From contig NC_086101.1 in the NCBI RefSeq assembly GCF_963921235.1, positions 26,970,001 through 27,034,000 of the forward strand: DNA of 64,000 bases, in the 5' to 3' direction. The notes below the pieces were generated by a model, which was not told the DNA's origin, made no database searches, and worked only from the letters and a program-made list of their open reading frames with translations. Both the position numbers and the translations under genes were made by a program. The stretch comes from Mobula hypostoma (Eukaryota). Positions 1 through 64,000 of the stretch are shown one piece after another (positions within the stretch are counted from its first letter, which is position 1; each line of letters opens with the position of its first letter).

Positions 1-329
1 TGTGAGATGTGGGAACTGTGAGGCAGATAGTAGTAAACCTCAAGGAGAGGTTGGCATGTCATTGAATTGGGAAGATAGGTAAAGGATTATATTTAATCCT
101 GTAAAATGTAGAGTCTCTTCTCATTCTCTCTATCAATAGAATAATAATAAAAGTCAAGTCAGCGGCATCATAGGTACTCAGGTGCAGACAACGCACAGGA
201 TGTAAATTATACAAGGCGGTGGAAAAAGACATTAGTGCATAAATAAGACAAAATCAGATTCAAGTCCCATTTTAGTGCAAGAGGCACTCCATAATGTTCT
301 CTTGCTGAGGTAGGCTTCGTGTTGTGCAG

Positions 330-1160
330 GTCAGTTCAAGGACCTGATGGCCATAGGAAAACAGCTGTTCCTGAACTTAGTAGTGTGGGTCTTTAGGCTT
401 CTGTACCTTCTGCCTGATGGTATCAGCAAGAAAAGAACATAACCTGAATGGTGGGGATTCTTGACAATAGACATTGTCTTCCTGAGCGCGCATCTCTTCT
501 AGGTGCTCCTGTTAATAATGGAGAAGACAGTCAGAGGATGGGACTGTGTTCTGCCAAGGCTCTCTAACCCTAAACAAACAGGATTCTTTCAATATTGGTG
601 TAATTTCCATATTCATTGATAGATTTGGAGAAATGCTTAGCCACAGAGTCATGGGTGTAAATTCAGTAGATCAGGGGAGTAAGCCTTGTGGAGCACCTGT
701 TCTGATTACCAGTGAGGAGGAAATGTTACTGATCTGTACTGATTACGATTTGCTGATGAGGAAGTTAGGTGAGGTACAGATATTCAGAGCTTTGAACTTG
801 GTGATAAGTATAGAGGGTAATATTGTTGAACGTGGATCTGCAGTCAATGAACAGCAGCCTGCTGTATGCATTTCTGTCTTCCAGATTATCCAGACTGAAT
901 GGAGAGCCAATGGAAATAGCTGTTGTCTTGATGTGGCAATAGCCAATTAGCCAACTCCTTCTATGGAGTTAATTTACGCTATAGCCAACCTCTCAAAGCA
1001 CCTTGTTAGGGTGGATATAAGTGCTATTAGATGGCAGTTATTGTGGCAGATCAGCATGCTTTTCTTTGGCACCTTTTGAAGCAGGTGGGAATCACAGACC
1101 GCAGAAGAAAGAAGTTAAAGATGTCATTGAATATACCAACCAACCAGGACAGACTGACTG
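330..1160 (-). mobile_element. Rex1/Babar-type LINE fragment (RT to 3' end), degenerate
   Basis: Minus strand reads as decayed RT/C-terminal coding sequence (DPHHSGYVLF...IPSGRRYRSLK-like near 340-470; LVGIFNDI-like near 1120-1150), with stops and frameshifts. Confidence 0.65.
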
Positions 1161-1179
1161 TTCACCTTCTTTCATTTTC

Positions 1180-2530
1180 ATTTTTAAATCTTATTATTAA
1201 TTATTATTGGAAATCAACAGCAGAGAAAAGTACATCAAAATAATCAAGATAATATATCCATATGTGGAGTAAAAGTTAAGCTATCAACCAGGCTGAACAG
1301 TATACCAATAATAATCAAAAAACAAAGTATTAAAGCTTTTTTTATGGAAAAAAGGAAAGAAAGAAAAAAGAACCCCTACTAACTAAAACAGAGAAAACTC
1401 CTGATAACTAAAAAAAAGGGGAAAAAAGCGTTTGGAGCACAAACCCGGAGCTATACGCCATACAAGCGTCCATAAAAAAAAGACATCAAACCGCCAACCA
1501 AATTCATATAACCAAGCATCAGAAAAGGACCATCTTAATTAATTCAAGTCAAATGATAATAACGGGCAAAAGAACCCCACCTATTCTTGAAGTCAAATTT
1601 AGGATCAAAAGTTCGACTTCTAATTTTTTCCAAACTAAGACATAACATCACCTGAGAGAACCATTGTATCAAAGTGGGAGCAGATACATCTTTCCATTTT
1701 AATAAATTAGCCCTTCTAGCCAATATTGTGACAAATACAATTACATATTGGTCAGATATAGAAATACCGTGAATATGTTGAGGAATTATACCAAACAAAA
1801 CTGTCAATTTATTAGGTTGTAAATTGATTCTTAAAGCTTTAGAGATTGTAGAAAAAATAGATTTCCAAAATTGTTTCAATACAGAACATGACCAAAACAT
1901 ATGTGTCAATGTAGCTATCTCAGTTTTGCATCTATCACACTGACTATTTACATTGGGAAATATTTTAGACAATCTCTCCTTCATCATCATGATGTACAAT
2001 TTTAAATTGAATTAGAGAATGACTGGCACAAATCAAAGAAGAATTAACCAGTTTCAAAATTCGCAACCAATCCTCTGTTATCAAGGTCATATTAAGCTCT
2101 CTTTCCCAATCTTGCTTAATCTTAAGTAAAGGATAATTGTCCTGTTGTAATAGGAAATCATAAATTTTCCCAATAAAGCCTTTCACTAAAGGGTTCATTT
2201 TTAAAATAATATCTAACAGGTCAGAATCTTATATATATGGAAAATTACTTAAATATTCTTGTAAAAAATGTCTGACCTGAAGATATTGCAAAAAATGTAA
2301 ATATGAGAGAGAGTATTTAGTTACTAATTTCTCAAAGGACATCAATTGACCTTCTTGAAACAAATCCATAAAGGAAAAAATTCCTTTATTCCTCCAAAGA
2401 GAAAAGACAGGATCATTAAGTGAAGGTTTAAATAAATAGTTTTGATAAATTAAACTAAAAAGGTTAAATTTTTTAAGATTAAAAAACTTACGAAACTGAT
2501 ACCAAATTTTCGTAATGATTGATTAATCAT
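1180..2530 (-). mobile_element. L1-clade LINE 3' fragment (ORF2 C-terminal zinc-binding region), apparently inserted into the Rex/Babar copy
   Basis: ORF 1544-1999 contains CDRC...TLTHMFWSC...LKQFW (zf-RVT-like CCHC); upstream frames 1965-2198 and 2450-2520 continue ORF2; AT-rich 3' UTR toward 1180. Confidence 0.8.
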
Positions 2531-2549
2531 AGGATTTATATTTAGAATA

Positions 2550-2830
2550 GAAATCTTGAAAGATGCTCTGACATCAGCCTCAGAGACTGAGAACACAATA
2601 ATGCTGTTGTTTTGGATGCTCGAGGAGAAGTGCCGATATTCTCTTTTTGAAAGCACCTATAAAAGGCATTGAGCACATCTGGAAGTATTGCAAGGTTGCC
2701 ACCTGCCTTTGCCTTATAGCAAGTGAAGGTATGCAAGCTCTGCTGCAGCTGCTGAGTATTTGTAAGTGACCCCAGTTTTGTTCAGAAATATGCCTCTGCA
2801 CAATAATCATCTGGAAGCTGGATTTGGATG
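2550..2830 (-). mobile_element. Rex1/Babar LINE fragment (upstream continuation of the 330-1160 copy)
   Basis: Minus strand encodes LPDVLNAFY...VSEADVRASFK, which in this clade lies shortly before the segment seen at 1120-1150. Confidence 0.6.
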
Positions 2831-3499
2831 ACATGATTGACTGGATCGCCTATCCTAAATGGCACAGATCTGAACTTCAACAGATTGCGAATCTGTTGGT
2901 TCATCCAGGGCATCTGGTTGGCAAAGACTCAAAATGCTTTTGTAAGCAGATTGTAAAAAGGGTACCAGAAGGGAAATCTTGCTGGGGGTTAGGTGTTGTG
3001 TGTGGGAGTAGGGGTAGATTGAGAAAAGATTCCAAAAGCATATGGCATCCTGGGCTTTATCAATGAGCATAGAGTACAAAAGTAAGGATATCATGATGAA
3101 CAGTGGTTTGACCATCTTAAGACAGAGTCCAGTATGGATCCTGAGTCCTTATTTAAAACTTACTGGTTTCCCCTTTTCTGTATCAGAATGAAGTTTATTG
3201 TCACTTGCATAAATTGTGAAATAATATTGTTTCATAGCAGCAGTACAGCAAAACCAATTAATGTAAGTTACAATGACAAAAAATATATCAAAAATAAAGT
3301 AAAATAGCCCTATCCCAAAGAGTCTCATAAATACAGTATAATTATATCTCTTTCTTGCAACTGCACTAATTCTTTTACATTTTTCCTGTAGAGATTAGAA
3401 TTGTACATGGTATTCTACCCTCCTTATTGTTTCGTACAGTTTCAGAATGACTTAAATTCTACATCAATAGAGTTAGATTCTATTTTTCTCCAAACACTT

Positions 3500-4020
3500 T
3501 AGAAAACATAGAAAACCTACAGCACAATACAGGCCCTTTGGCCCACAAAGCTATGCCGAAGATGTCCTTACCTTAGAACTACCTAGGCTTACCTACAGCC
3601 CTTTATTTTTCTAATCTCCATGCTTAGAAACTCCATCCAGGAATCTCTTAAAAGACCCTATTGTTTCTGCCTCCACCACTGACGCCGGCATCCCGCTCTA
3701 CGCTCTCGCCACTCTGTAAAAAAAAACCTACCTCTGACATCTCCTCGGTACCTACTTCCAAGCACCTTAAAAGAATATCTTCTTGTGCTAGCCATTTCAG
3801 CACTGGGAAAGAGCCTCTGACCATCCATACGATCAATGCCTCTCATCATCTTGTACACCTCTATCAGGTCACCTCTCATCCTCTGTTGCTCCAAGGAGAA
3901 AAGGCTGAGTTCACTCAACCTACTCTCATAAGGCATGCTCCCCAATCCAGGCAACATCCTTGTAAATCTCCTCTGCACCATTTCTATGATTTCCACATCC
4001 TTCCTGTAGTGAGGCGACCC
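3500..4020 (-). mobile_element. CR1-clade LINE 3' end
   Basis: ORF 3658-4167 contains HYRKDVEIIEMVQRRFTRMLPG...RMRGDLIEVYKMMRGIDR, a CR1 RT C-terminus; (TTCTATGT)-like tail at ~3500. Confidence 0.85.
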
Positions 4021-4797
4021 ATGACTATATAAGGGTCGACCCAGGTGACGCAGTGGGTTTTGAGTTTGTAGATTTCCAGGTAGAGTGTACTGTATCTCCA
4101 TTTCTGTTGTGTGTTTGTTTTTAATACGCAGTTTCATTTTTAAAACAGAGTGTGCGTTCTGTTGCAAGATATCATATTATTTGGACTGGAATTTTTTGCT
4201 AAATGTGTTGATTTACTCAATTCCAACATTAGAAGGGAGAGTGAAGAATTTATCGAAGTTACAGGATCGAAGGATTGAGAGGAGTCAGCATCGTTTGGCA
4301 GTTTAATAAAGGATCGACCTTAGTGAGTCTTCGTTGAAGAGCAGCAACCTGCATCGAGATAACTCTTGCCAAAAAGAGCAAGGAGTTCATGCAAAAAGGT
4401 GCTCTCTCTCTAAAGGAATTTAAGGTCAGTTGATTTAAACTGTTTATTTTCGGCATCGTGAACCCTGTGGACAGAACCAGCAGTAAAGTTGCGTCTGTGA
4501 AGAAATCCTTCTCCAGAGAAGTCTCTCCCAATTGAACGTGTAAATCTGTTGGACTTTTGAAGTTATTGCTTTAAGAACTACATCTGACTGTATCGCTTTA
4601 AGAACTGTTTTCGCATTTAACACTTTAAGAACCAGAGCCAAGTGGCGAGTTGGTGAACGGCTGCATTATCTGTTAACTTCCAGTTAAAGTTTTTGTTTGT
4701 TTTCTTTTTACCTTATCGTTTATCCATGTTTAATAAATGTTTGGTTGTTTTTATATAACCTGTCTTGATTGATATTCATTGTTGCCAGTTACATAAC
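4021..4797 (+). mobile_element. Probable 3' part of an LTR (LTR retrotransposon)
   Basis: TATATAA at ~4026, short internal direct repeats (CTTTAAGAAC x3), AATAAA at ~4732, ends ...TAACA at 4797 directly against CR1 sequence. The 5' TG end was not found. Confidence 0.5.
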
Positions 4798-5150
4798 AGG
4801 AGATGCCAATCAATATTTGGAAAAATAAAATCTCCCACCACAACAACCTTGTTATTATTACTCCTTTCCAGAATCTGTCTCCCTATCTGCTCCTCGATGT
4901 CCCTGTTACTATTGGGTGGTCTATAAAAAACACTCAGTAGAGTTATTGACCCCTTCCTATTCCTAACTTCCACCCACAGAGACTCCATAGACAACCCCAC
5001 CATGACTTCCTCCTTTTCTGCAGCCGTGACAGTATCTCTGATCAAGAGTGCCACACCCCTACCTCTTTTGCCTCTGTCCCTGTCCTTTCTGAAACATCTA
5101 AAGCCTGGCTTTTGAAGTAGCCATTCCTGCCCCTGCACCACCCAAGTCTC
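4798..5150 (-). mobile_element. CR1 LINE ORF2 endonuclease fragment
   Basis: ORF 4776-5240: FRCFRKDR...GVALLIR...ESLWVEVRNRKG...FYRPPNS...VVVGDF.FPNIDW (APE-type endonuclease motifs). Confidence 0.85.
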
Positions 5151-5209
5151 TGTAATCAGCATACTTAAATAAGATATTGGAGCTATGCTTAGCCACACTG
5201 TCATAAGTG

Positions 5210-5700
5210 AAACCAGAGTAGAGCACGGGGCTAAGCACACAGCCTTGTGGGTGCACCTATGCTGATGGAGATCATGGCGGAGAGAGATGTTTTTGCCAAT
5301 TCAAACTGATCGGGGTCTGCAAGTGTGGAAATCCTGCATCCAATTGCACAAGGAGGTATTGAGGCCAAGACCGTGGAGCTTATTGATTAGCTTTGCAGGA
5401 ATGGTGGTATTGAATGCTGAGCTGTAGTTGATAAAGAGCATCCTTATGTATGCATCTTTGCTACACAGATGTTCCAGAGTTGAATGAAGTTGAGCTAATG
5501 ACATAAAATCTACCTGTTGCTCTGGTAGGCAAATTGGAGCATATCCAAGTCACCTCTCAGGCAGGAGCCGATACGTTTCATCACCAACTTCTCAAAACAT
5601 TTCATTACTGTGGACCTAAGTGTAAGCGGGTGATGGTCATTGAGGCAAGGCCCCAGTATAATTGAAGACTGCTTGAAGCGTATCGGTACCACAGACTGCT
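5210..5700 (-). mobile_element. Rex1/Babar LINE RT fragment
   Basis: ORFs 5301-5504 (YIRMLFINYSSAFNTTIP...LCNW) and 5510-5692 (VMKCFEKLV...LQFAY). Confidence 0.8.
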
Positions 5701-6224
5701 GAAGTCAGAGGTATTACATATATAAGACAGTACTCAAGGCCAATAGTATTTCAGAAGTACAGCCATTGGCTGAGGAAGTCTAAGGGAAGTGTCTTCAGCA
5801 CCTCAAAGAGGAGGCTGCAGATGCCAAGGCATTATTAGTTCTCAAAGACTGATCTCAAATAACACATGCCACAAAAACACAAACATCCATACTCCAGGAA
5901 TTCACAAGTCCACAGTCTTAGCCATTACTTAAGCAAGCAACATTGTTTTAAGACATTCAAAAAACTATCAATCCTCAAAATCAGTAGACCCCAGACAGCT
6001 GACTCAGCTCATGAGTGCAGTTCTCCTTTAAAAAAATGGAGGCAAGATAAGCGAATTGGTCTGCAGCTACAATTGAAACACAGACCTCCATTCCTGAACA
6101 TAGCCTCTGGAAAATAAAATTGAAGATGTCAGAGCAAGATCATTGTTTCAGAGGGACATCAGGGACTGCTGTGTACATTGCCTCATTGTACATGTGTACA
6201 TTGTATTTGGCTCATCCCTGCCAT

Positions 6225-6660
6225 TTTAAAGTTCAAAGTACAATTTATTATCAGAGTACATACAACCCTGAGATTCTTTTTCTGCGGGCATACTTAACAA
6301 ATCTATAGAACAGTAACTGTAAACAGGAGTAATGGACAACAAACTGAAAATGCAGTATAAGTAGTAATAAATAACAAGCATGAAATTAGATAAGAGTCCT
6401 TCAGTGAGAGTAGTTATCCCCTTTTGTTCAAGAGTCTGATGGTTGAGGGGCAGTAACTGTTCTTGAACCTGATGGTGCAAGTTCTGAGGCACCTGTACCT
6501 TCTCCCTGATGGCAGCAGTGAGCAAAGAGCGTGATCTGGTTGAAGAGGATCTTTGATGATTGATACTGCTTTTGTAGGATATTCTGCTCAAAGGCATTGG
6601 TGTTCCCATACCAAGCTACGATGCAGCCAGTCAGTACACTTTCCACCACACATTGATGAC
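6225..6660 (-). mobile_element. Rex1/Babar LINE 3' end
   Basis: ORF 6428-6739 includes VESVLTGCIVAWYGN; 3' UTR ends AATAAATTGTACTTTGAACTTT on the minus strand. Confidence 0.7.
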
Positions 6661-6669
6661 ATGCCGAAC

Positions 6670-6960
6670 CTGTGCAGACTCCTGACAGAATAGCTGAGTC
6701 AGGAAGAGGAGGTGGAGAATACATCATGGTGCACAACATGGCCGTGCACTACAATGTCTCATTCCTGCTCACCCGAGCTGGCATATCTAGCAGTCAAAAG
6801 TTATCGATTTCATCTATCAAGGGTGCTTTCTGCTGTCATCCCGGTGTTGTGTATATTCCACCTCTGGCCAAAATTAGGCAGGCACTGGAGGAGCTGAGCA
6901 CTCTGATGCCTTCTCCATCATTCCAAGCGATTTCAACCAGGCCACCTTGAAGAAGTCTCT
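6670..6960 (+). mobile_element. Rex1/Babar endonuclease fragment
   Basis: Translations VKSYRFHLSRVLSAVI / VVYIPPLAKIRQALEEL resemble the CRPFYLPREF...VYIPP endonuclease motif. Confidence 0.55.
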
Positions 6961-7561
6961 GAATGACTACTATCTACCCTCTCTGGGCGCCAACTCCATT
7001 TGGGGAGGTCAAGAACAACGTCTCCGGCAGTGAAGTCTAGACCCGGAGTGATTCGCTGCAGCAGGGCCTGGTTCCTAGCGCAAGGTTCAGAGGTTTTAAA
7101 TGCCAGGCCAGGTAGTCTGGAGCTCCTCTCTCCATGATTCTAAGGCTGTCAGACTGCCCCAGACTGCTGTGCTTCATGTCTGCGAACGTTGTGGCAATTT
7201 GCCACACTAATACCAAGGCTTTGGGCCTACTGCTCCAGGGATTTGGATCCAAGGGCTCAATTTGGTTCATAAAGCTCTTCTTGTTGCTTGCATCTGTTGT
7301 TTGCATGATTTGTTTTGTGTTTTTCCTCTTTCCCTGTGGGCACTGTGAGTTGATCTTATTTTTTAAATTGGGTTCTTTTGTGTTCCATGCTTTACAACTA
7401 CCAGCAAGCAAACAAATCTCAAAGCTGTATAACTTATACATTCTTTGATAATAAATTCACTTTTAATCTTTCAATCTTTGAATATCACCTGTGCTAACAT
7501 ACTTGGCCACAGATGCATCACCATCAAGAATGTTTACCATGCCATCCCACACCCACACTTG

Positions 7562-8820
7562 CAGACATCCCACCTCTCCTGGGAGTTCCGGGAGTCTCCC
7601 GCATATCCATAGTGGCTCCCTGATGCCCGCAAATTATATACAATATCCCCGAAATCGATTTTTTAGAGAAGGAGAGGGAGAGGGAAAAAAAGAAAGAAAG
7701 AAAATGAATGAATCCTGCTTGATCTCTCTTTAGACCTATCAGTTTTCTCTGTGGGTGGGGTTTACAGTCGACCTCTCTCTCTCTTCTATATTCCATCAGT
7801 TCAGTTACTGCCGTCTGTAGTGACACTGAAATCATCCGGACAACTGTCAGTGATGAAGTACAAAAGCCTGGCGAAGAAATTCCCAAGGCTGGCGGTGGCA
7901 ACCTGACTACGCGAGGCTGTCCTATACGGGCAGGGTGCGTTGGCATCTTAAAGGGGATTAGAGCGGGGTTTAAATTGGAGCGAAATTCCAAAATCGTCCG
8001 CTAAGACATCTTTAAAAACACGCTCGCAGCAAGCAAATTCTTCGGTTTTTTCCCCTGAAACACTTCCACTTACAGGTACATCGAAGCCCGCCATGGGCTA
8101 GGTTTAAGCGCAGCTGCTTTCAGAAGAAAAACCAATTTTAATAAATACCCGGCCCCCACCGAGGTCTCGTCATTAGGACAGCGAACTGTTTACCTGTATT
8201 GCGCACTTTATATGTATTTTGAATTACACTTTATTAGATAATATGGTAATATATTGTTTTATGTGGTGTGCGTGATATATGTATTGTGGCTACACCGTGG
8301 TCCGGACAGAGGTTGTTTCGTTTGTGGACAATCAGCCAGATGACAATAAACTTGAACTTGAAGATACAGAACTTCTAAATCACTCATTTAAAATCCCCCA
8401 TTTCGATGTAAAAAAGTAAGTTCTGATCCCGACTATTGCAGGCAATATGTGTGTGTGTGTGTGACTACGGACGTATATGTGATCGGATGTTGTCCGAATG
8501 GACATTAAGCGGCGACACACCTGTAATAAGGATACACCTTATGCTTTTATTTCTTTTAGGGACCACAACATATTAGGGAGGCTAAGCGCAAGGAGGGCTA
8601 CTCAAGTATTTCACAATTCTTTTCAGCAGAAAACCAAAGTCTGACAAAGAATTTCACTAAAGCTGACGTGTACTTTACATCTTCCATCGTTGAGCATAAG
8701 CTGCCATTCCAGGTGTGGCAGCACACAGGCAAGCTGTTCAGGAAAATGATTCCTGATTCAGAAATAGCGAAAAACTATGCCTGCTCATCAACTAAGACAG
8801 CAGCTATTGTGAACATGGCA
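7562..8820 (+). mobile_element. hAT-superfamily transposon, left end plus transposase exon-2 fragment
   Basis: Begins (G)CAGACATCCCACC with ~100 bp matching 19111-19210. After a TTCTTTTAG acceptor (~8560), the frame at 8657-8815 reads TKADVYFTSSIVEHKLPF...LFRKMIPDSEIAKNYACSSTKTAAIVN, a hAT transposase N-terminal motif (PDS-IA...C-RTKT). Confidence 0.7.
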
Positions 8821-9099
8821 CATTAAGACAGAATTCAGAAGTCAGCTGTCTCATAAAACACTTGTGAATCTAATGTCTTGCAAAGCTAACAAATTCATTG
8901 ACACAGACTGCTATGAGGTTGAGACCTCCCTCTGCAATTGGGAACATCTGATCTCCTGGTTGTATTTCTGCTCTCAGCGTGGAGGCAGAGACTAAACACC
9001 ATGGCACCAGTAGTGAGGACTAAGAAGGTGTGGTCAAGGGAGGAAAGAAGCATTTACAGAACTGTTTCAAGTTGTGGAACTGGATAACATTCAGGGATT

Positions 9100-10105
9100 C
9101 AACTTTGAATGTGAATTAATACACCACGTTTATCATCAATTTCATCAAGACCTGTGTGCATGAGTGTGCAACTTTGAGAACATAGTGTGCATACTGAAAC
9201 CAAAAGCAGTGGATAAACTAGGAGATTTGTAATCGGCTGAGGGCTAGATCTGTGGCATTCAAGACCAGTGATCCAGAACTATACAAGAAGTCCTGGTATA
9301 ACCTACAAAAGGCTATTTTATGGACAATAAAACAATTTCAATTTAAGTAAGAGACGGAATTGGATACATCTCACCTCTGGCAGAGTTTACAGGCCATTAC
9401 TCGGTACAAGGCAAAACCTAATGTTATGAATGGCAGTGATGCTTCATTCCCAGGTGAGCTCAACACCTTTTATGCATGCTTTAAAGGGAGGATAAACTAC
9501 ACCTGTGCAAATCCCTGCAGCATCTGGTGACCCTGTGACCTCTGCCTCAGAGGCTGAGATCTGAACATTTTTCAAGAGGATCAACCCTCACAAGGCATCA
9601 GGCCCTGATGGTTTCTGAGAGCTCTGACAACCTGTGCCAACCAACTGGTGGGAGCATTCACAGACATCTCCAAACTCTCACTGTTGCAGTCAGAGATTCC
9701 CACTTCCTTCAAAAGGGTGACAGTCATACCAGAACGCAAGAAGATCAGGGTGAGTGCCTCAATGATTGCTGACTCGCATTTTGTACTCATGTCTACTATG
9801 ATGAAGTGCTTGAGAGGATGGTTATGGTCAGAATCAACTCCTGCCTTAGAAAAGACCTGAACCCACTACAAGTTTGCCTATCGCAATAATAGCTCTACAG
9901 CAGATGGAATCTCACTGGCTCTCCACTCAGCCTTTGCTCATCTGGATAATAGCAATGTCCACAACAGGCTGCTGTTTATTGATTACAGCTCAGCATTCAA
10001 CACCATCATGCCCTTAGTACCAACGAACCAGGTCAAAAATCTGGGCCTCTGTATCTCCCTCTGCAAATGATTCCTTGACATCCTCAGCAGGAAACTATAG
10101 TCAGC
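9100..10105 (+). mobile_element. Rex1/Babar LINE ORF2 fragment, degenerate
   Basis: Decayed ELNTFYACF, ASGPDG, GAFTDISKLSLLQSEIPTSFK, QFAYRNN, RLLFIDYSSAFNTI motifs. Confidence 0.75.
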
Positions 10106-10159
10106 TTGCAAGAATAAGTACCAGGAGGGATCTCTTCCTACGCAACTCTCTTGACAATT

Positions 10160-10600
10160 AATCCCTCCCCACTGTTGAGGTCATCTGCTCTGTCTGGTGC
10201 TCCCAGTGTGGCCTCCTGTATATCAGTGAGATCTGATGTAGATTGGGAGACCACTTTGCTGAGCACCTATGCTCCATCTGCCGGGAAAAGTGGGATCTCC
10301 CGGTAGCCACCCATTTTAATTCTACTTTTCATTCTGACTTCAGTCTATGGCCTCTTTGTCTGCCGCGATGAGGTCACATTCAGGTTGGAGATACCTTATA
10401 TACTGTCTGGCTATCCTTCAACCTGATGGTGTGACCATCGATTTCGTGAACTTCTGGTAATTGCCCACCCCCCACTTTCACCTTTCCACATTCCTGTTTC
10501 CCTCTCACATCTTTTTCCTTACCTGCCCTTCACCTCCCTCTGGTCCTCCTCCAACCCCGCCCCTGTTTCTTCCATGGCTGTATTTTGTAGCAAGTTACCT
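10160..10600 (+). mobile_element. Penelope-like element 3' fragment (GIY-YIG region), degenerate
   Basis: Homologous by eye to 39620-40100 and 61010-61400 (GVI.C..CS.CGLLYI.E...RLGD.FAEHL). Confidence 0.7.
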
Positions 10601-10813
10601 ATTCCAGCTTCCATTCTCATATGTATGTTTTTTTTTAGCATTCACAATATTGTTCACCCAGAAGATATCTTCAGATGGCACTTTGATATCAGATGTAGAA
10701 ACCAGAGAACATTCAACTTTATGAATTGAAAACCTGTGACATGGAAAACTCCACAAATTTTTAATGCTTTTCTTTAATCGATGTTTCTTTGCCAGATTGA
10801 GCAACCAGTAGAT

Positions 10814-12377
10814 TTTACAGTGTCGAATCACGGTGGATTTAATTTGGCTTTTTTTTTGACAGTGATCAATAGAAAAATACACTTTTGTTTCAAAGTGAAA
10901 ACAAATCTCTACAAAGTGATCTAAATTAATTACAACTATAAAACACAAAATAATTAGTGGCATATGCATTCACCCCCTTCAAGTCAGTATTTAGTAGATG
11001 CACCTTTGCCAGAAAATACAGCCTTGAGTCTGTGTGGATAGGTCCCTATCAACTTTGCACATCTGGACACTGCAATTTTTCCCCATTCTTTTAATAAAAC
11101 TGCTTAAGCTCTGTCAGATTGCGTGGGGATCATGAGTGAACAGCTCTTTTCAGGTCCAGCCACAATTTCTCAATTGGATTGAGGTCTGGATTTGACTTGA
11201 CCACTCCAGGACATTAACTTTGTTGTTTTTAAGTAGCTTGCTGTGTAGCTTTGGTTTTATGCTTGAGGCCATTGTCTTGCTGAAAAACAAATCTTCTCCC
11301 AAGTGGCAGGGCAGTTCTCTTGCAGACTGTGTCAGATTTTCCTCCAGGACTTCCCTGTATTTTGCTGCATTCATTTTACCCTCTCCCTTCACAAGCCTTC
11401 CAGGGCCTGCTGTAGTGAAGCATCCCCACAGCATGATGCAGCCACCACCATGCTGCACAATAGCAATGGTGCGCTCTTGATGATGTGCTGTGTTTAGTCT
11501 GATGGCCATAATGTTCAATTTTCGTTTCATCAGACTATAGAACCTTCATCTGGCTGACTTCAAATTCTTCCATATACCTTCTGGCAAAATCTAGCCAAGA
11601 TTTCATGTATTTTTTTCAACAGTAACTTTCTCTTTGCCACCCTCCCATAAAGCTGCAACTGGTGAAGTACCCGGGCAACAGTTGTTGTACGTGCAGTCTC
11701 TCCCATCTCAGCCACTGGAGCTTGTTATCCCTCCAGAGTTGTCATAGGTTTCTTGGTGGCCTCCCTCACTAGTGCCCTTGCACGGTCACTCAGTTTTTGA
11801 GGATGGTCTGCTCTGGGCAGATTTACAGCTCTCCCATGTTCTTTCCATTTCTTGACGATTCACTTCACTGTACTCTAAGGGATATTCAGTGACTTGGAAA
11901 TTTTCATGTATCCATTTCCTGACTTGAACTTTTCAATAACCTGTTTGCAGAGTTGCTTAGAGTGTTCTTTTGCCTTCATGGTGTAGTTTTTTGCCGGGAT
12001 ACTGACTCACCAGCTGTTGGGTCTTTCAGATACAAGTGTATTTTTACTACAATCAATTGAAACACCTCGACTGCACACAGGTCTCCAAAAACAGATCTCC
12101 ATTTAACTAATTATGTGACTTTTAAACTCAATTGGCTGCACCAGTGATGATTTGGTGTGTCATATTGAAGGGGGTGATTACTTAATCAATCAATTATTTT
12201 GTGATTTATATTTGTAATTAATCTAGATCACTTTGTGGAGATGTTTTCACTTTTACATGAAAGTCTTTTCTGTTGATCAGTGTCGAACAAAAACAAATTA
12301 AATTCACTGTGATTCACTGTTGTAAAACAATATAACATAAAAACTTCCAAGTGGGGTGAATACTTTTTATAGGCACA
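10814..12377 (-). mobile_element. Tc1-like DNA transposon with long IR/DR-type inverted repeats, inactive
   Basis: ~200-bp inverted repeats (10814-10982 partial; 12165-12377) with internal TATTCACCCC repeats; ORF 11150-11530 has TIAIVQHGGGCIMLWGCF...GKMNAAKYREVLEENL (Tc1 DDE domain); frameshifted. Confidence 0.85.
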
Positions 12378-12589
12378 AAATGTGCTCTAACTTTCTCCTA
12401 AAAAGTTGGTTCTAAACTTCAAATGATGCCCCATAACTATGCTTACCTTTCTCAATCCCATCAACCACATTAAAGAGGTAGATTGATACCACCGGCAAAT
12501 TATTACTAGAATTCTATTTTTGGTAAATAATCATAAATATTATATATTGGCTTGATATCAAAGTAGAAACTGAAACAGGACCTTCAAAC

Positions 12590-13872
12590 TTTTTTAAAAA
12601 TTTCCTCAATATTGATTGGCATCTCCCTAGAGCAAGGGCTTTAGATGGGGTGGGGTTTGTTAGGTGTGTTCAGGAAGGTTTTCTGACACAATATATAGAT
12701 AAGCCTACAAGAGGAGAGGCTGTACTTGATCTGGTACAGTGCTGGGAAATGAACCTGGTCAAGTGTCTGATCTCTCAGTGGACACAGTGATTACAATTCC
12801 ATCTTCTTTACCATAGCATTGGAGAAAGATAGGAGCAGACAGGTCAGGAAAACATTTAATTGGAATAAGGGGAGATATGAAGCTATCAGGCAGGAACTTA
12901 GAAGCATAAACTGGGAGCAGATGTTCACAAGGAAATGCTAGGCAGAAATGTGGCAAATGTTCAGGGGATACTTGTGCAGAGTTCTGCATAGGTACATTCC
13001 AATGAGAAAGGGAAGGAATGGTAGCGTACAGGAACCGTGGTGTACAAAGGCTGTAGAAAATCTAATGGAGAAGAAAAGCTTATGAACGGTTCAAAAACCT
13101 TGGTAATGATAGAGAGCTAGAAGATTATAAGGCCAGTAGGAAGGAGCTTAAGACTGAAATTAGGAGAGCCAGAAGGGGACATGAGAAGGCCTTGGCAAGC
13201 ACGATTAAAGAAAACCCCAAGGCATTCTACAAGTATGTGAAGAGCAAGAGGATAAGGCGTGAGAGAATAGGACCAAACAAGTGTGACAGTGGAAAAGTAT
13301 GTAAGTAACGGAGATACTTAATAAATACTTTGCTTCAGTATTCACTATGGAAAAGGACCTTGGCGATTGTAGAACTGATTTACAGCAGACTGCAAAGCTT
13401 GAGCATATAGACATTAAGAAAGAGGATATGCTGGAGCTTTTAGAATGTATCAGGTTGGATAGGTCACTGGGTCCAGATGAGATATACTCCAAGCTACTGT
13501 GGAAGGCGAGGGGGGAGATTGCTGAGCCTCTGACAATGATCTTTGCATCATCAATAGGGATGGGAGAAGTTCCAGACGATTGGAGGGTTGCAGATGTTGC
13601 TCCCTTAGATGGGCATAGTTTGAAGGTGCTGGGAATTAGGCACAGAGGAGAAGTCCGGTAAGTTTTTTTACGCAGAGAGTGGTGAGTGCGTGGAATGGGC
13701 TGCCTGCAACGGTGGTGGAGGTGGATACAACAGACTCTTAGATAGGTTCATAGAGGTTAGAAAAATAGAGGGCTATGGGTAACCCTCGGTAATTTCTAAA
13801 GTAAGTACATGTTCGGCACAGCATTGTGGGCCACAGGGCCTGTATTGTGTCGTAGGTTTTCTATGTTTCTAA
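12590..13872 (+). mobile_element. CR1 LINE ORF2 with internal deletion of the RT core
   Basis: Endonuclease end, then DRSLGPDEIYSKLL...EVPDDWRVADVAPL, jumping at ~13608 to 3' end sequence (GHSLKVLG); TTCTATGTTTCTA tail. Confidence 0.8.
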
Positions 13873-13894
13873 TCCATCTGGTAGGTGTCAAACT

Positions 13895-14815
13895 ATTAAT
13901 TGGCCTGGTCCCATCGTCCTGCACCCAGACCATATCCCTCCATACCCCTCCCATCCATGTATCTATCCAAATTTTTCTTAAAGTTTGAAAGCCACCCTGC
14001 CTCACATCTATCACTTGTTCTGGTAGTTGGTTCACACCGTCACCACCCTCTGAATGAAGAAGTTCCCTCACATCTTCTCCTTAAATATTTTACCTTTCAC
14101 CCTTAACCCATGACCCCTAGCTCTTGTCTCACCAATCTCACTGGAAAAACGCCTGCTTGGATTTACCCTTCATAATTTGTATTCCTCTGTCAAATCTTCT
14201 TTCATTCTTCTATGCTGTAGGGATAAAGACCCTAAGATATAGGGGCAGAATTAGGCCTTTTGGCCCATTGAGTCTGCTCCACCATTTCATCAAATCCTAA
14301 CCAATTCGATTTTTCCTTATAGCTCAGGTTCTCAAGTCGTGACAACATGCTTAGAACATTGGAACATAGAAAACCTACAGCACAATACAGGCCATTCAGC
14401 CAACAGTGCTCTGCCGAACCTGTACTTACTTTAGATATTACCTCGGGTTACCCATAGCCCTCTATTTTTCTAAGCACCAGGAGTCTCTTAAAAGACCCTA
14501 TTGTATCCACTTCCACCGCTGTCACCAGCAGCCCAATCCACACACTCACCATTTACTGCATTAAAAAATTTACCCCTGACATCTTCTCTGTACCTACTTC
14601 CAAGCACCTTAAAACTGTGTCCTCTCGTGTTAGCCATTTCAGCCCTGGGAAAAAGCCTCTGACTAACCACACGATCAATGCCTCTCAAGAGAATTTTTGT
14701 ACATTTTCTCTGCACTCTTTCAATCTTAATGGCATCTTCTTGCCAAGTAAGTGACAAAAAACTGTTCACAACACTTCAGGTTAGGCCTCACTAATATCTT
14801 TATACAATCTCTGAG
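13895..14815 (-). mobile_element. Cluster of two or three CR1 3'-end fragments
   Basis: ORF 14488-14769 (IKIERVQRK...RLFPRAEMANTRGHSFKVLGSRYR); separate 3' termini near 13895, 14235 and 14360. Confidence 0.7.
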
Positions 14816-14819
14816 CAGC

Positions 14820-16710
14820 ACCTAATAAGCGATTGAACAATCGAGAAGATGTAGCTCACTGAGGTTCACCAACTGAATACATAAGGCATCAATTTGTGAC
14901 AGTTGGTGTTTTGAGTAACAGCCAATTGGTGATTGGAAGCAATTAGCAGGAATAAATAAAAATAAAGCAGTGGCAAGTGGAGTGGCTATTGTTGAAGTGG
15001 ACAGTGTTAGAGTGATTATTTGAGCCTTTAGCTCTTTGAGGCTTCAGTGAGGAAGAGGTTTGAGTGAGAGAAGGCGAAAAGCTGTAGGTATATTTTTTTT
15101 CTTTTCCACGAGTTTATTTATTGTTTTCCTCCTTTATATTTGCACAGTTAGGACAGTAGGGATGCCGGGCAGAATAGTTGAATGCTGCTCTTGCAACTTG
15201 TGCGAAGGCAGGAGACCTTCAGTGTCCCTGACGATTTCACTGCAAGAAGTGCACCCAGCTGCAGCTTCTAACACTCTGCGTTAAAGAGTTGGAGCTGGAA
15301 CGAGATAAACTCCAGATCAGTCAGGATGGCTGAGGGGCTGATTGACAGGGCATGTAGAGAGGTAGTTACCCCCAAGCTGCAGAACACAGGAAAAAGGGTA
15401 ACAGGTAGGGGAAAGGGGTTAAGGAGCTAGTGCAGAGTACCTCTGTGGCCATCCCTCTCAATAACAGGTATACCAATTTGGATGCTGTTGGGGTGCGGGA
15501 TGACCTACCAGAGGAAAGTCACAGAGGTCAGATCTCTGGCACTGAACCTGACTCTGTGACTCAGAAGGAAAAGGGGGAGAGAGAGATGAGCTGTAGTGGC
15601 TGGAGATTCATTAGTTAGGGGAATAGAAAATCAGTTCTGTGGTCAAGAACAAGGTTCCCAGATGATATGTTGCCTCATGGTTGACAGGGTGCAGGACACC
15701 TCATGATCGAGCCCTCAGGATTCTTAAGTGTGGGTGGATGGGCTGCCAGAGATTGTGGTCCATATGGGGGCCAATGACATGGGAAGAATGATGAGGTTCT
15801 GCAAAGTGAGTTCAAGAAGACAGGTGCTAAGTTAAAGGAACTCCAGGGTTGTGATCTCAGGATTGATACCAATGCCATGTGCTAATGAGGCCAAAAATAG
15901 AAAGATCATGCAGTTTAACATGTGGCTAAGGAGCTGGTGTAGGAGGGGTGGTGTCAGATTTTTGGATCCTTGGCTCTCTTCCAGAGAAGGTGGGCGCTGT
16001 ACGGAAGAAGTGGCTTGCACCTGAATTGAAGTGTGATTAATATCCTAGTGGGACAGTTTGCTGGTGCTACAATGGGGGGGGGGGATTTAAATTAGAGTTG
16101 CAGGGGGACAGGAACTAGAATGTCAGAACAGATATGGAGAGCTTGTGAGGAGAGATGGTAAGACTGCAGACAAAGTCATGAATCTAAAGGTTGAGCAAGG
16201 TGTGACTGATGTTCTGAGCTATATATATTTGAATGTAAGAAGTATTGTAGGAAAAGGCAGAGGAGCTCAGGGTTGGATCCACACATGGAGTTATGATATT
16301 GTAGCCATTAGAGATACTTAGTTACAGGAAGGGCAGGACTGGGAGCTCAGTTTTCCGGGGTTGACTGGGACTCCCATACTGTAAAAGAACTGGATGGGAT
16401 AGAGTTTGTCTAATGTGTTCAGGAAAGTTCCCTTAATCAATACATAGAAGTCCCAATGACAGAGTATGTGATACTTGATCCCCGATGAGATTAACAGGAA
16501 GATGTTTCCTGTTTGGCAGGAAGCTATTAGAGAGTGAGACGGAGCGGGCGACAAAAGTTTGTGTAGGGGAACACTTTGCATCTAGTGATCATAATGCCAT
16601 TAGCTTCAAAGTGAATATTTTAAAGGACAGGTGTGATCCACAAGCTGAGATGTTAAATTGAAGAATGGTATCTGAAAGATCTAGCAAGTGTGGATTGGGA
16701 CAGGCTGTTT
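14820..16710 (+). mobile_element. CR1 LINE 5' half: 5' UTR, ORF1 (zinc finger/leucine zipper/SGNH esterase-like) and deleted ORF2 start
   Basis: ATG ~15162 gives MPGRIVECCSCNLCE...KCTQLQLL...VKELELE; 15750-16060 has GAND-like, VVISGLIP and GLHLN SGNH motifs; 16220-16350 is an endonuclease start. Many stops. Confidence 0.75.
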
Positions 16711-16869
16711 TTTTTATATATGCCATCCTTGAGCATTACTGTGGCATCATCCAGCACCATTCTTATTTCACTTTCAGTTGACACTGTTGCCGTGGATGTG
16801 GCATGCAAATGATGGATGGTTTCCAGTTGAGTTGTAGTTGTCTCAGTCAATCAAGACCCCACAATACCG

Positions 16870-17690
16870 GCCCTTTTGTTTTCACCACGTACAAAATGTG
16901 GCTTGTTGATTGTTGTATTTCACTGTTCCGGATGTCATTCCCATAGGAGTTGTCCTTGTTCCAGTGTGTTCTTAGCTGCAGTATCTTTCAGTTCCATTCA
17001 AACTCATTTTGTGCAATGACTGAACCAGCTGAGCCAGTGTCCAATTTCATTTTAATTAATTTGCCATTCATTTCTGGTGTATGTCATATTACTTCTCTCC
17101 TGTTAGCTTTCATATTGTAAACCTCAAGGCTTTCCAGTCCTGTGTCAGTCCCATCATTATCAAATTTTTCAAGAACAGCGTGCAGGTGTGTGCTCATTTT
17201 GAAACTGCAACATAACATTTATCTCTTTGTCTTCCATGTGCAGTCCATTTATTTTTGTCAGCCCAATATGCTCTTTATATATGTCCTACTTTGTTGCATT
17301 TTCTGCAGGTTACGCCTTTAAACCTGTATTGGTCTGATGCATGTGCGCGCCTGTCACAACAGTGACACAGTTTTTTGGCCAGGCAGGTTTCTGTTCAGAC
17401 ATTGCATTTTTGCTCATGCTCACTTTCATTCCTGACTGCAACTCAGTTGCATGTCTGTCTGATGTCTGCCATTGACACAGCAATTTCAACTGCTCTTTTA
17501 AATGTGTGCTTCAGTTTTAGGAGCCATTTTTGAATTCTCTCTTATAAGATCTCACAAGCTAGATGATCTTTCAATGCATTATTAAGCCCATTACTGCACT
17601 GATAATTCTCGGACAATCTCTCCAATTCAGCCACTTAAGCTGAAATGGACTCCCTTCCTAAAGTGTTATGCAATCAACAGTTGTTTCAGT
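16870..17690 (-). mobile_element. Gypsy/Ty3 internal fragment (gag C-terminus to aspartic protease), degenerate
   Basis: Minus strand shows decayed ALKDHLACEI (cf. ALRDRLVCGI), TFKRAVEIAVSM, a CCHC-knuckle remnant and NGKLIKMKLDTGSAGSVI (DTG protease motif). Confidence 0.7.
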
Positions 17691-17789
17691 TGTAAATGTT
17701 CCTGCGTTATATTCACAATATCTGCAAAGCTCATCTTGGCTGGATTGGTTGGAGCAGTTACACTTCTAAGCAAACTGCTTTTCCACCTA

Positions 17790-18513
17790 TTGCAAAGAAT
17801 AAGGAGCTTGATTCACTGAAGTTCGCCTACCTCCACAACAGGCCCACAGCAGATGCTATTTCACTGGCTCTCCAATTGGCTTTGGACCACCTGGACAACT
17901 GCAATGCATACAGCAGGCTGCTGTTTATCAAATATAGCTCGGCATTCAATTCCACCTTTCACCTCACCTACTAATCAAAAAGCTTCAAAGCCTGGGCCAC
18001 CCCACTTCCCTCTGCTACTTGTCCCTTGAATTCCTTATCTGGAGACCACAGTGCCGATCAATAATGGCATCTCCTCTTTATTGACAATCAACACAGGCAC
18101 ACCTCAAGGATATCTGCTTAGCTCATTGCTCTATTCTCCCTACACCTAAGACTGTGCGGCTAGACACAACTCAAGTACCACCTGTAAATTCGCCAGTGAC
18201 ACGAAAGTTGTTGGCAGAATCTCAGATGATGACCAGGAGGCACACAGAATTGAGATAGATTGGCTGGTTGAATGGTATTGCAACAACTAATTTGTACTCA
18301 ATATCAGCAAGACTTCAAGAAGGAGAACTCAGGAGAATACACTCTCATAGAGAAAGGGGGAGTCAGCACTGGAAAGGGTGAGCAGCTTTAAGTTCCTGTG
18401 TGCCAACATCTCCTAGGATTTATATTAGGTCCTACATGGATGTAATCTCAAAGAAAGCACACCAGCGGCTTTACTTCATTTGGAGTTTGAGGAGATTTGG
18501 TATGTCACTAAGG
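17790..18513 (+). mobile_element. Rex1/Babar LINE, left half (host of the nested stack)
   Basis: LDSLKFAYLHNRPTADAISLAL...RLLFIKYSSAFNS, PQGYLL, KFASDT, QRLYFIWSLRRFGMS; resumes at 40450 after the duplication TATGTCACTAAGG. Confidence 0.8.
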
Positions 18514-19104
18514 TGAGGTGAAGGCCTTTGTTGGTCAGAGTTGACCACGGATATTGTGCCCCAGCTGTCTAGATACACAAGCCTGGGCAACACGATATGG
18601 AGAGCGAGCTGTTGCCCATGTAGCAAGCTTCCCCTCTCCACGCATCTGATGAACCTGGAGGAATGGCAGAGACTGATACAGATTGGTACCAGCAGTGTTG
18701 CAGGAGTTGCCAGTCAGCATTGACTCAATTTAGGACTACCTTAGGAATACCAGCTCTGGATATTTCCCTTGGGGTTTATTCCCAAAGCCTTCCCCATGAG
18801 TGGGTACAGCTGCAAGACACCGAAGGTTTGAGATCAGAATTTTCCTTCTCCTAAGTAGAGTGCCAACCACAGCTGACAAGCCCCACCTGCCCAAAGTGAC
18901 AGGTTCTAAGGGCCCACCAGCAACGCCAGTTTGCCCTTTCTCCTGTCGGTGGAAACGGTTCTGCTGGGCTTAGTGGCTAAGCCACATGTGAAGGCCAGGA
19001 GCTGGACTTGGTTGTCAGAGGCTACTTGAGGAGATGCATGCCATTGGGAGCATTTAATGGGTAGTGGGAACTTTGTCCCCATTACCGTCCCCAGCCATAA
19101 TAAC
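18514..19104 (-). mobile_element. Non-coding SINE-like retroposon (possibly RTE-mobilised; family unassigned)
   Basis: Related in reverse complement to 62356-62743; short-repeat 3' tail (GGCCTTCACCTCA on the minus strand); 13-bp TSD TATGTCACTAAGG at 18501-18513 and 40450-40462. Confidence 0.65.
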
Positions 19105-20569
19105 CTTATGCAGATATCCCACCTCTCCCGGAAGTTCCGGGAGTCTCTCGCATATTAATAGTGGCTCCCTGATGCCCGCAAATTATATACCATATCCCAG
19201 AAATCAATAATTTTGAGAGCGAGAGAGAGAGAAAGCAAGCGAGAGAGCGAGAGAGAACGAGAGAGAAAGCAAGTGAGAGCGCGAGAGAGAGAGAGTGAGC
19301 ACGGGAACGACCACGAGAGAGAGAACAAGAGAAAGCAAGTGAGAGCGCGAGAGAGAAAGCGTGCGAGTGAGAGAGAGCGTGAGAGCGACCACGAGAGAGA
19401 GCAAGAAAGCGAGAGCGCGCGTGAGAGAGAGAGAGAGAGAGAGAGAGAACAAGTCATGGCAGAGTGTTCCAAAATAAGAAAATATAAAATGTACGTCACC
19501 TCAGACTACACTAAAGTGTATCCCTGCCTAATAGGGGTCAAAAATAATGACAGTGTTGCTCACTGCGCTGTTTGTAACAGTGACTTTTCTCTTGCCCATG
19601 GTGGGGTTAAGACTGTAAAAGACGTGTTGAGGTGAGTTTAACAGGTGTCACTCGTTCATTAGCATTGCTAACGTTATTTAAACTGTCGTCGTCAATGATG
19701 CCGTCACTCGCATCCCCTCTATTTCCCGCACTCCAGCCCTCACCCCATCCTCCCATCACCACAACAGGGACAGAGTTCCCCTTGTCCTCACCTACCACCC
19801 CACCAGCCTCCGGATCCAGCACATTATCCTCCGCAACTTCTGCCACCTTCAACAGGACCCCACCACAAAGCACATCTTTCCCTCTCCACGCCTCTTTGCT
19901 TTTAACAGGGATCGGTCCCTCCGCAACTCCCTGGTCCACACGTCCCTACCCACAGATCTCCCACCCGGCACTTATCCCTGTAAGCATAAGTGCTACACCT
20001 GTCCCTGCACCTCCTCTCTTGCCAACATTGCCCAAACTGTCATGGTCCGGTCCGTAAAGTCCGTATTCCGGTTCACGGTCTGCTCCATCAATCCTTGCTC
20101 CAGGTTTTCTTATCTACCCTGTTTCTGTTCTTGTTGAGCTAATTGAGGCAGCTGATGCTCGTTGGGGCTGGCTGCATAAATACCTTCAGAGACCCAGGCA
20201 TGGTGGCTGGACTATCCTGTCCTTACTCCTTGTATCCCTTGCTCTTCCTTCTGTTTCCTCGTCTGAAACCCTGTCTTGTCTTGCCGGTAACTCTCACCTC
20301 GCCTGAAGTTCTCGTCTCGCCTTGCTTTGCCAGAAGCTTCGCGTCGTCTGGCCTGCAGTCTTGTCCTGGAGGCACCCTGTACCTAGGTCCCTTCCTGACC
20401 CTTACCTCCGCCCAGGTAAGCCAGGCCATCTTGCCAATACCTGGGATTGGTTCTATCCCTTCCAGTCCCTTGTCTCTGCTGGGTGGAGATCTTCACCCTG
20501 CCCACGTGATTTGCTCCCTGCCTAGCAGGAGCCTGCCAAGCCTTGCCCCAGGTCTCCTGCTTCCAGCAT

Positions 20570-23500
20570 CGTCTCGCCTCGCCTCAAGGCTCCTGCCCCC
20601 AGCCTCGCCTCACCTCGCCTCAAGGCTCCTGCCCCTAGCCTCGCCTCGCCTCAAGGCTCCTACCCCAGCCTCGCCTCGCCTCGCCTCGCCTCAAGGCTCC
20701 TGCCCCCAGCCTCGCCTCGCCTCGCCTCAAGGCTCCTGCCCCTAGCCTCGCCTCGCCTCAAGGCTCCTACCCCAGCCTCGCCTCGCCTCGCCTCAAGGCT
20801 CCTGCCCCCAGCCTCGCCTCGCATCGCTTCAAGGGTCCTGCCCCCAGCCTCGACTCGCCTCAAGGCTCCTGCCCCCAGCCTCGACTCGCCTCAAGGCTCC
20901 TGCCCCCAGCCTGGACTCGCCTCAAGGCTCCTGCCCCCAGCCTCGCCTCACCTCAAGGCTCCTGCCCCCAGGCTCGCCTCGCCTCGCTTCAAGGCTCCTG
21001 CCCCCAGCCTCGCCTCGCCTCGCTTCTAGGCTCCTGCCCCCAGCCTCGCCTCGCATCGCTTCAAGGGTCCTGCCCCCAGCCTCGACTCGCCTCAAGGCTC
21101 CTGCCCCCAGCCTCGACTCGCCTCAAGGCTCCTGCCCCCAGCCTGGACTCGCCTCAAGGCTCCTGCCCCCAGCCTCGCCTCGCCTCAAGGCTCCTGCCCC
21201 CAGCCTCGCCTCGCCTCGCTTCAAGGCTCCTGCCCCCAGCCTCGCCTCGCCTCGCTTCAAGGCTCCTGCCCCCAGCCTCGCCTCGCCTCGCTTCAAGGCT
21301 CCTGCCCCCAGCCTCGCCTCGCCTCGCTTCAAGGCTCCTGCCCCCAGGCTCGCCTCGCCTCAAGGCTCCTGCCCCCAGCCTCGCCTCGCCTCAAGGCTCC
21401 TGCCCCCAGCCTCGCCTCACGTCGCCTCAAGGCTCCTGCCCCCAGCCTCACCTCGCCTCACCTCAAGGCTGCTGCCCCCATCCTCGCCTCGCCTCGCCTC
21501 AAGACTCCTCCCCACAGCCTTGCCTCCCCTCGCCTCAAGGCTCATACCCTCAGCCTCGCAGCCCGTCGCCTCAAGGCTCCTGCCCTCAGCCTCGCCTCAC
21601 CTCACCTCAAGGCTGCTGCCCTCAGCCTCACGACGCCTCCCCTCAAGGCTCCTGCCCCCAGCCTCGCCTCGCCTCACCTCAAGGCTCCTGCCCTCAGCCT
21701 CGCCTAGCCTCGCCTCAAGGCTCCTGTCCTCAGCCTCGCCTCGCCTCACCTCAAGGCTCCTGCCCCCAGCCTCGCCTCGTCTCGCCTCTATGCTCCTGCC
21801 CCCAGCCTCGCCTCGCCTCTACGCTCCTTTCCCCAGCCTCGCCTCGCCTCAAGGTTCCTGCCCCCAGCCTCGCCTCACCTCCCCTCAAGGCTCCTTCCCC
21901 CAGACTGAACTCGCCTCGCCTCGCCTCACCTCAAGGCTCCTGCCCTCAGCCTTGCCTCGCTTCGCCTCGCCTCAAGACTCTTGCCCTGAGCCACGGCTCG
22001 CCTCAGCTCAAGGCTCCTGCCCCCAACCTCATCTCGCCTCGCCTCAAGGCTCCTGCCCCCAGCCTTGCCTCACCTCTAAGCTCCTGCCCCAGCCTCGCCT
22101 CGCCTCAAGGCTCCTGCCCTCAGCCTCGCGTCGCCTCCCCTCAAGGCTCCTGCCCCAAGCCTCCCCTCACCACAAGGCCCCTGCCCCGAGCCTCGCCTCG
22201 CCTCAAGCCTCCAGCCCCCAGCCTCGCCTCAAGGCTCCTGCCCCCAGCCTCGTCTCGCCTCGCCGCAAGGCTCCTGCCCCCAACCTCACCTTGCCTCGCC
22301 TCAAGGCTCCTGCCCCCAGCCTCGCCTCGCCTCGCCTCAAGGCTCCTGCCCCCAGCCTCGCCTCGACTCGCCTCAAGACTCCTGCCCCCAGCCTCGCCTC
22401 GCCTCAAGGCTCCTGCCCCCAGCCTCGCCTCGACTCGCCTCAAGGCTCCTGCCCCCAGCCTCGCCTCGCCTCAAGGCTCCTGCCCCCAGCCTCGCCTCGC
22501 CTCAAGGCTCCTGCCCTCAGCCTCGCCTCGCCTCAAGGCTCCTACCCTCAGCCTCGCAGCCCGTCGCCTCAAGGCTCCTGCCCTCAGCCTAGCCTCACCT
22601 CACCTCAAGGCTACTGCCCTCAGCCTCACGACGCCTCCCCTCAAGGCTCCTGCCCTCAGCCTCACCTCACCTCGCCTCAAGGCTCCAGCCCCCAGCCTCG
22701 CCTCGCCTCACCTCAAGGCTCCTGCCCTCAGCCTCGCCTAGCCTCGCCTCAAGGCTCCTACCCTCAGCCTCGCAGCCCCTCGCCTCAAGGCTCCAGCCCT
22801 CAGCCTCGCCTCACCTCACCTCAAGGCTCCTGCCCTCAGCCTCGCGTCGCCTCTCCTCAAGGCTCCTGCCCTCAGCCTCGCCTCGCCTCAAGGCTCCTGT
22901 CCTCAGCCTCGCCTCGCCTCACGTCAAGGCTCCTGCCCCCAGCCTCGCCTCGTCTTGCCTCTACGCTCCTGCCCCCAGCCTCGCCTCACCTCTACGCTCC
23001 TCTCCCCAGCCTCGCCTCGCCTCAAGGTTCCTGCCCCCAGCCTCGCCTCACCTCGCCTCAAGGCTCCTTCCCCCAGCCTCATCTCGCCTCGCCTCGCCTC
23101 GCCTCAAGGCTCCTGACCTCAGCCTCGCCTCACCTCACCTCAAGGCTCCTGCCCTCAGCCTCGCCTCGCCTCACCTCAAGGCTCCTGCCCCCAAACTCAT
23201 CTCGCCTCGCCTCTAAGCTCCTGCCCCCAGCCTCGCCTCGCCTCTAAGCTCCTGCCCCCAGCCTTGCCTCGCCTCCAAGCTCCTGCCCCCAGCCTCGCCT
23301 CGCCTCAAGGCTCCTGCCCTCAGCCTCGCGTCGCCTCCCCTCAAGGCTCCTGCCCCCAGCCTCCCCTCACCACAAGGCTCCTGCCCCGAGCCTCGCCTCA
23401 CCTCAAGGCTCCTGCCCCCAGCCTCGCCTCAAGGCTCCTGCCCCCAGCCTCGTCTCGCCTCGCCTCCAGGCTCCTGCCCCCAGCTTCGCCTCACCTTAAT

Positions 23501-26500
23501 GCTCCTGCCCCGAGCCTCGCCTCGCCTCAAGGCTCCTGCGCCCAGCCTCGCCTCGCCTCAAGGCTCCTGCCCCCAACCTCACCTCGCCTCGCCTCAAGGC
23601 TCCTGCCCCCAGCCTCGCCTCGCCTCGCCTCAAGGCTCCTGCCCCCAGCCTCGCCTTGCCTCAAGGCTCCTGCCCCCAGCCTCGCCTCGCCTCAAGGCTC
23701 CTGCCCTCAGCCTCGCCTCGCGTCAAGGCTCCTGCCCTCAGCCTCGCCTCGCCTCAAGGCTCCTGCCCTCAGCCTCGCCTCACCTCTACGCTCCTGTCCC
23801 CAGCCTCGCCTCGCCTCAAGGTTCCTGCCCCGAGCCTTGCCTCACCTCAAGGCTCCTGCCCTCAGCTTCGCCTCGCCTCGCCTCAAGGCTCCTGCCCTCA
23901 GCCTCGCCTCACCTCACCTCAAGGCTCCTTCCCTCAGCCTCGCCTCGCCTCGCCTCAAGGCTCCTGCCCCCAAACTCATCTCGCCTCGCCTCTAAGCTCC
24001 TGCCCCCAGCCTCGCCTCGCCTCTAAACTCCTGCCCCCAGCCTCGCCTCGCCTCTAAGCTCCTGCCCCCAGCCTCGCCTCGCCTTTAAGCTCCTGCCCCC
24101 AGCCTCGCCTCGCCTCAAGGCTCCTGCCCTCAGCCTCGCGTAGCCTCCCCTCAAGGCTCCTGCCCCCAGACTCCCCTCACCACAAGGCTTCTGCCCCGAG
24201 CCTCGCCTCACCTCAAGGCTCCTGCCCCCAGCCTCGCCTCAAGGCTCCTGCCCCCAGCCTCGTCTCGACTCGCCTCCAGGCTCCTGCCCCCAGCCTCGCC
24301 TCGCCTCAAGGTTCCTGCCCCCAACCTCTCCTCGCCTCGCCTCAAGGCTCCTGCCCCCAGCCTCGCCTCGCCTCGCCTCACCTCAAGGCTCCTGCCCCCA
24401 GCCTCGCCTCGCCTCAAGGCTCCTGCCCTCAGCCTCGCCTCGCCTCAAGGCTCCTGCCCTCAGCCTCGCCTCGCCTCGCCTCAAGGCTCCAGCCCCCAGC
24501 CTCGTCTCGCCTCTAGGCTCCTGCCCCCATCCTCACCTCGCCTCTCAGCTCCGGCCCCCAGCCTCGCCTCGCCTCGCCTCAAGGCTCCTGGCCCCAGCCT
24601 CGCCTCGCCTCTAAGCTCCTGCCCCCAGCCTCGCCTCACCTCAAGGCTCCTGCCCCGAGCCTCGCCTCGCCTCAAGGCTCATGCCCCCAAACTCATCTCG
24701 CCTCGCCTCTAAGCTCCTGCCCCCAGCCTCGCCTCGCCTCTAAGCTCCTGCCCCCAGCGTTGCCTCGCCTCTAAGCTCCTGCCCCCAGCCTCGCCTTGCC
24801 TCAAGGCTCCTGCCCTCAGCCTCGCGTCGCCTCCCCTCAAGGCTCCTGCCCCCAGCCTCCCCTCACCACAAGGCTCCTGCCCCGAGCCTCGCCTCACCTC
24901 AAGGCTCCTGCCCCCAGCCTCGCCTCAAGGCTCCTGCCCCCAGCCTCGTCTCGCCTCGCCTCCAGGCTCCTGCCCCCAGCTTCGCCTCACCTTAATGCTC
25001 CTGCCCCGAGCCTCGCCTCGCCTCAAGGCTCCTGCGCCCAGCCTCGCCTCGCCTCAAGGCTCCTGCCCCCAACCTCACCTCGCCTCGCCTCAAGGCTCCT
25101 GCCCCCAGCCTCGCCTCGCCTCGCCTCAAGGCTCCTGCCCCCAGCCTCGCCTCACCTCAAGGCTCCTCCCCTCAGCCTCGCCTCACCTCAAGGCTCCTGC
25201 CCTCAGCCTCGCCTCGCCTCAAGGCTCCTGCCCTCAGCCTCGCCTCACCTCTACGCTCCTGTCCCCAGCCTCGCCTCGCCTCAAGGTTCCTGCCCCCAGC
25301 CTCGCCTCACCTCGCCTCAAGGCTCCTTCCCCCAGCCTCGCCTCGCCTCGCCTCGCCTCACCTCAAGGTTCCTGCCCCGAGCCTTGCCTCACCTCAAGGC
25401 TCCTGCCCTCAGCTTCGCCTCGGCTCGCCTCAAGGCCCCTGCCCTCAGCCTCGCCTCACCTCACCACAAGGCTCCTTCCCTCAGCCTCGCCTCGCCTCGC
25501 CTCAAGGCTCCTGCCCCCAAACTCATCTCGCCTCGCCTCTAAGCTCCTGCCCCCAGCCTCGCCTCGCCTCTAAGCTCCTGCCCCCAGCCTCGCCTCGCCT
25601 CTAAACTCCTGCCCCCAGCCTCGCCTCGGCTTTAAGCTCCTGCCCCCAGCCTCGCCTCGCCTCAAGGCTCCTGCCCTCAGCCTCGCGTAGCCTCCCCTCA
25701 AGGCTCCTGCCCCCAGCCTCCCCTCACCACAAGGCTCCTGCCCCGAGCCTCGCCTCACCTCAAGGCTCCTGCCCCCAGCCTCGCCTCAAGGCTCCTGCCC
25801 CCAGCCTCGTCTCGCCTCGCCTCCAGGCTCCTGCCCCCAGCCTCGCCTCGCCTCAAGGTTCCTGCCCCCAACCTCTCCTCGCCTCGCCTCAAGGCTCCTG
25901 CCCCCAGCCTCGCCTCGCCTCGCCTCAAGGCTCCTGCCCCCAGCCTCGCCTCGCCTCGCCTCAAGGCTCCTGCCCCCAGCCTCGCCTCGCCTCGCCTCAA
26001 GGCCCCTGCCCCCAGCCTCGCCTCGCCTCGCCTCAAGGCTCCTGCCCCCAGCCTCGCCTCGCCTCAAGACTCCTGCCCTCAGCCTCGCCTCGCCTCAAGG
26101 CTCCTGCCCTCAGCCTCGCCTCGCCTCGCCTCAAGGCTCCAGCCCCCAGCCTCGTCTCGCCTCTAGGCTCCTGCCCCCATCCTCACCTCGCCTCTCAGCT
26201 CCGGCCCCCAGCCTCGCCTCGCCTCGCCTCAAGGCTCCTGGCCCCAGCCTCGCCTCGCCTCTAAGCTCCTGCCCCCAGCCTCGCCTCACCTCAAGGCTCC
26301 TGCCCCGAGCCTCGCCTCACCTCAAGGCTCCTGCCCTCAGCCTTGCCTCGCTTCGCCTCGCCTCAAGGCTCTTGCCCTGAGCCTCGCCTCGCCTCACCTC
26401 AAGGCTCCTGCCCCCAACCTCATCTCGCCTCGCCTCAAGGCTCCTGCCCCCAGCCTTGCCTCACCTCTAAGCTCCTGCCCCAGCCTCGCCTCGCATCAAG

Positions 26501-29500
26501 GCTCCTGCCCTCAGCCTCGCGTTGCCTCCCCTCAAGGCTCCTGCCCCAAGCCTCCGCTCACCACAAGGCCCCTGCCCCGAGCCTCGCCTCGCCTCAAGGC
26601 TCCTGCCCCCAGCCTCGCCTCAAGGCTCCTGCCCCCAGCCTCGTCTCGCCTCGCCTCAAGGCTCCTGCCCCCAACCTCACCTTGCCTCGCCTCAAGGCTC
26701 CTGCCCCCAGCCTCGCCTCGCCTCGCCTCAAGGCTCCTGCCCCCAGCCTCGCCTCGTCTCAAGGCTCCTGCACCCAGCCTCGCCTCGCCTCAAGGCTCCT
26801 GCCCCCAGCCTCGTCTTGCCTCACCTCAAGGCTCCTGCCCTCAGCCTTGCCTCGCTTCGCCTCGCCTCAAGGCTCTTGCCCTGAGCCTCGCCTCGCCTAA
26901 CCTCAAGGCTCCTGCCCCCAACCTCATCTCGCCTCGCCTCAAGGCTCCTGCCCCCAGCCTTGCCTCACCTCTAAGCTCCTGCCCCAGCCTCGCCTCGCCT
27001 CAAGGCTCCTGCCCTCAGTCTCGCGTCGACTCCCCTCAAGGCTCCTGCCCCAAGCCTCCCCTCACCACAAGGCTCCTGCCCCCAGCCTCGCCTCGCCTCA
27101 AGGCTCCTGCCCCCAGCCTCGCCTCAAGGCTCCTGCCCCCAGCCTCGTCTCGCCTCGCCTCAAGGCTCCTGCCCCCAACCTCACCTTGCCTCGCCTCAAG
27201 GCTCCTGCCCCCAGCCTCGCCTCGCCTCGCCTCAAGGCTCCTGCCCCCAGCCTCGCCTCGTCTCAAGGCTCCTGCCCCCAGCCTCGCCTCGTCTCAAGGC
27301 TCCTGCCCCCAGCCTCGCCTCGCCTCAAGGCTCCTGCCCCCAGCCTCGCCTCGCCTCGCCTCAAGGCTCCTGCCCCCAAACTCATCTCGCCTCACCTCTA
27401 AGCTCCTGCCCCCAGCCTCGCCTTGCCTCTAAGCTCCTGCCCCCAGCCTCGCCTCGCCTCTAAGCTCCTGCCCCCAGCCTCGCCTCGCCTTTAAGCTCCT
27501 GCCCCCAGCCTCGCCTCGCCTCAAGGCTCCTGCCCTCAGCCTCGCGTAGCCTCCCCTCAAGGCTCCTGCCCCCAGCCTCGCATCACCACAAGGCTCCTGC
27601 CCCGAGCCTCGCCTCACCTCAAGGCTCCTGCCCTCAGCCTCACCTCGCCTCGCCTCAAGGCTCCAGCCCCCAGCCTCGTCTCGCCTCTCGGCTCCTGCCC
27701 CCATCCTCACCTCGCCTCTCAGCTCCGGCCCCCAACCTCGCCTCGCCTCGCCTCAAGGCTCCTGGCCCCAGCCTCGCCTCGCCTCTAAGCTCCTGCCCCC
27801 AGCCTCGCCTCGCCTCGCCTCAAGGCTCCTGGCCCCAGCCTCGCCTCGCCTCAAGGCTCCTGGCCCCAGCCTCGCCTCGCCTCAATACTCCAGCCCCCAG
27901 CCTCGCCTCGCCTCGCCTCAAGGCTCCTACCCTCAGCCTCGCAGCCCCTCGCCTCAAGGCTCCTGCCCCCAGCCTTGCCTCGCCTTGAGGCTCATGCCCC
28001 CAGCCTCGCCTCAAGGCTCCTGCCCCCAGCCTCGCCTCACCTCAAGGCTGCTGCCCCCAGCCTCGCCTCAAGGCTCCTGCTCCCAGACTCACCTCGCCTC
28101 AAGGCTCCTGCCCCCAACCTCGCCTCGCCTGAAGGCTCCTTCCCCCAGCCTCGCCTCGCCTCAAGGCTCCTGCCCTCAGCCTCGCCTCGCCTCCTCTCAA
28201 GGCTCCTGCCCCCAGCCTCGCCTCGCCTCAAGGCTCCTGCCCCCAGCCTCGCCTCGCCTCAAGGCTCCTGCCCCCATCCTCGCCTCACGTCGCCTCAAGG
28301 CTCCTGCCCCCAGCCTCGCCTCGCCTCGCCTCAAGGTTCCTGCCCCCAGCCTCGCCTCGCCTCGCCTCAAGGCACCTGCCCCCAGCCTCACCTCGCCTCA
28401 AGGCTCCTGCCCTCCGCTTCGCCTCGCCTCAAGGCTCCTGCCCCCAGCCTCGCCTCGCCTCAAGGCTCCTGTCCTCAACCTCGCTTCACCTCAAGGCTGC
28501 TGCCCTCAACCTTGCCTAACCTCAAGGCTCCTGCCCTCAACCTCGCCTCACTTCAAGGCTCCTGCCCCCAGCCTCGCCTCGCCTCGCCTCAAGGCTCCTG
28601 CCCCCAGCCTCGCCTTGCCTGAAGGCTCCTGCCCCCAGCCTTGCCTCCCCTCGCCTCAAGGCTCCTACACTCAGCCTCGCAGCCCTTCGCCTCAAGGCTC
28701 CTGCCCTCAGCCTCGCCTCACCTCACCTCAAGGCTACTGCCCTCAGCCTCGCGTCGCCTCTCCTCAAGGCTCCTGCCCTCAGCCTCACCTCACCTCGCCT
28801 CAAGGCTGCAGCCCCCAGCCTTGCCTCGCCTCACCTCAAGGCTCCTGCCCTCAGCCTCGCCTCGCCTCGATTAAGGCTCCTGTCCTCAGCCTCGCCTCGC
28901 CTCACCTCAAGGCTCCTGCCCCCAGCCTCGCCTCGTCTCGCCTCTACGCTCCTGCCCCCAGCCTCGCCTCACCTCTACGCTCCTCTCCCCAGCCTCGCCT
29001 CCCCTCGCCTCAAGGCTCCTTCCCCCAGCCTCATCTCGCCTCGCCTCGCCTCGCCTCAAGGCTCCTGCTCTCAGCCTCGCCTCACCTCACCTCAAGGCTC
29101 CTGCCCTCAGCCTCGCCTCGCCTCGCCTCAAGGCTCCTGCCCCCAAACTCATCTCGCCTCGCCTCTAAGCTCCTGCCCCCAGCCTCGCCTCGCCTCTAAG
29201 CTCCTGCCCCCAGCCTCGCGTCGCCTCCCCTCAAGGCTCCTGCCCCCAGCCTCCCCTCACCACAAGGCTCCTGCCCCGAGCCTCGCCTCACCTCAAAGCT
29301 CCTGCCCCCAGCCTCGCCTCAAGGCTCCTGCCCCCAGCCTCGTCTCGCCTCGCCTCCAGGCTCCTGCCCCCAGCTTCGCCTCACCTTAATGCTCCTGCCC
29401 CGAGCCTCGCCTCGCCTCAAGGCTCCTGCCCCCAGCCTCGTCTCGCCTCGCCTCCAGGCTCCTGCCCCCAGCTTCGCCTCACCTTAATGCTCCTGCCCCG

Positions 29501-32500
29501 AGCCTCGCCTCGCCTCAAGGCTCCTGCGCCCAGCCTCGCCTCGCCTCAAGGCTCCTGCCCCCAACCTCCCCTCGCCTCGCCTCAAGGCTCCTGCCCCCAG
29601 CCTCGCCTCGCCTCGCCTCAAGGCTCCTGCCCCCAGCCTCGCCTCGCCTCAAGGCTCCTGCCCTCAGCCTCGCCTCACCTCAAGGCTCCTGCCCTCAGCC
29701 TCGCCTCGCCTCAAGGCTCCTGCCCTCAGCCTCGCCTCACCTCTACGCTCATGTCCCCAGCCTCGCCTCGCCTCAAGGTTCCTGCCCCCAGCCTCGCCTC
29801 ACCTCGCCTCAAGGCTCCTTCCCCCAGCCTCGCCTCGCCTCGCCTCGCCTCACCTCAAGGTTCCTGCCCCGAGCCTTGCCTCACCTCAAGGCTCCTGCCC
29901 TCAGCTTCGCCTCGCCTCTCCTCAAGGCTCCTGCCCTCAGCCTCGCCTCACCTCACCTCAAGGCTCCTTCGCTCAGCCTCGCCTCAAGGCTCCTGCCCTC
30001 AGCCTCGCCTCACCTCACCTCAAGGCTCCTTCCCTCAGCTTCGCCTTGCCTCGCCTCAAGGCTCCTGCCCTCAGCCTCGCCTCACCTCACCTCAAGGCTC
30101 CTGCCCTCAGCCTCGCCTCGCCTCGCCTCAAGGCTCCTGCCCCCAAACTCATCTCGCCTCACCTCTAAGCTCCTGCCCCCAGCCTCGCCTTGCCTCTAAG
30201 CTCCTGCCCCCAGCCTCGCCTCGCCTCTAAGCTCCTGCCCCCAGCCTCGCCTCGCCTTTAAGCTCCTGCCCCCAGCCTCGCCTCGCCTCAAGGCTCCTGC
30301 CCTCAGCCTCGCGTCGCCTCCCCTCAAGGCTCCTGCCCCCAGCCTCGCATCACCACAAGGCTCCTGCCCCGAGCCTCGCCTCACCTCAAGGCTCCTGCCC
30401 TCAGCCTCACCTCGCCTCGCCTCAAGGCTCCAGCCCCCAGCCTCGTCTCGCCTCTCGGCTCCTGCCCCCATCCTCACCTCGCCTCTCAGCTCCGGCCCCC
30501 AACCTCGCCTCGCCTCGCCTCAAGGCTCCTGGCCCCAGCCTCGCCTCGCCTCTAAGCTCCTGCCCCCAGCCTCGCCTCGCCTCGCCTCAAGGCTCCTGGC
30601 CCCAGCCTCGCCTCGCCTCAAGGCTCCTGGCCCCAGCCTCGCCTCGCCTCAATACTCCAGCCCCCAGCCTCGCCTCGCCTCGCCTCAAGGCTCCTACCCT
30701 CAGCCTCGCAGCCCCTCGCCTCAAGGCTCCTGCCCCCAGCCTTGCCTCGCCTCGAGGCTCATGCCCCCAGCCTCGCCTCAAGGCTCCTGCCCCCAGCCTC
30801 GCTTCACCTCAAGGCTGCTGCCCCCAGCCTCGCCTCAAGGCTCCTGCTCCCAGACTCACCTCGCCTCAAGGCTCCTGACCCCAACCTCGCCTCGCCTGAA
30901 GGCTCCTTCCCCCAGCCTCGCCTCGCCTCAAGGCTCCTGCCCTCAGCCTCGCCTCGCCTCATCTCAAGGCTCCTGCCCCCAGCCTCGCCTCGCCTCAAGG
31001 CTCCTGCCCCCAGCCTCGCCTCGCCTCAAGGCTCCTGCCCCCATCCTCGCCTCACGTCGCCTCAAGGCTCCTGCCCCCAGCCTCGCCTCGCCTCGCCTCA
31101 AGGTTCCTGCCCCCAGCCTCGCCTCGCCTCGCCTCAAGGCACCTGCCCCCAGCCTCACCTCGCCTCAAGGCTCCTGCCCTCCGCTTCGCCTCGCCTCAAG
31201 GCTCCTGCCCCCAGCCTCGCCTCGCCTCAAGGCTCCTGTCCTCAACCTCGCTTCACCTCAAGGCTGCTGCCCTCAACCTTGCCTAACCTCAAGGCTCCTG
31301 CCCTCAACCTCGCCTCACTTCAAGGCTCCTGCCCCCAGCCTCGCCTCGCCTCGCCTCAAGGCTCCTGCCCCCAGCCTCGCCTTGCCTGAAGGCTCCTGCC
31401 CCCAGCCTTGCCTCCCCTCGCCTCAAGGCTCCTACCCTCAGCCTCGCAGCCCTTCGCCTCAAGGCTCCTGCCCTCAGCCTCGCCTCACCTCACCTCAAGG
31501 CTACTGCCCTCAGCCTCGCGTCGCCTCTCCTCAAGGCTCCTGCCCTCAGCCTCACCTCACCTCGCCTCAAGGCTGCAGCCCCCAGCCTTGCCTCGCCTCA
31601 CCTCAAGGCTCCTGCCCTCAGCCTCGCCTCGCCTCGATCAAGGCTCCTGTCCTCAGCCTCGCCTCGCCTCACCTCAAGGCTCCTGCCCCCAGCCTCGCCT
31701 TGCCTGAAGGCTCCTGCCCCCAGCCTTGCCTCCCCTCGCCTCAAGGCTCCTACCCTCAGCCTCGCAGCCCTTCGCCTCAAGGCTCCTGCCCTCAGCCTCG
31801 CCTCACCTCACCTCAAGGCTACTGCCCTCAGCCTCGCGTCGCCTCTCCTCAAGGCTCCTGCCCTCAGCCTCACCTCACCTCGCCTCAAGGCTGCAGCCCC
31901 CAGCCTTGCCTCGCCTCACCTCAAGGCTCCTGCCCTCAGCCTCGCCTCGCCTCGATCAAGGCTCCTGTCCTCAGCCTCGCCTCGTCTCACCTCAAGGCTC
32001 CTGCCCCCAGCCTCGCCTCGTCTCGCCTCTACGCTCCTGCCCCCAGCCTCGCCTCACCTCTACGCTCCTCTCCCCAGCCTCGCCTCCCCTCGCCTCAAGG
32101 CTCCTTCCCCCAGCCTCATCTCGCCTCGCCTCGCCTCGCCTCAAGGCTCCTGCTCTCAGCCTCGCCTCACCTCACCTCAAGGCTCCTGCCCTCAGCCTCG
32201 CCTCGCCTCGCCTCAAGGCTCCTGCCCCCAAACTCATCTCGCCTCGCCTCTAAGCTCCTGCCCCCAGCCTCGCCTCGCCTCTAAGCTCCTGCCCCCAGCC
32301 TCGCGTCGCCTCACCTTAATGCTCCTGCCCCGAGCCTCGCCTCGCCTCAAGGCTCCTGCCCCCAGCCTCGTCTCGCCTCGCCTCCAGGCTCCTGCCCCCA
32401 GCTTCGCCTCACCTTAATGCTCCTGCCCCGAGCCTCGCCTCGCCTCAAGGCTCCTGCGCCCAGCCTCGCCTCGCCTCAAGGCTCCTGCCCCCAACCTCAC

Positions 32501-35500
32501 CTCGCCTCGCCTCAAGGCTCCTGCCCCCAGCCTCGCCTCGCCTCGCCTCAAGGCTCCTGCCCCCAGCCTCGCCTCGCCTCAAGGCTCCTGCCCTCAGCCT
32601 CGCCTCACCTCAAGGCTCCTGCCCTCAGCCTCGCCTCGCCTCAAGGCTCCTGCCCTCAGCCTCGCCTCACCTCTACGCTCCTGTCCCCAGCCTCGCCTCG
32701 CCTCAAGGTTCCTGCCCCCAGCCTCGCCTCACCTCGCCTCAAGGCTCCTTCCCCCAGCCTCGCCTCGCCTCGCCTCGCCTCACCTCAAGGTTCCTGCCCC
32801 GAGCCTTGCCTCACCTCAAGGCTCCTGCCCTCAGCTTCGCCTCGCCTCTCCTCAAGGCTCCTGCCCTCAGCCTCGCCTCACCTCACCTCAAGGCTCCTTC
32901 GCTCAGCCTCGCCTCAAGGCTCCTGCCCTCAGCCTCGCCTCACCTCACCTCAAGGCTCCTTCCCTCAGCTTCGCCTTGCCTCGCCTCAAGGCTCCTGCCC
33001 TCAGCCTCGCCTCACCTCACCTCAAGGCTCCTGCCCTCAGCCTCGCCTCGCCTCAAGGCTCCTGCCCCCAAACTCATCTCGCCTCACCTCTAAGCTCCTG
33101 CCCCCAGCCTCGCCTCGCCTCTAAGCTCCTGCCCCCAGCCTCGCCTCGCCTTTAAGCTCCTGCCCCCAGCCTCGCCTCGCCTCTAAGCTCCTGCCCCCAG
33201 CCTCGCCTCGCCTTTAAGCTCCTGCCCCCAGCCTCGCCTCGCCTCAAGGCTCCTGCCCTCAGCCTCGCGTAGCCTCCCCTCAAGGCTCCTGCCCCCAGCC
33301 TCGCATCACCACAAGGCTCCTGCCCCGAGCCTCGCCTCACCTCAAGGCTCCTGCCCTCAGCCTCACCTCGCCTCGCCTCAAGGCTCCAGCCCCCAGCCTC
33401 GTCTCGCCTCTCGGCTCCTGCCCCCATCCTCACCTCGCCTCTCAGCTCCGGCCCCCAACCTCGCCTCGCCTCGCCTCAAGGCTCCTGGCCCCAGCCTCGC
33501 CTCGCCTCTAAGCTCCTGCCCCCAGCCTCGCCTCGCCTCGCCTCAAGGCTCCTGGCCCCAGCCTCGCCTCGCCTCAAGGCTCCTGGCCCCAGCCTCGCCT
33601 CGCCTCAATACTCCAGCCCCCAGCCTCGCCTCGCCTCGCCTCAAGGCTCCTACCCTCAGCCTCGCAGCCCCTCGCCTCAAGGCTCCTGCCCCCAGCCTTG
33701 CCTCGCCTCGAGGCTCATGCCCCCAGCCTCGCCTCAAGGCTCCTGCCCCCAGCCTCGCCTCACCTCAAGTCTGCTGCCCCCAGCCTCGCCTCAAGGCTCC
33801 TGCTCCCAGACTCACCTCGCCTCAAGGCTCCTGCCCCCAACCTCGCCTCGCCTGAAGGCTCCTTCCCCCAGCCTCGCCTCGCCTCAAGGCTCCTGCCCTC
33901 AGCCTCGCCTCGCCTCATCTCAAGGCTCCTGCCCCCAGCCTCGCCTCGCCTCAAGGCTCCTGCCCCCAGCCTCGCCTCGCCTCAAGGCTCCTGCCCCCAT
34001 CCTCGCCTCACGTCGCCTCAAGGCTCCTGCCCCCAGCCTCGCCTCGCCTCGCCTCAAGGTTCCTGCCCCCAGCCTCGCCTCGCCTCGCCTCAAGGCACCT
34101 GCCCCCAGCCTCACCTCGCCTCAAGGCTCCTGCCCTCCGCTTCGCCTCGCCTCAAGGCTCCTGCCCCCAGCCTCGCCTCGCCTCAAGGCTCCTGTCCTCA
34201 ACCTCGCTTCACCTCAAGGCTGCTGCCCTCAACCTTGCCTAACCTCAAGGCTCCTGCCCTCAACCTCGCCTCACTTCAAGGCTCCTGCCCCCAGCCTCGC
34301 CTCGCCTCGCCTCAAGGCTCCTGCCCCCAGCCTCGCCTTGCCTGAAGGCTCCTGCCCCCAGCCTTGCCTCCCCTCGCCTCAAGGCTCCTACCCTCAGCCT
34401 CGCAGCCCTTCGCCTCAAGGCTCCTGCCCTCAGCCTCGCCTCACCTCACCTCAAGGCTACTGCCCTCAGCCTCGCGTCGCCTCTCCTCAAGGCTCCTGCC
34501 CTCAGCCTCACCTCACCTCGCCTCAAGGCTGCAGCCCCCAGCCTTGCCTCGCCTCACCTCAAGGCTCCTGCCCTCAGCCTCGCCTCGCCTCGATCAAGGC
34601 TCCTGTCCTCAGCCTCGCCTCGCCTCACCTCAAGGCTCCTGCCCCCAGCCTCGCCTCGTCTCGCCTCTACGCTCCTGCCCCCAGCCTCGCCTCACCTCTA
34701 CGCTCCTCTCCCCAGCCTCGCCTCCCCTCGCCTCAAGGCTCCTTCCCCCAGCCTCATCTCGCCTCGCCTCGCCTCGCCTCAAGGCTCCTGCTCTCAGCCT
34801 CGCCTCACCTCACCTCAAGGCTCCTGCCCTCAGCCTCGCCTCGCCTCGCCTCAAGGCTCCTGCCCCCAAACTCATCTCGCCTCGCCTCTAAGCTCCTGCC
34901 CCCAGCCTCGCCTCGCCTCTAAGCTCCTGCCCCCAGCCTCGCGTCGCCTCCCCTCAAGGCTCCTGCCCCCAGCCTCCCCTCACCACAAGGCTCCTGCCCC
35001 GAGCCTCGCCTCACCTCAAGGCTCCTGCCCCCAGCCTCGCCTCAAGGCTCCTGCCCCCAGCCTCGTCTCGCCTCAAGGCTCCTGCCCCCAGCCTCGTCTC
35101 GCCTCGCCTCCAGGCTCCTGCCCCCAGCTTCGCCTCACCTTAATGCTCCTGCCCCGAGCCTCGCCTCGCCTCAAGGCTCCTGCGCCCAGCCTCGCCTCGC
35201 CTCAAGGCTCCTGCCCCCAACCTCCCCTCGCCTCGCCTCAAGGCTCCTGCCCCCAGCCTCGCCTCGCCTCGCCTCAAGGCTCCTGCCCCCAGCCTCGCCT
35301 CGCCTCAAGGCTCCTGCCCTCAGCCTCGCCTCACCTCAAGGCTCCTGCCCTCAGCCTCGCCTCGCCTCAAGGCTCCTGCCCTCAGCCTCGCCTCACCTCT
35401 ACGCTCCTGTCCCCAGCCTCGCCTCGCCTCAAGGTTCCTGCCCCCAGCCTCGCCTCACCTCGCCTCAAGGCTCCTTCCCCCAGCCTCGCCTCGCCTCGCC

Positions 35501-38390
35501 TCGCCTCACCTCAAGGTTCCTGCCCCGAGCCTTGCCTCACCTCAAGGCTCCTGCCCTCAGCTTCGCCTCGCCTCTCCTCAAGGCTCCTGCCCTCAGCCTC
35601 GCCTCACCTCACCTCAAGGCTCCTTCGCTCAGCCTCGCCTCAAGGCTCCTGCCCTCAGCCTCGCCTCACCTCACCTCAAGGCTCCTTCCCTCAGCTTCGC
35701 CTTGCCTCGCCTCAAGGCTCCTGCCCTCAGCCTCGCCTCACCTCACCTCAAGGCTCCTGCCCTCAGCCTCGCCTCGCCTCGCCTCAAGGCTCCTGCCCCC
35801 AAACTCATCTCGCCTCACCTCTAAGCTCCTGCCCCCAGCCTCGCCTTGCCTCTAAGCTCCTGCCCCCAGCCTCGCCTCGCCTCTAAGCTCCTGCCCCCAG
35901 CCTCGCCTCGCCTTTAAGCTCCTGCCCCCAGCCTCGCCTCGCCTCAAGGCTCCTGCCCTCAGCCTCGCGTAGCCTCCCCTCAAGGCTCCTGCCCCCAGCC
36001 TCGCATCACCACAAGGCTCCTGCCCCGAGCCTCGCCTCACCTCAAGGCTCCTGCCCCCAGCCTCGCCTCAAGCCTCCTGCTCCCAGCCTCGTCTCGCCTC
36101 GCCTCCAGGCTCCTGCCCCCAGCGTCGCCTCGCCTCAAGGCTCCTGCCCCCAACCTCTCCTCGTCTCGCCTCAAGGCTCCTGCCCCCAGCCTCGCCTTGC
36201 CTCGCCTCAAGGCTCCTGCCCTCAGCCTCGCCTCGCCTCAAGGCTCCTGCCCTCAGCCTCGCCTCGCCTCGCCTCGCCTCAAGGCTCCAGCCCCCAGCCT
36301 CGTCTCGCCTCTAGGCTCCTGCCCCCATCCTCACCTCGCCTCTCAGCTCCGGCCCCCAGCCTCGCCTCGTCTCGCCTCAAGGCTCCTGGCCCCAGCCTCG
36401 CCTCGCCTCTAAGCTCCTGCCCCCAGCCTCGCCTCGCCTCGCCTCTAGGCTCCAGGCCCCAGCCTCGCCTCGCCTCAAGGCTCCTGGCCCCAGCCTCGCC
36501 TCGCCTCAATACTCCTGCCCCCAGCCTCGCCTCGCCTCGCCTCAAGGCTCCTACCCTCAGCCTTGCAGCCCCTCGCCTCAAGGCTCCTGCCCCCAGCCTT
36601 GCCTCGCCTCGCCTACCCCCAGCCTCGCCTCGCCTCAAGGCTCCTGCCCCGAGCCTCGCCTTGCCTCAAGGCTCCTGCCCCCAACCTCACCTCGCCGCGC
36701 CTCAAGGCTCCTGCCCCCAACCTCACCTCGCCTCGCCTCAAGGCTCCTGCACCCAGCCTCGCCTCGCCTCTAGGCTCCTGCCCCCAGCCTCATCTCGCCT
36801 CGCCTCAAGGCTCCTGCCCCCAGCCTCGCCTCGCCTCAAGGCTCCTGCCCCCAGCCTCGCCTCGCCTCAAGGCTGCTGCCCCCAGCCTTGCCTCAAGGTT
36901 CCTGCCCCCAGCCTCACCTCACCTCAAGGCTCCTGCCCCCAGCCTCGCCTCACCTCAAGGCTCCTGCTCCCAGCCTCGCCTCACCTTAAGGCTGCTGCCC
37001 CCAGCCTCGCCTCAAGGCTCCTGCTCCCAGACTCACCTCTCCTCAAGGCTCCTGCCGCCAACCTCACCTCGCCTCGCCTCAAGGCTCCGTCCCCCAGCCT
37101 TGCCTCGCCTCAAGGCTCCGGCCCCCAGCCTCGCTTCGCCTCAAGGCTCCGGCCCCCAGTCTCGCCTCGCCTCAAGGCTCCTGCCCTCAGCCCTGCCTTG
37201 CCTCGTCTCTTGCCTAGCCTCAAGCCTGAAGACTCCAGCCTCGTCCTGCCTGCCTGCCATGCCTCGTCCTTGCCTAGTTCTGGGGTCCGAGCCACAGGCA
37301 AGACCCGGGTACCCCAGTCTCGCCTCGCCTCTAGGCTCCTGCCCCCATCCTCACCTCGCCTCAAGGCTACTGCACCCATCCTCACCTCGCCTCTCAGCTC
37401 CGGCCCCCAGCCTCGCCTCGCCTCGCCTCAAGGCTCCTGGCCCCAGCCTCGCCTCGCCTCAATACTCCTGCCCCCAACCTCGCCTCGCCTCGCCTCAAGG
37501 CTCCTACCCTCAGCCTCGCAGCCCCTCGCCTCAAGGCTCCTGCCCCCAGCCTTGCCTCGCCTCGCCTCGAGGCTCCTACCCCTTGCCTCGCCTCGCCTCG
37601 CCACAAGGCTCCTGCCCCCAGCCTCGCCTTGCCTCAAGGCTCCTGCCCCCAACCTCACCTCGCCTCGCCTCAAGGCTCCTACCCCCAGCCTCGCCTCGCC
37701 TCGCCACAAGGCTCCTGCCCCGAGCCTCGCCTTGCCTCAAGGCTCCTGCCCCTAACCTCACCTCGCCTCGCCACAAGGCTCCTGCCCCCAGCCTCGCCTC
37801 ACCTCACCTCAAGGCTCCTGCCCTCAGCCTCGCCTCGCCTCGCCTCAAGGCTCCTGCCCCCAACCTCACCTCGTCTCGCCTCAAGGCTCCTGCACCCAGC
37901 CTCGCCTCGCCTCTAGGCTCCTGCCCCCAGCCTCGCCTCACCTCAAGGCTCCTGCCCCCAGCCTCGCCTCGCCTCAAGGCTCCTGCCCCCAGCCTCGCCT
38001 CGCCTCAAGGCTGCTGCCCCCAGCCTCGCCTCAAGGTTCCTGCCCCCAGCCTCACCTCACCTCAAGGCTCCTGCCCCCAGCCTCGCCTCACCTCAAGGCT
38101 CCTGCCCCCAGCCTCGCCTCACCTCAAGGCTCCTGCCCCCAGCCTCGCCTCACCTCAAGGCTCCTGCCCCCAGCCTCGCCTCACCTTAAGGCTGCTGCCC
38201 CCAGCCTCGCCTCAAGGCTCCTGTTCCCAGACTCACCTCGCCTCAAGGCTCCTGCCCCCAACCTCGCCTCGCCTCGCCTCAAGGCTCCAGCCCCCAGCCT
38301 CGCCTCGCCTCAAGGCTCCGGCCCCCAGCCTCGCCTCGCCTCAAGGCTCCGGCCCCCAGTCTCGCCTCGCCTCAAGGCTCCTGCCCTCAG
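20570..38390. repeat. GC-rich satellite: monomer CAAGGCTCCTGCCCCCAGCCT + (CGCCT)n, mostly 26/31/36 bp, with higher-order repeats
   Basis: Read directly across ~17.8 kb; roughly 550-600 monomers estimated from length. Many variants (CCCTC, CACCT, TGCCT, CTAAGC, CTACGC). One non-monomer block at 37191-37312. Confidence 0.97.
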
Positions 38391-38569
38391 CCCTGCCTTG
38401 CCTCGTCTCTTGCCTAGCCTCAAGCCTGAATACTCCAGCCTCGTCCTGCCTGCCTGCCATGCCTCATCCTTGCCTAGTTCTGGGGTCCGAGCCACAGGCA
38501 AGACCCGGGTACTGGGTCCTTGTCCAGTCTCTGGCTTGGAGTCTATCCAGCCTCCAGTCTCCAGCATAG

Positions 38570-39340
38570 CCTCTAGCCTGAGGACTCCAGCCTCCAGCCT
38601 AGCCTCTAGCCTGAAGACTCCAGCCTCCTGCCTGGCCTCTAGCCTGAAGACTCCAGCCTCCTGCCTAGCCTCTAGCCTGAAGACTCCAGCCTCCTGCCTA
38701 GCCTCTAGCCTCTAGCCAAGCCAAGCCAAGCCTCGCCTCTAGCCTCTAGCCAAGCCAAGCCAAGTCTCTAGCCTCTTGCCAAGCCAAGTCTCTAGCCTCT
38801 AGCCTCTTGCCAAGCCAAGCCAAGTCTCTAGTCTCTAGCCTCTAGCCAAGCCAAGCCAAGTCTCTAGTCTCTAGCCTCTAGCCAAGCCAAGCCTAGCCTC
38901 TAGCCAAGCCAAGCCAAGCCTCTAGCCTCTAGCCAAGCCTCTAGCCTCTAGCCTCTTGCCAAGCCAAGTCTCTAGCCTCTAGCCTCTTGCCAAGCCGTCT
39001 CTAGCCTCTAGCCTCTTGCCAAGCCAAGCCAAGTCTCTAGTCTCTTGCCAAGCCAAGTCTCTAGCCTCTAGCCTCTTGCCAAGCCAAGTCAAGTCTCTAG
39101 CCTCTAGCCTCTAGCCTCATGCCAAGCCAGGTCTCTAGCCTCTTACCTCTTGTCAAGCCAAGCCACGTCTCTAGACTCTAGCCTCTAGCCAAGCCAAGCC
39201 AAGTTTCTAGCCTCTAGCCTCTAGCCTCTTGCCAAGCCAAGCCAAGTCTCTAGCCTCTAGCCTCTAGCCTCTTGCCAAGCCATGTCTCTGGCCTCTAGCC
39301 TTTTGCCAAGCCAAGCCAAGTCTCTAGCCTCTAGCCTCAA
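38570..39340. repeat. Second repeat zone: 33-bp unit (GCCTCTAGCCTGAAGACTCCAGCCTCCTGCCTA) x4-5, then interleaved GCCAA and GCCTCTA/GTCTCTA units
   Basis: Seen directly; the 33-mer gives the 11-aa LASSLKTPASC repeat in the ORF track. Confidence 0.9.
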
Positions 39341-40219
39341 GCCTGAAGACACCAGCCTCGTCCTGCCTGCCAAGCCTCGTCCTTGCCTAGTTCTGGGGTC
39401 TGAGCCAGAGGCAAGACCAGGTACTGAGTCCTTGTCCAGTCTCTAGCTCAGAGTCCAAGCCCGGGATGCTGGCTCTCTTGTCCAGTCTTGTTCCAGGTTC
39501 CTGGTTTTCCTGTCCATGTCCTTGCCCTCAGCCTGTATCCTAGTCCTGTCCCTAGTACTTTAGTGTCTGTGTCTTGCACTTGGGTCCGTTCCCAGCCACT
39601 GCCTTCTGACACAAACAGTCCTTCCAGGTGAGGCAACACTTCACTTGTCAGTCTGTTGGGGTCATCTATTGCATCCAGTGCTCCTGATGTGGCCTCCTCT
39701 ACATCAGTGAAACCCGACGCGGATTGGGGGACCGCTTCTTCGAGCACCTCCACTCTGTCCGTCACAACAGACAGGATCTCCCAGTAGCCACCCACTTCAA
39801 CTCTGCTTCCCATTCACATTCAGATATATCCATACATGGCCTCCTCTACTGCCATGATGAGGCTAAACTCAGGTTGGAGGAGCAACACCTCATACACCGT
39901 CTGGGTAGTCTCCAGCCCCTTGCTATGAACATAGAATTCTCCAACTTCCAGTAATTCCCTCCCCCTCCCTTCCTCTATCCCTATTTCACTCTGCCCCTCC
40001 CCCAGCTGCCTATCACCTCCCTCTTGGTTCCACCTCCTTCTACTACCCATTGTGTTTTCCCCTATTCCTTCTTCACCTTTCCTGCCTATCAGCTCCATGC
40101 TTCCCCCCTCCCCCACCCCTTTGTCTTTCTCCTTACTGATTTTTCACCTGGAACCTACCAGCCTTCTCCTTCCCACTCTCCCCCCACCTTCTTTATAGGG
40201 TCTCTCACCCTTCCCTCTA

Positions 40220-40256
40220 CAGTCCTGACAAGGGTTCCGGCCCGAAACATTGACTG
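40220..40256 (+). ncRNA. Degenerate minimal hammerhead ribozyme of the Penelope terminus (probably inactive)
   Basis: CAGTC CTGACAA GGGTTCCGGCCC GAAA CATT GACTG versus the intact copy at 61551; core CTGACGA and GAAACGTC are mutated. Confidence 0.6.
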
Positions 40257-40449
40257 ATCTTTTCCACGGATGCTGCCCAACCTGCTGAGTTCCTCCAGCG
40301 TGTTGTGAGCGTTATTTAAACTAGCTGACTAGCTGCTAAGGAGCTACTCTATTGCAGACATCCCACCTCTACCGGAAGTTCTGGGAATCTCCCACAAATT
40401 GATGGTGCTACCTCCCTGAAATGAGTTTTTGCAGGGTGGGATGTCTGCT

Positions 40450-40890
40450 TATGTCACTAAGGATTCTAGTAAATTTCTACAGATGTACCATGGAGATCAT
40501 TCTGACCGATCTGATATGAAGACTCCATCGCAGAGGACCAAAACAGGTTCCCTGGAAAGTTATTCTCAGTCAGCTCCATTACGGGCGAATCCCTGTACAC
40601 CATCGGAAGACACCTTCAAAATGCGCTGTCTCATGAGGAACTCTCAGCATCCGGGATAGGCCCTCTTATCATCACTACCATTAACGAGGTGATACAGGAG
40701 CCTGAAGACCGACAGTCAACGTCTTAGCAACATCTTTCCCTCTGCGCCATCAGACTTCTGAGCGGGCAATGAACACATGAACACTGTCTCACCTTTTCTC
40801 TTTCTATTTACTCACTTCATGTTACTTTCAGAATTTTTGTCGCGCACTGATACTCAAAACAACACGTTTGTGATAATAAACCTGATTCTG
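40450..40890 (+). mobile_element. Rex1/Babar LINE, right half and 3' end
   Basis: Continues the 17790-18513 copy (MSLRILVNFYRCTMEIILT-like); ends AATAAACCTGATTCTGATT. Confidence 0.75.
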
Positions 40891-41259
40891 ATTTGGAGGC
40901 TCCTGAAGACAGCGGAATGAGAACTGATTGGAAAAGTGATGATATTTTCGAGTTCTGCAGAAGTGTAGGAAGCAACCGCCCTGTTGTTATCAGTGTATCT
41001 GAAAAAGATTTGGAGAAATGCGCCCCCCAGCAGGTCAGAGACAAGCAATAGTTTACGTCTGTGCGATTGCCTTTGATCTCGAGATAGTGTTGAATGTTAA
41101 TGGTTTGTTTCTTGGTGGGAAGGCGGGGTCGAGAGTCATTTGCTTGAACTTGGCGTTGCAATATTATTTTTCCGTAGTGTGAATCTAGTGTCGAACAGCG
41201 ATCGTATACGGTCAATGAAGTATTTAACTCTTACGTAAATTTAGATAGTCCACTCGCTC

Positions 41260-41268
41260 TTCCCGGAA
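41260..41268 (+). promoter_or_regulatory. GAS (STAT) palindrome TTCCCGGAA overlapping an ETS core CCGGAAG, in a CpG-containing proximal promoter
   Basis: Exact TTCN3GAA match 135 bp upstream of the ATG at 41403; function not demonstrated. Confidence 0.45.
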
Positions 41269-41402
41269 GCACCGAACTACCTGAGCTGCTGCGGAGCTGA
41301 GGTCCATCCCTAAGCCGAGACTTGGACGAGTATCAATACGGCATTTAAACACTCATTCCAGAAACTCAACTTACTCTAACAGTAAACACGGCCTCCGACA
41401 AA

Positions 41403-41469
41403 ATGCCATTGAAAGAAGTTTCTGGGCTGTGCAGCTTCTATCTTTTTACCTACCTCGTTGTTGTTAACG
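41403..41469 (+). CDS. Exon 1 (signal peptide) of an Ig-superfamily receptor
   Basis: AAAATGC start; MPLKEVSGLCSFYLFTYLVVVN-(A); phase-1 donor G|GTAAGA matches the phase-1 acceptor at 42639. Confidence 0.75.
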
Positions 41470-41619
41470 GTAAGAGTTTTCAGAACTAACGATCAGACAA
41501 ACAGTTTGTGTTTCAAGGTTGTTTCAGAATGTATTCAAAGCAACGAATATACTACGTACGTCCGTGTCAGATGTTGGTGGAACTGATATTTAATAAAACC
41601 ACGTCCCGCAGATTGAATA

Positions 41620-41705
41620 AAAAACACATATCGTTGGTGTACGTTCACCAGCAACTTTGATGTGTGTTGCTTGAATTTCCAGCATGTGCAGAATTCCTCG
41701 TGTTT
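41620..41705 (+). mobile_element. 86-bp Penelope-tail insertion with a short inverted 5' piece
   Basis: Matches the Penelope 3' end at 61620-61686; 14-bp TSD CCGCAGATTGAATA at 41606-41619 and 41706-41719. Confidence 0.75.
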
Positions 41706-42387
41706 CCGCAGATTGAATAGTTGGTTTCTGTTTGGATATTAGATTTAAGAGCATAATATAAATGCAGGCTGGTGGAGAAAGGGCGAGACGGTTTTACTAA
41801 CCAGAAAGCGCTTTCAGAGCTGGCATCAGCAGAATGGGTTGTGTTATTTTAATCCAGATCTCTCAAAAACAACCTCCGGGCGGGATCACCGAAGGCTCCG
41901 CAAGCAACTACCTCTCGTCCCAGGAGACCGCCCCTTGGACTCTGCAGGGTACTACACCCCTCTCCCCCCGCCCCCCCCCCCCCACACACACACACACACC
42001 CTTCTGGCTCAGCGGACATAAAACAATATGTGGTGGGTATCATTGAAAAACTAACTTGCAAACTGGTTTAAAAGAGACACATTTGGACAGCTTGTTAGCG
42101 CATTGGCCCGACTGCTGCAGATTCGACCTAAATCAACTCGGCTGTCTGTCGCCAAGCTCGGACGGGGCTGCGGAATCTAAATTCTGGCGTTGTTTCCATC
42201 AGTTACTGCGCAAGGCAGAACAGACTAATCACCACTTGAATGTGTTCTCCCCTAGTGTAATGTTCATATTGAATTTCACAGACGGGCTCTAAGAACAGCC
42301 CGGCGAACCACAGAGCTCAAATTTCCAGTACTGAACGTAAAGGATCAGCAACGTATATTGGAGACGTATTCATATAGAGTGGTTTTT

Positions 42388-42606
42388 ATGAAGACCATGA
42401 CGTGGGAGCAGATTTAAGCCATTTGGCGCATCGAGTCTGCTCCGCCATTCAATCATTGCTGATCCGTTTTGTCCCACCTCCTCAGCCCCACTCCCCGGCC
42501 TTCTCCCCGTCACCTTCGATGCCGTATCCAATTAATAACCTATCAATCTCTGCCTTAAATACACCCAACGGCCTGTCCTCCACAGCTGCCTGTGGTAACA
42601 AGTTCT
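42388..42606 (-). mobile_element. CR1 3' terminal fragment
   Basis: GCCATT...CATCGAGTCTGCTCCGCCATT motif shared with other CR1 3' ends in the window (e.g. 14260-14285). Confidence 0.6.
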
Positions 42607-42638
42607 ATAAATTAAGAGGATTGCTATTTTTCCTTTAG

Positions 42639-43007
42639 CCGCTGTAACACTGAGAATGCATCCGGACCGCCTGACAGGGTCGGTAGGACAGTCTGTTCTC
42701 CTACCGGCCTCCTACACCAACCCAGACTCGGGCGGGTATCTGCGGATCACATGGACCAAGACCGGCACAAGAATTGTAGATTTTCGATGTCCCTCGGACA
42801 GAAACGGCAACTTAGTTGGATGTACCCACACGATTCCCATTGCCGACCACTATAAATATCGGGCCGTGCTTTTTCCAGAGAATGCATCCTTACTGATGAA
42901 AGATTTGCAGACCAGCGACAGCGGGATTTATGAATTATCCATTAGCTGCTCAACGGGAACTGAAAAAGGCAGTTTGTACTTGACCGTGCAGCCGTCTGAT
43001 AGAATGG
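42639..43007 (+). CDS. Exon 2: Ig V-set domain 1 (CD2/CEACAM N-like, no canonical disulfide)
   Basis: Acceptor TTTTTCCTTTAG|, donor G|GTAGGT, 369 bp, phase 1-1; V-set motifs G.SVLLP, ITW, R..LFPENASLL..DLQ.SDSGIY; no stops. Confidence 0.9.
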
Positions 43008-43239
43008 GTAGGTACATTTTCATGATATGAAGTCCTTTTTGCAGTTGTTAGGAAAGTTTTCATTCCGAATCCAGTGACATCCAGACTCAACATTAATCAT
43101 GAGATTTATAACTAGCTTTGTTGAGTGTCCTCTCCTGTACAAGGTTCAGACTTTTTATTTCCGGAATGTCGGCATTATACATATGTTTTTAATCTCTACA
43201 TGTTCTCACCAACTGCAGTCTGATTGTAGTCCATTTACC

Positions 43240-43400
43240 TACCTAGTGAGGGCAGTTTACAATAACCAATCAACAGTGTTTGGGATGCGAGAAGAACCGG
43301 GATCATCCGGGGAGAACCCATGCCCTCACAGGGAGAATGTGCACTCTCCACGCCGGCAGCTCCCGAGCTTGGGACAGAGGCAGTCGCTGTGTCACTGTGT
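43240..43400 (-). mobile_element. HE1/V-SINE-like fragment
   Basis: TTTGGGATGCGAGAAGAACCGG...CCGGGGAGAACCCATGC...ACAGGGAGAATGTGCACTCTCCAC resembles the reverse of the V-SINE core; recognised from memory only. Confidence 0.5.
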
Positions 43401-44109
43401 CGCCCGGTGTTTCCACCGCTCTCTGAATTTCGAGCTTTTGTTCAATTTGCTCTGATGTTTGCTTCCCCTCATGCTGGCTGTGACAAGTACCTACCCCCTA
43501 TTTAAAATGCAATAAATATCGGAATATAGGCATTACCCACGGCCTATTGAACCTGAAACTTCAGAGCGAGACACCCACTTGAAAGTCCTCCTTATCATGG
43601 TGCTCACGACAACCTCCGTGTTTAGTCCGAGCAACAGTGGAAGAACAATCCATTTCTAATTCAGGTGGGTGAGTGACTTGACGGGAAACTACAGCCGGTA
43701 TTTTGCCCTTATGCTTCCTTTCATTATCCACATGGGAGGGAGAGATGGGGTTTTGGGAGGAGCTGTCAGGATAGCCTCAGAAGTGACTGCAGTGGGTTTC
43801 ATAGATAGTAGAGTGGAGCTTCTGCATATCAGCGATGGATACCCCACACAGCCCATTGTCAGTTTTATGTGGTATACTCAGTTGAGTTTCTGTTTATTGC
43901 TGACCTTGTAACGCTGGTCAGGAGGTGATGATAATGTTATTGAATATCAAGAGTACTTGTTTTGGTGTTGGATATGATCACTACCTTTGCAATTTTAAGA
44001 TGTCACTGCTACCTAAAACGTATCTGCTAATGTCCCAATACTTATTGATTTCCCCTCCAACTCCCCCCACTACCACCACCACTGTAGTTCATTTTCCAGT
44101 TATTCTTTG

Positions 44110-45520
44110 AAACCCAGGTAATGTTGAACATCTCTGATATGGGGAGGAAAAATATTCTCCAATAGTCTCGTGAGCCACTCTCCAATCCTCCGGCACCTCA
44201 CCCGTAGACACCGACATTTTAAATATTTCTGCCAGGGCCCCTGCAATTTCAACACTAGTCTCCTTCAAGGTCTGAGGGAACACTCTGTCAGGTCCCGGGG
44301 ATTTATCCACTTTAATTTTCCTCAAGATAGCAAGCACCTCCTCCTTTTCAATCTGTACAGTTTCCATGATCTCACTACTTGTTTCCCTTAATTCCAAAGA
44401 CTTCATGCCAGTTTCCTTAGTAAATACAGACGCAAAAAACCCATTTAAGATCTCCCCCATTTCTTTTGGTTCCGCACATAGCCGACCACTCTGATCTTCA
44501 AGAGGACCAATTTTATCCCTTACAATCTTTTTACTCTTAATATACCTGTAAAAGCTCTTTGGATTATCCTTCACTTTGACTGCCCTCCTGATTTCCTTAA
44601 GTATTTTCTTGCACTTTTTATACTCCTCAAGCACCTTATTTACTCCCTGTTTCCTATACACGTCATACAACTCCCTCTTATTCTTTATCAGAGTTGCAAT
44701 ATCCCTTGAGAACCAAGGTTCCTTATTCCTATTCACTTTGCTTTTAATCCTGACAGGATACAAATTCTGCACTCTCAAAATATCTCCTTTGAAGGCTTCC
44801 CACCTACCGATCACATCCTTGCCAGAGAACAACCTGTCCCAATCCACGCTTTTTAGATCCTTTCTCATTTCTTCAAATTTGGCCTTCTTCCAGTTCAGAA
44901 CCTCAACCCTAGGACCAGATCTATCCTTGTCCATGATCAGGTTGAAACTAATGGTGTTATGATTACTGGAACCAAAGTGCTCCCCTACACAGACTTCCTT
45001 CATTTGTCCTAACTCCTTTCCTAATAGGAGATCCAATATTGCATCCCCTCTAGTTGGTCCCTCGATTCAGAAAACTTTCCTGAACACATTTTACAAACTC
45101 TAAACCATCTGGACCCCTAACAGTATGGGAGTCCCAATCTATATATGGAAAATTAAAATCCCCTACCACCACAACTTTATGTTTCCTGCAGTTGCCTGCT
45201 ATTTCTCTGCAGGTTTGCTCTTCCAATTCTCGCTGACTATTTGGTGGTCTATAATTCAACCCCAATAATGTGGCCATGCCTTTCCTGTTTCTCAGCTCCA
45301 CCCATAAGGACTCAGTAGACAAGCCCTTTAATCTGTCCTGCCTGAGCACTGCTGTAACATTTTCCCTGACAAGCAATGCTACCCGCCCATCTTTCATTCC
45401 TCTGCCTCTATCACATCTGAAACATCGGAACCCTGGAATATTGAACTGCCAGTCCTGCCCCTCCTGTAGCCAAGTTTCACTAATTGCTATAACGTCATAA
45501 TTCCACGTGTCAACCCTGCG
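44110..45520 (-). mobile_element. CR1 LINE ORF2 (endonuclease to the start of RT), truncated
   Basis: ORFs 45050-45532 (YDVIAISETWL...YRPPNS...GDFNFP) and 44089-45036 (KVDKSPGPDRVFP...EVPEDWRVAH). Confidence 0.9.
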
Positions 45521-46024
45521 AGTCAAATACATAAGACCGTCATTGTTTACATTAGTTATACTTTATAAATGAGCGATACAATTATTGTGCTGGTCATTTT
45601 ACTAATATCAGTGTAACGTCAATAATCTCACAGATTTTAATTTATGTTGGAAAGCAGCTTCGACCCAGAAAGCAGAAAGTTCCTGCATTAAGCCTAAAAG
45701 ATCCAAGAACAGCGCTGGGCGGGGCGAAGTGTGAAATATATGAATGGAGAAACAGTTTACAGGGAATATTACGACAGCGTAGAGTCCGTGTACCTAATCA
45801 CACCCTTATATGCTTTTGGAAAGATGTGAAACGCAGAAAATGTTTACTTCATCTGGTTTTGCTCCACGGTTTAAACAATTGATCTATTATTCACAGAGAA
45901 AGAACAATTGGAGATTCTAGAAATTTGTCACGGATTCGGCCTGATTTACCGTGTATTTGCAACTATAATGTTTTATTGCGATAGAGTTACCATATCATGA
46001 AACAATTACCATCTCCACTGTTAG

Positions 46025-46423
46025 GTGCTGTAACACTGACTGTGCATCAGGACCGCATGAATGGAACCGTCGGGCAGTCTGTGCTCCTACCCACCTCTTA
46101 CACCGACCCAGACTCACACGGGTATCTGCGGATCACGTGGACCAAAGCCGGGAGGAGAATTGCAGATTATCGATGCCCCTCAAGCAGAAATGGCACCCTT
46201 GCTGGATGTGCCCAGACCAGGCTCACTGACGATCACTATAAGGGTCGAACTGTGCTTTTCCCGGAGAATGCATCCTTGCTGCTGAGAGATTTGCAGATCA
46301 GCGACAGTGGGATTTATTATTTATCCATCGGCCACTCAGGGGGAACTGAGAGTCGCAGTCTGAATTTGATGGTTCAGCCAGACACCAGTAATAGAACCAG
46401 TTGGTACTCTCAGAAGGAGTGGG
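46025..46423 (+). CDS. Exon 3: Ig V-set domain 2 (paralogue of exon 2); donor at 46399 or 46423
   Basis: Acceptor CTCCACTGTTAG|GT, phase 1; 83/118 aa identical to domain 1 by manual ungapped alignment; two in-phase donors, A|GTTGGT (46399) and G|GTGAGT (46423). Confidence 0.88.
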
Positions 46424-46839
46424 GTGAGTTTGTTAAATTATTCAGAATGTCTTCACTCAGATTGTGTTGTTTGGTAGGTAACAATTGTAGATGCCAACAG
46501 TGATTAGCAAGTGTCAAGTTCAAGATTATTGTCAAATTCAAACGTACCCTGAAAATTTGTTTATTTTTCACAGTTTCATGCCTGTAGGACTTGCTTTAAA
46601 AATTGTTTGGGTTTGTGTTTATTTGCTGAAATACTTTACTATACAGATCTTCAATGTCCTCAGAGATAAACTAGTTTAATTAGAAAATACCGGAAATATT
46701 CATTAACTCAGGCAGCATCTTTGAAGAGGAAAAACTGTGAATGTTTAAAGTTTCATCAGAAAGTTAGAGGTAAAAAAAATGGTGAAGAATTTCATTATTT
46801 ACATCATTTAGATTTTTACCAGCTGGTAATGACTCTCAC

Positions 46840-48978
46840 AAATGTTCAATGGAACAATACCCTAGCAGGGATGACAGTGGAACAGCAATGGCAAGTGTTT
46901 CTGGGAATAATGCGGAAGGTGCAGGATCGGTTCATTCCAAACAGGAAGAAAGATCTTAAGGAGAGTAAGGGGAGGCCGTGGCTGACAAGGGAAGTAATGG
47001 ATCCTATAAAAATAAAAGAGAAGTATAACATAGCAAAGATGAGTGGGAAGCCGAAGGATTGGGAAACTTGTAAAGAGCAACAGAAGGTAATTAAAAAGGC
47101 AATATGTGGAGAAAAAATGAGGTACGAAGGTAAACCAGCTAAGAATATAAAGGAGGATAGTAAAAGCTTCTTTAGGTACGTGAAAAGGAAAAAAATAGTT
47201 AAGACCAAAATTGGGCCCTGGAAGACAGAAGCGGGTGAATTTATTACGGGGAACAAGGAAATGGTGGACGAGTTGAACAGGTACTTTGGATCTGTCTTCA
47301 CTAGGGAAGACACAAACAATCTCCCAGATATAATAGTGGCCAAAAGACCTAGGGTAATGGATGAACTGAAGGAAATTTATATTAGGCAGGAAATGGTGTT
47401 GGATAGGCTGTTGGGTCTGAAGGCTGCTAAGTCCCCGGGACCTGATGGTCTGCATCCCAGGGTACTTAAAGAGGTGGCTTTAGAAATTGTGGATGCATTG
47501 GTAATCATTTTCCAATGTTCTATAGATTCAGGATCTGTTCCTGTGGATTGGAGGGTGGCTAATGTTGTCCCTCTCTTCAAGAAAGGAGGGAGAGAGAAAA
47601 CAGAGAATTATAGACTGGTTAGCCTGACGTCAGTGGTGAGAAAGATGCTGGAGTCAATTATAAAAGATGAAATTATGACACATCTGGATAGCAGTAACAG
47701 GATCGGTCTGAGTCAGCATGGATTTACGAAGGGGAAATCATGCTTGACTAATCTTCTGGAATTTTTTGAGGATGTAACTATGAAAATGGACAAGGGAGAG
47801 CCAGTGGATGTAGTGTAACTGGACTTTCAGAAAGCTTTTGATAAAGTCCCACATAGGAGATTAGTGGGCAAAATTAGGGCACATGGTATTGGGGGCAGAG
47901 TACTGACATGGATTGAAAATTGGCTGGCTGACAGAAAACAAAGAGTAGCGATTAACAGGTCCCTTTCAGAATGGCAGGCAGTGACCAGTGGGGTACCGCA
48001 GGGTTCAGTGCTGGGACCGCGGCTGTTTACAATATATATTAATGATTTAGATGAGGGAATTAAAAGTAACATTAGCAAATTTGCCGATGACACAAAGCTG
48101 GGTGGCAGTGAAACATGTGAGGAGAATGTTATGAGAATGCAGGGTAACTTGGACAGGCTGGGTGAGTGGGCAGATGCATGACAGATGCAGTTTAATGCGG
48201 ATAAGTGTGAGGTTATCCACTCTGGTGGTAAGAACGGGAAGGCAGATTATTATCTAAATGGAGTCAAGTTAGGAAAAGGGGAAGTACAATGAGATCTAGG
48301 TGTTCTTGTACATCAGTCACTGAAAGCAAGCATGCAAGTACAGCAGGCTATGAAAAAAGCTAATGGTATGCTGGCCTTCATAACAAGGGGAATTGAGTAT
48401 AAAAGCAAAGAGGTCCTTCTGCAGCTGTACAGGGCCCTGGTGATACCACACCTGGAGTACTGTGTGCAGTTTTGGTCTCCAAATTTGAGGAAGGGCATTC
48501 TTGCTATTGAGGGAGTGCAGTGTAGGTTCACAAGGTTAATTCCCGGGATGGCGGGACTCTCATATGTCGAAAGATTGGAGCGACTGGGCTTGTATACTCT
48601 GAAATTTAGAAGGCTGAGAGGGGATCTTATTGAAACATATAAGATTATTAAGGAATTGGACACGCTGCAGGAAGGAAGCATGTTCCCGCTGATGGGTGAG
48701 TTCAGAACCAGAGGCCACAGTTTAAGAATAAGGGGTAGGCCATTTAGAACAGAGTTGAGGAAAAATTTTTTCACCCAGAGAGTGGTGGATATATGGAATG
48801 CTCTGCCTCAGAATGCTGTGAAGGCCAAGTCTCTGGATGTTATCAAGAAAGAGATGGATAGAGCTCTGAAAGATAGCGGAATCAAAGGGTATGGGGATAC
48901 TGATTGTGGATGATCAGTCATGATCACAGTGAAAGGCGGTGCTGGCTCGAAGGGCCAAATGGCCTACTCCCGCACCTA
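46840..48978 (+). mobile_element. 5'-truncated CR1 LINE with most of the RT, relatively young
   Basis: ORFs 46721-47818, 47864-48181 (GVPQGSVLGP...KFADDTK) and 48332-48913; (TATTGTC)3 tail at 48957-48978; a few stops. Confidence 0.92.
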
Positions 48979-49549
48979 TTGTCTATTGTCTATTGTCTAA
49001 AAGGTGCTGAATCAAGAATTCTCTGCCCCAGAAAATTGCGGAGGTTAGATCAATAGAAGAACTTCAAGTGATGTAGGTAGGTTTTTGAAGGGTTGGAGAA
49101 TTGAGGGTCAAGGGGAACTCCCAGAGAGGAGAAGGGGCCTGGGATGGATCAGTTATGATCATATTGAATAGGATCTACTTGAAGGGCTGCATGGCCTACT
49201 CCCACTCCTGTTTACCCGTGCTCCTGTGGATTCTGCTCCTCCAATGCACAGAGACAAAAAAGTCTGCAGATGTTGGATTGTGGTGAAAAACAAACAGCTG
49301 GAGGAACTGAGTGGGTCAAACCAGATCTGTGGAGGAAAAGGACTGGACCTACTTCTGTGGAGAAATAGTTTTCAGGGAGGTGAACGAAAACAGTAGTAGG
49401 AGGAGAACTGGTTGGGTCTTTGTTCCAGAAAAAAGTGAAGGGCCCCAAGACCTTGCTGCTGGGGAATTTGGAGGTGTGCAAAGAGAGGTAATTGTTCATT
49501 GGTTCACTACTGTCATGCTGAGGTACTGTGATTACATTTCATTCAGCCA

Positions 49550-50050
49550 AATCAGAGTCAGGTCTAATAGCACCGACATACGTTGTGAAATTTGTTGACT
49601 TAGCAGCAGCAGTACAATGCAATACATGATAAATATAGAAATAAATAAATAAATGATTTACAGTGTGTGTGTGCGTGTATATATATATAATAGGTAAATT
49701 AAGAATAATAGTGCAAAAACAGAAATAAAACAGTGGTGAGGTTGTGTTCATGGATTCAATGTCCATTTAGAAATCGGATGGCAGAGGGGAAGAAGCTGTT
49801 CCTGAATCGCTGAGTGAATCCCATACCTAAGTTCATCACAACATTGAGGTAGTACAAAAGAAAACAAAAATAGAGAATATAGATTATAGCTTTACTGTCA
49901 CAAGGAAAATGCAATGCAAGTTGACTGATAAAGTTCAAGGGCCATCGTGAGGTGAATTGAGAGACCAAGAGTTCATCTTTATCATTAAAGAGGTCCATAT
50001 GAGAGCCATATCACAGCAGGGTGGAAGCTGCCATTGAGCTTGCTGGAACA
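49550..50050 (-). mobile_element. Two Rex1/Babar 3'-end fragments
   Basis: ORF 49756-49998 ends GFTQRFRNSFFPSAIRFLNG; AATAAA-type 3' UTR; includes (GT)/(AT) microsatellite. Confidence 0.55.
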
Positions 50051-51169
50051 CTGAACATGAAGATAAGGCAGGTAAGGCCAGGGAATTGGAAGTTGTAAAA
50101 TTAGAGGGTGCATTAGGTGATGTCCATAGATGTTGCTCGATCTGATGAGCTCCTCCAGCAGTCTGTTTTTTTTTCCCCTGTTATTTACACCACATATTGA
50201 CAACTCACTTTCACAATGCACCTTGCTGTCACCATCCCCACTATGACACCCCCCTTTGTTTTCCTTCCTCACCCTCTCCCTCCCTCCCTCCTTCAACCCT
50301 CTTTTACACTCCCGAGTGTCCTCAGTCCTTTCCACCCTCCTTGCCCATTCTTGCCCTTCTGCCACGTCCAGTTGACAGAATTCCCTCATCTGGGGGTAGT
50401 TGATGGGAAAGTGTGCAGAATGAAATGTGTTAGGACAGGATTAGTATGTGCAAAACTATGTGCTTCATGGACAGCCAGTGGCCTTATTACAGTGCTGTAT
50501 ATATTTGGGAACAAATCTCTCCACCTTCGCTAATGGGATAGATCTCACTGGGTCTGGGCCAGCATCTGACCTCCCCACACACGGTCACCCATCCGCACCC
50601 ACTGGCCCTCTGACTCTCTCTGACCCACTGCACTCAGGATTCAGACAGCATAGGACCTACAGGCCTTCCACTGAGTCGCAGTGCACGTCCTCGGCTGTTG
50701 ACAAAAGCCAGGTCAACAGCTTCATCTCTGGTCAAAACTGGAAGGATTTGTATTGAACCTTTGAAACATTCTTAACATATTAAACCTGACGCAAGTAATT
50801 TTAAAAATGAAAAGCATGTGAGGAACAACTTAAACAGTATAAGATTAATTGCCACAAATAACTGCAAGGCTGACATTTGCTTTAACTTTCACCTTCGAGC
50901 CAGGAATGTTGCAAACCTTTGTCTTTGCACCCTGCAAAACACCCTTTGAGTGAAGATTGAGATCAAGATTGAAAAACAGTGATAGGTTCTATTTATTCAT
51001 CTTACTTTTAATAAAACTTCATAATATTATAGAGTAAAGCCTTCTGGCCTTTGAAGTTTCTACAGATTCAGAAGCAACTTAGCAGAAGTTCTATTAGCAA
51101 ACCAATGCCAGCATGGTTTCCTCAACTGGAAATCTTGTCTGACAGTTTTTTAAAAAAATTCTTGAGGAA

Positions 51170-52040
51170 ATAAGATGTGGCACAGAAGAGTCATAGGATT
51201 TTATTTATTTGGATTTTCAGAGGCCTTTGAGGCTGCCAAACAAGATAAGAGCCCATGGTATTATGTACAGGAAAGATCCTAGCAAATTCAGAAGATTGGC
51301 TGACTGGCAGAAGGCAAAGAGTGGGGAGAAGAGGGGCCATTTCTGGTTAGCTGCTGGTGACCAGTGATAACCCACAGAGGTCTGCTACTTTTCATGTTAT
51401 AAGTTAATGATCTAGACGGTGGAATTTGGCTTTGTGACTAAGTTTTCAGATGATACAAAGATAGGTAGAGGGCAGGTAGTGTTGAGGAAGTAGGAAGTCT
51501 GAAGAAGGATTTAGATAGATTAGGAGAATGAGCAAAAATTGGAAGACAGAATAGTGTGTAGGGGTGTGCATGGTCATGCACTTTGGTAGAAGAAAAAAGG
51601 TGTAGACTATTTTCTAAATGGGGCAAATTCAGAAATCAGAGGTTCAAAGGAACTTGGGGGACCTAGTGCAGGTTAACTAGCAGATTGAATTGGTAGTAAG
51701 GAAGGCAAATGCATGGATGGAGTGGACACGGGGTAAATGTTTCCAACAGTGGGAGAGGATAGGACCAGAGATCTCTGACACAGAATAGGAGGATGTCCCT
51801 TTAGAACAAGATGAGATATTTCTTTCGCCAGAGGGTGGTGAATCTGTGGAATTCATTGCTAAAGATGGCTTTGGATGCCAAGTCATTGGTATGGTTAAAG
51901 CAGAGGTTGATAGATTCTTGATTAGTAATGCCATCAAATGTTACCTGGAGAAGGCAGGTGGATGAGGTTGAGTGGAAAAATAAATCAGCCAGGTTTGAAT
52001 GGCAGAGCAACCTCTGTTCCCATGTCTTATGGTCTTATCG
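51170..52040 (+). mobile_element. Degenerate CR1 RT to 3' end
   Basis: Decayed YLDFQ, KIRAHG, KFSDDTK and FRQRVVNLWNSL motifs with deletions; TCTTATGGTCTTAT tail. Confidence 0.7.
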
Positions 52041-52179
52041 TTTTCTGGTATATTAGTCAATGGGAAGCCATTAATTCCATTATTAATGCATCGGAAAGTT
52101 ATCTACACTGAAGCTTCTGGGATGGATGTACTGAAATGATAATTAGTATCTGCCATTTCTCTCTTCACATCTTGGACAG

Positions 52180-52281
52180 ATACAGACAATGGGCCATTGC
52201 TGGGAATTGGAATTAACCTTCGATACATTGGACTTGTTGTTTACGTTATCTTCCTCTATTTGATCGTGAAATCCCATGGAG
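52180..52281 (+). CDS. Candidate transmembrane exon of the Ig receptor
   Basis: Polypyrimidine acceptor TTTCTCTCTTCACATCTTGGACAG|, donor G|GTAAGC, 102 bp, phase 1-1; encodes TDNGPLLGIGINLRYIGLVVYVIFLYLIVKSHG. Confidence 0.72.
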
Positions 52282-53049
52282 GTAAGCAGGACTGCTGTGA
52301 CACAGTCTCCAGTACACTCTGTGTTCACTGTTGCCTTCAAATAGATCACTGACAGCCTACGTTCAAACAAATGCTCTTCTGTAGATCACAGTAATTAATT
52401 GAAGGTTTATACCTTTGTTCAAATTGTGCTCATGAAACTGACATGAATGTTCTTGTTCATGGTTCAGCATTGCCCAATCTTAGTTGTCCCTCATACTGGG
52501 TAAAACAGTAGTGTGATTTTAACCAAGCTGGTCAAATGAAAAACCCAAGGATTGGAAAGTATGCCCACTGCACACACTGCTCAAAACCTTATTCCATTAA
52601 ATTCAAAAGAGAATAAGATCAGCAAAGATGAACAATTGGGATTCTGCCCAATCCTATTGCTTCCCCAATATTCAGGTAAGATTACAATCTCTGATAAATG
52701 TAAGACAGTAAGTATTTCACAAATATCAATGCTATGCATTAACTATACAGATAAAAATGAAATAATAATTCTGCACAATCCTGATGTTTTCCTTTAATCA
52801 TTATTCAAGAATCTTAGAAGCCTTGCAATTCCGAGATATTTTCTCTCCTACTGAACGCCAGGTCTCATCACACAGTTTAAATGACCAGTAACTGCCATCA
52901 GTGCAAAGCAGTCTACCTCATGGTGTGCTTGACACAGAGGTGTTGTTAAAAATGTGATATTTGATCAGATAATGACCTGTGAAAAAGGGCTGCAGTATCA
53001 GATCTGGAACTACAGTGGCATGCAGTTCTAAGTATTTCTCTTAAGGTGT

Positions 53050-55143
53050 CTTCTTCTTCATGTGCCTTGCGTGTTACACGCTTGGGCGATCATTGCTCTC
53101 CACATTGAATGATCCCTCACAGCGCCAATGATATCTCATACACTTAGATCTGTTAGTTCTTTCACAGTGTTCATATATTTTCTTCTTTGCCTTCCTCTTC
53201 TCTGTTTCTCAGGCATGTGGCCGTGTAATGTAAGGCATTCAATTTCTCCCTTTCTGATGACGAGGCCCAGGAATTTAAGTTTCCTCTCATTTAATGTTCT
53301 CATTAAAGATCTTTTTGTATGGGCACGTTGGAGTACTGTCTCATTAGTTACCCTATCTCTATATGATATTTTCAGCATTCTTCTAAGAAACCACATTTCT
53401 GTTGCTTCTAAGTTTCTTTGGAGTTCTGGTGTTATAGTCCATGTTTCGGAAGCATACAGCAAGATTGACCAGATGTAACATTTTAGTAGCCTAAGCCTTC
53501 TTGTCATAGAAATGTGTCTGTTGGTAAAAATGGGTTTCAGTTTTTGGAAGTTGGTTTTGGCAATGGCAATTCTTCTTTTTATTTCTGCTTTACTTCTAGC
53601 ATCTTGTGATATAAAGCTACCAAGATAATTAAAGGTGGACTTTTGTTCAATCTCTTGGTTACCAATGTACAATTGGCAGTTGGGAGTATCCTGTTGTTTT
53701 GATATTACCATACATTTGTTTTTTTTACAGTTGATGGTTAGACCAAAATCTGCACTTGTTTGTACTACTTTGTCTAGGAGGATTTGTAGGTCTTCTGCCG
53801 CACTTGCTATTAGGGTGGTATTGTCTGCATATCGTATATTGTTGATGTTAACACCTCCAATTTTTATCCCATTAGGTCTTCTATTTCTCTGAGAATCATT
53901 TCACTGTAGATATTAAATAACTCCGGTGAGGCAACGCATCCCTGTCTAAATCCCTCTTTGAACTTTAGTCCAACTGCTTATATTATCATCAATTTTTACC
54001 GCTGCCGTTTGATTCCAATATAAATTTTGAAGCAGTTGTTGGTCCCTTCCATCAATGTTTATTTGAGCGAGAATTTGAAATAATTTTTCAGGTTGCACTT
54101 TGTCCAATGCTTTAGTGAAATCAATAAAACATAAAAAGACATCATTTTGATATTCAATTGCCCTTTCTGAAAGCATCTGTAGTATGAAAATTGCGTTCCT
54201 AGTTCCTCTATCCTCAATAAACCCATATTGCAGTTTAGAAGCTTCTGGTCTTAGCTTGTTTTTAATTCAACTCAGAACAACTCTCAACAAAATCTTTATT
54301 ATGTGACTCATAAGACTGATTGTTCTATGATTTTCACAGTCAATAGTTCCAGGAACTTTTGGCAGAATTATAGATACTGATTTCAAGAGATCGTCAGGCA
54401 ATACACCAGACTCATATATGCCATTACAGAGTTCAAAAAGAATATCTATGCCCAGATCTTTTAGGGCTTGTATCCTTTCCACTGAAATTTCATCAGGTCC
54501 AGTGGCTTTACCATGTTTCATGCTTTTCATTGCTTTAGTTATTTCTTCTTTGGTAATAGGTGGGCCAGAATTAGGGTGTTTAATATCTGGGGGTTCCCCT
54601 CTATTATCTTCAAACAGCTGCTCTATATACCGAATCCACCTCTCACATACTTTATCTGGATCTGTTAGTATGAATCTGTCTGCTGATCTTATGCATCCTG
54701 TAGAAGAGGTTTTCTTAATTCCAGTAATTTCCTTAATTTTCTTGTGCCTTTCTTTGCTGTTGTTAATATGGCCTTCTACTTCATTGCATTTTTGATTCAA
54801 CCACTCTTCCTTTGCAATATTGAACAACTGTCTGGTCTGTCTGTCTGGCTGTCTGTATTGCACTTCACTATTCTTTGCTAACCTTCTCTGTTCCATCAGA
54901 TCTAGAATTTCTTGGGATATCCAGCCCTCGTTGGTGTGTTGGATTTCTTGTACTGGGATTATCTCCTCTGCTGATTGCTGTATAGCATATTTAAATCTGT
55001 CCCAAAAAGATGTTGTTTCATTTTTGTTAAGGTGTTCTTCTACAGTTGTTTTGAATTGTTGCTTAAGTTCTCCCAACATATACTTCTTTCTCTTTTTTCC
55101 CTACGTTTCAGTTTCTTTAATTTTGTTTTAATGGTAGCTATTA
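53050..55143 (-). mobile_element. 5'-truncated RTE-clade LINE
   Basis: ORFs 54267-55079 (KATGPDEI...NHRTISLMSH), 53946-54176 and 53136-53711 (FNYLGS...LLKCYIWSILLYASETW); (GAA)n tail; 9-bp TSD TTAAGGTGT at 53041-53049 and 55144-55152. Confidence 0.88.
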
Positions 55144-56149
55144 TTAAGGTGTAATAATTTTAATGCAAGGTATGTTGATCAAGACTGTGTGTCCTCTTCA
55201 TTTATTTATAATCTTTTCTGGACCTGTGTATCCATATCATCTCCAATTGTTCATGAAGAATGTGTCAACCTATCATCTTGAACTCAACTTACCTTTCTGA
55301 TGGAAGTGTTCTGCTTAGGGAGTTTAGGAACATTTCCAAGTTGGGGTGTATGCATCTTGGAGGGGGTGTTTGCATTGAACCCTTGCGCTTGCCTGACATG
55401 GCACTGGTTTTGAAATGCCCAAATTAGGTACCACAGTTCACTTTAGCAAGTTGTGCACACTGCAGCCACGGTGCACCAGTGCCGGAGGGAATGAATGTTT
55501 AGGCAGATGGATGGGATGCTAATTAAGTGGCCTGATTTTTCCAGGATGGTGCTCCTGGAGTATTATTGGTGAACACTCAGCAGTGCAGAGGGGTGTATTC
55601 TATCATGTTTCTGACCATGCTTTGTAGACGATGGAAAGATTGTGGGAGGTTAGAAGAGAGCCAGCCACTGTTCCTCTCTTGCACCTACAGTATTAATGTG
55701 CTTTGTCCGGTTTCATTTCTTGTCAATGGTTGTAGGCTCAGGGAGATAACAATGAATCATGACCTAGAAACATTTAAAAAAAAGGCTTTTCCTTTCAGGT
55801 TGCAAACGAGCTCAAGTGCAAAGAGAAACGCTAAGTGCTCAAGATCAACGTGGGGAACTTTGTGAAAAGGTAAAGAGATTGAGTTCCCTACTGTTTGGTT
55901 TCTATTAACAATTCCCTGACTGCTTTCTCAGCTCTGCTGAACCAATACTCCTCTCCTCCTTTGGGAATAATGTCCTCACGGGGCAACACAAGCATTTGTG
56001 AGGGAGATGTAAAAATAACTTTGCTAGTTGAAGTGAATATTGTTTGTGCTAAATTCTTTTGGAATCTGGGGAAAGTTTATTAATTGCAATTTGTATTTTC
56101 TTAACCTTGGTTATAGTTATTAACCTTAAGTATAACTTGTATTTATTTA

Positions 56150-57148
56150 ACCTCTCTGTGTAATTAGTACCGCAGATATCTAATCAGCCAATCATGTGTC
56201 AGCAACTCAATACGTAAAAGCATGCAGACATGGTCAAGAGGTTCAGTCGTTGTTCAGACCAAACATCAGAATGGGGAAGAAATGACTTTGCCTGTGGAAT
56301 GATTGTTGGCGTCAGAGGGGGTTGTTTGAGTGTCTTAGAAACTGCTGATCTCCTGGGGTTTTCATGCACAGCAGTCTCTAGAATTTACAGAGAATAGTGT
56401 GCATAACAGAGAGCGCTCAGTAAACGCACTCCTTACATGTGAATTTATACACACACACACACACCACACACACACATTGCCTTGTCGTTCTGCTGTCACT
56501 GTGCTGCCTGCAGTGTCTTCCTCAGTTTCAAATCAGGCTGATGCATTAGGCTTGCTTCATGCTGCCTTTCCTGCCATATACAGTGGAATATTACATTTCT
56601 TTAGTGATGTAAATGTGTGCATGTTGTTTGTACACTGTGTTTAAGGTAGATACAGTACTTCTGTTTATTTTGCAACAGGATTATAATTACGTTATGGGGT
56701 GCATCATATTCTAATTCATGTGTAGTCTTAAATTAACTTTATGGGTAAGTAAAGATGGTAATAAACAGAACTCTTTGCTCTTAGTGGGAGGGAGAGAGAC
56801 CAGGACTGCCAGGAGTTCAGAGTGAACAAAAATAGTAGGGAGCTATATCAGTTAGATATATATTGGCGGTTTCCTTTTCACTATTTTCATTAAATTTTGT
56901 CAGTTTGATTTTTGACACACTTAAGAAACACTCTTGCACTAAAGTGCTAAATGACTCCAGCCATTGTTTTGTTAGGCCATAACCCATTGACAGGAAGGTG
57001 ACAATATCTCAAATAACCACGTGTTACAACAGCGGTGTGCTCAAGAGCACGTCTGAATGCACAACATGTCACACCCTGAAGTCGGTGGGCTACAGCAGCA
57101 GAGGCCACGGCAGGTTTCACGCCTGTGCCTAATAAAGTAGCTACTGAG
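56150..57148 (+). mobile_element. Non-autonomous Tc1-derived element in two pieces (~56150-56400 and ~56950-57148) with unrelated sequence between
   Basis: HTH-region remnants (GMIVGVR...SVLETADLLGFS; RKVT.SQITTCYN...SECTT..TL) and a right-TIR-like CCTAATAAAGTAGCTACTGAG. Confidence 0.5.
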
Positions 57149-57769
57149 CTACTTTTATACTGTAGGTGTGCAGTCAAACTAAGTTTGACACCGAGACATG
57201 TAAGGAAGTATTAGCACAGATGAGAGACAACTTTTGAAAGAAGGTGGAAATGACAGGTTTTGGAAGTGAATTTAAAAGCTTATGTTCAGGCAAGACACCA
57301 TCAAAACTAAAATCAGAGATGTGCATGAGGCCAGGAATGGAGGCTGGAGAAGATGACAGAGAGGGATGCTTTGAAAATGGGGCCAAGAACTTTTACTCAC
57401 AGGGAAGCAATGCAGGTCTGCCAGCAAAGATGCAAATTTGGAAGCAGTCAACATATATTTGAATGACCTCAAGCTTACAGGAGAAGAACAAGGGAAGCTG
57501 ACCAGCAGAGTGTTGGACTCTGGAGGTAACTCAGGAGAGGGGTTTCTAGACCAGTTGGGGTGGGGCACGGAATAAGTTAAGAAATGGTTATCGGGCAGCT
57601 TTTCTGGGTTCATAGGTCTCTGACGCATCAAGAGATCAAGTCGGATACCAAGGCTACAAATTATTAGCTTCAGCCTCAGTCAGTCAAGGGAATAAGGTGG
57701 AACTTATAATGATGGTACAAAGAGTGCAGTGGGTCCCTAAGATAAGGGTTCCAACTTCCCAATATTTAG

Positions 57770-58360
57770 TTAGAACATAGAAAATAAAGCAGTACCAGGA
57801 ACGTGATGTTGTGCCAAACTAATTGTGCTAATGATGCCTAATTACAATTATCCTGCTGCCTGCGCATGGTCCATATCCCTCCATTCTCTGCAGGTTCACA
57901 TACCTACAGTATCTAAAAGCCTCTTGACTGCATCACTTGTCAATGTCATCATCTCATTCCAGGCACCCATCACTCTCCATGTAAAATAAAACCTGCCATG
58001 CACCTCTGCTTTTAATATTCCCCCTCTCACTTTCGATGCATGCTCTCTACCCTTGGCAAGAGATACCAATTGTCTGCTCTGTCTCTACCTCTCATAATGT
58101 TATCAGCTTCCCTCGCCCACTCCAAAGAAAACAGCTCAAGTTTGCCCAACCTTTCCTGATAACATATGCCCTGTTCGACCATCATGATAAACCCCTTCTT
58201 CACCCTCTCCAAAGCCAGCACATTCTTTCTGTAACGGGGCAATTAGAATTGAATGCAAAACTCCAGAAGTGGCCTAACCAGAGCACTGTAGAGCTGCAAC
58301 ATATCTTCAAACTCAGTGACTGATTAATAAAAGCAAGCATGCCATATGCCTTCTTCATCA
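57770..58360 (-). mobile_element. CR1 3' fragment
   Basis: ORF 58027-58242: PRYRKNVLALERVKK...YQERLGKLELFSLE. Confidence 0.7.
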
Positions 58361-58512
58361 CCCGATCAATTTGTCAGGCTACTTTCAGGAAGCAATGAAC
58401 TTGGATGTCGGGATCCTTCTCTGTTGAGGACCCTGTTATTAACTGTATACTTCCCCTCTCCCAAAATTAAATACCTCACATCTAATACTTCTGCAACCAT
58501 ATCTGTGACAGA

Positions 58513-58619
58513 AGCGAGGAAATCTGCAGATGCTGGAATTTCAAGCAACACACATTAAAGTTGCTGGTGAACGCAAGATGCTGCCAGGCCTGCTGCGTTC
58601 ACCAGCAACTTTTATGTGT
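58513..58619. mobile_element. 107-bp Penelope-tail insertion containing a 26-bp inverted repeat
   Basis: Arms 58550-58575 and 58594-58619 (one mismatch); 11-bp TSD TCTGTGACAGA at 58502-58512 and 58620-58630. Confidence 0.8.
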
Positions 58620-58677
58620 TCTGTGACAGATGTATATTCTGATGACTCCCTTTGGCAATTATCTAACTAACCCATCC

Positions 58678-58680
<3 letters not shown>

Positions 58681-58729
<49 letters not shown>
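58681..58729. repeat. (AC)n(AT)n microsatellite
   Basis: Read directly. Confidence 0.9.
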
Positions 58730-60347
58730 CAAAAACAGCAGAGGTCCCAGTATAAATCCCTATGGAACACCAGTCATCACTCCAATCAGAACAGACCCAT
58801 CGACCAATACCCTCTGTCTTCTATGGGCAAACCAATTCTGAATCCAAACTGCTACCTGGCTGAGAATCAGACTGCATTTTACTCTTCTGGATGAGTCTAC
58901 CATGAGCAACTATATTCAATGCCTTACTACATCCACTGTCCTCCCTTCATCAATCATCTTCATCGTCTTCTCAAAAACTTCAGCAAGTTATTAAGACATG
59001 AGCTGCCCCGCACAAGGTTATAGGAAACATCTGCCCATCTTATTTATTTTTAGCTCTCTGCAAGGTTACACCTTTAGTTCGGTGGTGCTTAAGCATATGT
59101 TCCAGTTAGCACAGAAGTAATGGTTTGGCAGAGTTTAACTTTTATTTCCGTTTTCTGTTTACTGATAGTATGATGGTATCATTATCTTAAACCACAAAAA
59201 TGATTGAGTGGAAAAAATATAGATGACCACAATAGTGACCCATCTGTTCTTTACCATAGAATGTGAAAATAGCACCATCCTGTTTAAACATCCCTCCATC
59301 TTAATCTACTGAAGATAATTGTATTGACATTGTAATGAATTGAGTTTATATGCCTCCTCGCAGATACCTCCTCTTATTTACCCCTCGATCATGACCCCAC
59401 TAAGAAGCACCAGGCCATTCTCTCCCACACTATCACCAGCTTTATCTGCTCAGAGGATCTCCCATCCACTGCTACCAAATTTATAGTTCCCACATCCCGC
59501 ACTTCCCGTTTCTACCTCCTGCCCAAGATCCACAAACCTGCCTGTCCAGGTAGACCTATTGTCTCAGCTTGCTCCTGCCCCACCGAACTCATTTCTGCAT
59601 ACCTCGACATCTGTTTTATCCCCCCCTTGTTTAATCCCTTCCTACCTCTGCTCGTGACACTTCTCAAGCTTTGAAATTTTTCGATGATTTTAAGTTCCCT
59701 GGCCCCCACCGCTTTATTTTCACCATGGATGTCCAGTCCCTATATACTTCCATCCCCCACCAGGAAGGTCTCAAAGCTCTCCACTTCTTTTTGTATTCTA
59801 GACCTAACCAGTTCCCCTCTACCACCACTCTGCTCCGTCTAGTGGAATTAGTTCCTACTCTTAATAATTTCTCCTTTGGATCCTCCCACTTCCTGCAAAC
59901 TAAAGGTGTAGGCATGGGGACCCGTATATGTCCCAGCTATGCCTGACTTTTTGTTGGCTTAGTGGAACAATCCATGTTCCAAACCTATACTGGTATCTGT
60001 CCCCCACTTTTCCTTCGCTACATCGACGACTGCATTGGTGCTGCTTCCTGCACGCATGCTGAGCTCATTGACTTCATTAACTTTGCCTCCAACATTCACC
60101 CTGCCCTCAAGTTTACCTGGTCCATTTCCGACACCTCCCTCCCCTTTCTAGATCTTTCTGTCTCTGTCTCTAGAGACAGCTTATCTACTGATGTCTACTA
60201 TAAGCCTACTGACTCTCACAGCCATCTGGACTATTCCTCTTCTCACCCTGTCTCTTGCAAAAATGCCATCCCCTTCTCACAATTCCTCCGTCTCCACCGC
60301 ATCTGCTCTCAGGATGAGGCTTTTCATTCCAGGATGAAGGAGATGTC

Positions 60348-60598
60348 CATGCTCAATACAAGAGGACATGGCTTTAAGGTAAGGGGTGGGAAGTTCAAGG
60401 GGGATATTAGAGGAAGGTTTTTTACTCAGAGAGTGGTTGGTGTGTGGAATGCATTGCCTCAGTCTGTGGTGGAGGCAGATACACCAGTGAAGTTTAAGAG
60501 ACTACTAGACAGGTATATGGAGGAATTTAAGCTGGGGGGTTATATGGGAGGCAAGGTTTCAGGTTCGGCACAACATTATGGGCTGAAGGGCCTATTCT
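60348..60598 (+). mobile_element. CR1 3'-region fragment embedded in the Penelope ORF
   Basis: ORF 59962-60600 switches from Penelope (EAFHSRMKEMS) to CR1 (MLNTRGHGFKVRGGKFKGDIRGRFFTQRVV); no tail or TSD seen. Confidence 0.8.
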
Positions 60599-61550
60599 AG
60601 AAAGGGGCTTCCCTTCCTCCACCATCAACTCTGCTCTCAAACGCATCTCTCCCATTTCACACACATCTGTTCTCATCCCATCCTCCCACCACCCCACTAG
60701 GAATAGGGTTCCCCTTGTCCTCACCTACCACCCCACCAGCCTCCAGGTCCAACATATTATCCTCTGTAACTTCCGCCACCTCCAATGGGATTCCACCACT
60801 AAGCACATCTTTCCCTCCGCCCCCCCCCGCTTTCCGCAGGGATCGCTCTCTACGTGACTCCCTTGCCCATTCGTTCCCCCCCCCATTCCTCCCCACCGAT
60901 CTCCCTCCCAGCTCTTATCCTTGTAAGTGGAACAAGTGCTACACATGCCCTTACACTTCCTCCCTCACTACCATTCAGGGCCCCAGACAGTCCTTCCAGG
61001 TGAGGTGACACTTCACCTGTGAGTTGGCTGGGGTGATACACTACGTCCGATGCTCCTGATGCGGCCTTCTATACATTGGCGAGACCCGATGCAGACTGGG
61101 AGACCGTTTCGCTGAACACCTACGCTCTGTCCGCCAGAGAAAGCAGGATCTCCCAGTGGCCACACATTTTAATTCCACGTCCCATTCCCATTCTGATATG
61201 TCTATCCACGGCCTCCTCTACTGTAAAGATGAAGCCACACTCAGGTTGGAGGAACAACACCTTATATTCCGTCTGGGTAGCCTCCAACCTGATGGCATGA
61301 ACATTGACTTCTCTAACTTACGTTAATGCCGCACCTCCCCCTCATACCCCATCTGTTATTGCCCATCCTCTGGGCTTCCCCTCTCCCCCTTTCTTTCTCC
61401 CTAGGCATCCTGTCCCATGATCCTCTCATATCCCTTTTGCCAATCACCTGTCCAGCTCTTGGCTCCATCACTCCTCCTCCTGTCTTCTCCTAACATTTTG
61501 GATCTCCCTCTCCCCTCCCCCCACTTCCAAATTATAGCTCTTCTTTTAGT

Positions 61551-61588
61551 TAGTCCTGACGAAGGGTCTCGGCCCGAAACGTCGACTG
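61551..61588 (+). ncRNA. Minimal type I hammerhead ribozyme in the Penelope terminus
   Basis: TAGTC (stem I) CTGACGA (core) A GGG-TCTCGG-CCC (stem II) GAAA C GTC^ GACTG (stem I'); CUGANGA, GAAA and the GUC cleavage triplet are all intact; helix III is the palindrome ACGT. Confidence 0.8.
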
Positions 61589-61967
61589 TACCTCTTCCTA
61601 TAGATGCTGCCTGGCCTGCTGTGTTCACCAGCAACTTTTATGTGTGTTGCTTGAAATTCCAGCATCTGCAGATTTCCTCGTGTTTGAGTTTATATGTTTG
61701 GCTTCCAATTATTCTTCAGGCAAGGACAAATCATAGTCACTTTACAAGCAGGATAGATCCACAGAGATTAAAACTAGCTCATGATTTTACACCACACTAT
61801 ATCCAACCATACTAAACATTGTAAAATGCCGACGTCTCAAATCATGTCCCATCCCTGAATACGTGAACTAAACAGCACAACTACATCCACTATATTAAAA
61901 AAACAACACAAATATAACAGGGACCAAACCTTAAAAATAGGTCTATAATAAAATAGGCTTCACTGGA

Positions 61968-62130
61968 NNNNNNNNNNNNNNNNNNNNNNNNNNNNNNNNN
62001 NNNNNNNNNNNNNNNNNNNNNNNNNNNNNNNNNNNNNNNNNNNNNNNNNNNNNNNNNNNNNNNNNNNNNNNNNNNNNNNNNNNNNNNNNNNNNNNNNNNN
62101 NNNNNNNNNNNNNNNNNNNNNNNNNNNNNC
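61968..62130. other. Assembly gap (163 N)
   Basis: Run of N. Confidence 1.
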
Positions 62131-62186
62131 GCGTGTGGGTGTGTGCGCGTGTGTGTGTGCGCGTGTGTGTGTGTGCGCGTGTGTGT

Positions 62187-62217
<31 letters not shown>

Positions 62218-62236
62218 CGCGCGTGTGGGTGTGTGC

Positions 62237-62273
<37 letters not shown>
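62131..62273. repeat. (GT)n/(GC)n compound microsatellite adjoining the gap
   Basis: Read directly; alternating purine-pyrimidine tract. Confidence 0.95.
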
Positions 62274-62274
<1 letters not shown>

Positions 62275-62355
62275 CATTCCCGTGTGTGATGTGCAATGTT
62301 TTAAAAAAAGGAAGAATCTTTGGATTATCCAGAGTTACAGTATGTTCAGCTAATA

Positions 62356-62743
62356 GGCAGGTGGGGCTCGTCGGCCTTGGACGGCAATCTGCCTAAGAGA
62401 AGGGAAACGCTGATTTTAAACCTCTGCTGCCTTGCAGCCATGCCCACCCAAGGGAAAGACCGGGAGTAAACCCTGAGGAAGAAATTCGGAGCCACGATCC
62501 CTAAGGCAGTTTGATGTTGTTTACAACTTCACTCTGGCAACTCTGCGAGGACACTGGGGCCAAGATGTATCGGCGCTTGCCCTTCCCTTGGACTACAGCG
62601 GTGATGTGGCGGGAGAGGAGGAACCTGCTGCATGGGCAACAGCCAGTTCTTCAAATCTTCCCGCCCAGGCTTGCACCCTGGAGAGGACAGTCCACCAGAG
62701 GCGCAAACCCATGATCCCCTGGGATCGATGGCGGCCTACTACT
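62356..62743 (+). mobile_element. 5'-truncated SINE-like retroposon related to 18514-19104
   Basis: Ends GGCCTACTACT; 17-bp TSD AGTATGTTCAGCTAATA at 62339-62355 and 62744-62760. Confidence 0.75.
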
Positions 62744-62988
62744 AGTATGTTCAGCTAATATCTCACTCAGTAAAAGGAATTACAAAATAGTTTATAAAAG
62801 ACAACTAAAAATCACTAACCTAGATTGTCTGGCATTTCCTCCTGTTGGTTTTACGTACTTGTTTCTCAGACAAGATTGTTCAATGTATTTATTTTGTTTT
62901 TCTATTTTCATTGAAAATTTTAGAGACAGCATCTGTTTAATGGCTGGTGCCAAGAGAGAAATCTATTTTATCTCCTCTGGTTGTATAG

Positions 62989-64000
62989 TAGCGGTCACCA
63001 ACCTTTTTAAGCCCAAGATCCCCTACGTCGGCCTTACTGAAAGGCAAGATCGATCTACTAAATCACTTAGAGAAAAAACAGCTTAGATTGTATTTCCAAC
63101 TTGAGGCCTTTTATTTGGGATAATTGTATTTTAATTACATAAAATGCTTTTGTCAAACTTTCAATTTAATTCAACTAAGAAAATACTGTAACCAGTCATA
63201 GTCACAGTCATAGTCATACTTTATTGATCCCGAGGGAAATTGGGTTTTGTTACAGTTGCACCAACCAAGAATAGAGTATAAATATAGCAATATCAACCAT
63301 AAATAATTAAATAATAATATGTAAATTATGCCAGGAAATAAGTCCAGGACCAGCCTATCGGCTCAGGGTGTCTGACCCTCCAAGGGAGGAGTTGTAAAGT
63401 TTGATGGCCTCAGGCAGGAATGACTTCCTATGACGCTCTGTGCTGCATCTCGGTGGAATGAGTCTCTGGCTGAATGTACTCCTGTGCCCAACCAGTACAT
63501 TATGGAGTGGATGGGAGACATTGTCCAAGATGGCACGCAACTTAGACAGCATCTTCTTTTCAGACACCACCGTGAGAGAGTCCAGTTCCATCCCCACAAC
63601 ATCACTGGCCTCACAAATGAGTTTGTTGATTCTGTTGGTGTCTGCTACCCTCAGCCTGCTGCTCCAGCACACAACAGCAAACATGATAGCACTGGCCACC
63701 ACAGACTCGTAGAACATCCTCAGCATCATCCGACAGATGTTAAAGGACCTCATTCTTCTCAGGAAATAGAGACGGCTCTGACCCTTCTTGTAAAGGTTTA
63801 ACTAGCATATCAAACAGGCCATAGCAGCATCGAGCTCATCCAATAACGCCTTGAATAAGCAGTGCTGAAGCGCTTTTGCTTGAATCAAGTTTATCAGTTT
63901 GACCACCAGTGTCATTACATGAGAAAAGTCCATGACCTTCCCAGCCAAGGCCTGCTGATGAATCACACATTGATAATCCAGGAAGTCGGGAAAATCAGGG
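62989..64000 (-). mobile_element. hAT (Charlie-like) transposon end plus transposase fragment, interrupted by a LINE and running off the window
   Basis: Terminus TAGCGGTCACCAACCTTTTT at 62989; minus frame 64000-63820 reads FLDYQCVIHQQALAGKVMDFSHVMTLVVKLINLI (hAT CxxH motif). Confidence 0.75.
63195..63793 (-). mobile_element. Rex1/Babar LINE 3' fragment, little decayed
   Basis: ORF 63355-63753 (FYESVVASAIMFAVVCW...HPLH...RHRKSFLPEAIKLYN); (TGACTA)n-like tail at ~63195-63217. Confidence 0.8.

What the first reader, a model, noticed from the sequence alone, without database searches (positions are those of the whole stretch)
17790..40890. Five-deep nested insertion stack with four TSDs still intact
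The Rex/Babar LINE is split by a SINE-like element (TSD TATGTCACTAAGG, 18501/40450). The hAT element landed in that TSD/5' junction (CTTATG, 19105/40448). A Penelope element entered the hAT intron (CGTTATTTAAACT, 19672/40310). A Gypsy solo LTR entered the Penelope GIY-YIG region (CAAAC, 20033/39612), and the satellite then grew inside the LTR. Removing each layer restores the host sequence. This gives an unambiguous relative chronology of five element classes at one site, adding ~22 kb just upstream of an immune-type gene.
Basis: seen in the sequence. Interest (0 to 1): 0.75.

Follow-up and report, generated by a model that had tools for sequence, protein, structure and literature searches.

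The report
Nested stack of five transposons
In a ray genome, an old LINE fragment was hit four times in a row by jumping genes, each landing inside or at the edge of the one before, and a repeat array then grew to 18 kb in the innermost one; the stack is real and tidy, but this kind of structure is common and well understood.

Summary
All four direct repeats lie at the stated coordinates and each abuts a break in homology that was defined independently.

- **LINE:** removing 18514-40462 and keeping one 13-mer restores an ungapped Pfam PF09004 match. It also restores the spacing seen in about 300 other LINE copies per genome.
- **hAT:** uninterrupted copies in the same species read straight across the Penelope insertion site.
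- **Penelope:** other copies read straight across the insertion site of the LTR-like element. CAAAC is Penelope sequence on both sides.
- **hAT site:** the 6-bp repeat rebuilds the outer 13-mer.

The insertion order is therefore LINE, then a 593-bp repeat, then hAT, then Penelope-like, then an LTR-like element, then array growth.

- "SINE-like" and "Gypsy" are untested guesses.
- The hAT duplication is 6 bp, not the canonical 8.
- The Penelope reading frame is not restored, because a separate 5-nt deletion lies beside the junction.
- Divergence does not clearly fall inward.
- A cut-and-paste hAT could have carried its inner layers in from another site.
- No read or contig bridges a junction.

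Nested insertions and the chronology they give are textbook material. The scan had already flagged 20038-39611 of this window as a solo LTR holding a satellite. Interest is low.

The parts
17790..18513 (+). Left part of a 5'-truncated, decayed Rex1/Babar-like LINE (RT region). Its last 13 nt (18501-18513) are the left copy of the TSD TATGTCACTAAGG.
   Evidence: RT-like translation with many stops and frameshifts. It is 67% identical at protein level to another copy at 9870-10004. The left piece alone matches PF09004 positions 8-27. The protein motifs encoded by the published Rex1 primers, YSSAFNS and QRLYFIW, lie about 554 bp apart, against a published amplicon of about 550 bp.
18514..19106 (.). 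Together with everything nested in it, it is flanked by the 13-bp TSD.
   Evidence: The core 18577-18891 is 69% identical to 62356-62673 on the minus strand. No tRNA or Rfam match. No coding signal in six frames. Class and orientation are unknown.
19105..19110 (.). Left copy of the 6-bp hAT TSD CTTATG. It is made of the last 2 nt of the 593-bp repeat plus the first 4 nt (TATG) of the LINE 13-mer.
   Evidence: and the sequence. The right copy at 40448-40453 overlaps the 13-mer at 40450-40462.
19111..19684 (+). Left arm of an internally deleted hAT derivative. It holds the 13-bp TIR at 19111-19123, a GA-rich microsatellite at 19215-19448, an exon-1-like ORF from the ATG at 19456 to 19632, and a donor-like AG|GTGAGT at 19630-19637. 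The last 13 nt are the left Penelope TSD (19672-19684).
   Evidence: TIR pair CAGAYATCCCACC at 19111 and 40447. A second 5' end at 7562-7682 is 87.6% identical. The peptide hits the N-termini of P0006 and P0022, which carry Dimer_Tnp_hAT.
19685..20037 (+). Left part of a 5'-truncated Penelope-like element: the end of the RT-EN linker with the CX3CxxC motif. The last 5 nt are the left CAAAC TSD (20033-20037).
   Evidence: 75% identical to the sibling copy at 60642-60965. Translation. Motif definitions from PMC8557442.
20038..39611 (.). LTR-like element (TGTCA...TGACA) swollen to 19.6 kb. It consists of unique ends at 20038-20540 and 39339-39611, the main 36/31/67-bp array at 20540-38410, a roughly 130-bp unit present twice (38414-38545 and 39331-39455), and a second minisatellite at 38546-39338.
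   Evidence: The ends are not repeated inside the block. 39440-39611 is high-copy in three of four genomes, and other copies also end in ...TGACA. Blocks of 2.8-2.96 kb within the array are 95-98% identical.
39612..40309 (+). Right part of the Penelope-like element: right CAAAC copy (39612-39616), GIY-YIG nuclease region, 3' UTR with a decayed hammerhead-like stretch, and the 3' end ...GTGTTGTGAG.
   Evidence: 77% identical to sibling 60989-61343. Loose ends from 400-570 contigs per genome start exactly at 39612. The 3' end matches the sibling's ...CGTGTTTGAG, and there is no similarity beyond 40309.
40310..40447 (+). Right arm of the hAT derivative: right Penelope TSD (40310-40322), an internal direct copy of the 5' end (40355-40419), and the 3' TIR (40435-40447).
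   Evidence: In organism A, 33 contigs carry the uninterrupted hAT sequence leading into 40310.
40448..40895 (+). Right hAT TSD (40448-40453), right LINE TSD (40450-40462), then the rest of the LINE: the end of ORF2, the 3' UTR and a conserved 3' tail near 40870-40895.
   Evidence: Translation. The joined peptide matches PF09004 positions 8-41 without a gap at 34.2 bits. Depth falls to single-copy level by 40958.

Best explanation
This is a real nested cluster of transposable elements in a batoid (ray) genome, built by four successive insertions and then by growth of a tandem array in place.

1. A 5'-truncated Rex1/Babar-like LINE copy decayed until it was roughly 15-20% away from its family consensus.
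2. A 593-bp interspersed repeat of unknown class inserted into its ORF2 tail. This duplicated 13 bp, as expected for insertion primed at staggered nicks in the target.
3. A roughly 0.7-kb internally deleted hAT derivative cut and pasted itself exactly at that repeat's 3' junction and duplicated 6 bp.
4. A roughly 1.05-kb 5'-truncated Penelope-like element inserted 39 bp past the donor-like site of the hAT exon 1 and duplicated 13 bp. Its nuclease has the linker-motif layout of the Neptune/Nematis clades.
5. An element with TG..CA ends inserted between the Penelope linker zinc-finger-like motif and the GIY-YIG core and duplicated 5 bp. It is most simply read as a retrotransposon LTR, now solo.
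6. A GC-rich minisatellite of 31-36 bp inside that element then expanded to 17.9 kb. Part of the growth came from tandem duplication of blocks of about 2.8-2.96 kb.

What is shown: the four duplications, the homology breaks, the host restorations and the block duplications. What is inferred: the mechanisms, the solo-LTR history, and that every event happened at this locus. No function is implied. The cluster sits about 1.8 kb upstream of an Ig V-set exon.
For: **Repeats.** The four repeats are at the stated places and identical.

**LINE.**
- With one 13-mer kept, the reading frame runs on across the junction.
- The joined 48-residue peptide matches PF09004 positions 8-41 without a gap at 34.2 bits. 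The left piece alone scores 19.9 bits, below the cut-off of 21.
- Keeping two copies or none breaks the frame.
- The consensus of 280-380 other LINE copies in each of four genomes reads GAGATTTGG, then 21 nt, then AAATTTC. That is the same length as this copy with one 13-mer kept.

**hAT split by Penelope.** In organism A, 33 contigs read ...CAGGTGTCATTCATTCATTAGCATAGCTAA straight into 40310 with agreement 0.93. This matches 19642-19671 at 27 of 30 positions.

**Penelope split by the LTR-like element.**
- 400-570 contigs per genome read ...CCATTCAGGGCCC straight into CAAACAG at 39612. The sibling copy in the window does the same.
- The left flank GCCCAAAC matches the family's CCCCAAAC at 7 of 8 positions, so CAAAC is Penelope sequence on both sides.

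**hAT arrival.** Its left duplication carries TATG, the first 4 nt of the LINE 13-mer. The hAT therefore arrived after the 593-bp repeat.

**Class evidence.**
- hAT: the peptide is 40% identical over 50 residues to the N-terminus of a 691-residue protein that carries Dimer_Tnp_hAT.
- Penelope-like: VIY...YIS (GIY-YIG) with two cysteines between the two motifs, and CX3CxxC upstream, as defined in PMC8557442.

**Array growth in place.** Blocks 28427-31193 and 31194-34149 are 97.7% identical, against 89% for control blocks.
Against: - The hAT duplication is 6 bp, not the canonical 8. An 8-bp duplication that later lost 2 bp cannot be ruled out.
- The Penelope reading frame is not restored. A 5-nt gap (CAGGG) lies 8 nt upstream of the junction. 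If both CAAAC copies are kept, length and frame happen to match the sibling, but the left flank then matches at only 1 of 8 positions.
- The 593-bp layer has no class. It may be composite, since only 315 bp are shared with its sibling.
- The left end of the LTR-like element was not checked against other copies. No coding relative ties it to Gypsy or to any other LTR clade.
- Crude divergence does not fall inward. In 25-30-nt samples against mixed-subfamily consensuses, LINE differs by about 20%, hAT by about 10% and Penelope by about 24%. Identity to siblings in the window is 70%, 69%, 88% and 75-77% for LINE, the 593-bp repeat, hAT and Penelope.
- No contig bridges any junction. The Logan contigs are short unitigs, so the order and the array length rest on the assembly alone.
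Confidence: 0.85

Rival explanations
1. Composite arrival. The Penelope fragment, and perhaps the LTR-like element, entered the hAT copy at another locus, and the hAT then moved here carrying them. In that case the nesting orders the insertion events but does not show that all of them happened at this site.
For: hAT elements move by cut and paste and need only their ends. Both TIRs are intact and identical over 13 bp apart from one Y position. Before the array grew, the composite would have been only about 3 kb long. A search with 60 nt centred on the LTR/Penelope junction found 2 of 4 sampled words in at least eight organisms, which could mean that the junction is multi-copy.
Against: rests on 4 words. 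Even the likely source sample holds only 2 of them. Words with just 1-3 nt on one side of the junction can come from ordinary copies of either repeat. Hundreds of Penelope copies and 33 hAT copies lack the respective insertions. No second copy of any junction exists in the window.
Confidence: 0.1
2. The innermost 19.6-kb block is not a solo LTR. It would be another kind of insertion that makes a 5-bp duplication, or a non-autonomous element such as a TRIM or LARD remnant, and it already carried a tandem array when it arrived.
For: No gag, pol, primer-binding site or polypurine tract is present. The two unique ends share no similarity with each other. No full-length relative was available. The class rests only on TG..CA ends, a 5-bp inverted terminus, a 5-bp duplication and high copy number.
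Against: TG..CA ends with a 4-6-bp duplication are the hallmark of integrase-mediated LTR insertion (general knowledge). Other copies in organism G also end in ...TGACA and then diverge. A single unit with unique ends is what a solo LTR looks like.
Confidence: 0.2
3. Assembly artefact. The two sides of the satellite were joined wrongly, or the array length is wrong.
For: Arrays of 18 kb at 70% G+C are hard to assemble. No read or contig laid here bridges a junction or the array.
Against: Four nested pairs of flanks match across the array, and the hosts they restore agree with outside references. That is very unlikely if the two sides came from different loci. Only the array length remains open to error.
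Confidence: 0.03

Closest known systems
Nested transposon clusters used for relative dating (maize intergenic clusters; the tools REANNOTATE and TEnest)
   Same: Younger elements interrupt older ones. Removing them in turn rebuilds each host, and the nesting level gives the order of insertion. PMC2672092 describes this as common across eukaryotes and automates it.
   Different: Here the layers belong to five different element types rather than mostly LTR elements. All four duplications are perfect, and the site is in a ray genome. No complete LTR pair is present, so no absolute date can be given.
Satellite DNA born from tandem repeats inside retrotransposons (PMC7004042)
   Same: A short tandem repeat carried inside a retroelement-like sequence has been amplified into a long array. 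The array is still flanked by the element's unique ends.
   Different: That work concerns plant Ogre elements and genome-wide satellites. Here there is a single 17.9-kb array, the host element's class is unproven, and spread of the repeat to other loci was not tested.
Canonical endonuclease-bearing Penelope-like elements, Neptune/Nematis type (PMC8557442)
   Same: A GIY-YIG nuclease with two cysteines between GIY and YIG, a CX2-5CxxC motif upstream, frequent 5' truncation, and target-site duplications of variable length.
   Different: This copy is only the last 1.05 kb or so. It has stops, YIS in place of YIG, and a hammerhead-like stretch too decayed to score in Rfam.
hAT superfamily non-autonomous derivatives (Ds-like elements)
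   Same: Short TIRs beginning with CAG, subterminal repeats, an internal deletion that keeps both ends, and an N-terminal peptide shared with proteins that carry the hAT dimerisation domain.
   Different: The duplication is 6 bp instead of the 8 bp that defines Ac/Ds-type insertions (PMC3260210). The fifth TIR base is T or C, not G.

Membership tests
Rex1/Babar LINE clade | RT domains 3-7 bounded by the motifs that the Rex1 primers RTX1-F1 and RTX1-R3 encode, about 550 bp apart | tested here: met
   The primers (PMC4635592) translate to FSSAFNT and SRLFLLR. This copy has YSSAFNS at 17933 and QRLYFIW at 18463, a span of about 554 bp. The match is at protein level only; the primers do not match at DNA level.
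Rex1/Babar LINE clade | Phylogenetic placement of the RT with reference Rex1/Babar sequences | not testable with these tools
   No reference LINE library was available. PF09004 matches the region after the RT, but it is not a clade marker.
SINE | A head derived from a pol III gene (tRNA, 5S or 7SL) with A and B boxes | tested here: not met
   ARAGORN found no tRNA. Rfam at E<=1 found nothing in 17000-20600.
SINE | A 3' tail shared with a partner LINE, or an A-rich or simple-repeat tail | tested here: not met
   Neither end has such a tail. No similarity to any LINE 3' end in the window.
hAT superfamily | 8-bp target-site duplication | tested here: not met
   Only 6 bp (CTTATG) are duplicated in register. 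The 8-mers ACCTTATG and CTTATGTC differ. Loss of 2 bp after insertion cannot be excluded.
hAT superfamily | Short terminal inverted repeats | tested here: met
   A 13-bp TIR, CAGAYATCCCACC, lies at 19111 and 40447. The same 5' end occurs at 7562.
hAT superfamily | Transposase with the hAT C-terminal dimerisation domain | tested here: inconclusive
   This copy has lost the transposase body. Its exon-1 peptide matches the N-termini of P0006 and P0022, which carry PF05699.
Penelope-like elements (EN+) | C-terminal GIY-YIG nuclease with two cysteines (of the CCHH motif) between GIY and YIG | tested here: met
   This copy reads VIYCIQCS*CGLLYIS and the sibling reads VIHYVRCS*CGLLYIG. The definition is from PMC8557442. 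Pfam's GIY-YIG model did not score the stop-free pieces.
Penelope-like elements (EN+) | Reverse transcriptase related to telomerase RT | not testable with these tools
   This copy is 5'-truncated before the RT core. Only the end of the RT-EN linker is present.
Penelope-like elements (EN+) | Hammerhead ribozyme motif in the terminal region | tested here: not met
   Rfam at E<=5 found no hammerhead in 39300-41500. A decayed CTGACAA...CCGAAAC stretch is visible at about 40222-40250.
LTR retrotransposon solo LTR (reader: Gypsy) | TG..CA ends with a short inverted terminus and a 4-6-bp target-site duplication | tested here: met
   TGTCA at 20038 and TGACA at 39607-39611, with CAAAC on both sides. 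CAAAC is shown to be Penelope sequence.
LTR retrotransposon solo LTR (reader: Gypsy) | Full-length relatives in which two such units flank gag-pol with the Gypsy domain order | not testable with these tools
   No other copy in the window. No genome-wide search was available. Sequence look-ups in the scan's notes came back blank.

The most novel reading that the evidence does not exclude
The 17.9-kb array is GC-rich and strongly strand-asymmetric, and it arose inside a mobile element. It could be a young, still-growing hypervariable locus. Sitting about 1.8 kb upstream of an Ig V-set receptor exon, it might influence that gene's chromatin or expression, or vary in length between individuals and between ray species.
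Probability: 0.1. Interest if true: 0.45.

Novelty: already known. Interest (0 to 1): 0.2.

Why it matters
The locus is a clean example of dating by interruption in a cartilaginous fish. It shows that a Rex1-like LINE, an unclassified repeat, a hAT family, a Penelope-like family and an LTR-like family were active in that order of insertion.

All 74 nt of the duplications are unchanged. By contrast, the LINE had drifted about 15-20% from its family before the first hit. This suggests that the four insertions came late and close together, or that this lineage mutates slowly.

The locus could help calibrate a repeat library for rays. It also records a satellite growing inside a mobile element. 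It does not change any concept, because nested insertions and the chronology they give are standard knowledge.

Tried and rejected
- **SINE signals.** Rfam and tRNA scans of 17000-20600 found nothing. Six-frame translation of the 593-bp repeat showed no coding signal.
- **Hammerhead.** An Rfam scan of 39300-41500 gave only chance-level hits and no hammerhead.
- **Pfam on stop-free pieces.** Only PF09004 and the V-set domain scored. RVT_1 and GIY-YIG did not.
- **Penelope running past 40309 into the 13-mer.** Rejected. There is no similarity to the sibling's tail beyond chance: 1988 of 2000 shuffles scored as well.
- **No 5-bp duplication, both CAAAC copies being original sequence.** Rejected. 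Length and frame would match the sibling, but the left flank would match the family at 1 of 8 positions rather than 7 of 8.
- **A separate 93-bp hAT MITE at 40355-40447.** Rejected. Its own flanks share no duplication.
- **LTR-internal-LTR structure.** Rejected. The ends are not repeated inside the block.
- **Protein search with the Penelope nuclease piece.** It gave only 3 short hits. One sits inside a VKORC1L1 gene model of the stingray Hemitrygon akajei.
- **Cluster look-up of the hAT hits.** No names were returned.
- **Notes of this scan searched by sequence.** Blank, which means nothing.
- **Junction-word search for shared or empty sites.** Inconclusive. Only 4 words were sampled, and the likely source sample holds only 2 of them.
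- **Reads laid on the right flank.** They gave family consensuses but no contig that bridges a junction, so the assembly could not be validated and no empty site was seen.
Full report
**What is there**

- TATGTCACTAAGG at 18501 and 40450
- CTTATG at 19105 and 40448
- CGTTATTTAAACT at 19672 and 40310
- CAAAC at 20033 and 39612

Between 20540 and 38410 lies a tandem array with periods of 36, 31 and 67 bp. It has about 70% G+C and a GC skew near -0.5. A second minisatellite lies at 38546-39338.

A repeated 13-mer is not evidence by itself. Outside the arrays the window holds 294 non-simple exact 13-mer pairs. I therefore asked, for each pair, whether it abuts a break in homology that can be defined without reference to the repeat. 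I also asked whether removing the insert and one repeat copy rebuilds the host. Earlier notes of this scan describe the genome as a stingray or devil ray.

**Layer 1 and 2: the LINE and the first insertion**

17790-18513 and 40463 to about 40895 translate to a decayed reverse transcriptase and ORF2 tail. Several results bear on the junction:
- The left piece ends ...QRLYFIWSLRRFGMSLR. The right piece starts MSLRILVNFYRC. MSLR is encoded by the 13-mer.
- The left piece alone matches Pfam PF09004 positions 8-27 at 19.9 bits, below the cut-off of 21.
- With one 13-mer kept, the joined peptide matches positions 8-41 without a gap at 34.2 bits.
- Keeping two copies or none breaks the frame.
- A related LINE on the minus strand at 63400-63999 has the same 16-residue spacing between RLYF and FY.
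- When contigs of four ray genomes were laid at 85% likeness, 280-380 other copies per genome read GAGATTTGG, then 21 nt, then AAATTTC. That is the length this copy has with one 13-mer.

That consensus also shows two substitutions inside the 13-mer that both copies share. The LINE had therefore already drifted before it was hit.

The Rex1/Babar label fits. The motifs encoded by the published Rex1 primers (PMC4635592) are present at protein level about 554 bp apart, against an amplicon of about 550 bp. I could not place the RT on a tree.

**The 593-bp layer**

18514-19106 is a repeat. Its core, 18577-18891, is 69% identical to 62356-62673 on the minus strand. It has no tRNA, 5S or other Rfam signal. 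It has no A-rich or LINE-like tail and no coding signal. 'SINE-like' is a guess. I call it an unclassified interspersed repeat, possibly composite. Earlier notes, which I did not check, say that Penelope insertions in this genome often make 13-14-bp duplications. The same machinery may therefore have inserted this layer.

**Layer 3: the hAT**

A 13-bp terminal inverted repeat, CAGAYATCCCACC, sits at 19111 and 40447. The same 5' end occurs at 7562-7682 at 87.6% identity. The element keeps 574 bp on the left:
- a GA-rich microsatellite
- an ORF running from the ATG at 19456 to 19632
- a donor-like AG|GTGAGT at 19630-19637

It keeps 125 bp on the right, which include a direct copy of its own 5' end. 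It is therefore an internally deleted derivative. 'Intron' is a loose term for the stretch that the Penelope hit.

The peptide found 32 relatives among 1.84 billion representative proteins. Two long ones, P0006 and P0022, carry the hAT dimerisation domain and match through their N-termini. The match to P0022 is 40% identical over 50 residues.

The duplication is 6 bp, not the 8 bp that defines hAT insertions (PMC3260210). The two 8-mers are out of register. This is either a true 6-bp duplication or an 8-bp one that lost 2 bp. The sequence before insertion is the same under either reading.

The left copy of the duplication ends in TATG, the first 4 nt of the LINE 13-mer, and follows the last 2 nt of the 593-bp repeat. 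The hAT therefore arrived after that repeat, at its 3' junction.

**Layer 4: the Penelope-like element**

19685-20037 plus 39612-40309 is the last 1.05 kb or so of a Penelope-like element. It shows:
- CX3CxxC (CKHKCYTC) upstream
- VIY...YIS, equivalent to GIY-YIG, with two cysteines between the motifs
- the conserved residues downstream

This is the layout PMC8557442 gives for canonical EN+ elements of the Neptune/Nematis type. That paper also states that such elements are often 5'-truncated and make duplications of variable length.

A sibling copy lies in the window. It aligns by BLAST over 60642-61626, and by eye it extends to about 60598-61688. It is 75-77% identical. Its 3' end...CGTGTTTGAG, matches the ...CGTGTTGTGAG found here at 40309. 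Beyond 40309 there is no similarity above chance.

In organism A, 33 contigs carry uninterrupted hAT sequence running straight into 40310, with agreement 0.93. Their 30-nt lead-in matches 19642-19671 at 27 positions. The 13-mer is therefore hAT sequence that was duplicated by the Penelope insertion.

**Layer 5: the LTR-like element**

20038-39611 starts TGTCA and ends TGACA. In every one of the four genomes, 400-570 Penelope copies depart from the window exactly at 39612. Before that point they read ...CCATTCAGGGCCC, then CAAACAG. The sibling in the window does the same.

The left flank here reads ...CAACATTGCCCAAAC. Its last 8 nt match the family's CCCCAAAC at 7 positions. CAAAC is therefore Penelope sequence on both sides, a true 5-bp duplication.

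The host is not rebuilt perfectly. This copy lacks 5 nt (CAGGG) just upstream, so the frame shifts. Keeping both CAAAC copies would restore length and frame by coincidence, but the flank would then match at 1 of 8 positions. I reject that reading.

Other observations on this layer:
- 39440-39611 is high-copy in three of the four genomes. In organism G, other copies also end ...TGACA and then diverge. The right end is therefore the end of a family.
- The two unique ends do not recur inside the block. This fits a single unit such as a solo LTR.
- Nothing ties the element to Gypsy. There is no coding sequence, no full-length relative, and the left end was not checked.

**The array**

The array sits between unique parts of the LTR-like element, and those parts already contain degenerate versions of the unit. 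Blocks 28427-31193 and 31194-34149 are 97.7% identical. The next pair of blocks is 95.4% identical, and control blocks are 89% identical. At least part of the growth was therefore recent tandem duplication of 2.8-2.96-kb blocks in place.

**Order and timing**

The nesting gives this order of insertion events: LINE, 593-bp repeat, hAT, Penelope-like element, LTR-like element, array growth.

There is one caveat. A hAT moves by cut and paste, so it could have picked up the inner layers elsewhere and carried them in. I rate this at about 0.1. A search with 60 nt across the LTR/Penelope junction found 2 of 4 sampled words in many organisms, but also only 2 of 4 in the likely source sample. That result cannot decide the matter.

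The predicted fall of divergence inward is not seen in crude measures. Short samples against mixed consensuses give about 20% for LINE, 10% for hAT and 24% for Penelope. Identity to siblings in the window is 70%, 69%, 88% and 75-77% for LINE, the 593-bp repeat, hAT and Penelope. These measures are too small and too confounded by subfamilies to count against the order.

All 74 nt of the duplications are unchanged. If the four events were of similar age, post-insertion divergence is probably below about 4%. For the outer pair alone the bound is about 11%. These figures are my own calculation.

Organism B differs by about 2-3% in the single-copy flank. It holds 0.54 of the sampled words of 39440-41000, against 0.73 in organism A, the best holder and likely source species. 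This suggests that B shares most of the stack, but it is not proof.

**Assembly**

No laid contig bridges a junction, because the Logan contigs are short unitigs. However, four nested pairs of flanks agree across the array, and they rebuild hosts that match outside references. A false join of two different loci is therefore very unlikely. Only the array length is open to doubt.

**Context and verdict**

An Ig V-set exon lies at 42656-43030 (Pfam E = 1.2e-9), about 1.8 kb past the end of the LINE. Nothing here shows any effect on that gene.

Nested insertions, and their use for relative dating, are common and are automated by standard tools (PMC2672092). Satellites that grow out of repeats inside retroelements are also documented (PMC7004042). 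The scan had already flagged 20038-39611 as a solo LTR holding a satellite. The finding is correct in its core, loose in its labels, and ordinary in kind.

Noticed in passing
window 60598-61688: A second, longer Penelope-like copy, 75-77% identical to the split one. It has YIG intact and a longer 3' tail, and it served here as the uninterrupted reference.
   Followed up: partly
window 63400-63999 (minus strand): A Rex1-like LINE tail with an open stretch of about 134 residues that matches PF09004 positions 8-41 (36.3 bits). It is better preserved than the split LINE.
   Followed up: partly
window 7562-7682: An isolated 5' end of the same hAT family, 87.6% identical over 121 bp. It has no matching 3' end anywhere in the window.
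   Followed up: partly
window 20022-20037 vs 60970-60990: A 5-nt deletion (CAGGG) in the Penelope copy lies 8 nt upstream of the LTR-like insertion. It has the same length as the duplication, so total length and frame are preserved by coincidence if both CAAAC copies are counted.
   Followed up: yes
window 28427-36900: The array contains tandem blocks of 2.8-2.96 kb that are 95-98% identical, against 89% for control blocks. This is a higher-order layer of recent growth.
   Followed up: partly
window 20540-38410 (minus strand): Read on the G-rich strand, the unit contains GGGGCAGGAGCC. From memory, this resembles the GGGCAGGAXG core of classical hypervariable minisatellites. I did not test it.
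   Followed up: no
window 42656-43030: An open exon encoding an Ig V-set domain (Pfam E = 1.2e-9), about 1.8 kb downstream of the stack. Earlier notes of the scan describe a receptor gene at 41403-52281.
   Followed up: partly
window 44089-45036 (minus strand): A 315-residue open reading frame that looks like the region before the RT of another LINE family. It was not examined.
   Followed up: no
window 61968-62129: An assembly gap of 162 N next to a (CA)n microsatellite, beside the sibling of the 593-bp repeat. It was left untouched.
   Followed up: no
P0001 and P0038: Public gene models have swallowed these repeats. A 560-residue LEM/thymopoietin model contains the hAT exon-1 peptide. A Hemitrygon akajei VKORC1L1 isoform contains a Penelope nuclease fragment.
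   Followed up: no

Follow-up and report, generated by a model that had tools for sequence, protein, structure and literature searches.

The locus described here lies in a 64-kb stretch of stingray DNA (the window) and raises the question of how a tandem array of 17.8 kb came to sit inside what looks like a single mobile-element copy, and whether the array arrived with that element or grew within it. As assembled, positions 20038–39611 form one insertion of 19,574 bp that starts with TGTCA (20038–20042) and ends with TGACA (39607–39611), a short inverted terminal match of the TG..CA kind that extends over only 5 bp. Perfect copies of CAAAC lie at 20033–20037 and 39612–39616, giving the single unit on either side a target-site duplication (TSD) within the 4–6-bp range of a solo long terminal repeat (LTR). 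In silico deletion of the insertion and one CAAAC yielded flanks that aligned without interruption across the junction to a paralog of the interrupted repeat in the same window (60840–61140), through CCCAAAC followed directly by AGTCC. The empty site was also read in public contigs from other copies of this repeat, as CCCAAAC and then AGTCCTTCCAGG (loose end at 20029). At 39612, where uninserted contigs end and are preceded by ...CATTCAGGGCCC, such contigs numbered 356–495 per DNA run and 53 in the RNA-labelled run X12. The termini and perfect 5-bp TSD named in the original prediction are thus exact to the base, and the array (20570–38395) lies, as it also held, wholly within the TG..CA ends and TSD of one mobile-element unit.

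The target of the insertion is an old dispersed repeat of the Penelope-like type. Its left half occupies about 19000–20037 and its right half 39617–40700 (plus strand), the latter delineated by paralogs, translation and atlas score as a decayed GIY-YIG-like reading frame of the Penelope type. Paralogs of the repeat were found in the window at 60642–61343, 10172–10552 and 7560–7682. The frame scored 0.95 to GIY-YIG clusters in a language-model atlas, which is the sole pointer to GIY-YIG, and the reading frames of the host repeat matched no Pfam family.

To what family the inserted unit belongs was addressed by searching its ends in public contigs, and both ends proved to be sequence of a dispersed high-copy family that occurs in no fewer than three related species (here organisms A, B and C). 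The 5′ unique part, which starts with TGTCA, spans 20038–20469, and the 3′ unique tail, which ends with TGACA, spans 39463–39611; both are high-copy. A 1.1-kb 5′ stretch including flank matched approximately 17,000 contigs per run for organisms A and B, as against 8,600 for C; this depth of Logan contigs does not equal copy number. Exactly at 20038, 222–249 contigs per run stopped against unlike AT-rich flanks (agreement 0.32–0.34), and 85–102 sibling contigs read ...TTTTGACA and then continued into dissimilar AT-rich sequence (loose end at 39596). The flank consensus was AT-rich at both termini, with an agreement of 0.32–0.48, and in two species the same termini recurred in differing genomic contexts, the hallmark of a dispersed family. 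Within 20038–20469, 18 or more of the 432 positions in the present copy deviate from the majority of its siblings, a divergence of at least 4%.

Further features of the element bear on its identity. The 533 bp at its 5′ end occur once within the 64-kb window, which ruled out a two-LTR element. The ORF at 20143–20745 (region 1–145) had no scoring match in a collection of 5.8 billion proteins, and in metagenome contigs an exact search for a conserved 26-mer from the 5′ part returned 0 matches. The unique parts contain a single TATA-like motif, CATAAATA at 20175, which reads TATTTATG on the opposite strand, and neither AATAAA nor ATTAAA on either strand. The array had been placed 3′ of a TATA box; the TATA-like motif is present, but it can be read on both strands and no poly(A) signal accompanies it, which leaves the orientation a matter of conjecture. 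Judged by its termini, TSD and copy number, the element is LTR-like and most likely represents the solo LTR of a retrotransposon or endogenous retrovirus.

Most of the insertion consists of a C-rich tandem array (array 1; 20570–38395, plus strand) of approximately 17.8 kb with about 510–540 units, mostly of 31 or 36 bp, as counted by TRF, core spacing and core matching. The unit is built from an 18-bp core, CAAGGCTCCTGCCCCCAG, and a variable number of CCTCG pentamers, resulting in spacings of 36 bp (167 cases), 31 bp (131), 26 bp (14), 46 bp (9) and 41 bp (4). TRF reported one array at 20540–38409 with a period of 31/36/67, about 524–543 copies and 76–77% matches. At three or fewer mismatches the core occurred 510 times in array 1 and 0 times elsewhere in the 64-kb window. 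The array is uninterrupted and has a flat GC profile (0.70), with a CpG observed/expected ratio of 0.65 versus 0.12–0.41 elsewhere in the element. Visual inspection of the G-rich strand spoke against a canonical G-quadruplex, as one G5 tract per 31–36 bp would leave loops that are too long.

Smaller repeats occur on both sides of array 1. On the 5′ side, a degenerate monomer-like stretch at 20260–20350, which holds the proposed 'seed' motifs, scored 17 against the monomer versus 8.7 ± 1.9 for shuffled sequence (score equalled in 0 of 300 shuffles). Its length varies among siblings, whose contigs skip or repeat 45–91 bp here, some with intervening (GCCTT)n-like letters. With up to 2 mismatches allowed, the only match of the 16-mer in the remainder of the insertion is the 'seed' at 20293, and 0 matches lie in the 44.4 kb outside the insertion. 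The transition zone adjoining array 1 (20470–20569) is weakly monomer-like (z about 3; 4–5 of 300 shuffles equalled the score) and rare among siblings, with a summed contig depth of 240–2,000 versus 60,000–150,000 for 20038–20435. On the 3′ side, a segment of unique LTR sequence that we term segment X is present in three copies on the plus strand: copy 1 (37223–37310) is incomplete, stranded within array 1 and 97.6% identical to copy 2; copy 2 (38423–38545) forms the 3′ border of array 1; and copy 3 (39340–39462), at the canonical position, is about 88% identical to copy 2. Sibling contigs at copy 2 go on into tail sequence, not into 33-mers (loose end at 38543). The family's native 33-bp minisatellite follows copy 2 (38546–38717, plus strand; 4.8 units, 95% alike) and is high-copy in organisms A and B. 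Array 2 (38696–39338, plus strand), delimited by TRF, has 29/36-bp units of the GCCAAGCC...TCTAGCC type and is a variable-number repeat in the family, being shorter in siblings, whose contigs skip 190–890 bp.

These neighbouring repeats point to the source of the array-1 unit. The array-1 31-mer is identical to the native 33-mer at 25 of 31 positions, with a score of 16 versus 3.0 ± 2.1 for shuffled sequence and no equal among 300 shuffles. Both borders of array 1 are unit-like (z 2.9–4.5 against the array unit; z 11 for the right border against the 33-mer), and in siblings, including those of organism C, unit-like motifs such as CCTCGCCTCAAG lie directly upstream of segment X. The array unit is therefore related to a repeat native to the transposable element (TE) family, which is the homology that marks a satellite or minisatellite as TE-derived, and it is likely a diverged copy of the family's 33-bp minisatellite, with the 33-mer as the likely progenitor type. 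The claim that the monomer stems from the element's own sequence is borne out by the 33-mer match and the unit-like borders. Its attribution to three seed motifs fared less evenly: the motif at 20293 matches the 16-mer and 20260–20350 is monomer-like, but the motif at 20571 is the start of the array itself, and the progenitor is better sought in the native 33-bp minisatellite together with degenerate unit-like sequence at both array borders.

The head-to-tail array contains layered duplications, a higher-order organization that points to local amplification. In the youngest layer, a block of 2.8–3.0 kb occurs three times at 27341–36056 (plus strand; 27341–30107, 30108–33152 and 33153–36056), visible as 60-mer diagonals at offsets of 2767, 2956 and 5723. 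The three approximately 2.9-kb blocks are 99.5–99.7% identical, with a best non-self identity of 99–100%, and they differ at 15 variable columns of 2,523 and by a few indel events (5–318 bp); CpG transitions account for 1 of the 15 differences. An intermediate layer of tandem duplications of approximately 1.5 kb spans 23186–25927 (plus strand) with identities up to 98–99%, examples being the pairs 23186–23656 with 24682–25152 and 23814–24380 with 25361–25927. A duplication of approximately 1.1 kb (36401–38512, plus strand) joins 36401–37312 with 37524–38512 at 94.8% identity; through it the 3′ border of array 1, together with about 90 bp of unique LTR sequence (segment X), was copied into the array interior, where unique sequence runs to GGGTAC at 37312 and array units then restart. 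Array 1 overall has a young centre and old edges, with its oldest layers 89–95% alike on a 400-bp scale.

Public contigs add a comparison between species. The summed contig depth of the first array units and the adjoining 20474–20549 was 10–400-fold below that of the 5′ unique part. Words sampled from the 2.9-kb block were found at 0.35–0.45 in species A, at 0.11–0.12 in B and below threshold in C; LTR-plus-flank words were about equal in species A and B. The array variants are largely specific to species A, yet the unit type is unique neither to the locus nor to the species, as about 11% of the array words also occur in B. The view that the array gained a large part of its length at this locus, once the element had inserted, is supported, because the youngest blocks are far more alike than the element copy is to its family majority, one duplication carried the border between array and unique sequence along, CpG is retained in array 1, a young centre lies between older edges, the units at the start of array 1 are rare in contigs relative to the 5′ unique part, and the array variants are largely confined to one species. 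A shorter array of some kilobases may already have been present at integration, since the divergence of the oldest layers is similar to that of the element from its siblings. Of the earlier proposal that a short repeat expanded after insertion, the in-place addition is upheld by the near-identical blocks, but the oldest layers are about as old as the insertion.

Two other readings concern the nature of what was inserted. The unit might be some other mobile or inserted sequence with TG..CA ends, such as a non-autonomous element or an unusual transposon, which would leave the in-place expansion unchanged. Neither a PBS nor a PPT was found in the flank consensus of sibling contigs at either terminus, and neither a paired copy nor a coding part of the element was seen in the window and sibling contigs; these absences, the terminal match of merely 5 bp and the missing poly(A) signal favour such a unit. 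Against this, the TG..CA ends, 5-bp TSD, length of approximately 1 kb, thousands of copies and enhancer-like internal tandem repeats make up the classic picture of a solo LTR, and the insertion lacks the long RSS-like inverted ends of Transib, to our knowledge the only transposons that make 5-bp TSDs. We regard a non-LTR unit as unlikely, although still the most serious competitor, and keep the solo LTR of the original prediction as the probable reading on the grounds of its termini, TSD and copy number. Alternatively, a satellite of independent origin, alone or within a carrier element, might have entered the LTR and brought its own boundaries. The rarity among siblings of the 100 bp left of array 1 would be compatible with such an event; we rejected it on the 33-mer homology and on the array borders, which are unit-like and grade into LTR sequence with neither sharp edges nor a second TSD. 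The unit is also absent from the remaining 44 kb of the window, and we accord such an insertion a negligible probability.

The other two readings concern the length of the array. The element or its subfamily could have carried a long array at integration, in which case transposition would have brought the array to this locus ready-made. The family does have native length-variable repeats, the old layers are about as diverged as the element itself, 11–12% of the array words occur in species B, and segment X copies 2 and 3 are so dissimilar (about 88%) that part of the internal rearrangement is old. Conversely, at least 8.7 kb consists of the 99.5–99.7% triplication and further 1–1.5-kb duplicates are 95–99% alike, words of array 1 and the sequence next to it occur rarely compared with the LTR ends, and CpG is kept in the array only. 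Moreover, copying a multi-kilobase array in both LTRs through reverse transcription is implausible. We hold inheritance of a long array to be improbable. Still less probable is that the length reflects an assembly artefact, for instance false tandem duplication of the 2.9-kb block. Three near-identical blocks of this size are hard to assemble, and the array length is known from the assembly alone, as short Logan contigs cannot span it; but the 15 substitutions and several indels of 5–318 bp between blocks are able to anchor reads, the only run of N in the window (61968–62129) is not near the array, and the species' runs contain block words at the same rate (0.35–0.45) as ordinary flanking sequence (0.28–0.38).

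Taken together, we consider it probable that an LTR-like element of approximately 1 kb, likely a solo LTR, lies in an old Penelope-like repeat and that a variant of its own minisatellite multiplied in place to approximately 520 units. Such a dispersed element would have integrated into the repeat with a 5-bp target duplication, its family carrying C-rich short tandem repeats (33-bp and 29/36-bp units) that differ in length between copies. One diverged unit variant would then have multiplied in place to about 520 units and 17.8 kb, about 500-fold. Slippage in the (CCTCG)n part of the units could produce unit lengths 5 bp apart, and repeated unequal exchange between misaligned units could produce block duplications of 0.2–3 kb, the latest events presumably being the triplication of the 2.9-kb block and, before it, the 1.1–1.5-kb duplications. 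In this history we infer the LTR identity, the mechanism of exchange and slippage, and the short array at integration.

Array 1 is best read as a putative neutral by-product, a nascent satellite that is so far essentially locus-specific. In the strict sense satellite DNA is abundant and forms many or very long arrays; here only this locus is known and the depth of array words is low relative to the element family, and 'expanded minisatellite' or 'nascent satellite' is the more fitting name for array 1. Of the 'de novo satellite birth' originally claimed, growth in place from the element's own repeat therefore stands, but the strict term does not apply and the event is of a kind already known. 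Sampled array words were found at 0.00 in RNA-labelled runs of the species, which is weak evidence; Logan contigs carry no strand, and a promoter-driven, very long C-rich RNA is conjecture. More speculatively, and in our estimate doubtfully, the locus could be one case of a habit of the stingray lineage in which internal minisatellites of single TE copies (LTRs and SINEs) inflate to 5–55 kb with the TSD intact; the array might escape germline methylation and stay CpG-rich, in which case it would be an 18-kb block of LTR origin resembling a CpG island, with a gene region for Ig-superfamily receptors 1.8 kb away. If such a habit is true genome-wide, TEs would regularly give rise to long arrays in the large genomes of elasmobranchs.

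The phenomenon is known in kind, from LTR12 variable-number repeats and Ogre-derived plant satellites, and involves no new mechanism. In Lathyrus sativus, satellites have arisen out of short tandem arrays within Ogre/Tat LTR retrotransposons (Vondrak et al. 2020, PMC7004042; Macas et al. 2009). As in Ogre/Tat, a dispersed LTR-like family here carries short length-variable repeats, and expansion to many kilobases is accompanied by higher-order periodicities; in Ogre/Tat it affects a few copies, a pattern that the stingray family may share. The Ogre/Tat repeats, however, lie in the internal 3′ UTR, whereas those of the stingray lie inside the LTR-like unit; and expansion of the former is concentrated in primary constrictions, with many long arrays per satellite, whereas the latter is a single vertebrate copy with its TSD intact and a unit that is not yet an abundant satellite. 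Human LTR12, the HERV-9 LTR, contains variable tandem repeats, described along with other TE-derived minisatellites (Ahmed & Liang 2012, PMC3389668). There too the repeat is native to the LTR, its number varies by locus, with larger numbers at fewer loci as may also apply to the stingray family, and duplication is local, but the LTR12 arrays are far shorter; the stingray copy is inflated roughly 20-fold and holds a 17.8-kb array with multi-level higher-order structure. Models of satellite birth from TEs have been reviewed (PMC12628747; McGurk & Barbash 2018 as cited there), and in them, as proposed here, short internal TE arrays expand by unequal exchange. These models rest mostly on insect, bivalve and plant examples, and the word 'vertebrate' is absent from the text of PMC12628747. 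With cases coming mainly from plants, insects and bivalves, the stingray locus would extend the range to cartilaginous fish. It offers an unusually legible record of the start and growth of a tandem array: an intact target-site duplication marks the birthplace, the progenitor repeat survives beside the array and in sibling copies, and the growth steps form a series that begins with 5-bp slippage and ends with the triplication of a 2.9-kb block. The locus provides a clear vertebrate case of a process already described in plants and humans.

Removing the 19,574-bp insertion and one CAAAC left flanks that aligned without a break, across the junction, with a paralogous copy (60642-61343) of the host repeat, the old dispersed repeat that the insertion split. 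Other copies in public contigs were also uninterrupted at the site, reading ...CCCAAAC followed directly by AGTCCTTCC..., and in each DNA run such empty-site contigs showed up as loose ends, 25-46 of them at 20029 and 356-495 at 39612. Because both the paralog and the public contigs read through the empty site, the insertion is real, as is the 5-bp target-site duplication (TSD) around it, and neither is a chance match. The original prediction held exactly for the termini (TGTCA at 20038, TGACA ending at 39611); CAAAC lies directly outside both ends.

Translation of the right half of the host repeat revealed a decayed GIY-YIG-like domain (atlas score 0.95 to GIY-YIG clusters), a frame without a match in Pfam. 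From the motif layout, we take this domain to be the endonuclease portion of a Penelope-like element, which is probably what the dispersed repeat represents. Public runs under each of the three organism labels, A (the species of the window), B and C, contain the repeat in extreme abundance; several decayed copies with the GIY-YIG-like frame, 67-88% alike, lie at 19000-20037, 39617-40700, 60642-61343, 10172-10552 and 7560-7682. Within the host repeat, a GA-rich degenerate microsatellite (19215-19448; period 2 plus a 66-bp period) lies a short way left of the insertion. An Ig-superfamily receptor gene region, as originally annotated (41403-52281), starts 1.8 kb to the right, and an assembly gap of 162 N meets a (GT)n / CGCGTGTG... 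microsatellite at 61968-62272, with no sequence between them.

To characterize the element family, we aligned Logan contigs from A, B and C at an identity of at least 85%. Both the 5′ part, from 20038 to about 20470, and the entire 3′ part (38425-39611) were high-copy. In A and B, the two stretches matched about 17,000-31,000 contigs per run, mostly 90-99% alike; this count includes flanks and repeats, and contig depth does not measure copy number. Exactly at 20038, 222-249 contigs ended and continued into unlike AT-rich sequence (agreement 0.32-0.34); at the 3′ terminus, 85-102 sibling contigs (other family copies) carried ...TTTTGACA and then unlike sequence. Since sibling contigs stop at the same ends beside unlike sequence, the insertion termini are those of a mobile family. 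The sibling flanks before the 5′ terminus have a weak consensus ending in GTTTG in both species (agreement 0.32-0.34), the reverse complement of the TSD CAAAC; at such low agreement this could be coincidental or point to a slight preference for the target.

The 5′ 533 bp of the insertion occur once only in the window, which rules out a two-LTR element and leaves one terminal-repeat-like unit. The TG..CA ends, 5-bp TSD, length of roughly 1 kb and abundance of copies all favour the predicted solo LTR; the sibling contig consensus, however, had no PBS- or PPT-like sequence at either terminus, and two further searches recovered no internal region, so we consider LTR identity likely on structural grounds. 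The sole TATA-like motif, CATAAATA at 20175, reads TATTTATG on the opposite strand and so gives no orientation, and neither strand of the unique parts of the insertion contains AATAAA or ATTAAA. None of the sampled array words was present in RNA-labelled runs of A, which is weak evidence on promoter activity, and we found nothing in support of such activity.

The insertion begins with a 5′ unique part (20038-20469), separated from array 1 (20570-38395) by a transition zone of 100 bp that few siblings carry (summed contig depth 240-2,000 versus 60,000-150,000). Array 1, whose length is the assembled length, is uninterrupted and has 70% G+C (52% C on the window strand). Its about 510-540 units each comprise an 18-bp core and a run of the CCTCG pentamer, and core-to-core spacings step by 5 bp: 36 (n=167), 31 (131), 26 (14), 46 (9) and 41 (4). 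It is followed by the second copy of segment X, a unique LTR-like sequence (38423-38545), a 33-bp minisatellite (38546-38717; 4.8 units, 95% alike), array 2 with 29/36-bp units (38696-39338), the third copy of X (39340-39462) and a 150-bp tail at the 3′ end.

The 31-bp and 33-bp units are identical at 25 of 31 positions with one 2-bp gap, and their alignment score of 16 (3.0±2.1 in shuffles) was reached by none of 300 shuffles. Among siblings in A and B, both the 33-mer and the array-2 units are high-copy. Sibling contigs jump over 190-890 bp of array 2, which marks this repeat region as native to the family and variable in length. Sibling loose ends directly upstream of X carry unit-like motifs, including CCTCGCCTCAAG in C. 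On both sides, array 1 is bordered by degenerate sequence that resembles the unit (20470-20562, z 2.9; 38396-38470, z 4.5, and z 11 against the 33-mer). The 'seed' zone proposed earlier (20260-20350) also proved unit-like (z 4.4, matched by 0 of 300 shuffles), control segments did not, and its length differs among siblings, as seen at contig joints. An imported satellite is ruled out by the 33-mer homology, the unit-like borders and a core confined to the insertion within the 64-kb window. With the native repeats of siblings, these observations bear out the predicted descent from the LTR's internal repeat, and array 1 grew out of the element's own repeats.

Further analysis pointed to growth in place. 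Three copies of a 2.8-3.0-kb block fill 27341-36056 and are 99.5-99.7% identical (15 of 2,523 aligned columns differ, plus a few indels of 5-318 bp), whereas the 5′ part differs from the sibling majority at at least 18 of 432 positions. In 400-bp comparisons within array 1, the best non-self match reaches 99-100% identity in the centre, 90-99% at 23.2-27.2 kb and 89-95% towards either edge; array turnover by unequal exchange is expected to leave just such a young centre between old edges. A 1.1-kb duplication (36401-37312 with 37524-38512, 94.8% identical) copied the 3′ border of array 1, together with some 90 bp of unique sequence (X copy 1, 37223-37310), back into the array, an event possible only inside this element. 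Array 1 has a CpG o/e of 0.65; values elsewhere are 0.41 (5′ part), 0.12 (3′ part) and 0.28-0.47 (flanks). This contrast fits amplification of CpG-intact units after the rest decayed, or methylation escape. Sampled words of one 2.9-kb block were found in runs of A at 0.35-0.45, in B at only 0.11-0.12 and in C below threshold; words of the LTR end and flank occurred at similar rates in A and B (maxima 0.38 and 0.36), with 0.17 in C.

We infer that slippage and unequal exchange drove growth: slippage in each unit's pentamer tract would generate the 5-bp length classes, and unequal exchange of misaligned units, between sister chromatids or homologues, would generate nested duplications of 0.23, 0.5, 1.1-1.5 and 2.9 kb. 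A 318-bp tandem duplication (31354-31984; offset 318) is confined to the middle 2.9-kb block, with a gap in the first and third, and is younger than the triplication. The 15 substitutions among these three youngest blocks, which hold about 59-60 CpGs per kb, include only one CpG transition and nine transversions, many of the latter C/A changes in CCTC(N)CCTC contexts; this bias could reflect hypomethylation, unit-variant conversion or consensus errors. No function of the array is indicated.

The differences between blocks and the lack of gaps near the array speak against an assembly artefact in the array length. At integration the element may already have carried a shorter array, because the divergence of the oldest layers is about that which separates the element from its family. 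Some array words also occur in B. Part of the internal rearrangement is old or subfamily-specific, since the second and third copies of X share only about 88% identity.

In the Ogre elements of Lathyrus, short arrays within LTR retrotransposons are known to expand into long arrays of satellite DNA (PMC7004042), and LTR-native tandem repeats of human LTR12 vary in length, fewer loci having the larger repeat numbers (PMC3389668); a 2025 review treats unequal-exchange expansion of TE-internal arrays as a standard satellite route (PMC12628747). The locus described here is a further case of this known process, of the Ogre and LTR12 kind. It is notable as a cartilaginous-fish case and as one in which a single copy was inflated roughly 20-fold with its TSD intact and its growth history readable.

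What the first reader, a model, noticed from the sequence alone, without database searches (positions are those of the whole stretch)
41403..52281. Unusual Ig-superfamily receptor: tandem V domains lacking the B-F disulfide but with a CX10C loop, and no C2 domain found
Exons with concordant phase-1 junctions give leader-V-V-TM. Both V domains replace the canonical cysteines (SVLLP[A/T]SY; DSGIY[E/Y]LSI), as CD2/CD58 and CEACAM N domains do. Both also carry C-X10-C in the C'-C'' region (RCPSDRNGNLVGC; RCPSSRNGTLAGC), which probably forms a substitute disulfide on the ligand-binding face. V1 has an extra unpaired Cys in the FG loop (SISCSTG), a possible dimerisation site. The domains are 70% identical (83/118), with differences clustered just after the loop and in the FG region, as expected for diversifying ligand contacts. 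CD2/SLAM and CEACAM proteins normally follow the V domain with C2 domains. I cannot assign an orthologue, so this may be a lineage-specific family.
Basis: partly seen in the sequence, partly recalled or inferred. Interest (0 to 1): 0.7.

Follow-up and report, generated by a model that had tools for sequence, protein, structure and literature searches.

The report
Two-V-domain ray immune receptor gene
This is a real, transcribed devil-ray gene for a surface receptor with two antibody-like V domains that lack the usual internal disulfide and instead carry a conserved cysteine pair in their most variable loop. It belongs to an unnamed receptor family found in chimaeras, sharks, rays, amphibians, turtles, a crocodilian and birds.

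Summary
The leader, V1, V2 and TM exons sit at the stated coordinates with phase-1 GT/AG junctions. Spliced contigs from two studies join leader→V1 and V1→V2. I added a cytoplasmic exon at 55799-55869; the last exon lies beyond the window. Both V domains have Ala/Thr and Leu at the canonical Cys positions and carry C-X10-C at the C'/C'' hairpin. They are 83/118 identical.

The interpretation needs correcting in three places.
- **Not lineage-specific.** Orthologues with the same V-V-TM build exist in three other rays. The wider family, with 1-6 tandem V domains, includes a chimaera, sharks, rays, amphibians, turtles, a crocodilian and birds. No paper I could search describes it.
- **The cysteine pair is a family hallmark.** Of 226 domains, 153 have both cysteines, 50 have neither and 23 have one. 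It brackets the hypervariable segment.
- **The extra V1 cysteine is confined to devil rays.** The nearest orthologue also lacks the second loop cysteine in V1.

The membrane Arg is conserved. The tail stops just before the tyrosine motif that single-V paralogues carry. The gene is therefore most likely an adaptor-coupled, activating-type member, but this is inferred.

Nearest named relatives are HEPACAM, VSTM5, CEACAM N domains and JAML; membership in any is unproven. The scan noted similar Cys-less, Arg-TM receptors elsewhere in this genome.

The parts
41403..41469 (+). Exon 1: start codon and signal peptide (MPLKEVSGLCSFYLFTYLVVVN-), ends in phase 1
   Evidence: Sequence read. Spliced contig joins 41468->42638 (GT..AG) in run X2. 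78% identical to the N-terminus of Hypanus sabinus P0239.
42639..43007 (+). Exon 2: V1, membrane-distal V-set domain without the canonical cysteines
   Evidence: Pfam V-set E 1.2e-9. AlphaFold pLDDT 89.3, V-type strand order. 96.6% identical to M. birostris P0151 V1.
42788..42823 (+). V1 C-X10-C segment (Cys50...Cys61), C'-C'' hairpin
   Evidence: The two positions co-occur across 226 family domains. This is the start of the family's most variable region.
42947..42949 (+). V1 Cys103, extra cysteine at the F strand/FG loop border
   Evidence: Also present in M. birostris, but His in Hemitrygon and Hypanus.
46025..46423 (+). Exon 3: V2, membrane-proximal V-set domain plus a short stalk (…QPDTSNRTSWYSQKEW)
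   Evidence: Pfam V-set E 2.5e-9. Spliced joint 43006->46024 (GT..AG) in runs X1 and X2. A 539-nt contig stops matching exactly at the donor, 46423.
46174..46209 (+). V2 C-X10-C segment (Cys50...Cys61), with an N-G-T sequon inside the loop
   Evidence: Conserved in the V2 of all three orthologues.
52180..52281 (+). Exon 4: transmembrane segment LLGIGINLRYIGLVVYVIFLYLIV with Arg (52221-52223) in the membrane
   Evidence: 35/35 identical to P0151. Arg-Tyr is conserved in one TM class of the family.
55799..55869 (+).
   Evidence: tblastn with P0151 residues 285-308, 92% identity. AG/GT borders read.

Best explanation
The region holds an intact, transcribed devil-ray gene. It encodes a type I membrane protein: signal peptide, V1, V2, a transmembrane helix with a buried arginine, and a short tail without tyrosine.

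It belongs to an old, unnamed multigene family of V-only Ig receptors. The family's V domain has hydrophobic residues where the B-F disulfide normally sits. Two cysteines 10-11 residues apart flank the C'-C'' hairpin. They most likely form a disulfide that staples the base of the family's hypervariable, CDR2-like loop.

The two V exons come from an old exon duplication that predates the split of devil rays and whiptail stingrays.

Other family members have either an uncharged TM with ITIM/ITSM-like tyrosine motifs, or the Arg-TM plus a tail tyrosine motif. This gene keeps the Arg-TM but its tail ends just before that motif. It therefore most likely signals only through an acidic-TM ITAM adaptor of the FcR-gamma/DAP12/CD3-zeta type, as the activating-type counterpart of inhibitory relatives.

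What is shown: gene structure, transcription, family membership and the cysteine pattern. What is inferred: the disulfide, adaptor coupling, immune function and the ligand (unknown).
For: - **Gene structure and transcription.** Exons and frame. Spliced contigs leader->V1 and V1->V2 from two studies, with no depth in unique intron bins.
- **Orthologues.** The same V-V-TM(Arg)-short-tail build occurs in M. birostris (95-97% identical), H. akajei and H. sabinus.
- **Selection.** dN/dS between V1 and V2 is 0.37, dS is 0.52, and homology is confined to the exons.
- **Timing of the duplication.** In the tree, V1s and V2s each form supported clades across the four rays (100/97 and 96/99).
- **Family cysteine pattern.** The canonical B/F positions are V/T/A/I and V/L/I in about 220 of 226 domains. 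For Cys50/Cys61, 153 domains have both, 50 have neither and 23 have one; most of the 'one only' cases are C-X11-C or C-X5-C offsets.
- **Hypervariability.** The highest entropy is at residues 51-68.
- **TM and tail classes.** The Arg-TM class ('AK[VI]RY') and the uncharged-TM class with T[PQ]YAEL and VEYATV are tabulated. The orthologue tail ends at ...STSNPTE, where paralogues continue ...STSNPAVLYSEI.
- **Bird relatives.** They carry TxYxx[VI] motifs.
Against: - No measurement of the disulfide.
- M. birostris V1 has Phe at position 61, so the bond is dispensable in at least one V1.
- Many Arg-TM paralogues also carry ITIM-like tails. Arg-TM therefore does not by itself mean 'activating' in this family.
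- The last exon of this gene lies outside the window. Its tail is known only from orthologues, and the Hypanus model ends differently.
- V2->TM->cytoplasmic splicing rests on orthologous gene models, not on reads I laid.
- Tissue of expression is unknown.
- I did not check whether ITAM adaptors exist in rays.
Confidence: 0.6

Rival explanations
1. It is a true member of the CEACAM family: an N-domain-only CEACAM, comparable to CEACAM3/4 or to the multi-N-domain frog Ceacams and rodent PSGs, sitting in the ray's CEACAM cluster.
For: - The family profile hits CEACAM N domains at E about 1e-9. The shared stretch is ...FPENASLL...DSG.Y.L.
- The V domain is cysteine-less, and relatives carry ITIM/ITSM tails.
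- The Hemitrygon isoform P0014 places a CEA-like N-C2 module (E 3e-18 to CEA) in front of a family V domain.
- NCBI names some relatives CEACAM-like.
- CEACAM homologues have been reported in cartilaginous fish, and frog Ceacams with several N domains are known (PMC5112662, PMC3628338).
Against: - CEACAM matches cover only the E-F half of the domain. JAML and CAR score as well or better over the full length. HEPACAM and VSTM5 lead the structural search.
- Intact family genes exist in chicken and ducks, where a 2026 survey found no complete CEACAM genes (PMC13278318).
- The chicken member lies on chromosome 4 next to a TMLHE-type gene. LIPE, BCL3 and the other markers of the CEA locus named in PMC5112662 and PMC3628338 did not appear among its immediate neighbours.
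Confidence: 0.2
2. It is a cell-adhesion or junctional molecule of the HEPACAM/CTX-JAM type, JAML-like with two V domains. It acts by homophilic or heterophilic adhesion, and the TM arginine is structural rather than an adaptor docking site.
For: - JAML, a V-V-TM receptor, is the best solved match by sequence profile (E 4.8e-12) and by two-domain fold (E 3.5e-14).
- The HEPACAM V domain is 27-28% identical in the structural alignment.
- NCBI names the Hypanus orthologue 'hepatic and glial cell adhesion molecule-like'.
Against: - JAML keeps the canonical cysteines and this protein does not. The TM-score for the two-domain match is only 0.35.
- HEPACAM has a C2 domain and a long tail (established knowledge). 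This gene has neither.
- The family is multigene. It has ITIM/ITSM-type tails, a conserved TM Arg class and a hypervariable loop. That pattern is typical of immune receptor families.
Confidence: 0.12
3. It is a signalling-dead or decaying copy. Loss of the tail tyrosine motif, an odd number of cysteines in V1 and TE-swollen introns would mark a gene on its way out, or a decoy that binds ligand without signalling.
For: - The tail stops before the motif kept in paralogues.
- V1 has three cysteines here, and a different pair in M. birostris.
- Introns carry LINE insertions.
Against: - The frame is open through five exons and the gene is spliced and transcribed.
- The architecture, the TM Arg and the truncated tail are conserved in rays of two families.
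- dN/dS is 0.37.
Confidence: 0.06
4. V1 and V2 are alternative (mutually exclusive) exons or belong to separate genes.
For: Both exons start with near-identical residues and have the same phase, so either could follow the leader.
Against: - Contigs in two runs join V1 directly to V2 at GT..AG. One contig carries leader, V1 and V2 together.
- Three independent NCBI gene models have both domains.
- No canonical (GT..AG) leader->V2 joint was seen. The one listed joint into V2, 41661->46075 (GT..GG, 20-nt side), starts in a repeat inside intron 1.
Confidence: 0.02

Closest known systems
HEPACAM / HEPACAM2 (V domain)
   Same: Among the top structural matches in Swiss-Prot models, with the highest sequence identity of any named protein (27-28% over about 120 residues). 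NCBI's pipeline names several relatives HEPACAM-like or HEPACAM2-like. From memory, the HEPACAM V domain also lacks the B-F disulfide.
   Different: HEPACAM proteins have one or two C2 domains and long cytoplasmic tails, and are conserved orthologues. This gene has two V domains, no C2, an Arg in the TM and a short tail, and belongs to a multigene cluster. I know of no C'-C'' cysteine pair in HEPACAM (from memory, not tested).
CEACAM N domains (CEACAM1/3/5/6; Xenopus multi-N Ceacams)
   Same: Cysteine-less V domain. Near-identical E-F strand motif including the N-A-S sequon. ITIM/ITSM-bearing and activating-type members in one family. Tandem N domains occur in frog Ceacams (PMC5112662).
   Different: Similarity is limited to half of the domain. 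The family is present in fowl, which reportedly lack intact CEACAM genes. The chicken member lies beside a TMLHE-type gene, with none of the CEA-locus markers among its immediate neighbours. No C'-C'' cysteine pair was seen in the CEACAM alignments.
JAML (AMICA1)
   Same: Two tandem V-set domains followed directly by a TM. Best solved-structure match by profile and by two-domain fold.
   Different: In the profile alignment the canonical B- and F-strand positions of both JAML domains are Cys. Domain orientation differs (TM-score 0.35, rmsd 16 Å). JAML has no TM arginine and is not a paired-receptor family (established knowledge).
VSTM5
   Same: Top Swiss-Prot structural hit and top protein-language-model neighbour. 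It is a small V-plus-TM protein.
   Different: Only 19% identity. Single V domain. The VSTM5_C tail domain was not detected in this family (the model may be missing from the Pfam copy used).
Adaptor-coupled activating Ig receptors (e.g. LILRA, NKp46, OSCAR, CHIR-A; KIR2DL4 and NKp44 as Arg/Lys-TM plus ITIM examples)
   Same: A basic residue in the outer part of the TM, a short tail without motifs, and relatives with inhibitory tails.
   Different: Those receptors use C2- or canonical V-type domains with the normal disulfide. No sequence relationship was shown. Adaptor binding was not tested here.

Membership tests
Immunoglobulin V-set domain | Match to the V-set profile and A'GFCC'C''/ABED strand topology | tested here: met
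   Pfam PF07686 E 1e-9 for each exon, above the gathering score. AlphaFold model with C' and C'' strands, pLDDT 89. Foldseek hits to V domains.
Immunoglobulin V-set domain | Canonical B-F intradomain disulfide | tested here: not met
   Ala/Thr at the B position and Leu at the F position. The same holds for about 220 of 226 family domains. CD2, CEACAM N and similar domains are accepted V-set members without it.
CEACAM family | N domain most similar to CEACAM N domains over its whole length | tested here: inconclusive
   The profile hits CEACAM1/5/6/8 at E 1e-9 to 1e-5, but only over profile positions about 65-110. JAML and CAR align over the full length with equal or better scores.
CEACAM family | Location in the conserved CEA locus (LIPE, BCL3, CNFN, PAFAH1B3... 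as used in PMC5112662 and PMC3628338) | tested here: inconclusive
   The ray locus could not be tested: the window holds no other gene. The chicken relative lies on chromosome 4 next to a TMLHE-type gene and a V-C2 gene, which argues against the CEA locus for the bird branch only.
CEACAM family | ITIM/ITSM or ITAM-like cytoplasmic motif | tested here: not met
   No tyrosine in the cytoplasmic exon in the window or in the M. birostris and H. akajei tails. Paralogues do carry such motifs.
HEPACAM family | V domain followed by C2 domain(s) and a long cytoplasmic tail | tested here: not met
   V2 is spliced or modelled directly to the TM. No C2-like exon in the window. The orthologue tail is about 35 residues.
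CD2/SLAM family | Cysteine-less V domain followed by a C2 domain; ITSM tail in SLAM receptors | tested here: not met
   There is no C2 and no ITSM in this gene. Pfam Receptor_2B4 is only borderline (21.7 bits against a cut-off of 21, with no single stretch passing). SLAMF5 and CD48 hits are at E 1e-5.
JAML | Two V-set domains, each with the canonical disulfide | tested here: not met
   The V-V-TM architecture is shared, but the canonical cysteines are absent here.
Adaptor-coupled activating receptor (functional class) | Basic residue within the TM helix | tested here: met
   Arg in ...GINLRYIGLVV.... Conserved in orthologues and in one TM class of the family.
Adaptor-coupled activating receptor (functional class) | Physical and functional association with an ITAM adaptor | not testable with these tools
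   Needs co-expression and co-precipitation with ray FcR-gamma, DAP12 or CD3-zeta, and an Arg mutant.
Unnamed Cys-less V family with C'-C'' cysteine pair (this report) | Hydrophobic residues at the B/F Cys positions, two Cys 10-11 apart after strand C', and an invariant ...R...N.S.L...D..(G).Y core | tested here: met
   Alignment A1: invariant R74, N81, S83, L85 and D93. Cysteine counts. phmmer E 1e-30 to 1e-124 to elasmobranch members and 1e-28 to 1e-103 to bird and frog members.

The most novel reading that the evidence does not exclude
The gene is a member of a previously unrecognised, roughly 450-million-year-old vertebrate immunoreceptor family. The family is present in chimaeras, sharks, rays, amphibians, turtles, crocodilians and birds. 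No mammal or teleost appeared among 117 named hits.

Its V domain has replaced the core B-F disulfide with a C'-C'' disulfide that staples a hypervariable, CDR2-like ligand-binding hairpin. The family has repeatedly built ectodomains from V domains alone (1-6 in tandem), with inhibitory (ITIM/ITSM) and Arg-TM adaptor-coupled forms. It may lie in a conserved neighbourhood with CEACAM/HEPACAM-like V-C2 genes. An unverified scan note places RPS18, an extended-MHC gene in humans, beside a paralogue 70 kb downstream.
Probability: 0.35. Interest if true: 0.6.

Novelty: new variant of a known kind. Interest (0 to 1): 0.42.

Why it matters
Cartilaginous fish are the oldest living group with antibodies, T-cell receptors and MHC, but their innate-type Ig receptors are largely uncharted.

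This gene gives a clean, transcribed example of a receptor family that public annotation lists only as 'uncharacterized' or under four different borrowed names: HEPACAM-like, HEPACAM2-like, CEACAM-like and A33-like. The family has a simple diagnostic signature: no B-F disulfide, plus a C'-C'' cysteine pair around the hypervariable loop.

The family is shared with birds, including chicken LOC771657. Its function could therefore be studied in a tractable model. It also offers a natural experiment on how a V domain stays folded without its core disulfide.

If adaptor coupling is confirmed, it adds a further paired activating/inhibitory system at the base of jawed vertebrates.

Tried and rejected
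- **Last coding exon.** A motif scan for the orthologue's C-terminus downstream of 55869 found nothing. The M. birostris gene spans 34 kb, so the exon should lie beyond base 64000. The N run at 61968-62129 was left alone.
- **Runs on record as RNA.** None was listed. The runs used are labelled 'RNA?' and one 'probably DNA'. I rely on GT..AG-exact joints and empty intron bins, not on the label. Only one read-laying run was allowed, so V2->TM and TM->cytoplasmic joints were not examined.
- **Cys50-Cys61 distance.** Model coordinates are not returned, so only secondary-structure positions could be used.
- **Fold searches with V1 alone.** They return generic V domains (PD-L1, CAR, B7-H4) and do not discriminate families.
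- **VSTM5_C tail domain.** Not detected in the family.
- **Link to the published frog Ceacam set.** Accession and motif searches in the supplements of PMC5112662 found nothing. The X. tropicalis locus was withheld.
- **Locus fetches.** Sawfish loci show only neighbouring multi-Ig genes within 10 kb.
- **Literature.** Searches for a description of the family, or for ITAM adaptors in cartilaginous fish, gave nothing usable.
- **Other checks.** Rfam found no RNA family in 40000-56500. Duplication of intron flanks was rejected: homology stops at the exon borders.

Full report
**What is in the sequence.**
- All have AG/GT borders and phase-1 junctions. Joined, they give one open frame of 312 residues.
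It encodes GCKRAQVQRETLSAQDQRGELCEK and matches residues 285-308 of the closest orthologue.
- The last coding exon was not found in the window. The orthologous gene in Mobula birostris spans 34 kb from V1, so that exon should lie beyond base 64000.
- The introns hold LINE fragments (44089-45532 on the minus strand, 46721-48913 on the plus strand).
- The rest of the window holds only repeats and the 18-kb minisatellite at 20.5-38.4 kb.

**Is it transcribed as one chain?**
- I laid four public runs on 41403-47402. One contig joins 41468->42638. Contigs in two runs from two studies join 43006->46024. Both joints are GT..AG-exact.
- One 580-nt contig carries the leader, all of V1 and the first 80 nt of V2.
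- A 539-nt contig stops matching exactly at the V2 donor (46423) and continues for 276 letters.
- Unique intron bins have zero depth in all runs, while exon bins are covered.
- The runs are only guessed to be RNA, but this pattern is what spliced RNA gives.
- No canonical leader->V2 joint was seen. The one listed joint into V2 (41661->46075, GT..GG, 20-nt side) starts in a repeat in intron 1.
- NCBI gene models in M. birostris (P0151), Hemitrygon akajei (P0001) and Hypanus sabinus (P0239) have the same V-V-TM-short-tail order. V2 runs straight into the TM.
- Two of these models miss the leader exon and start at a Met inside V1.
- No C2-like exon is detectable with relatives that carry C2 domains.

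**The V domains.**
- Both exons pass Pfam's V-set threshold.
- Alignment to lambda light chains puts Ala23 (Thr in V2) at the B-strand Cys. Alignment to DSCAM puts Leu99 at the F-strand Cys.
- Each domain has Cys50 and Cys61 (C-X10-C). In the AlphaFold model of V1 (pLDDT 89.3), Cys50 ends strand C' (43-52) and Cys61 precedes the short C'' (62-63). The pair therefore flanks the C'-C'' hairpin. I could not measure the distance, because coordinates are not returned.
- At the nucleotide level they are 78% identical, with dS 0.52, dN 0.19 and dN/dS 0.37. Similarity stops at the exon borders.
- This is an old duplication under overall purifying selection.
- Differences cluster at residues 62-68 and 102-110, but also in strand A/A'.

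**The family.**
- An exhaustive HMMER search with V2 found 330 proteins at E<=0.001.
- Named hits are from a chimaera, sharks, a sawfish, a skate and rays, and from frogs, a caecilian, turtles, an alligator and many birds, including chicken LOC771657.
- None of the 117 named hits in the length-limited search is a mammal or a teleost.
- Their names are 'uncharacterized' or borrowed: HEPACAM-like, HEPACAM2-like, CEACAM-like, A33-like.
- Members have one to six tandem V domains of this type.
- Across 226 domains the canonical Cys positions are V/T/A/I and V/L/I in all but a handful.
- The two loop cysteines are both present in 153 domains, both absent in 50, and single in 23. Most of the singles are C-X11-C or C-X5-C variants that the fixed-column count misses. 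This co-occurrence is what a disulfide pair predicts, although the domains are not independent samples.
- Bird members have C-S-L-x-x-G-G-A-P-x-x-C plus a second flanking pair.
- Among 34 elasmobranch domains the most variable stretch is residues 51-68 (2.2-2.4 bits). Next is FG/G (1.4-1.5), against 0.6-0.9 in strands B, C, E and F.
- So the cysteine pair brackets the start of the family's hypervariable, CDR2-like region.

**Two caveats on the cysteines.**
- The M. birostris orthologue has Phe at V1 position 61.
- Cys103 of V1 is found only in the two devil-ray sequences. It is His in Hemitrygon and Hypanus. It is therefore not a conserved dimerisation site.

**History of the two-domain gene.** In a maximum-likelihood tree, the V1s of the four rays form one clade (100/97) and the V2s another (96/99). 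The single V of a sawfish gene with an inhibitory-type tail (P0004) is sister to the V1 clade (95/87). The duplication therefore predates the split of devil rays and whiptail stingrays.

**Membrane and tail.**
- The TM reads LLGIGINLRYIGLVVYVIFLYLIV, with Arg at 52221-52223. It is identical in M. birostris and is ...IHLRY... in the two stingrays.
- Elasmobranch members fall into two classes.
  - One has an 'AK[VI]RY...' TM with the same Arg-Tyr. It often also has a tail motif such as VLYSEI, followed by TEYGRI-type motifs.
  - The other has an uncharged TM with T[PQ]YAEL and VEYATV.
- The orthologues of this gene end at ...STSNPTE. That is exactly where Arg-TM paralogues continue ...STSNPAVLYSEI....
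- The gene thus keeps the Arg but has lost the tyrosine motif.
- By analogy with receptors that use a TM Arg or Lys to dock FcR-gamma, DAP12 or CD3-zeta (established knowledge), I infer adaptor-coupled, activating-type signalling.
- This is the weakest link. Arg-TM members with ITIM-like tails show that the Arg alone does not define 'activating' here. I also did not verify the adaptors in rays.

**Comparison with known families.**
- The family profile's best solved match is JAML, a V-V-TM receptor (E 4.8e-12). Next come pIgR, CEACAM N domains (about 1e-9, but only over the E-F half, which shares ...FPENASLL...DSG.Y.L...), B7-H3, CAR, TIM-3, SLAMF5 and CD48.
- The two-domain model (pLDDT 81.9) also hits JAML first, but with TM-score 0.35.
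- Against Swiss-Prot models the top hits are VSTM5 and HEPACAM. HEPACAM has the highest identity, 27-28%.
- A language-model search also points to VSTM5 clusters.
- None of these gives orthology. Each fails a defining feature: a C2 domain, canonical cysteines, tail motifs or full-length similarity.

**Genomic neighbourhood.**
- A Hemitrygon isoform (P0014) puts a CEA-like N-C2 module (E 3e-18 to CEA) in front of a family V domain.
- Sawfish and chicken members sit beside V-C2-type genes. The family therefore lives among CEACAM/HEPACAM-like genes.
- Against CEACAM membership proper, intact members occur in chicken and ducks, where a 2026 survey found no complete CEACAM genes (PMC13278318).
- The chicken gene lies on chromosome 4 at 10.9 Mb next to a TMLHE-type gene (TIGR02410, E 3e-27).

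**Verdict.**
It is wrong on lineage restriction and on the extra cysteine.
- The gene is an ordinary-looking but undescribed kind of Ig receptor: a new variant within the CEACAM/HEPACAM/CD2-like, cysteine-less V world.
- My confidence is high (>0.9) for the gene model and family assignment, about 0.65 for the disulfide, and about 0.5 for adaptor-coupled activation.
- Earlier scan notes on this genome report similar Cys-less V receptors with Arg-TM elsewhere, one 70 kb downstream next to RPS18. I could not check these.

Noticed in passing
window 20540-38409: An 18-kb GC-rich (about 70%) minisatellite of 31/36/67-nt units with strong C-over-G skew. It ends about 3 kb upstream of the receptor's start codon and is already the subject of another finding of this scan.
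   Followed up: partly
window 44089-45532 (-) and 46721-48913 (+): LINE fragments fill the V1-V2 and V2-TM introns (endonuclease and reverse-transcriptase ORFs of 160-365 aa). Contigs of these repeats are very abundant in all four runs laid.
   Followed up: no
window 41642-41705 and 42403-42602: Short interspersed repeat pieces in intron 1 with extreme summed contig depth (up to about 220,000) and many loose ends on both sides. There is no Rfam match. Related flanking words recur at 58580 and 61606.
   Followed up: partly
P0151 (Mobula birostris) residue 56 of V1, equivalent to window 42821-42823: The closest orthologue has Phe where the window has the second loop cysteine of V1. It keeps Cys50 and Cys103, so the cysteine set of V1 differs between two devil-ray sequences.
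   Followed up: partly
P0151 and P0001 N-termini, compared with window 41403-41469: NCBI models for M. birostris and H. akajei start at a Met inside V1 and lack a signal peptide. The leader exon seen here, and in the Hypanus model, appears to have been missed.
   Followed up: partly
P0014 residues 337-408, P0008 residues 151-220: The TM-plus-juxtamembrane region of inhibitory-type paralogues matches Pfam TMEM51 (PF15345). The match is above the gathering score in P0014 (27.9 against 25.5 bits). Unexplained.
   Followed up: no
P0014 (Hemitrygon akajei, 'contactin rig-6-like isoform X1'): A CEA-like N-C2 module is modelled upstream of a family V domain, a TM and an ITIM/ITSM-like tail. This is either a real V-C2-V isoform or a fusion of neighbouring genes.
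   Followed up: partly
L004 (chicken chromosome 4, 10.94-10.96 Mb): Chicken LOC771657, a two-V member of the family, lies between a TMLHE-type gene and a gene that starts with a Cys-less V followed by a C2 domain.
   Followed up: partly
window 61943-62396: A (CA)n-type microsatellite surrounds the N run at 61968-62129.
   Followed up: no
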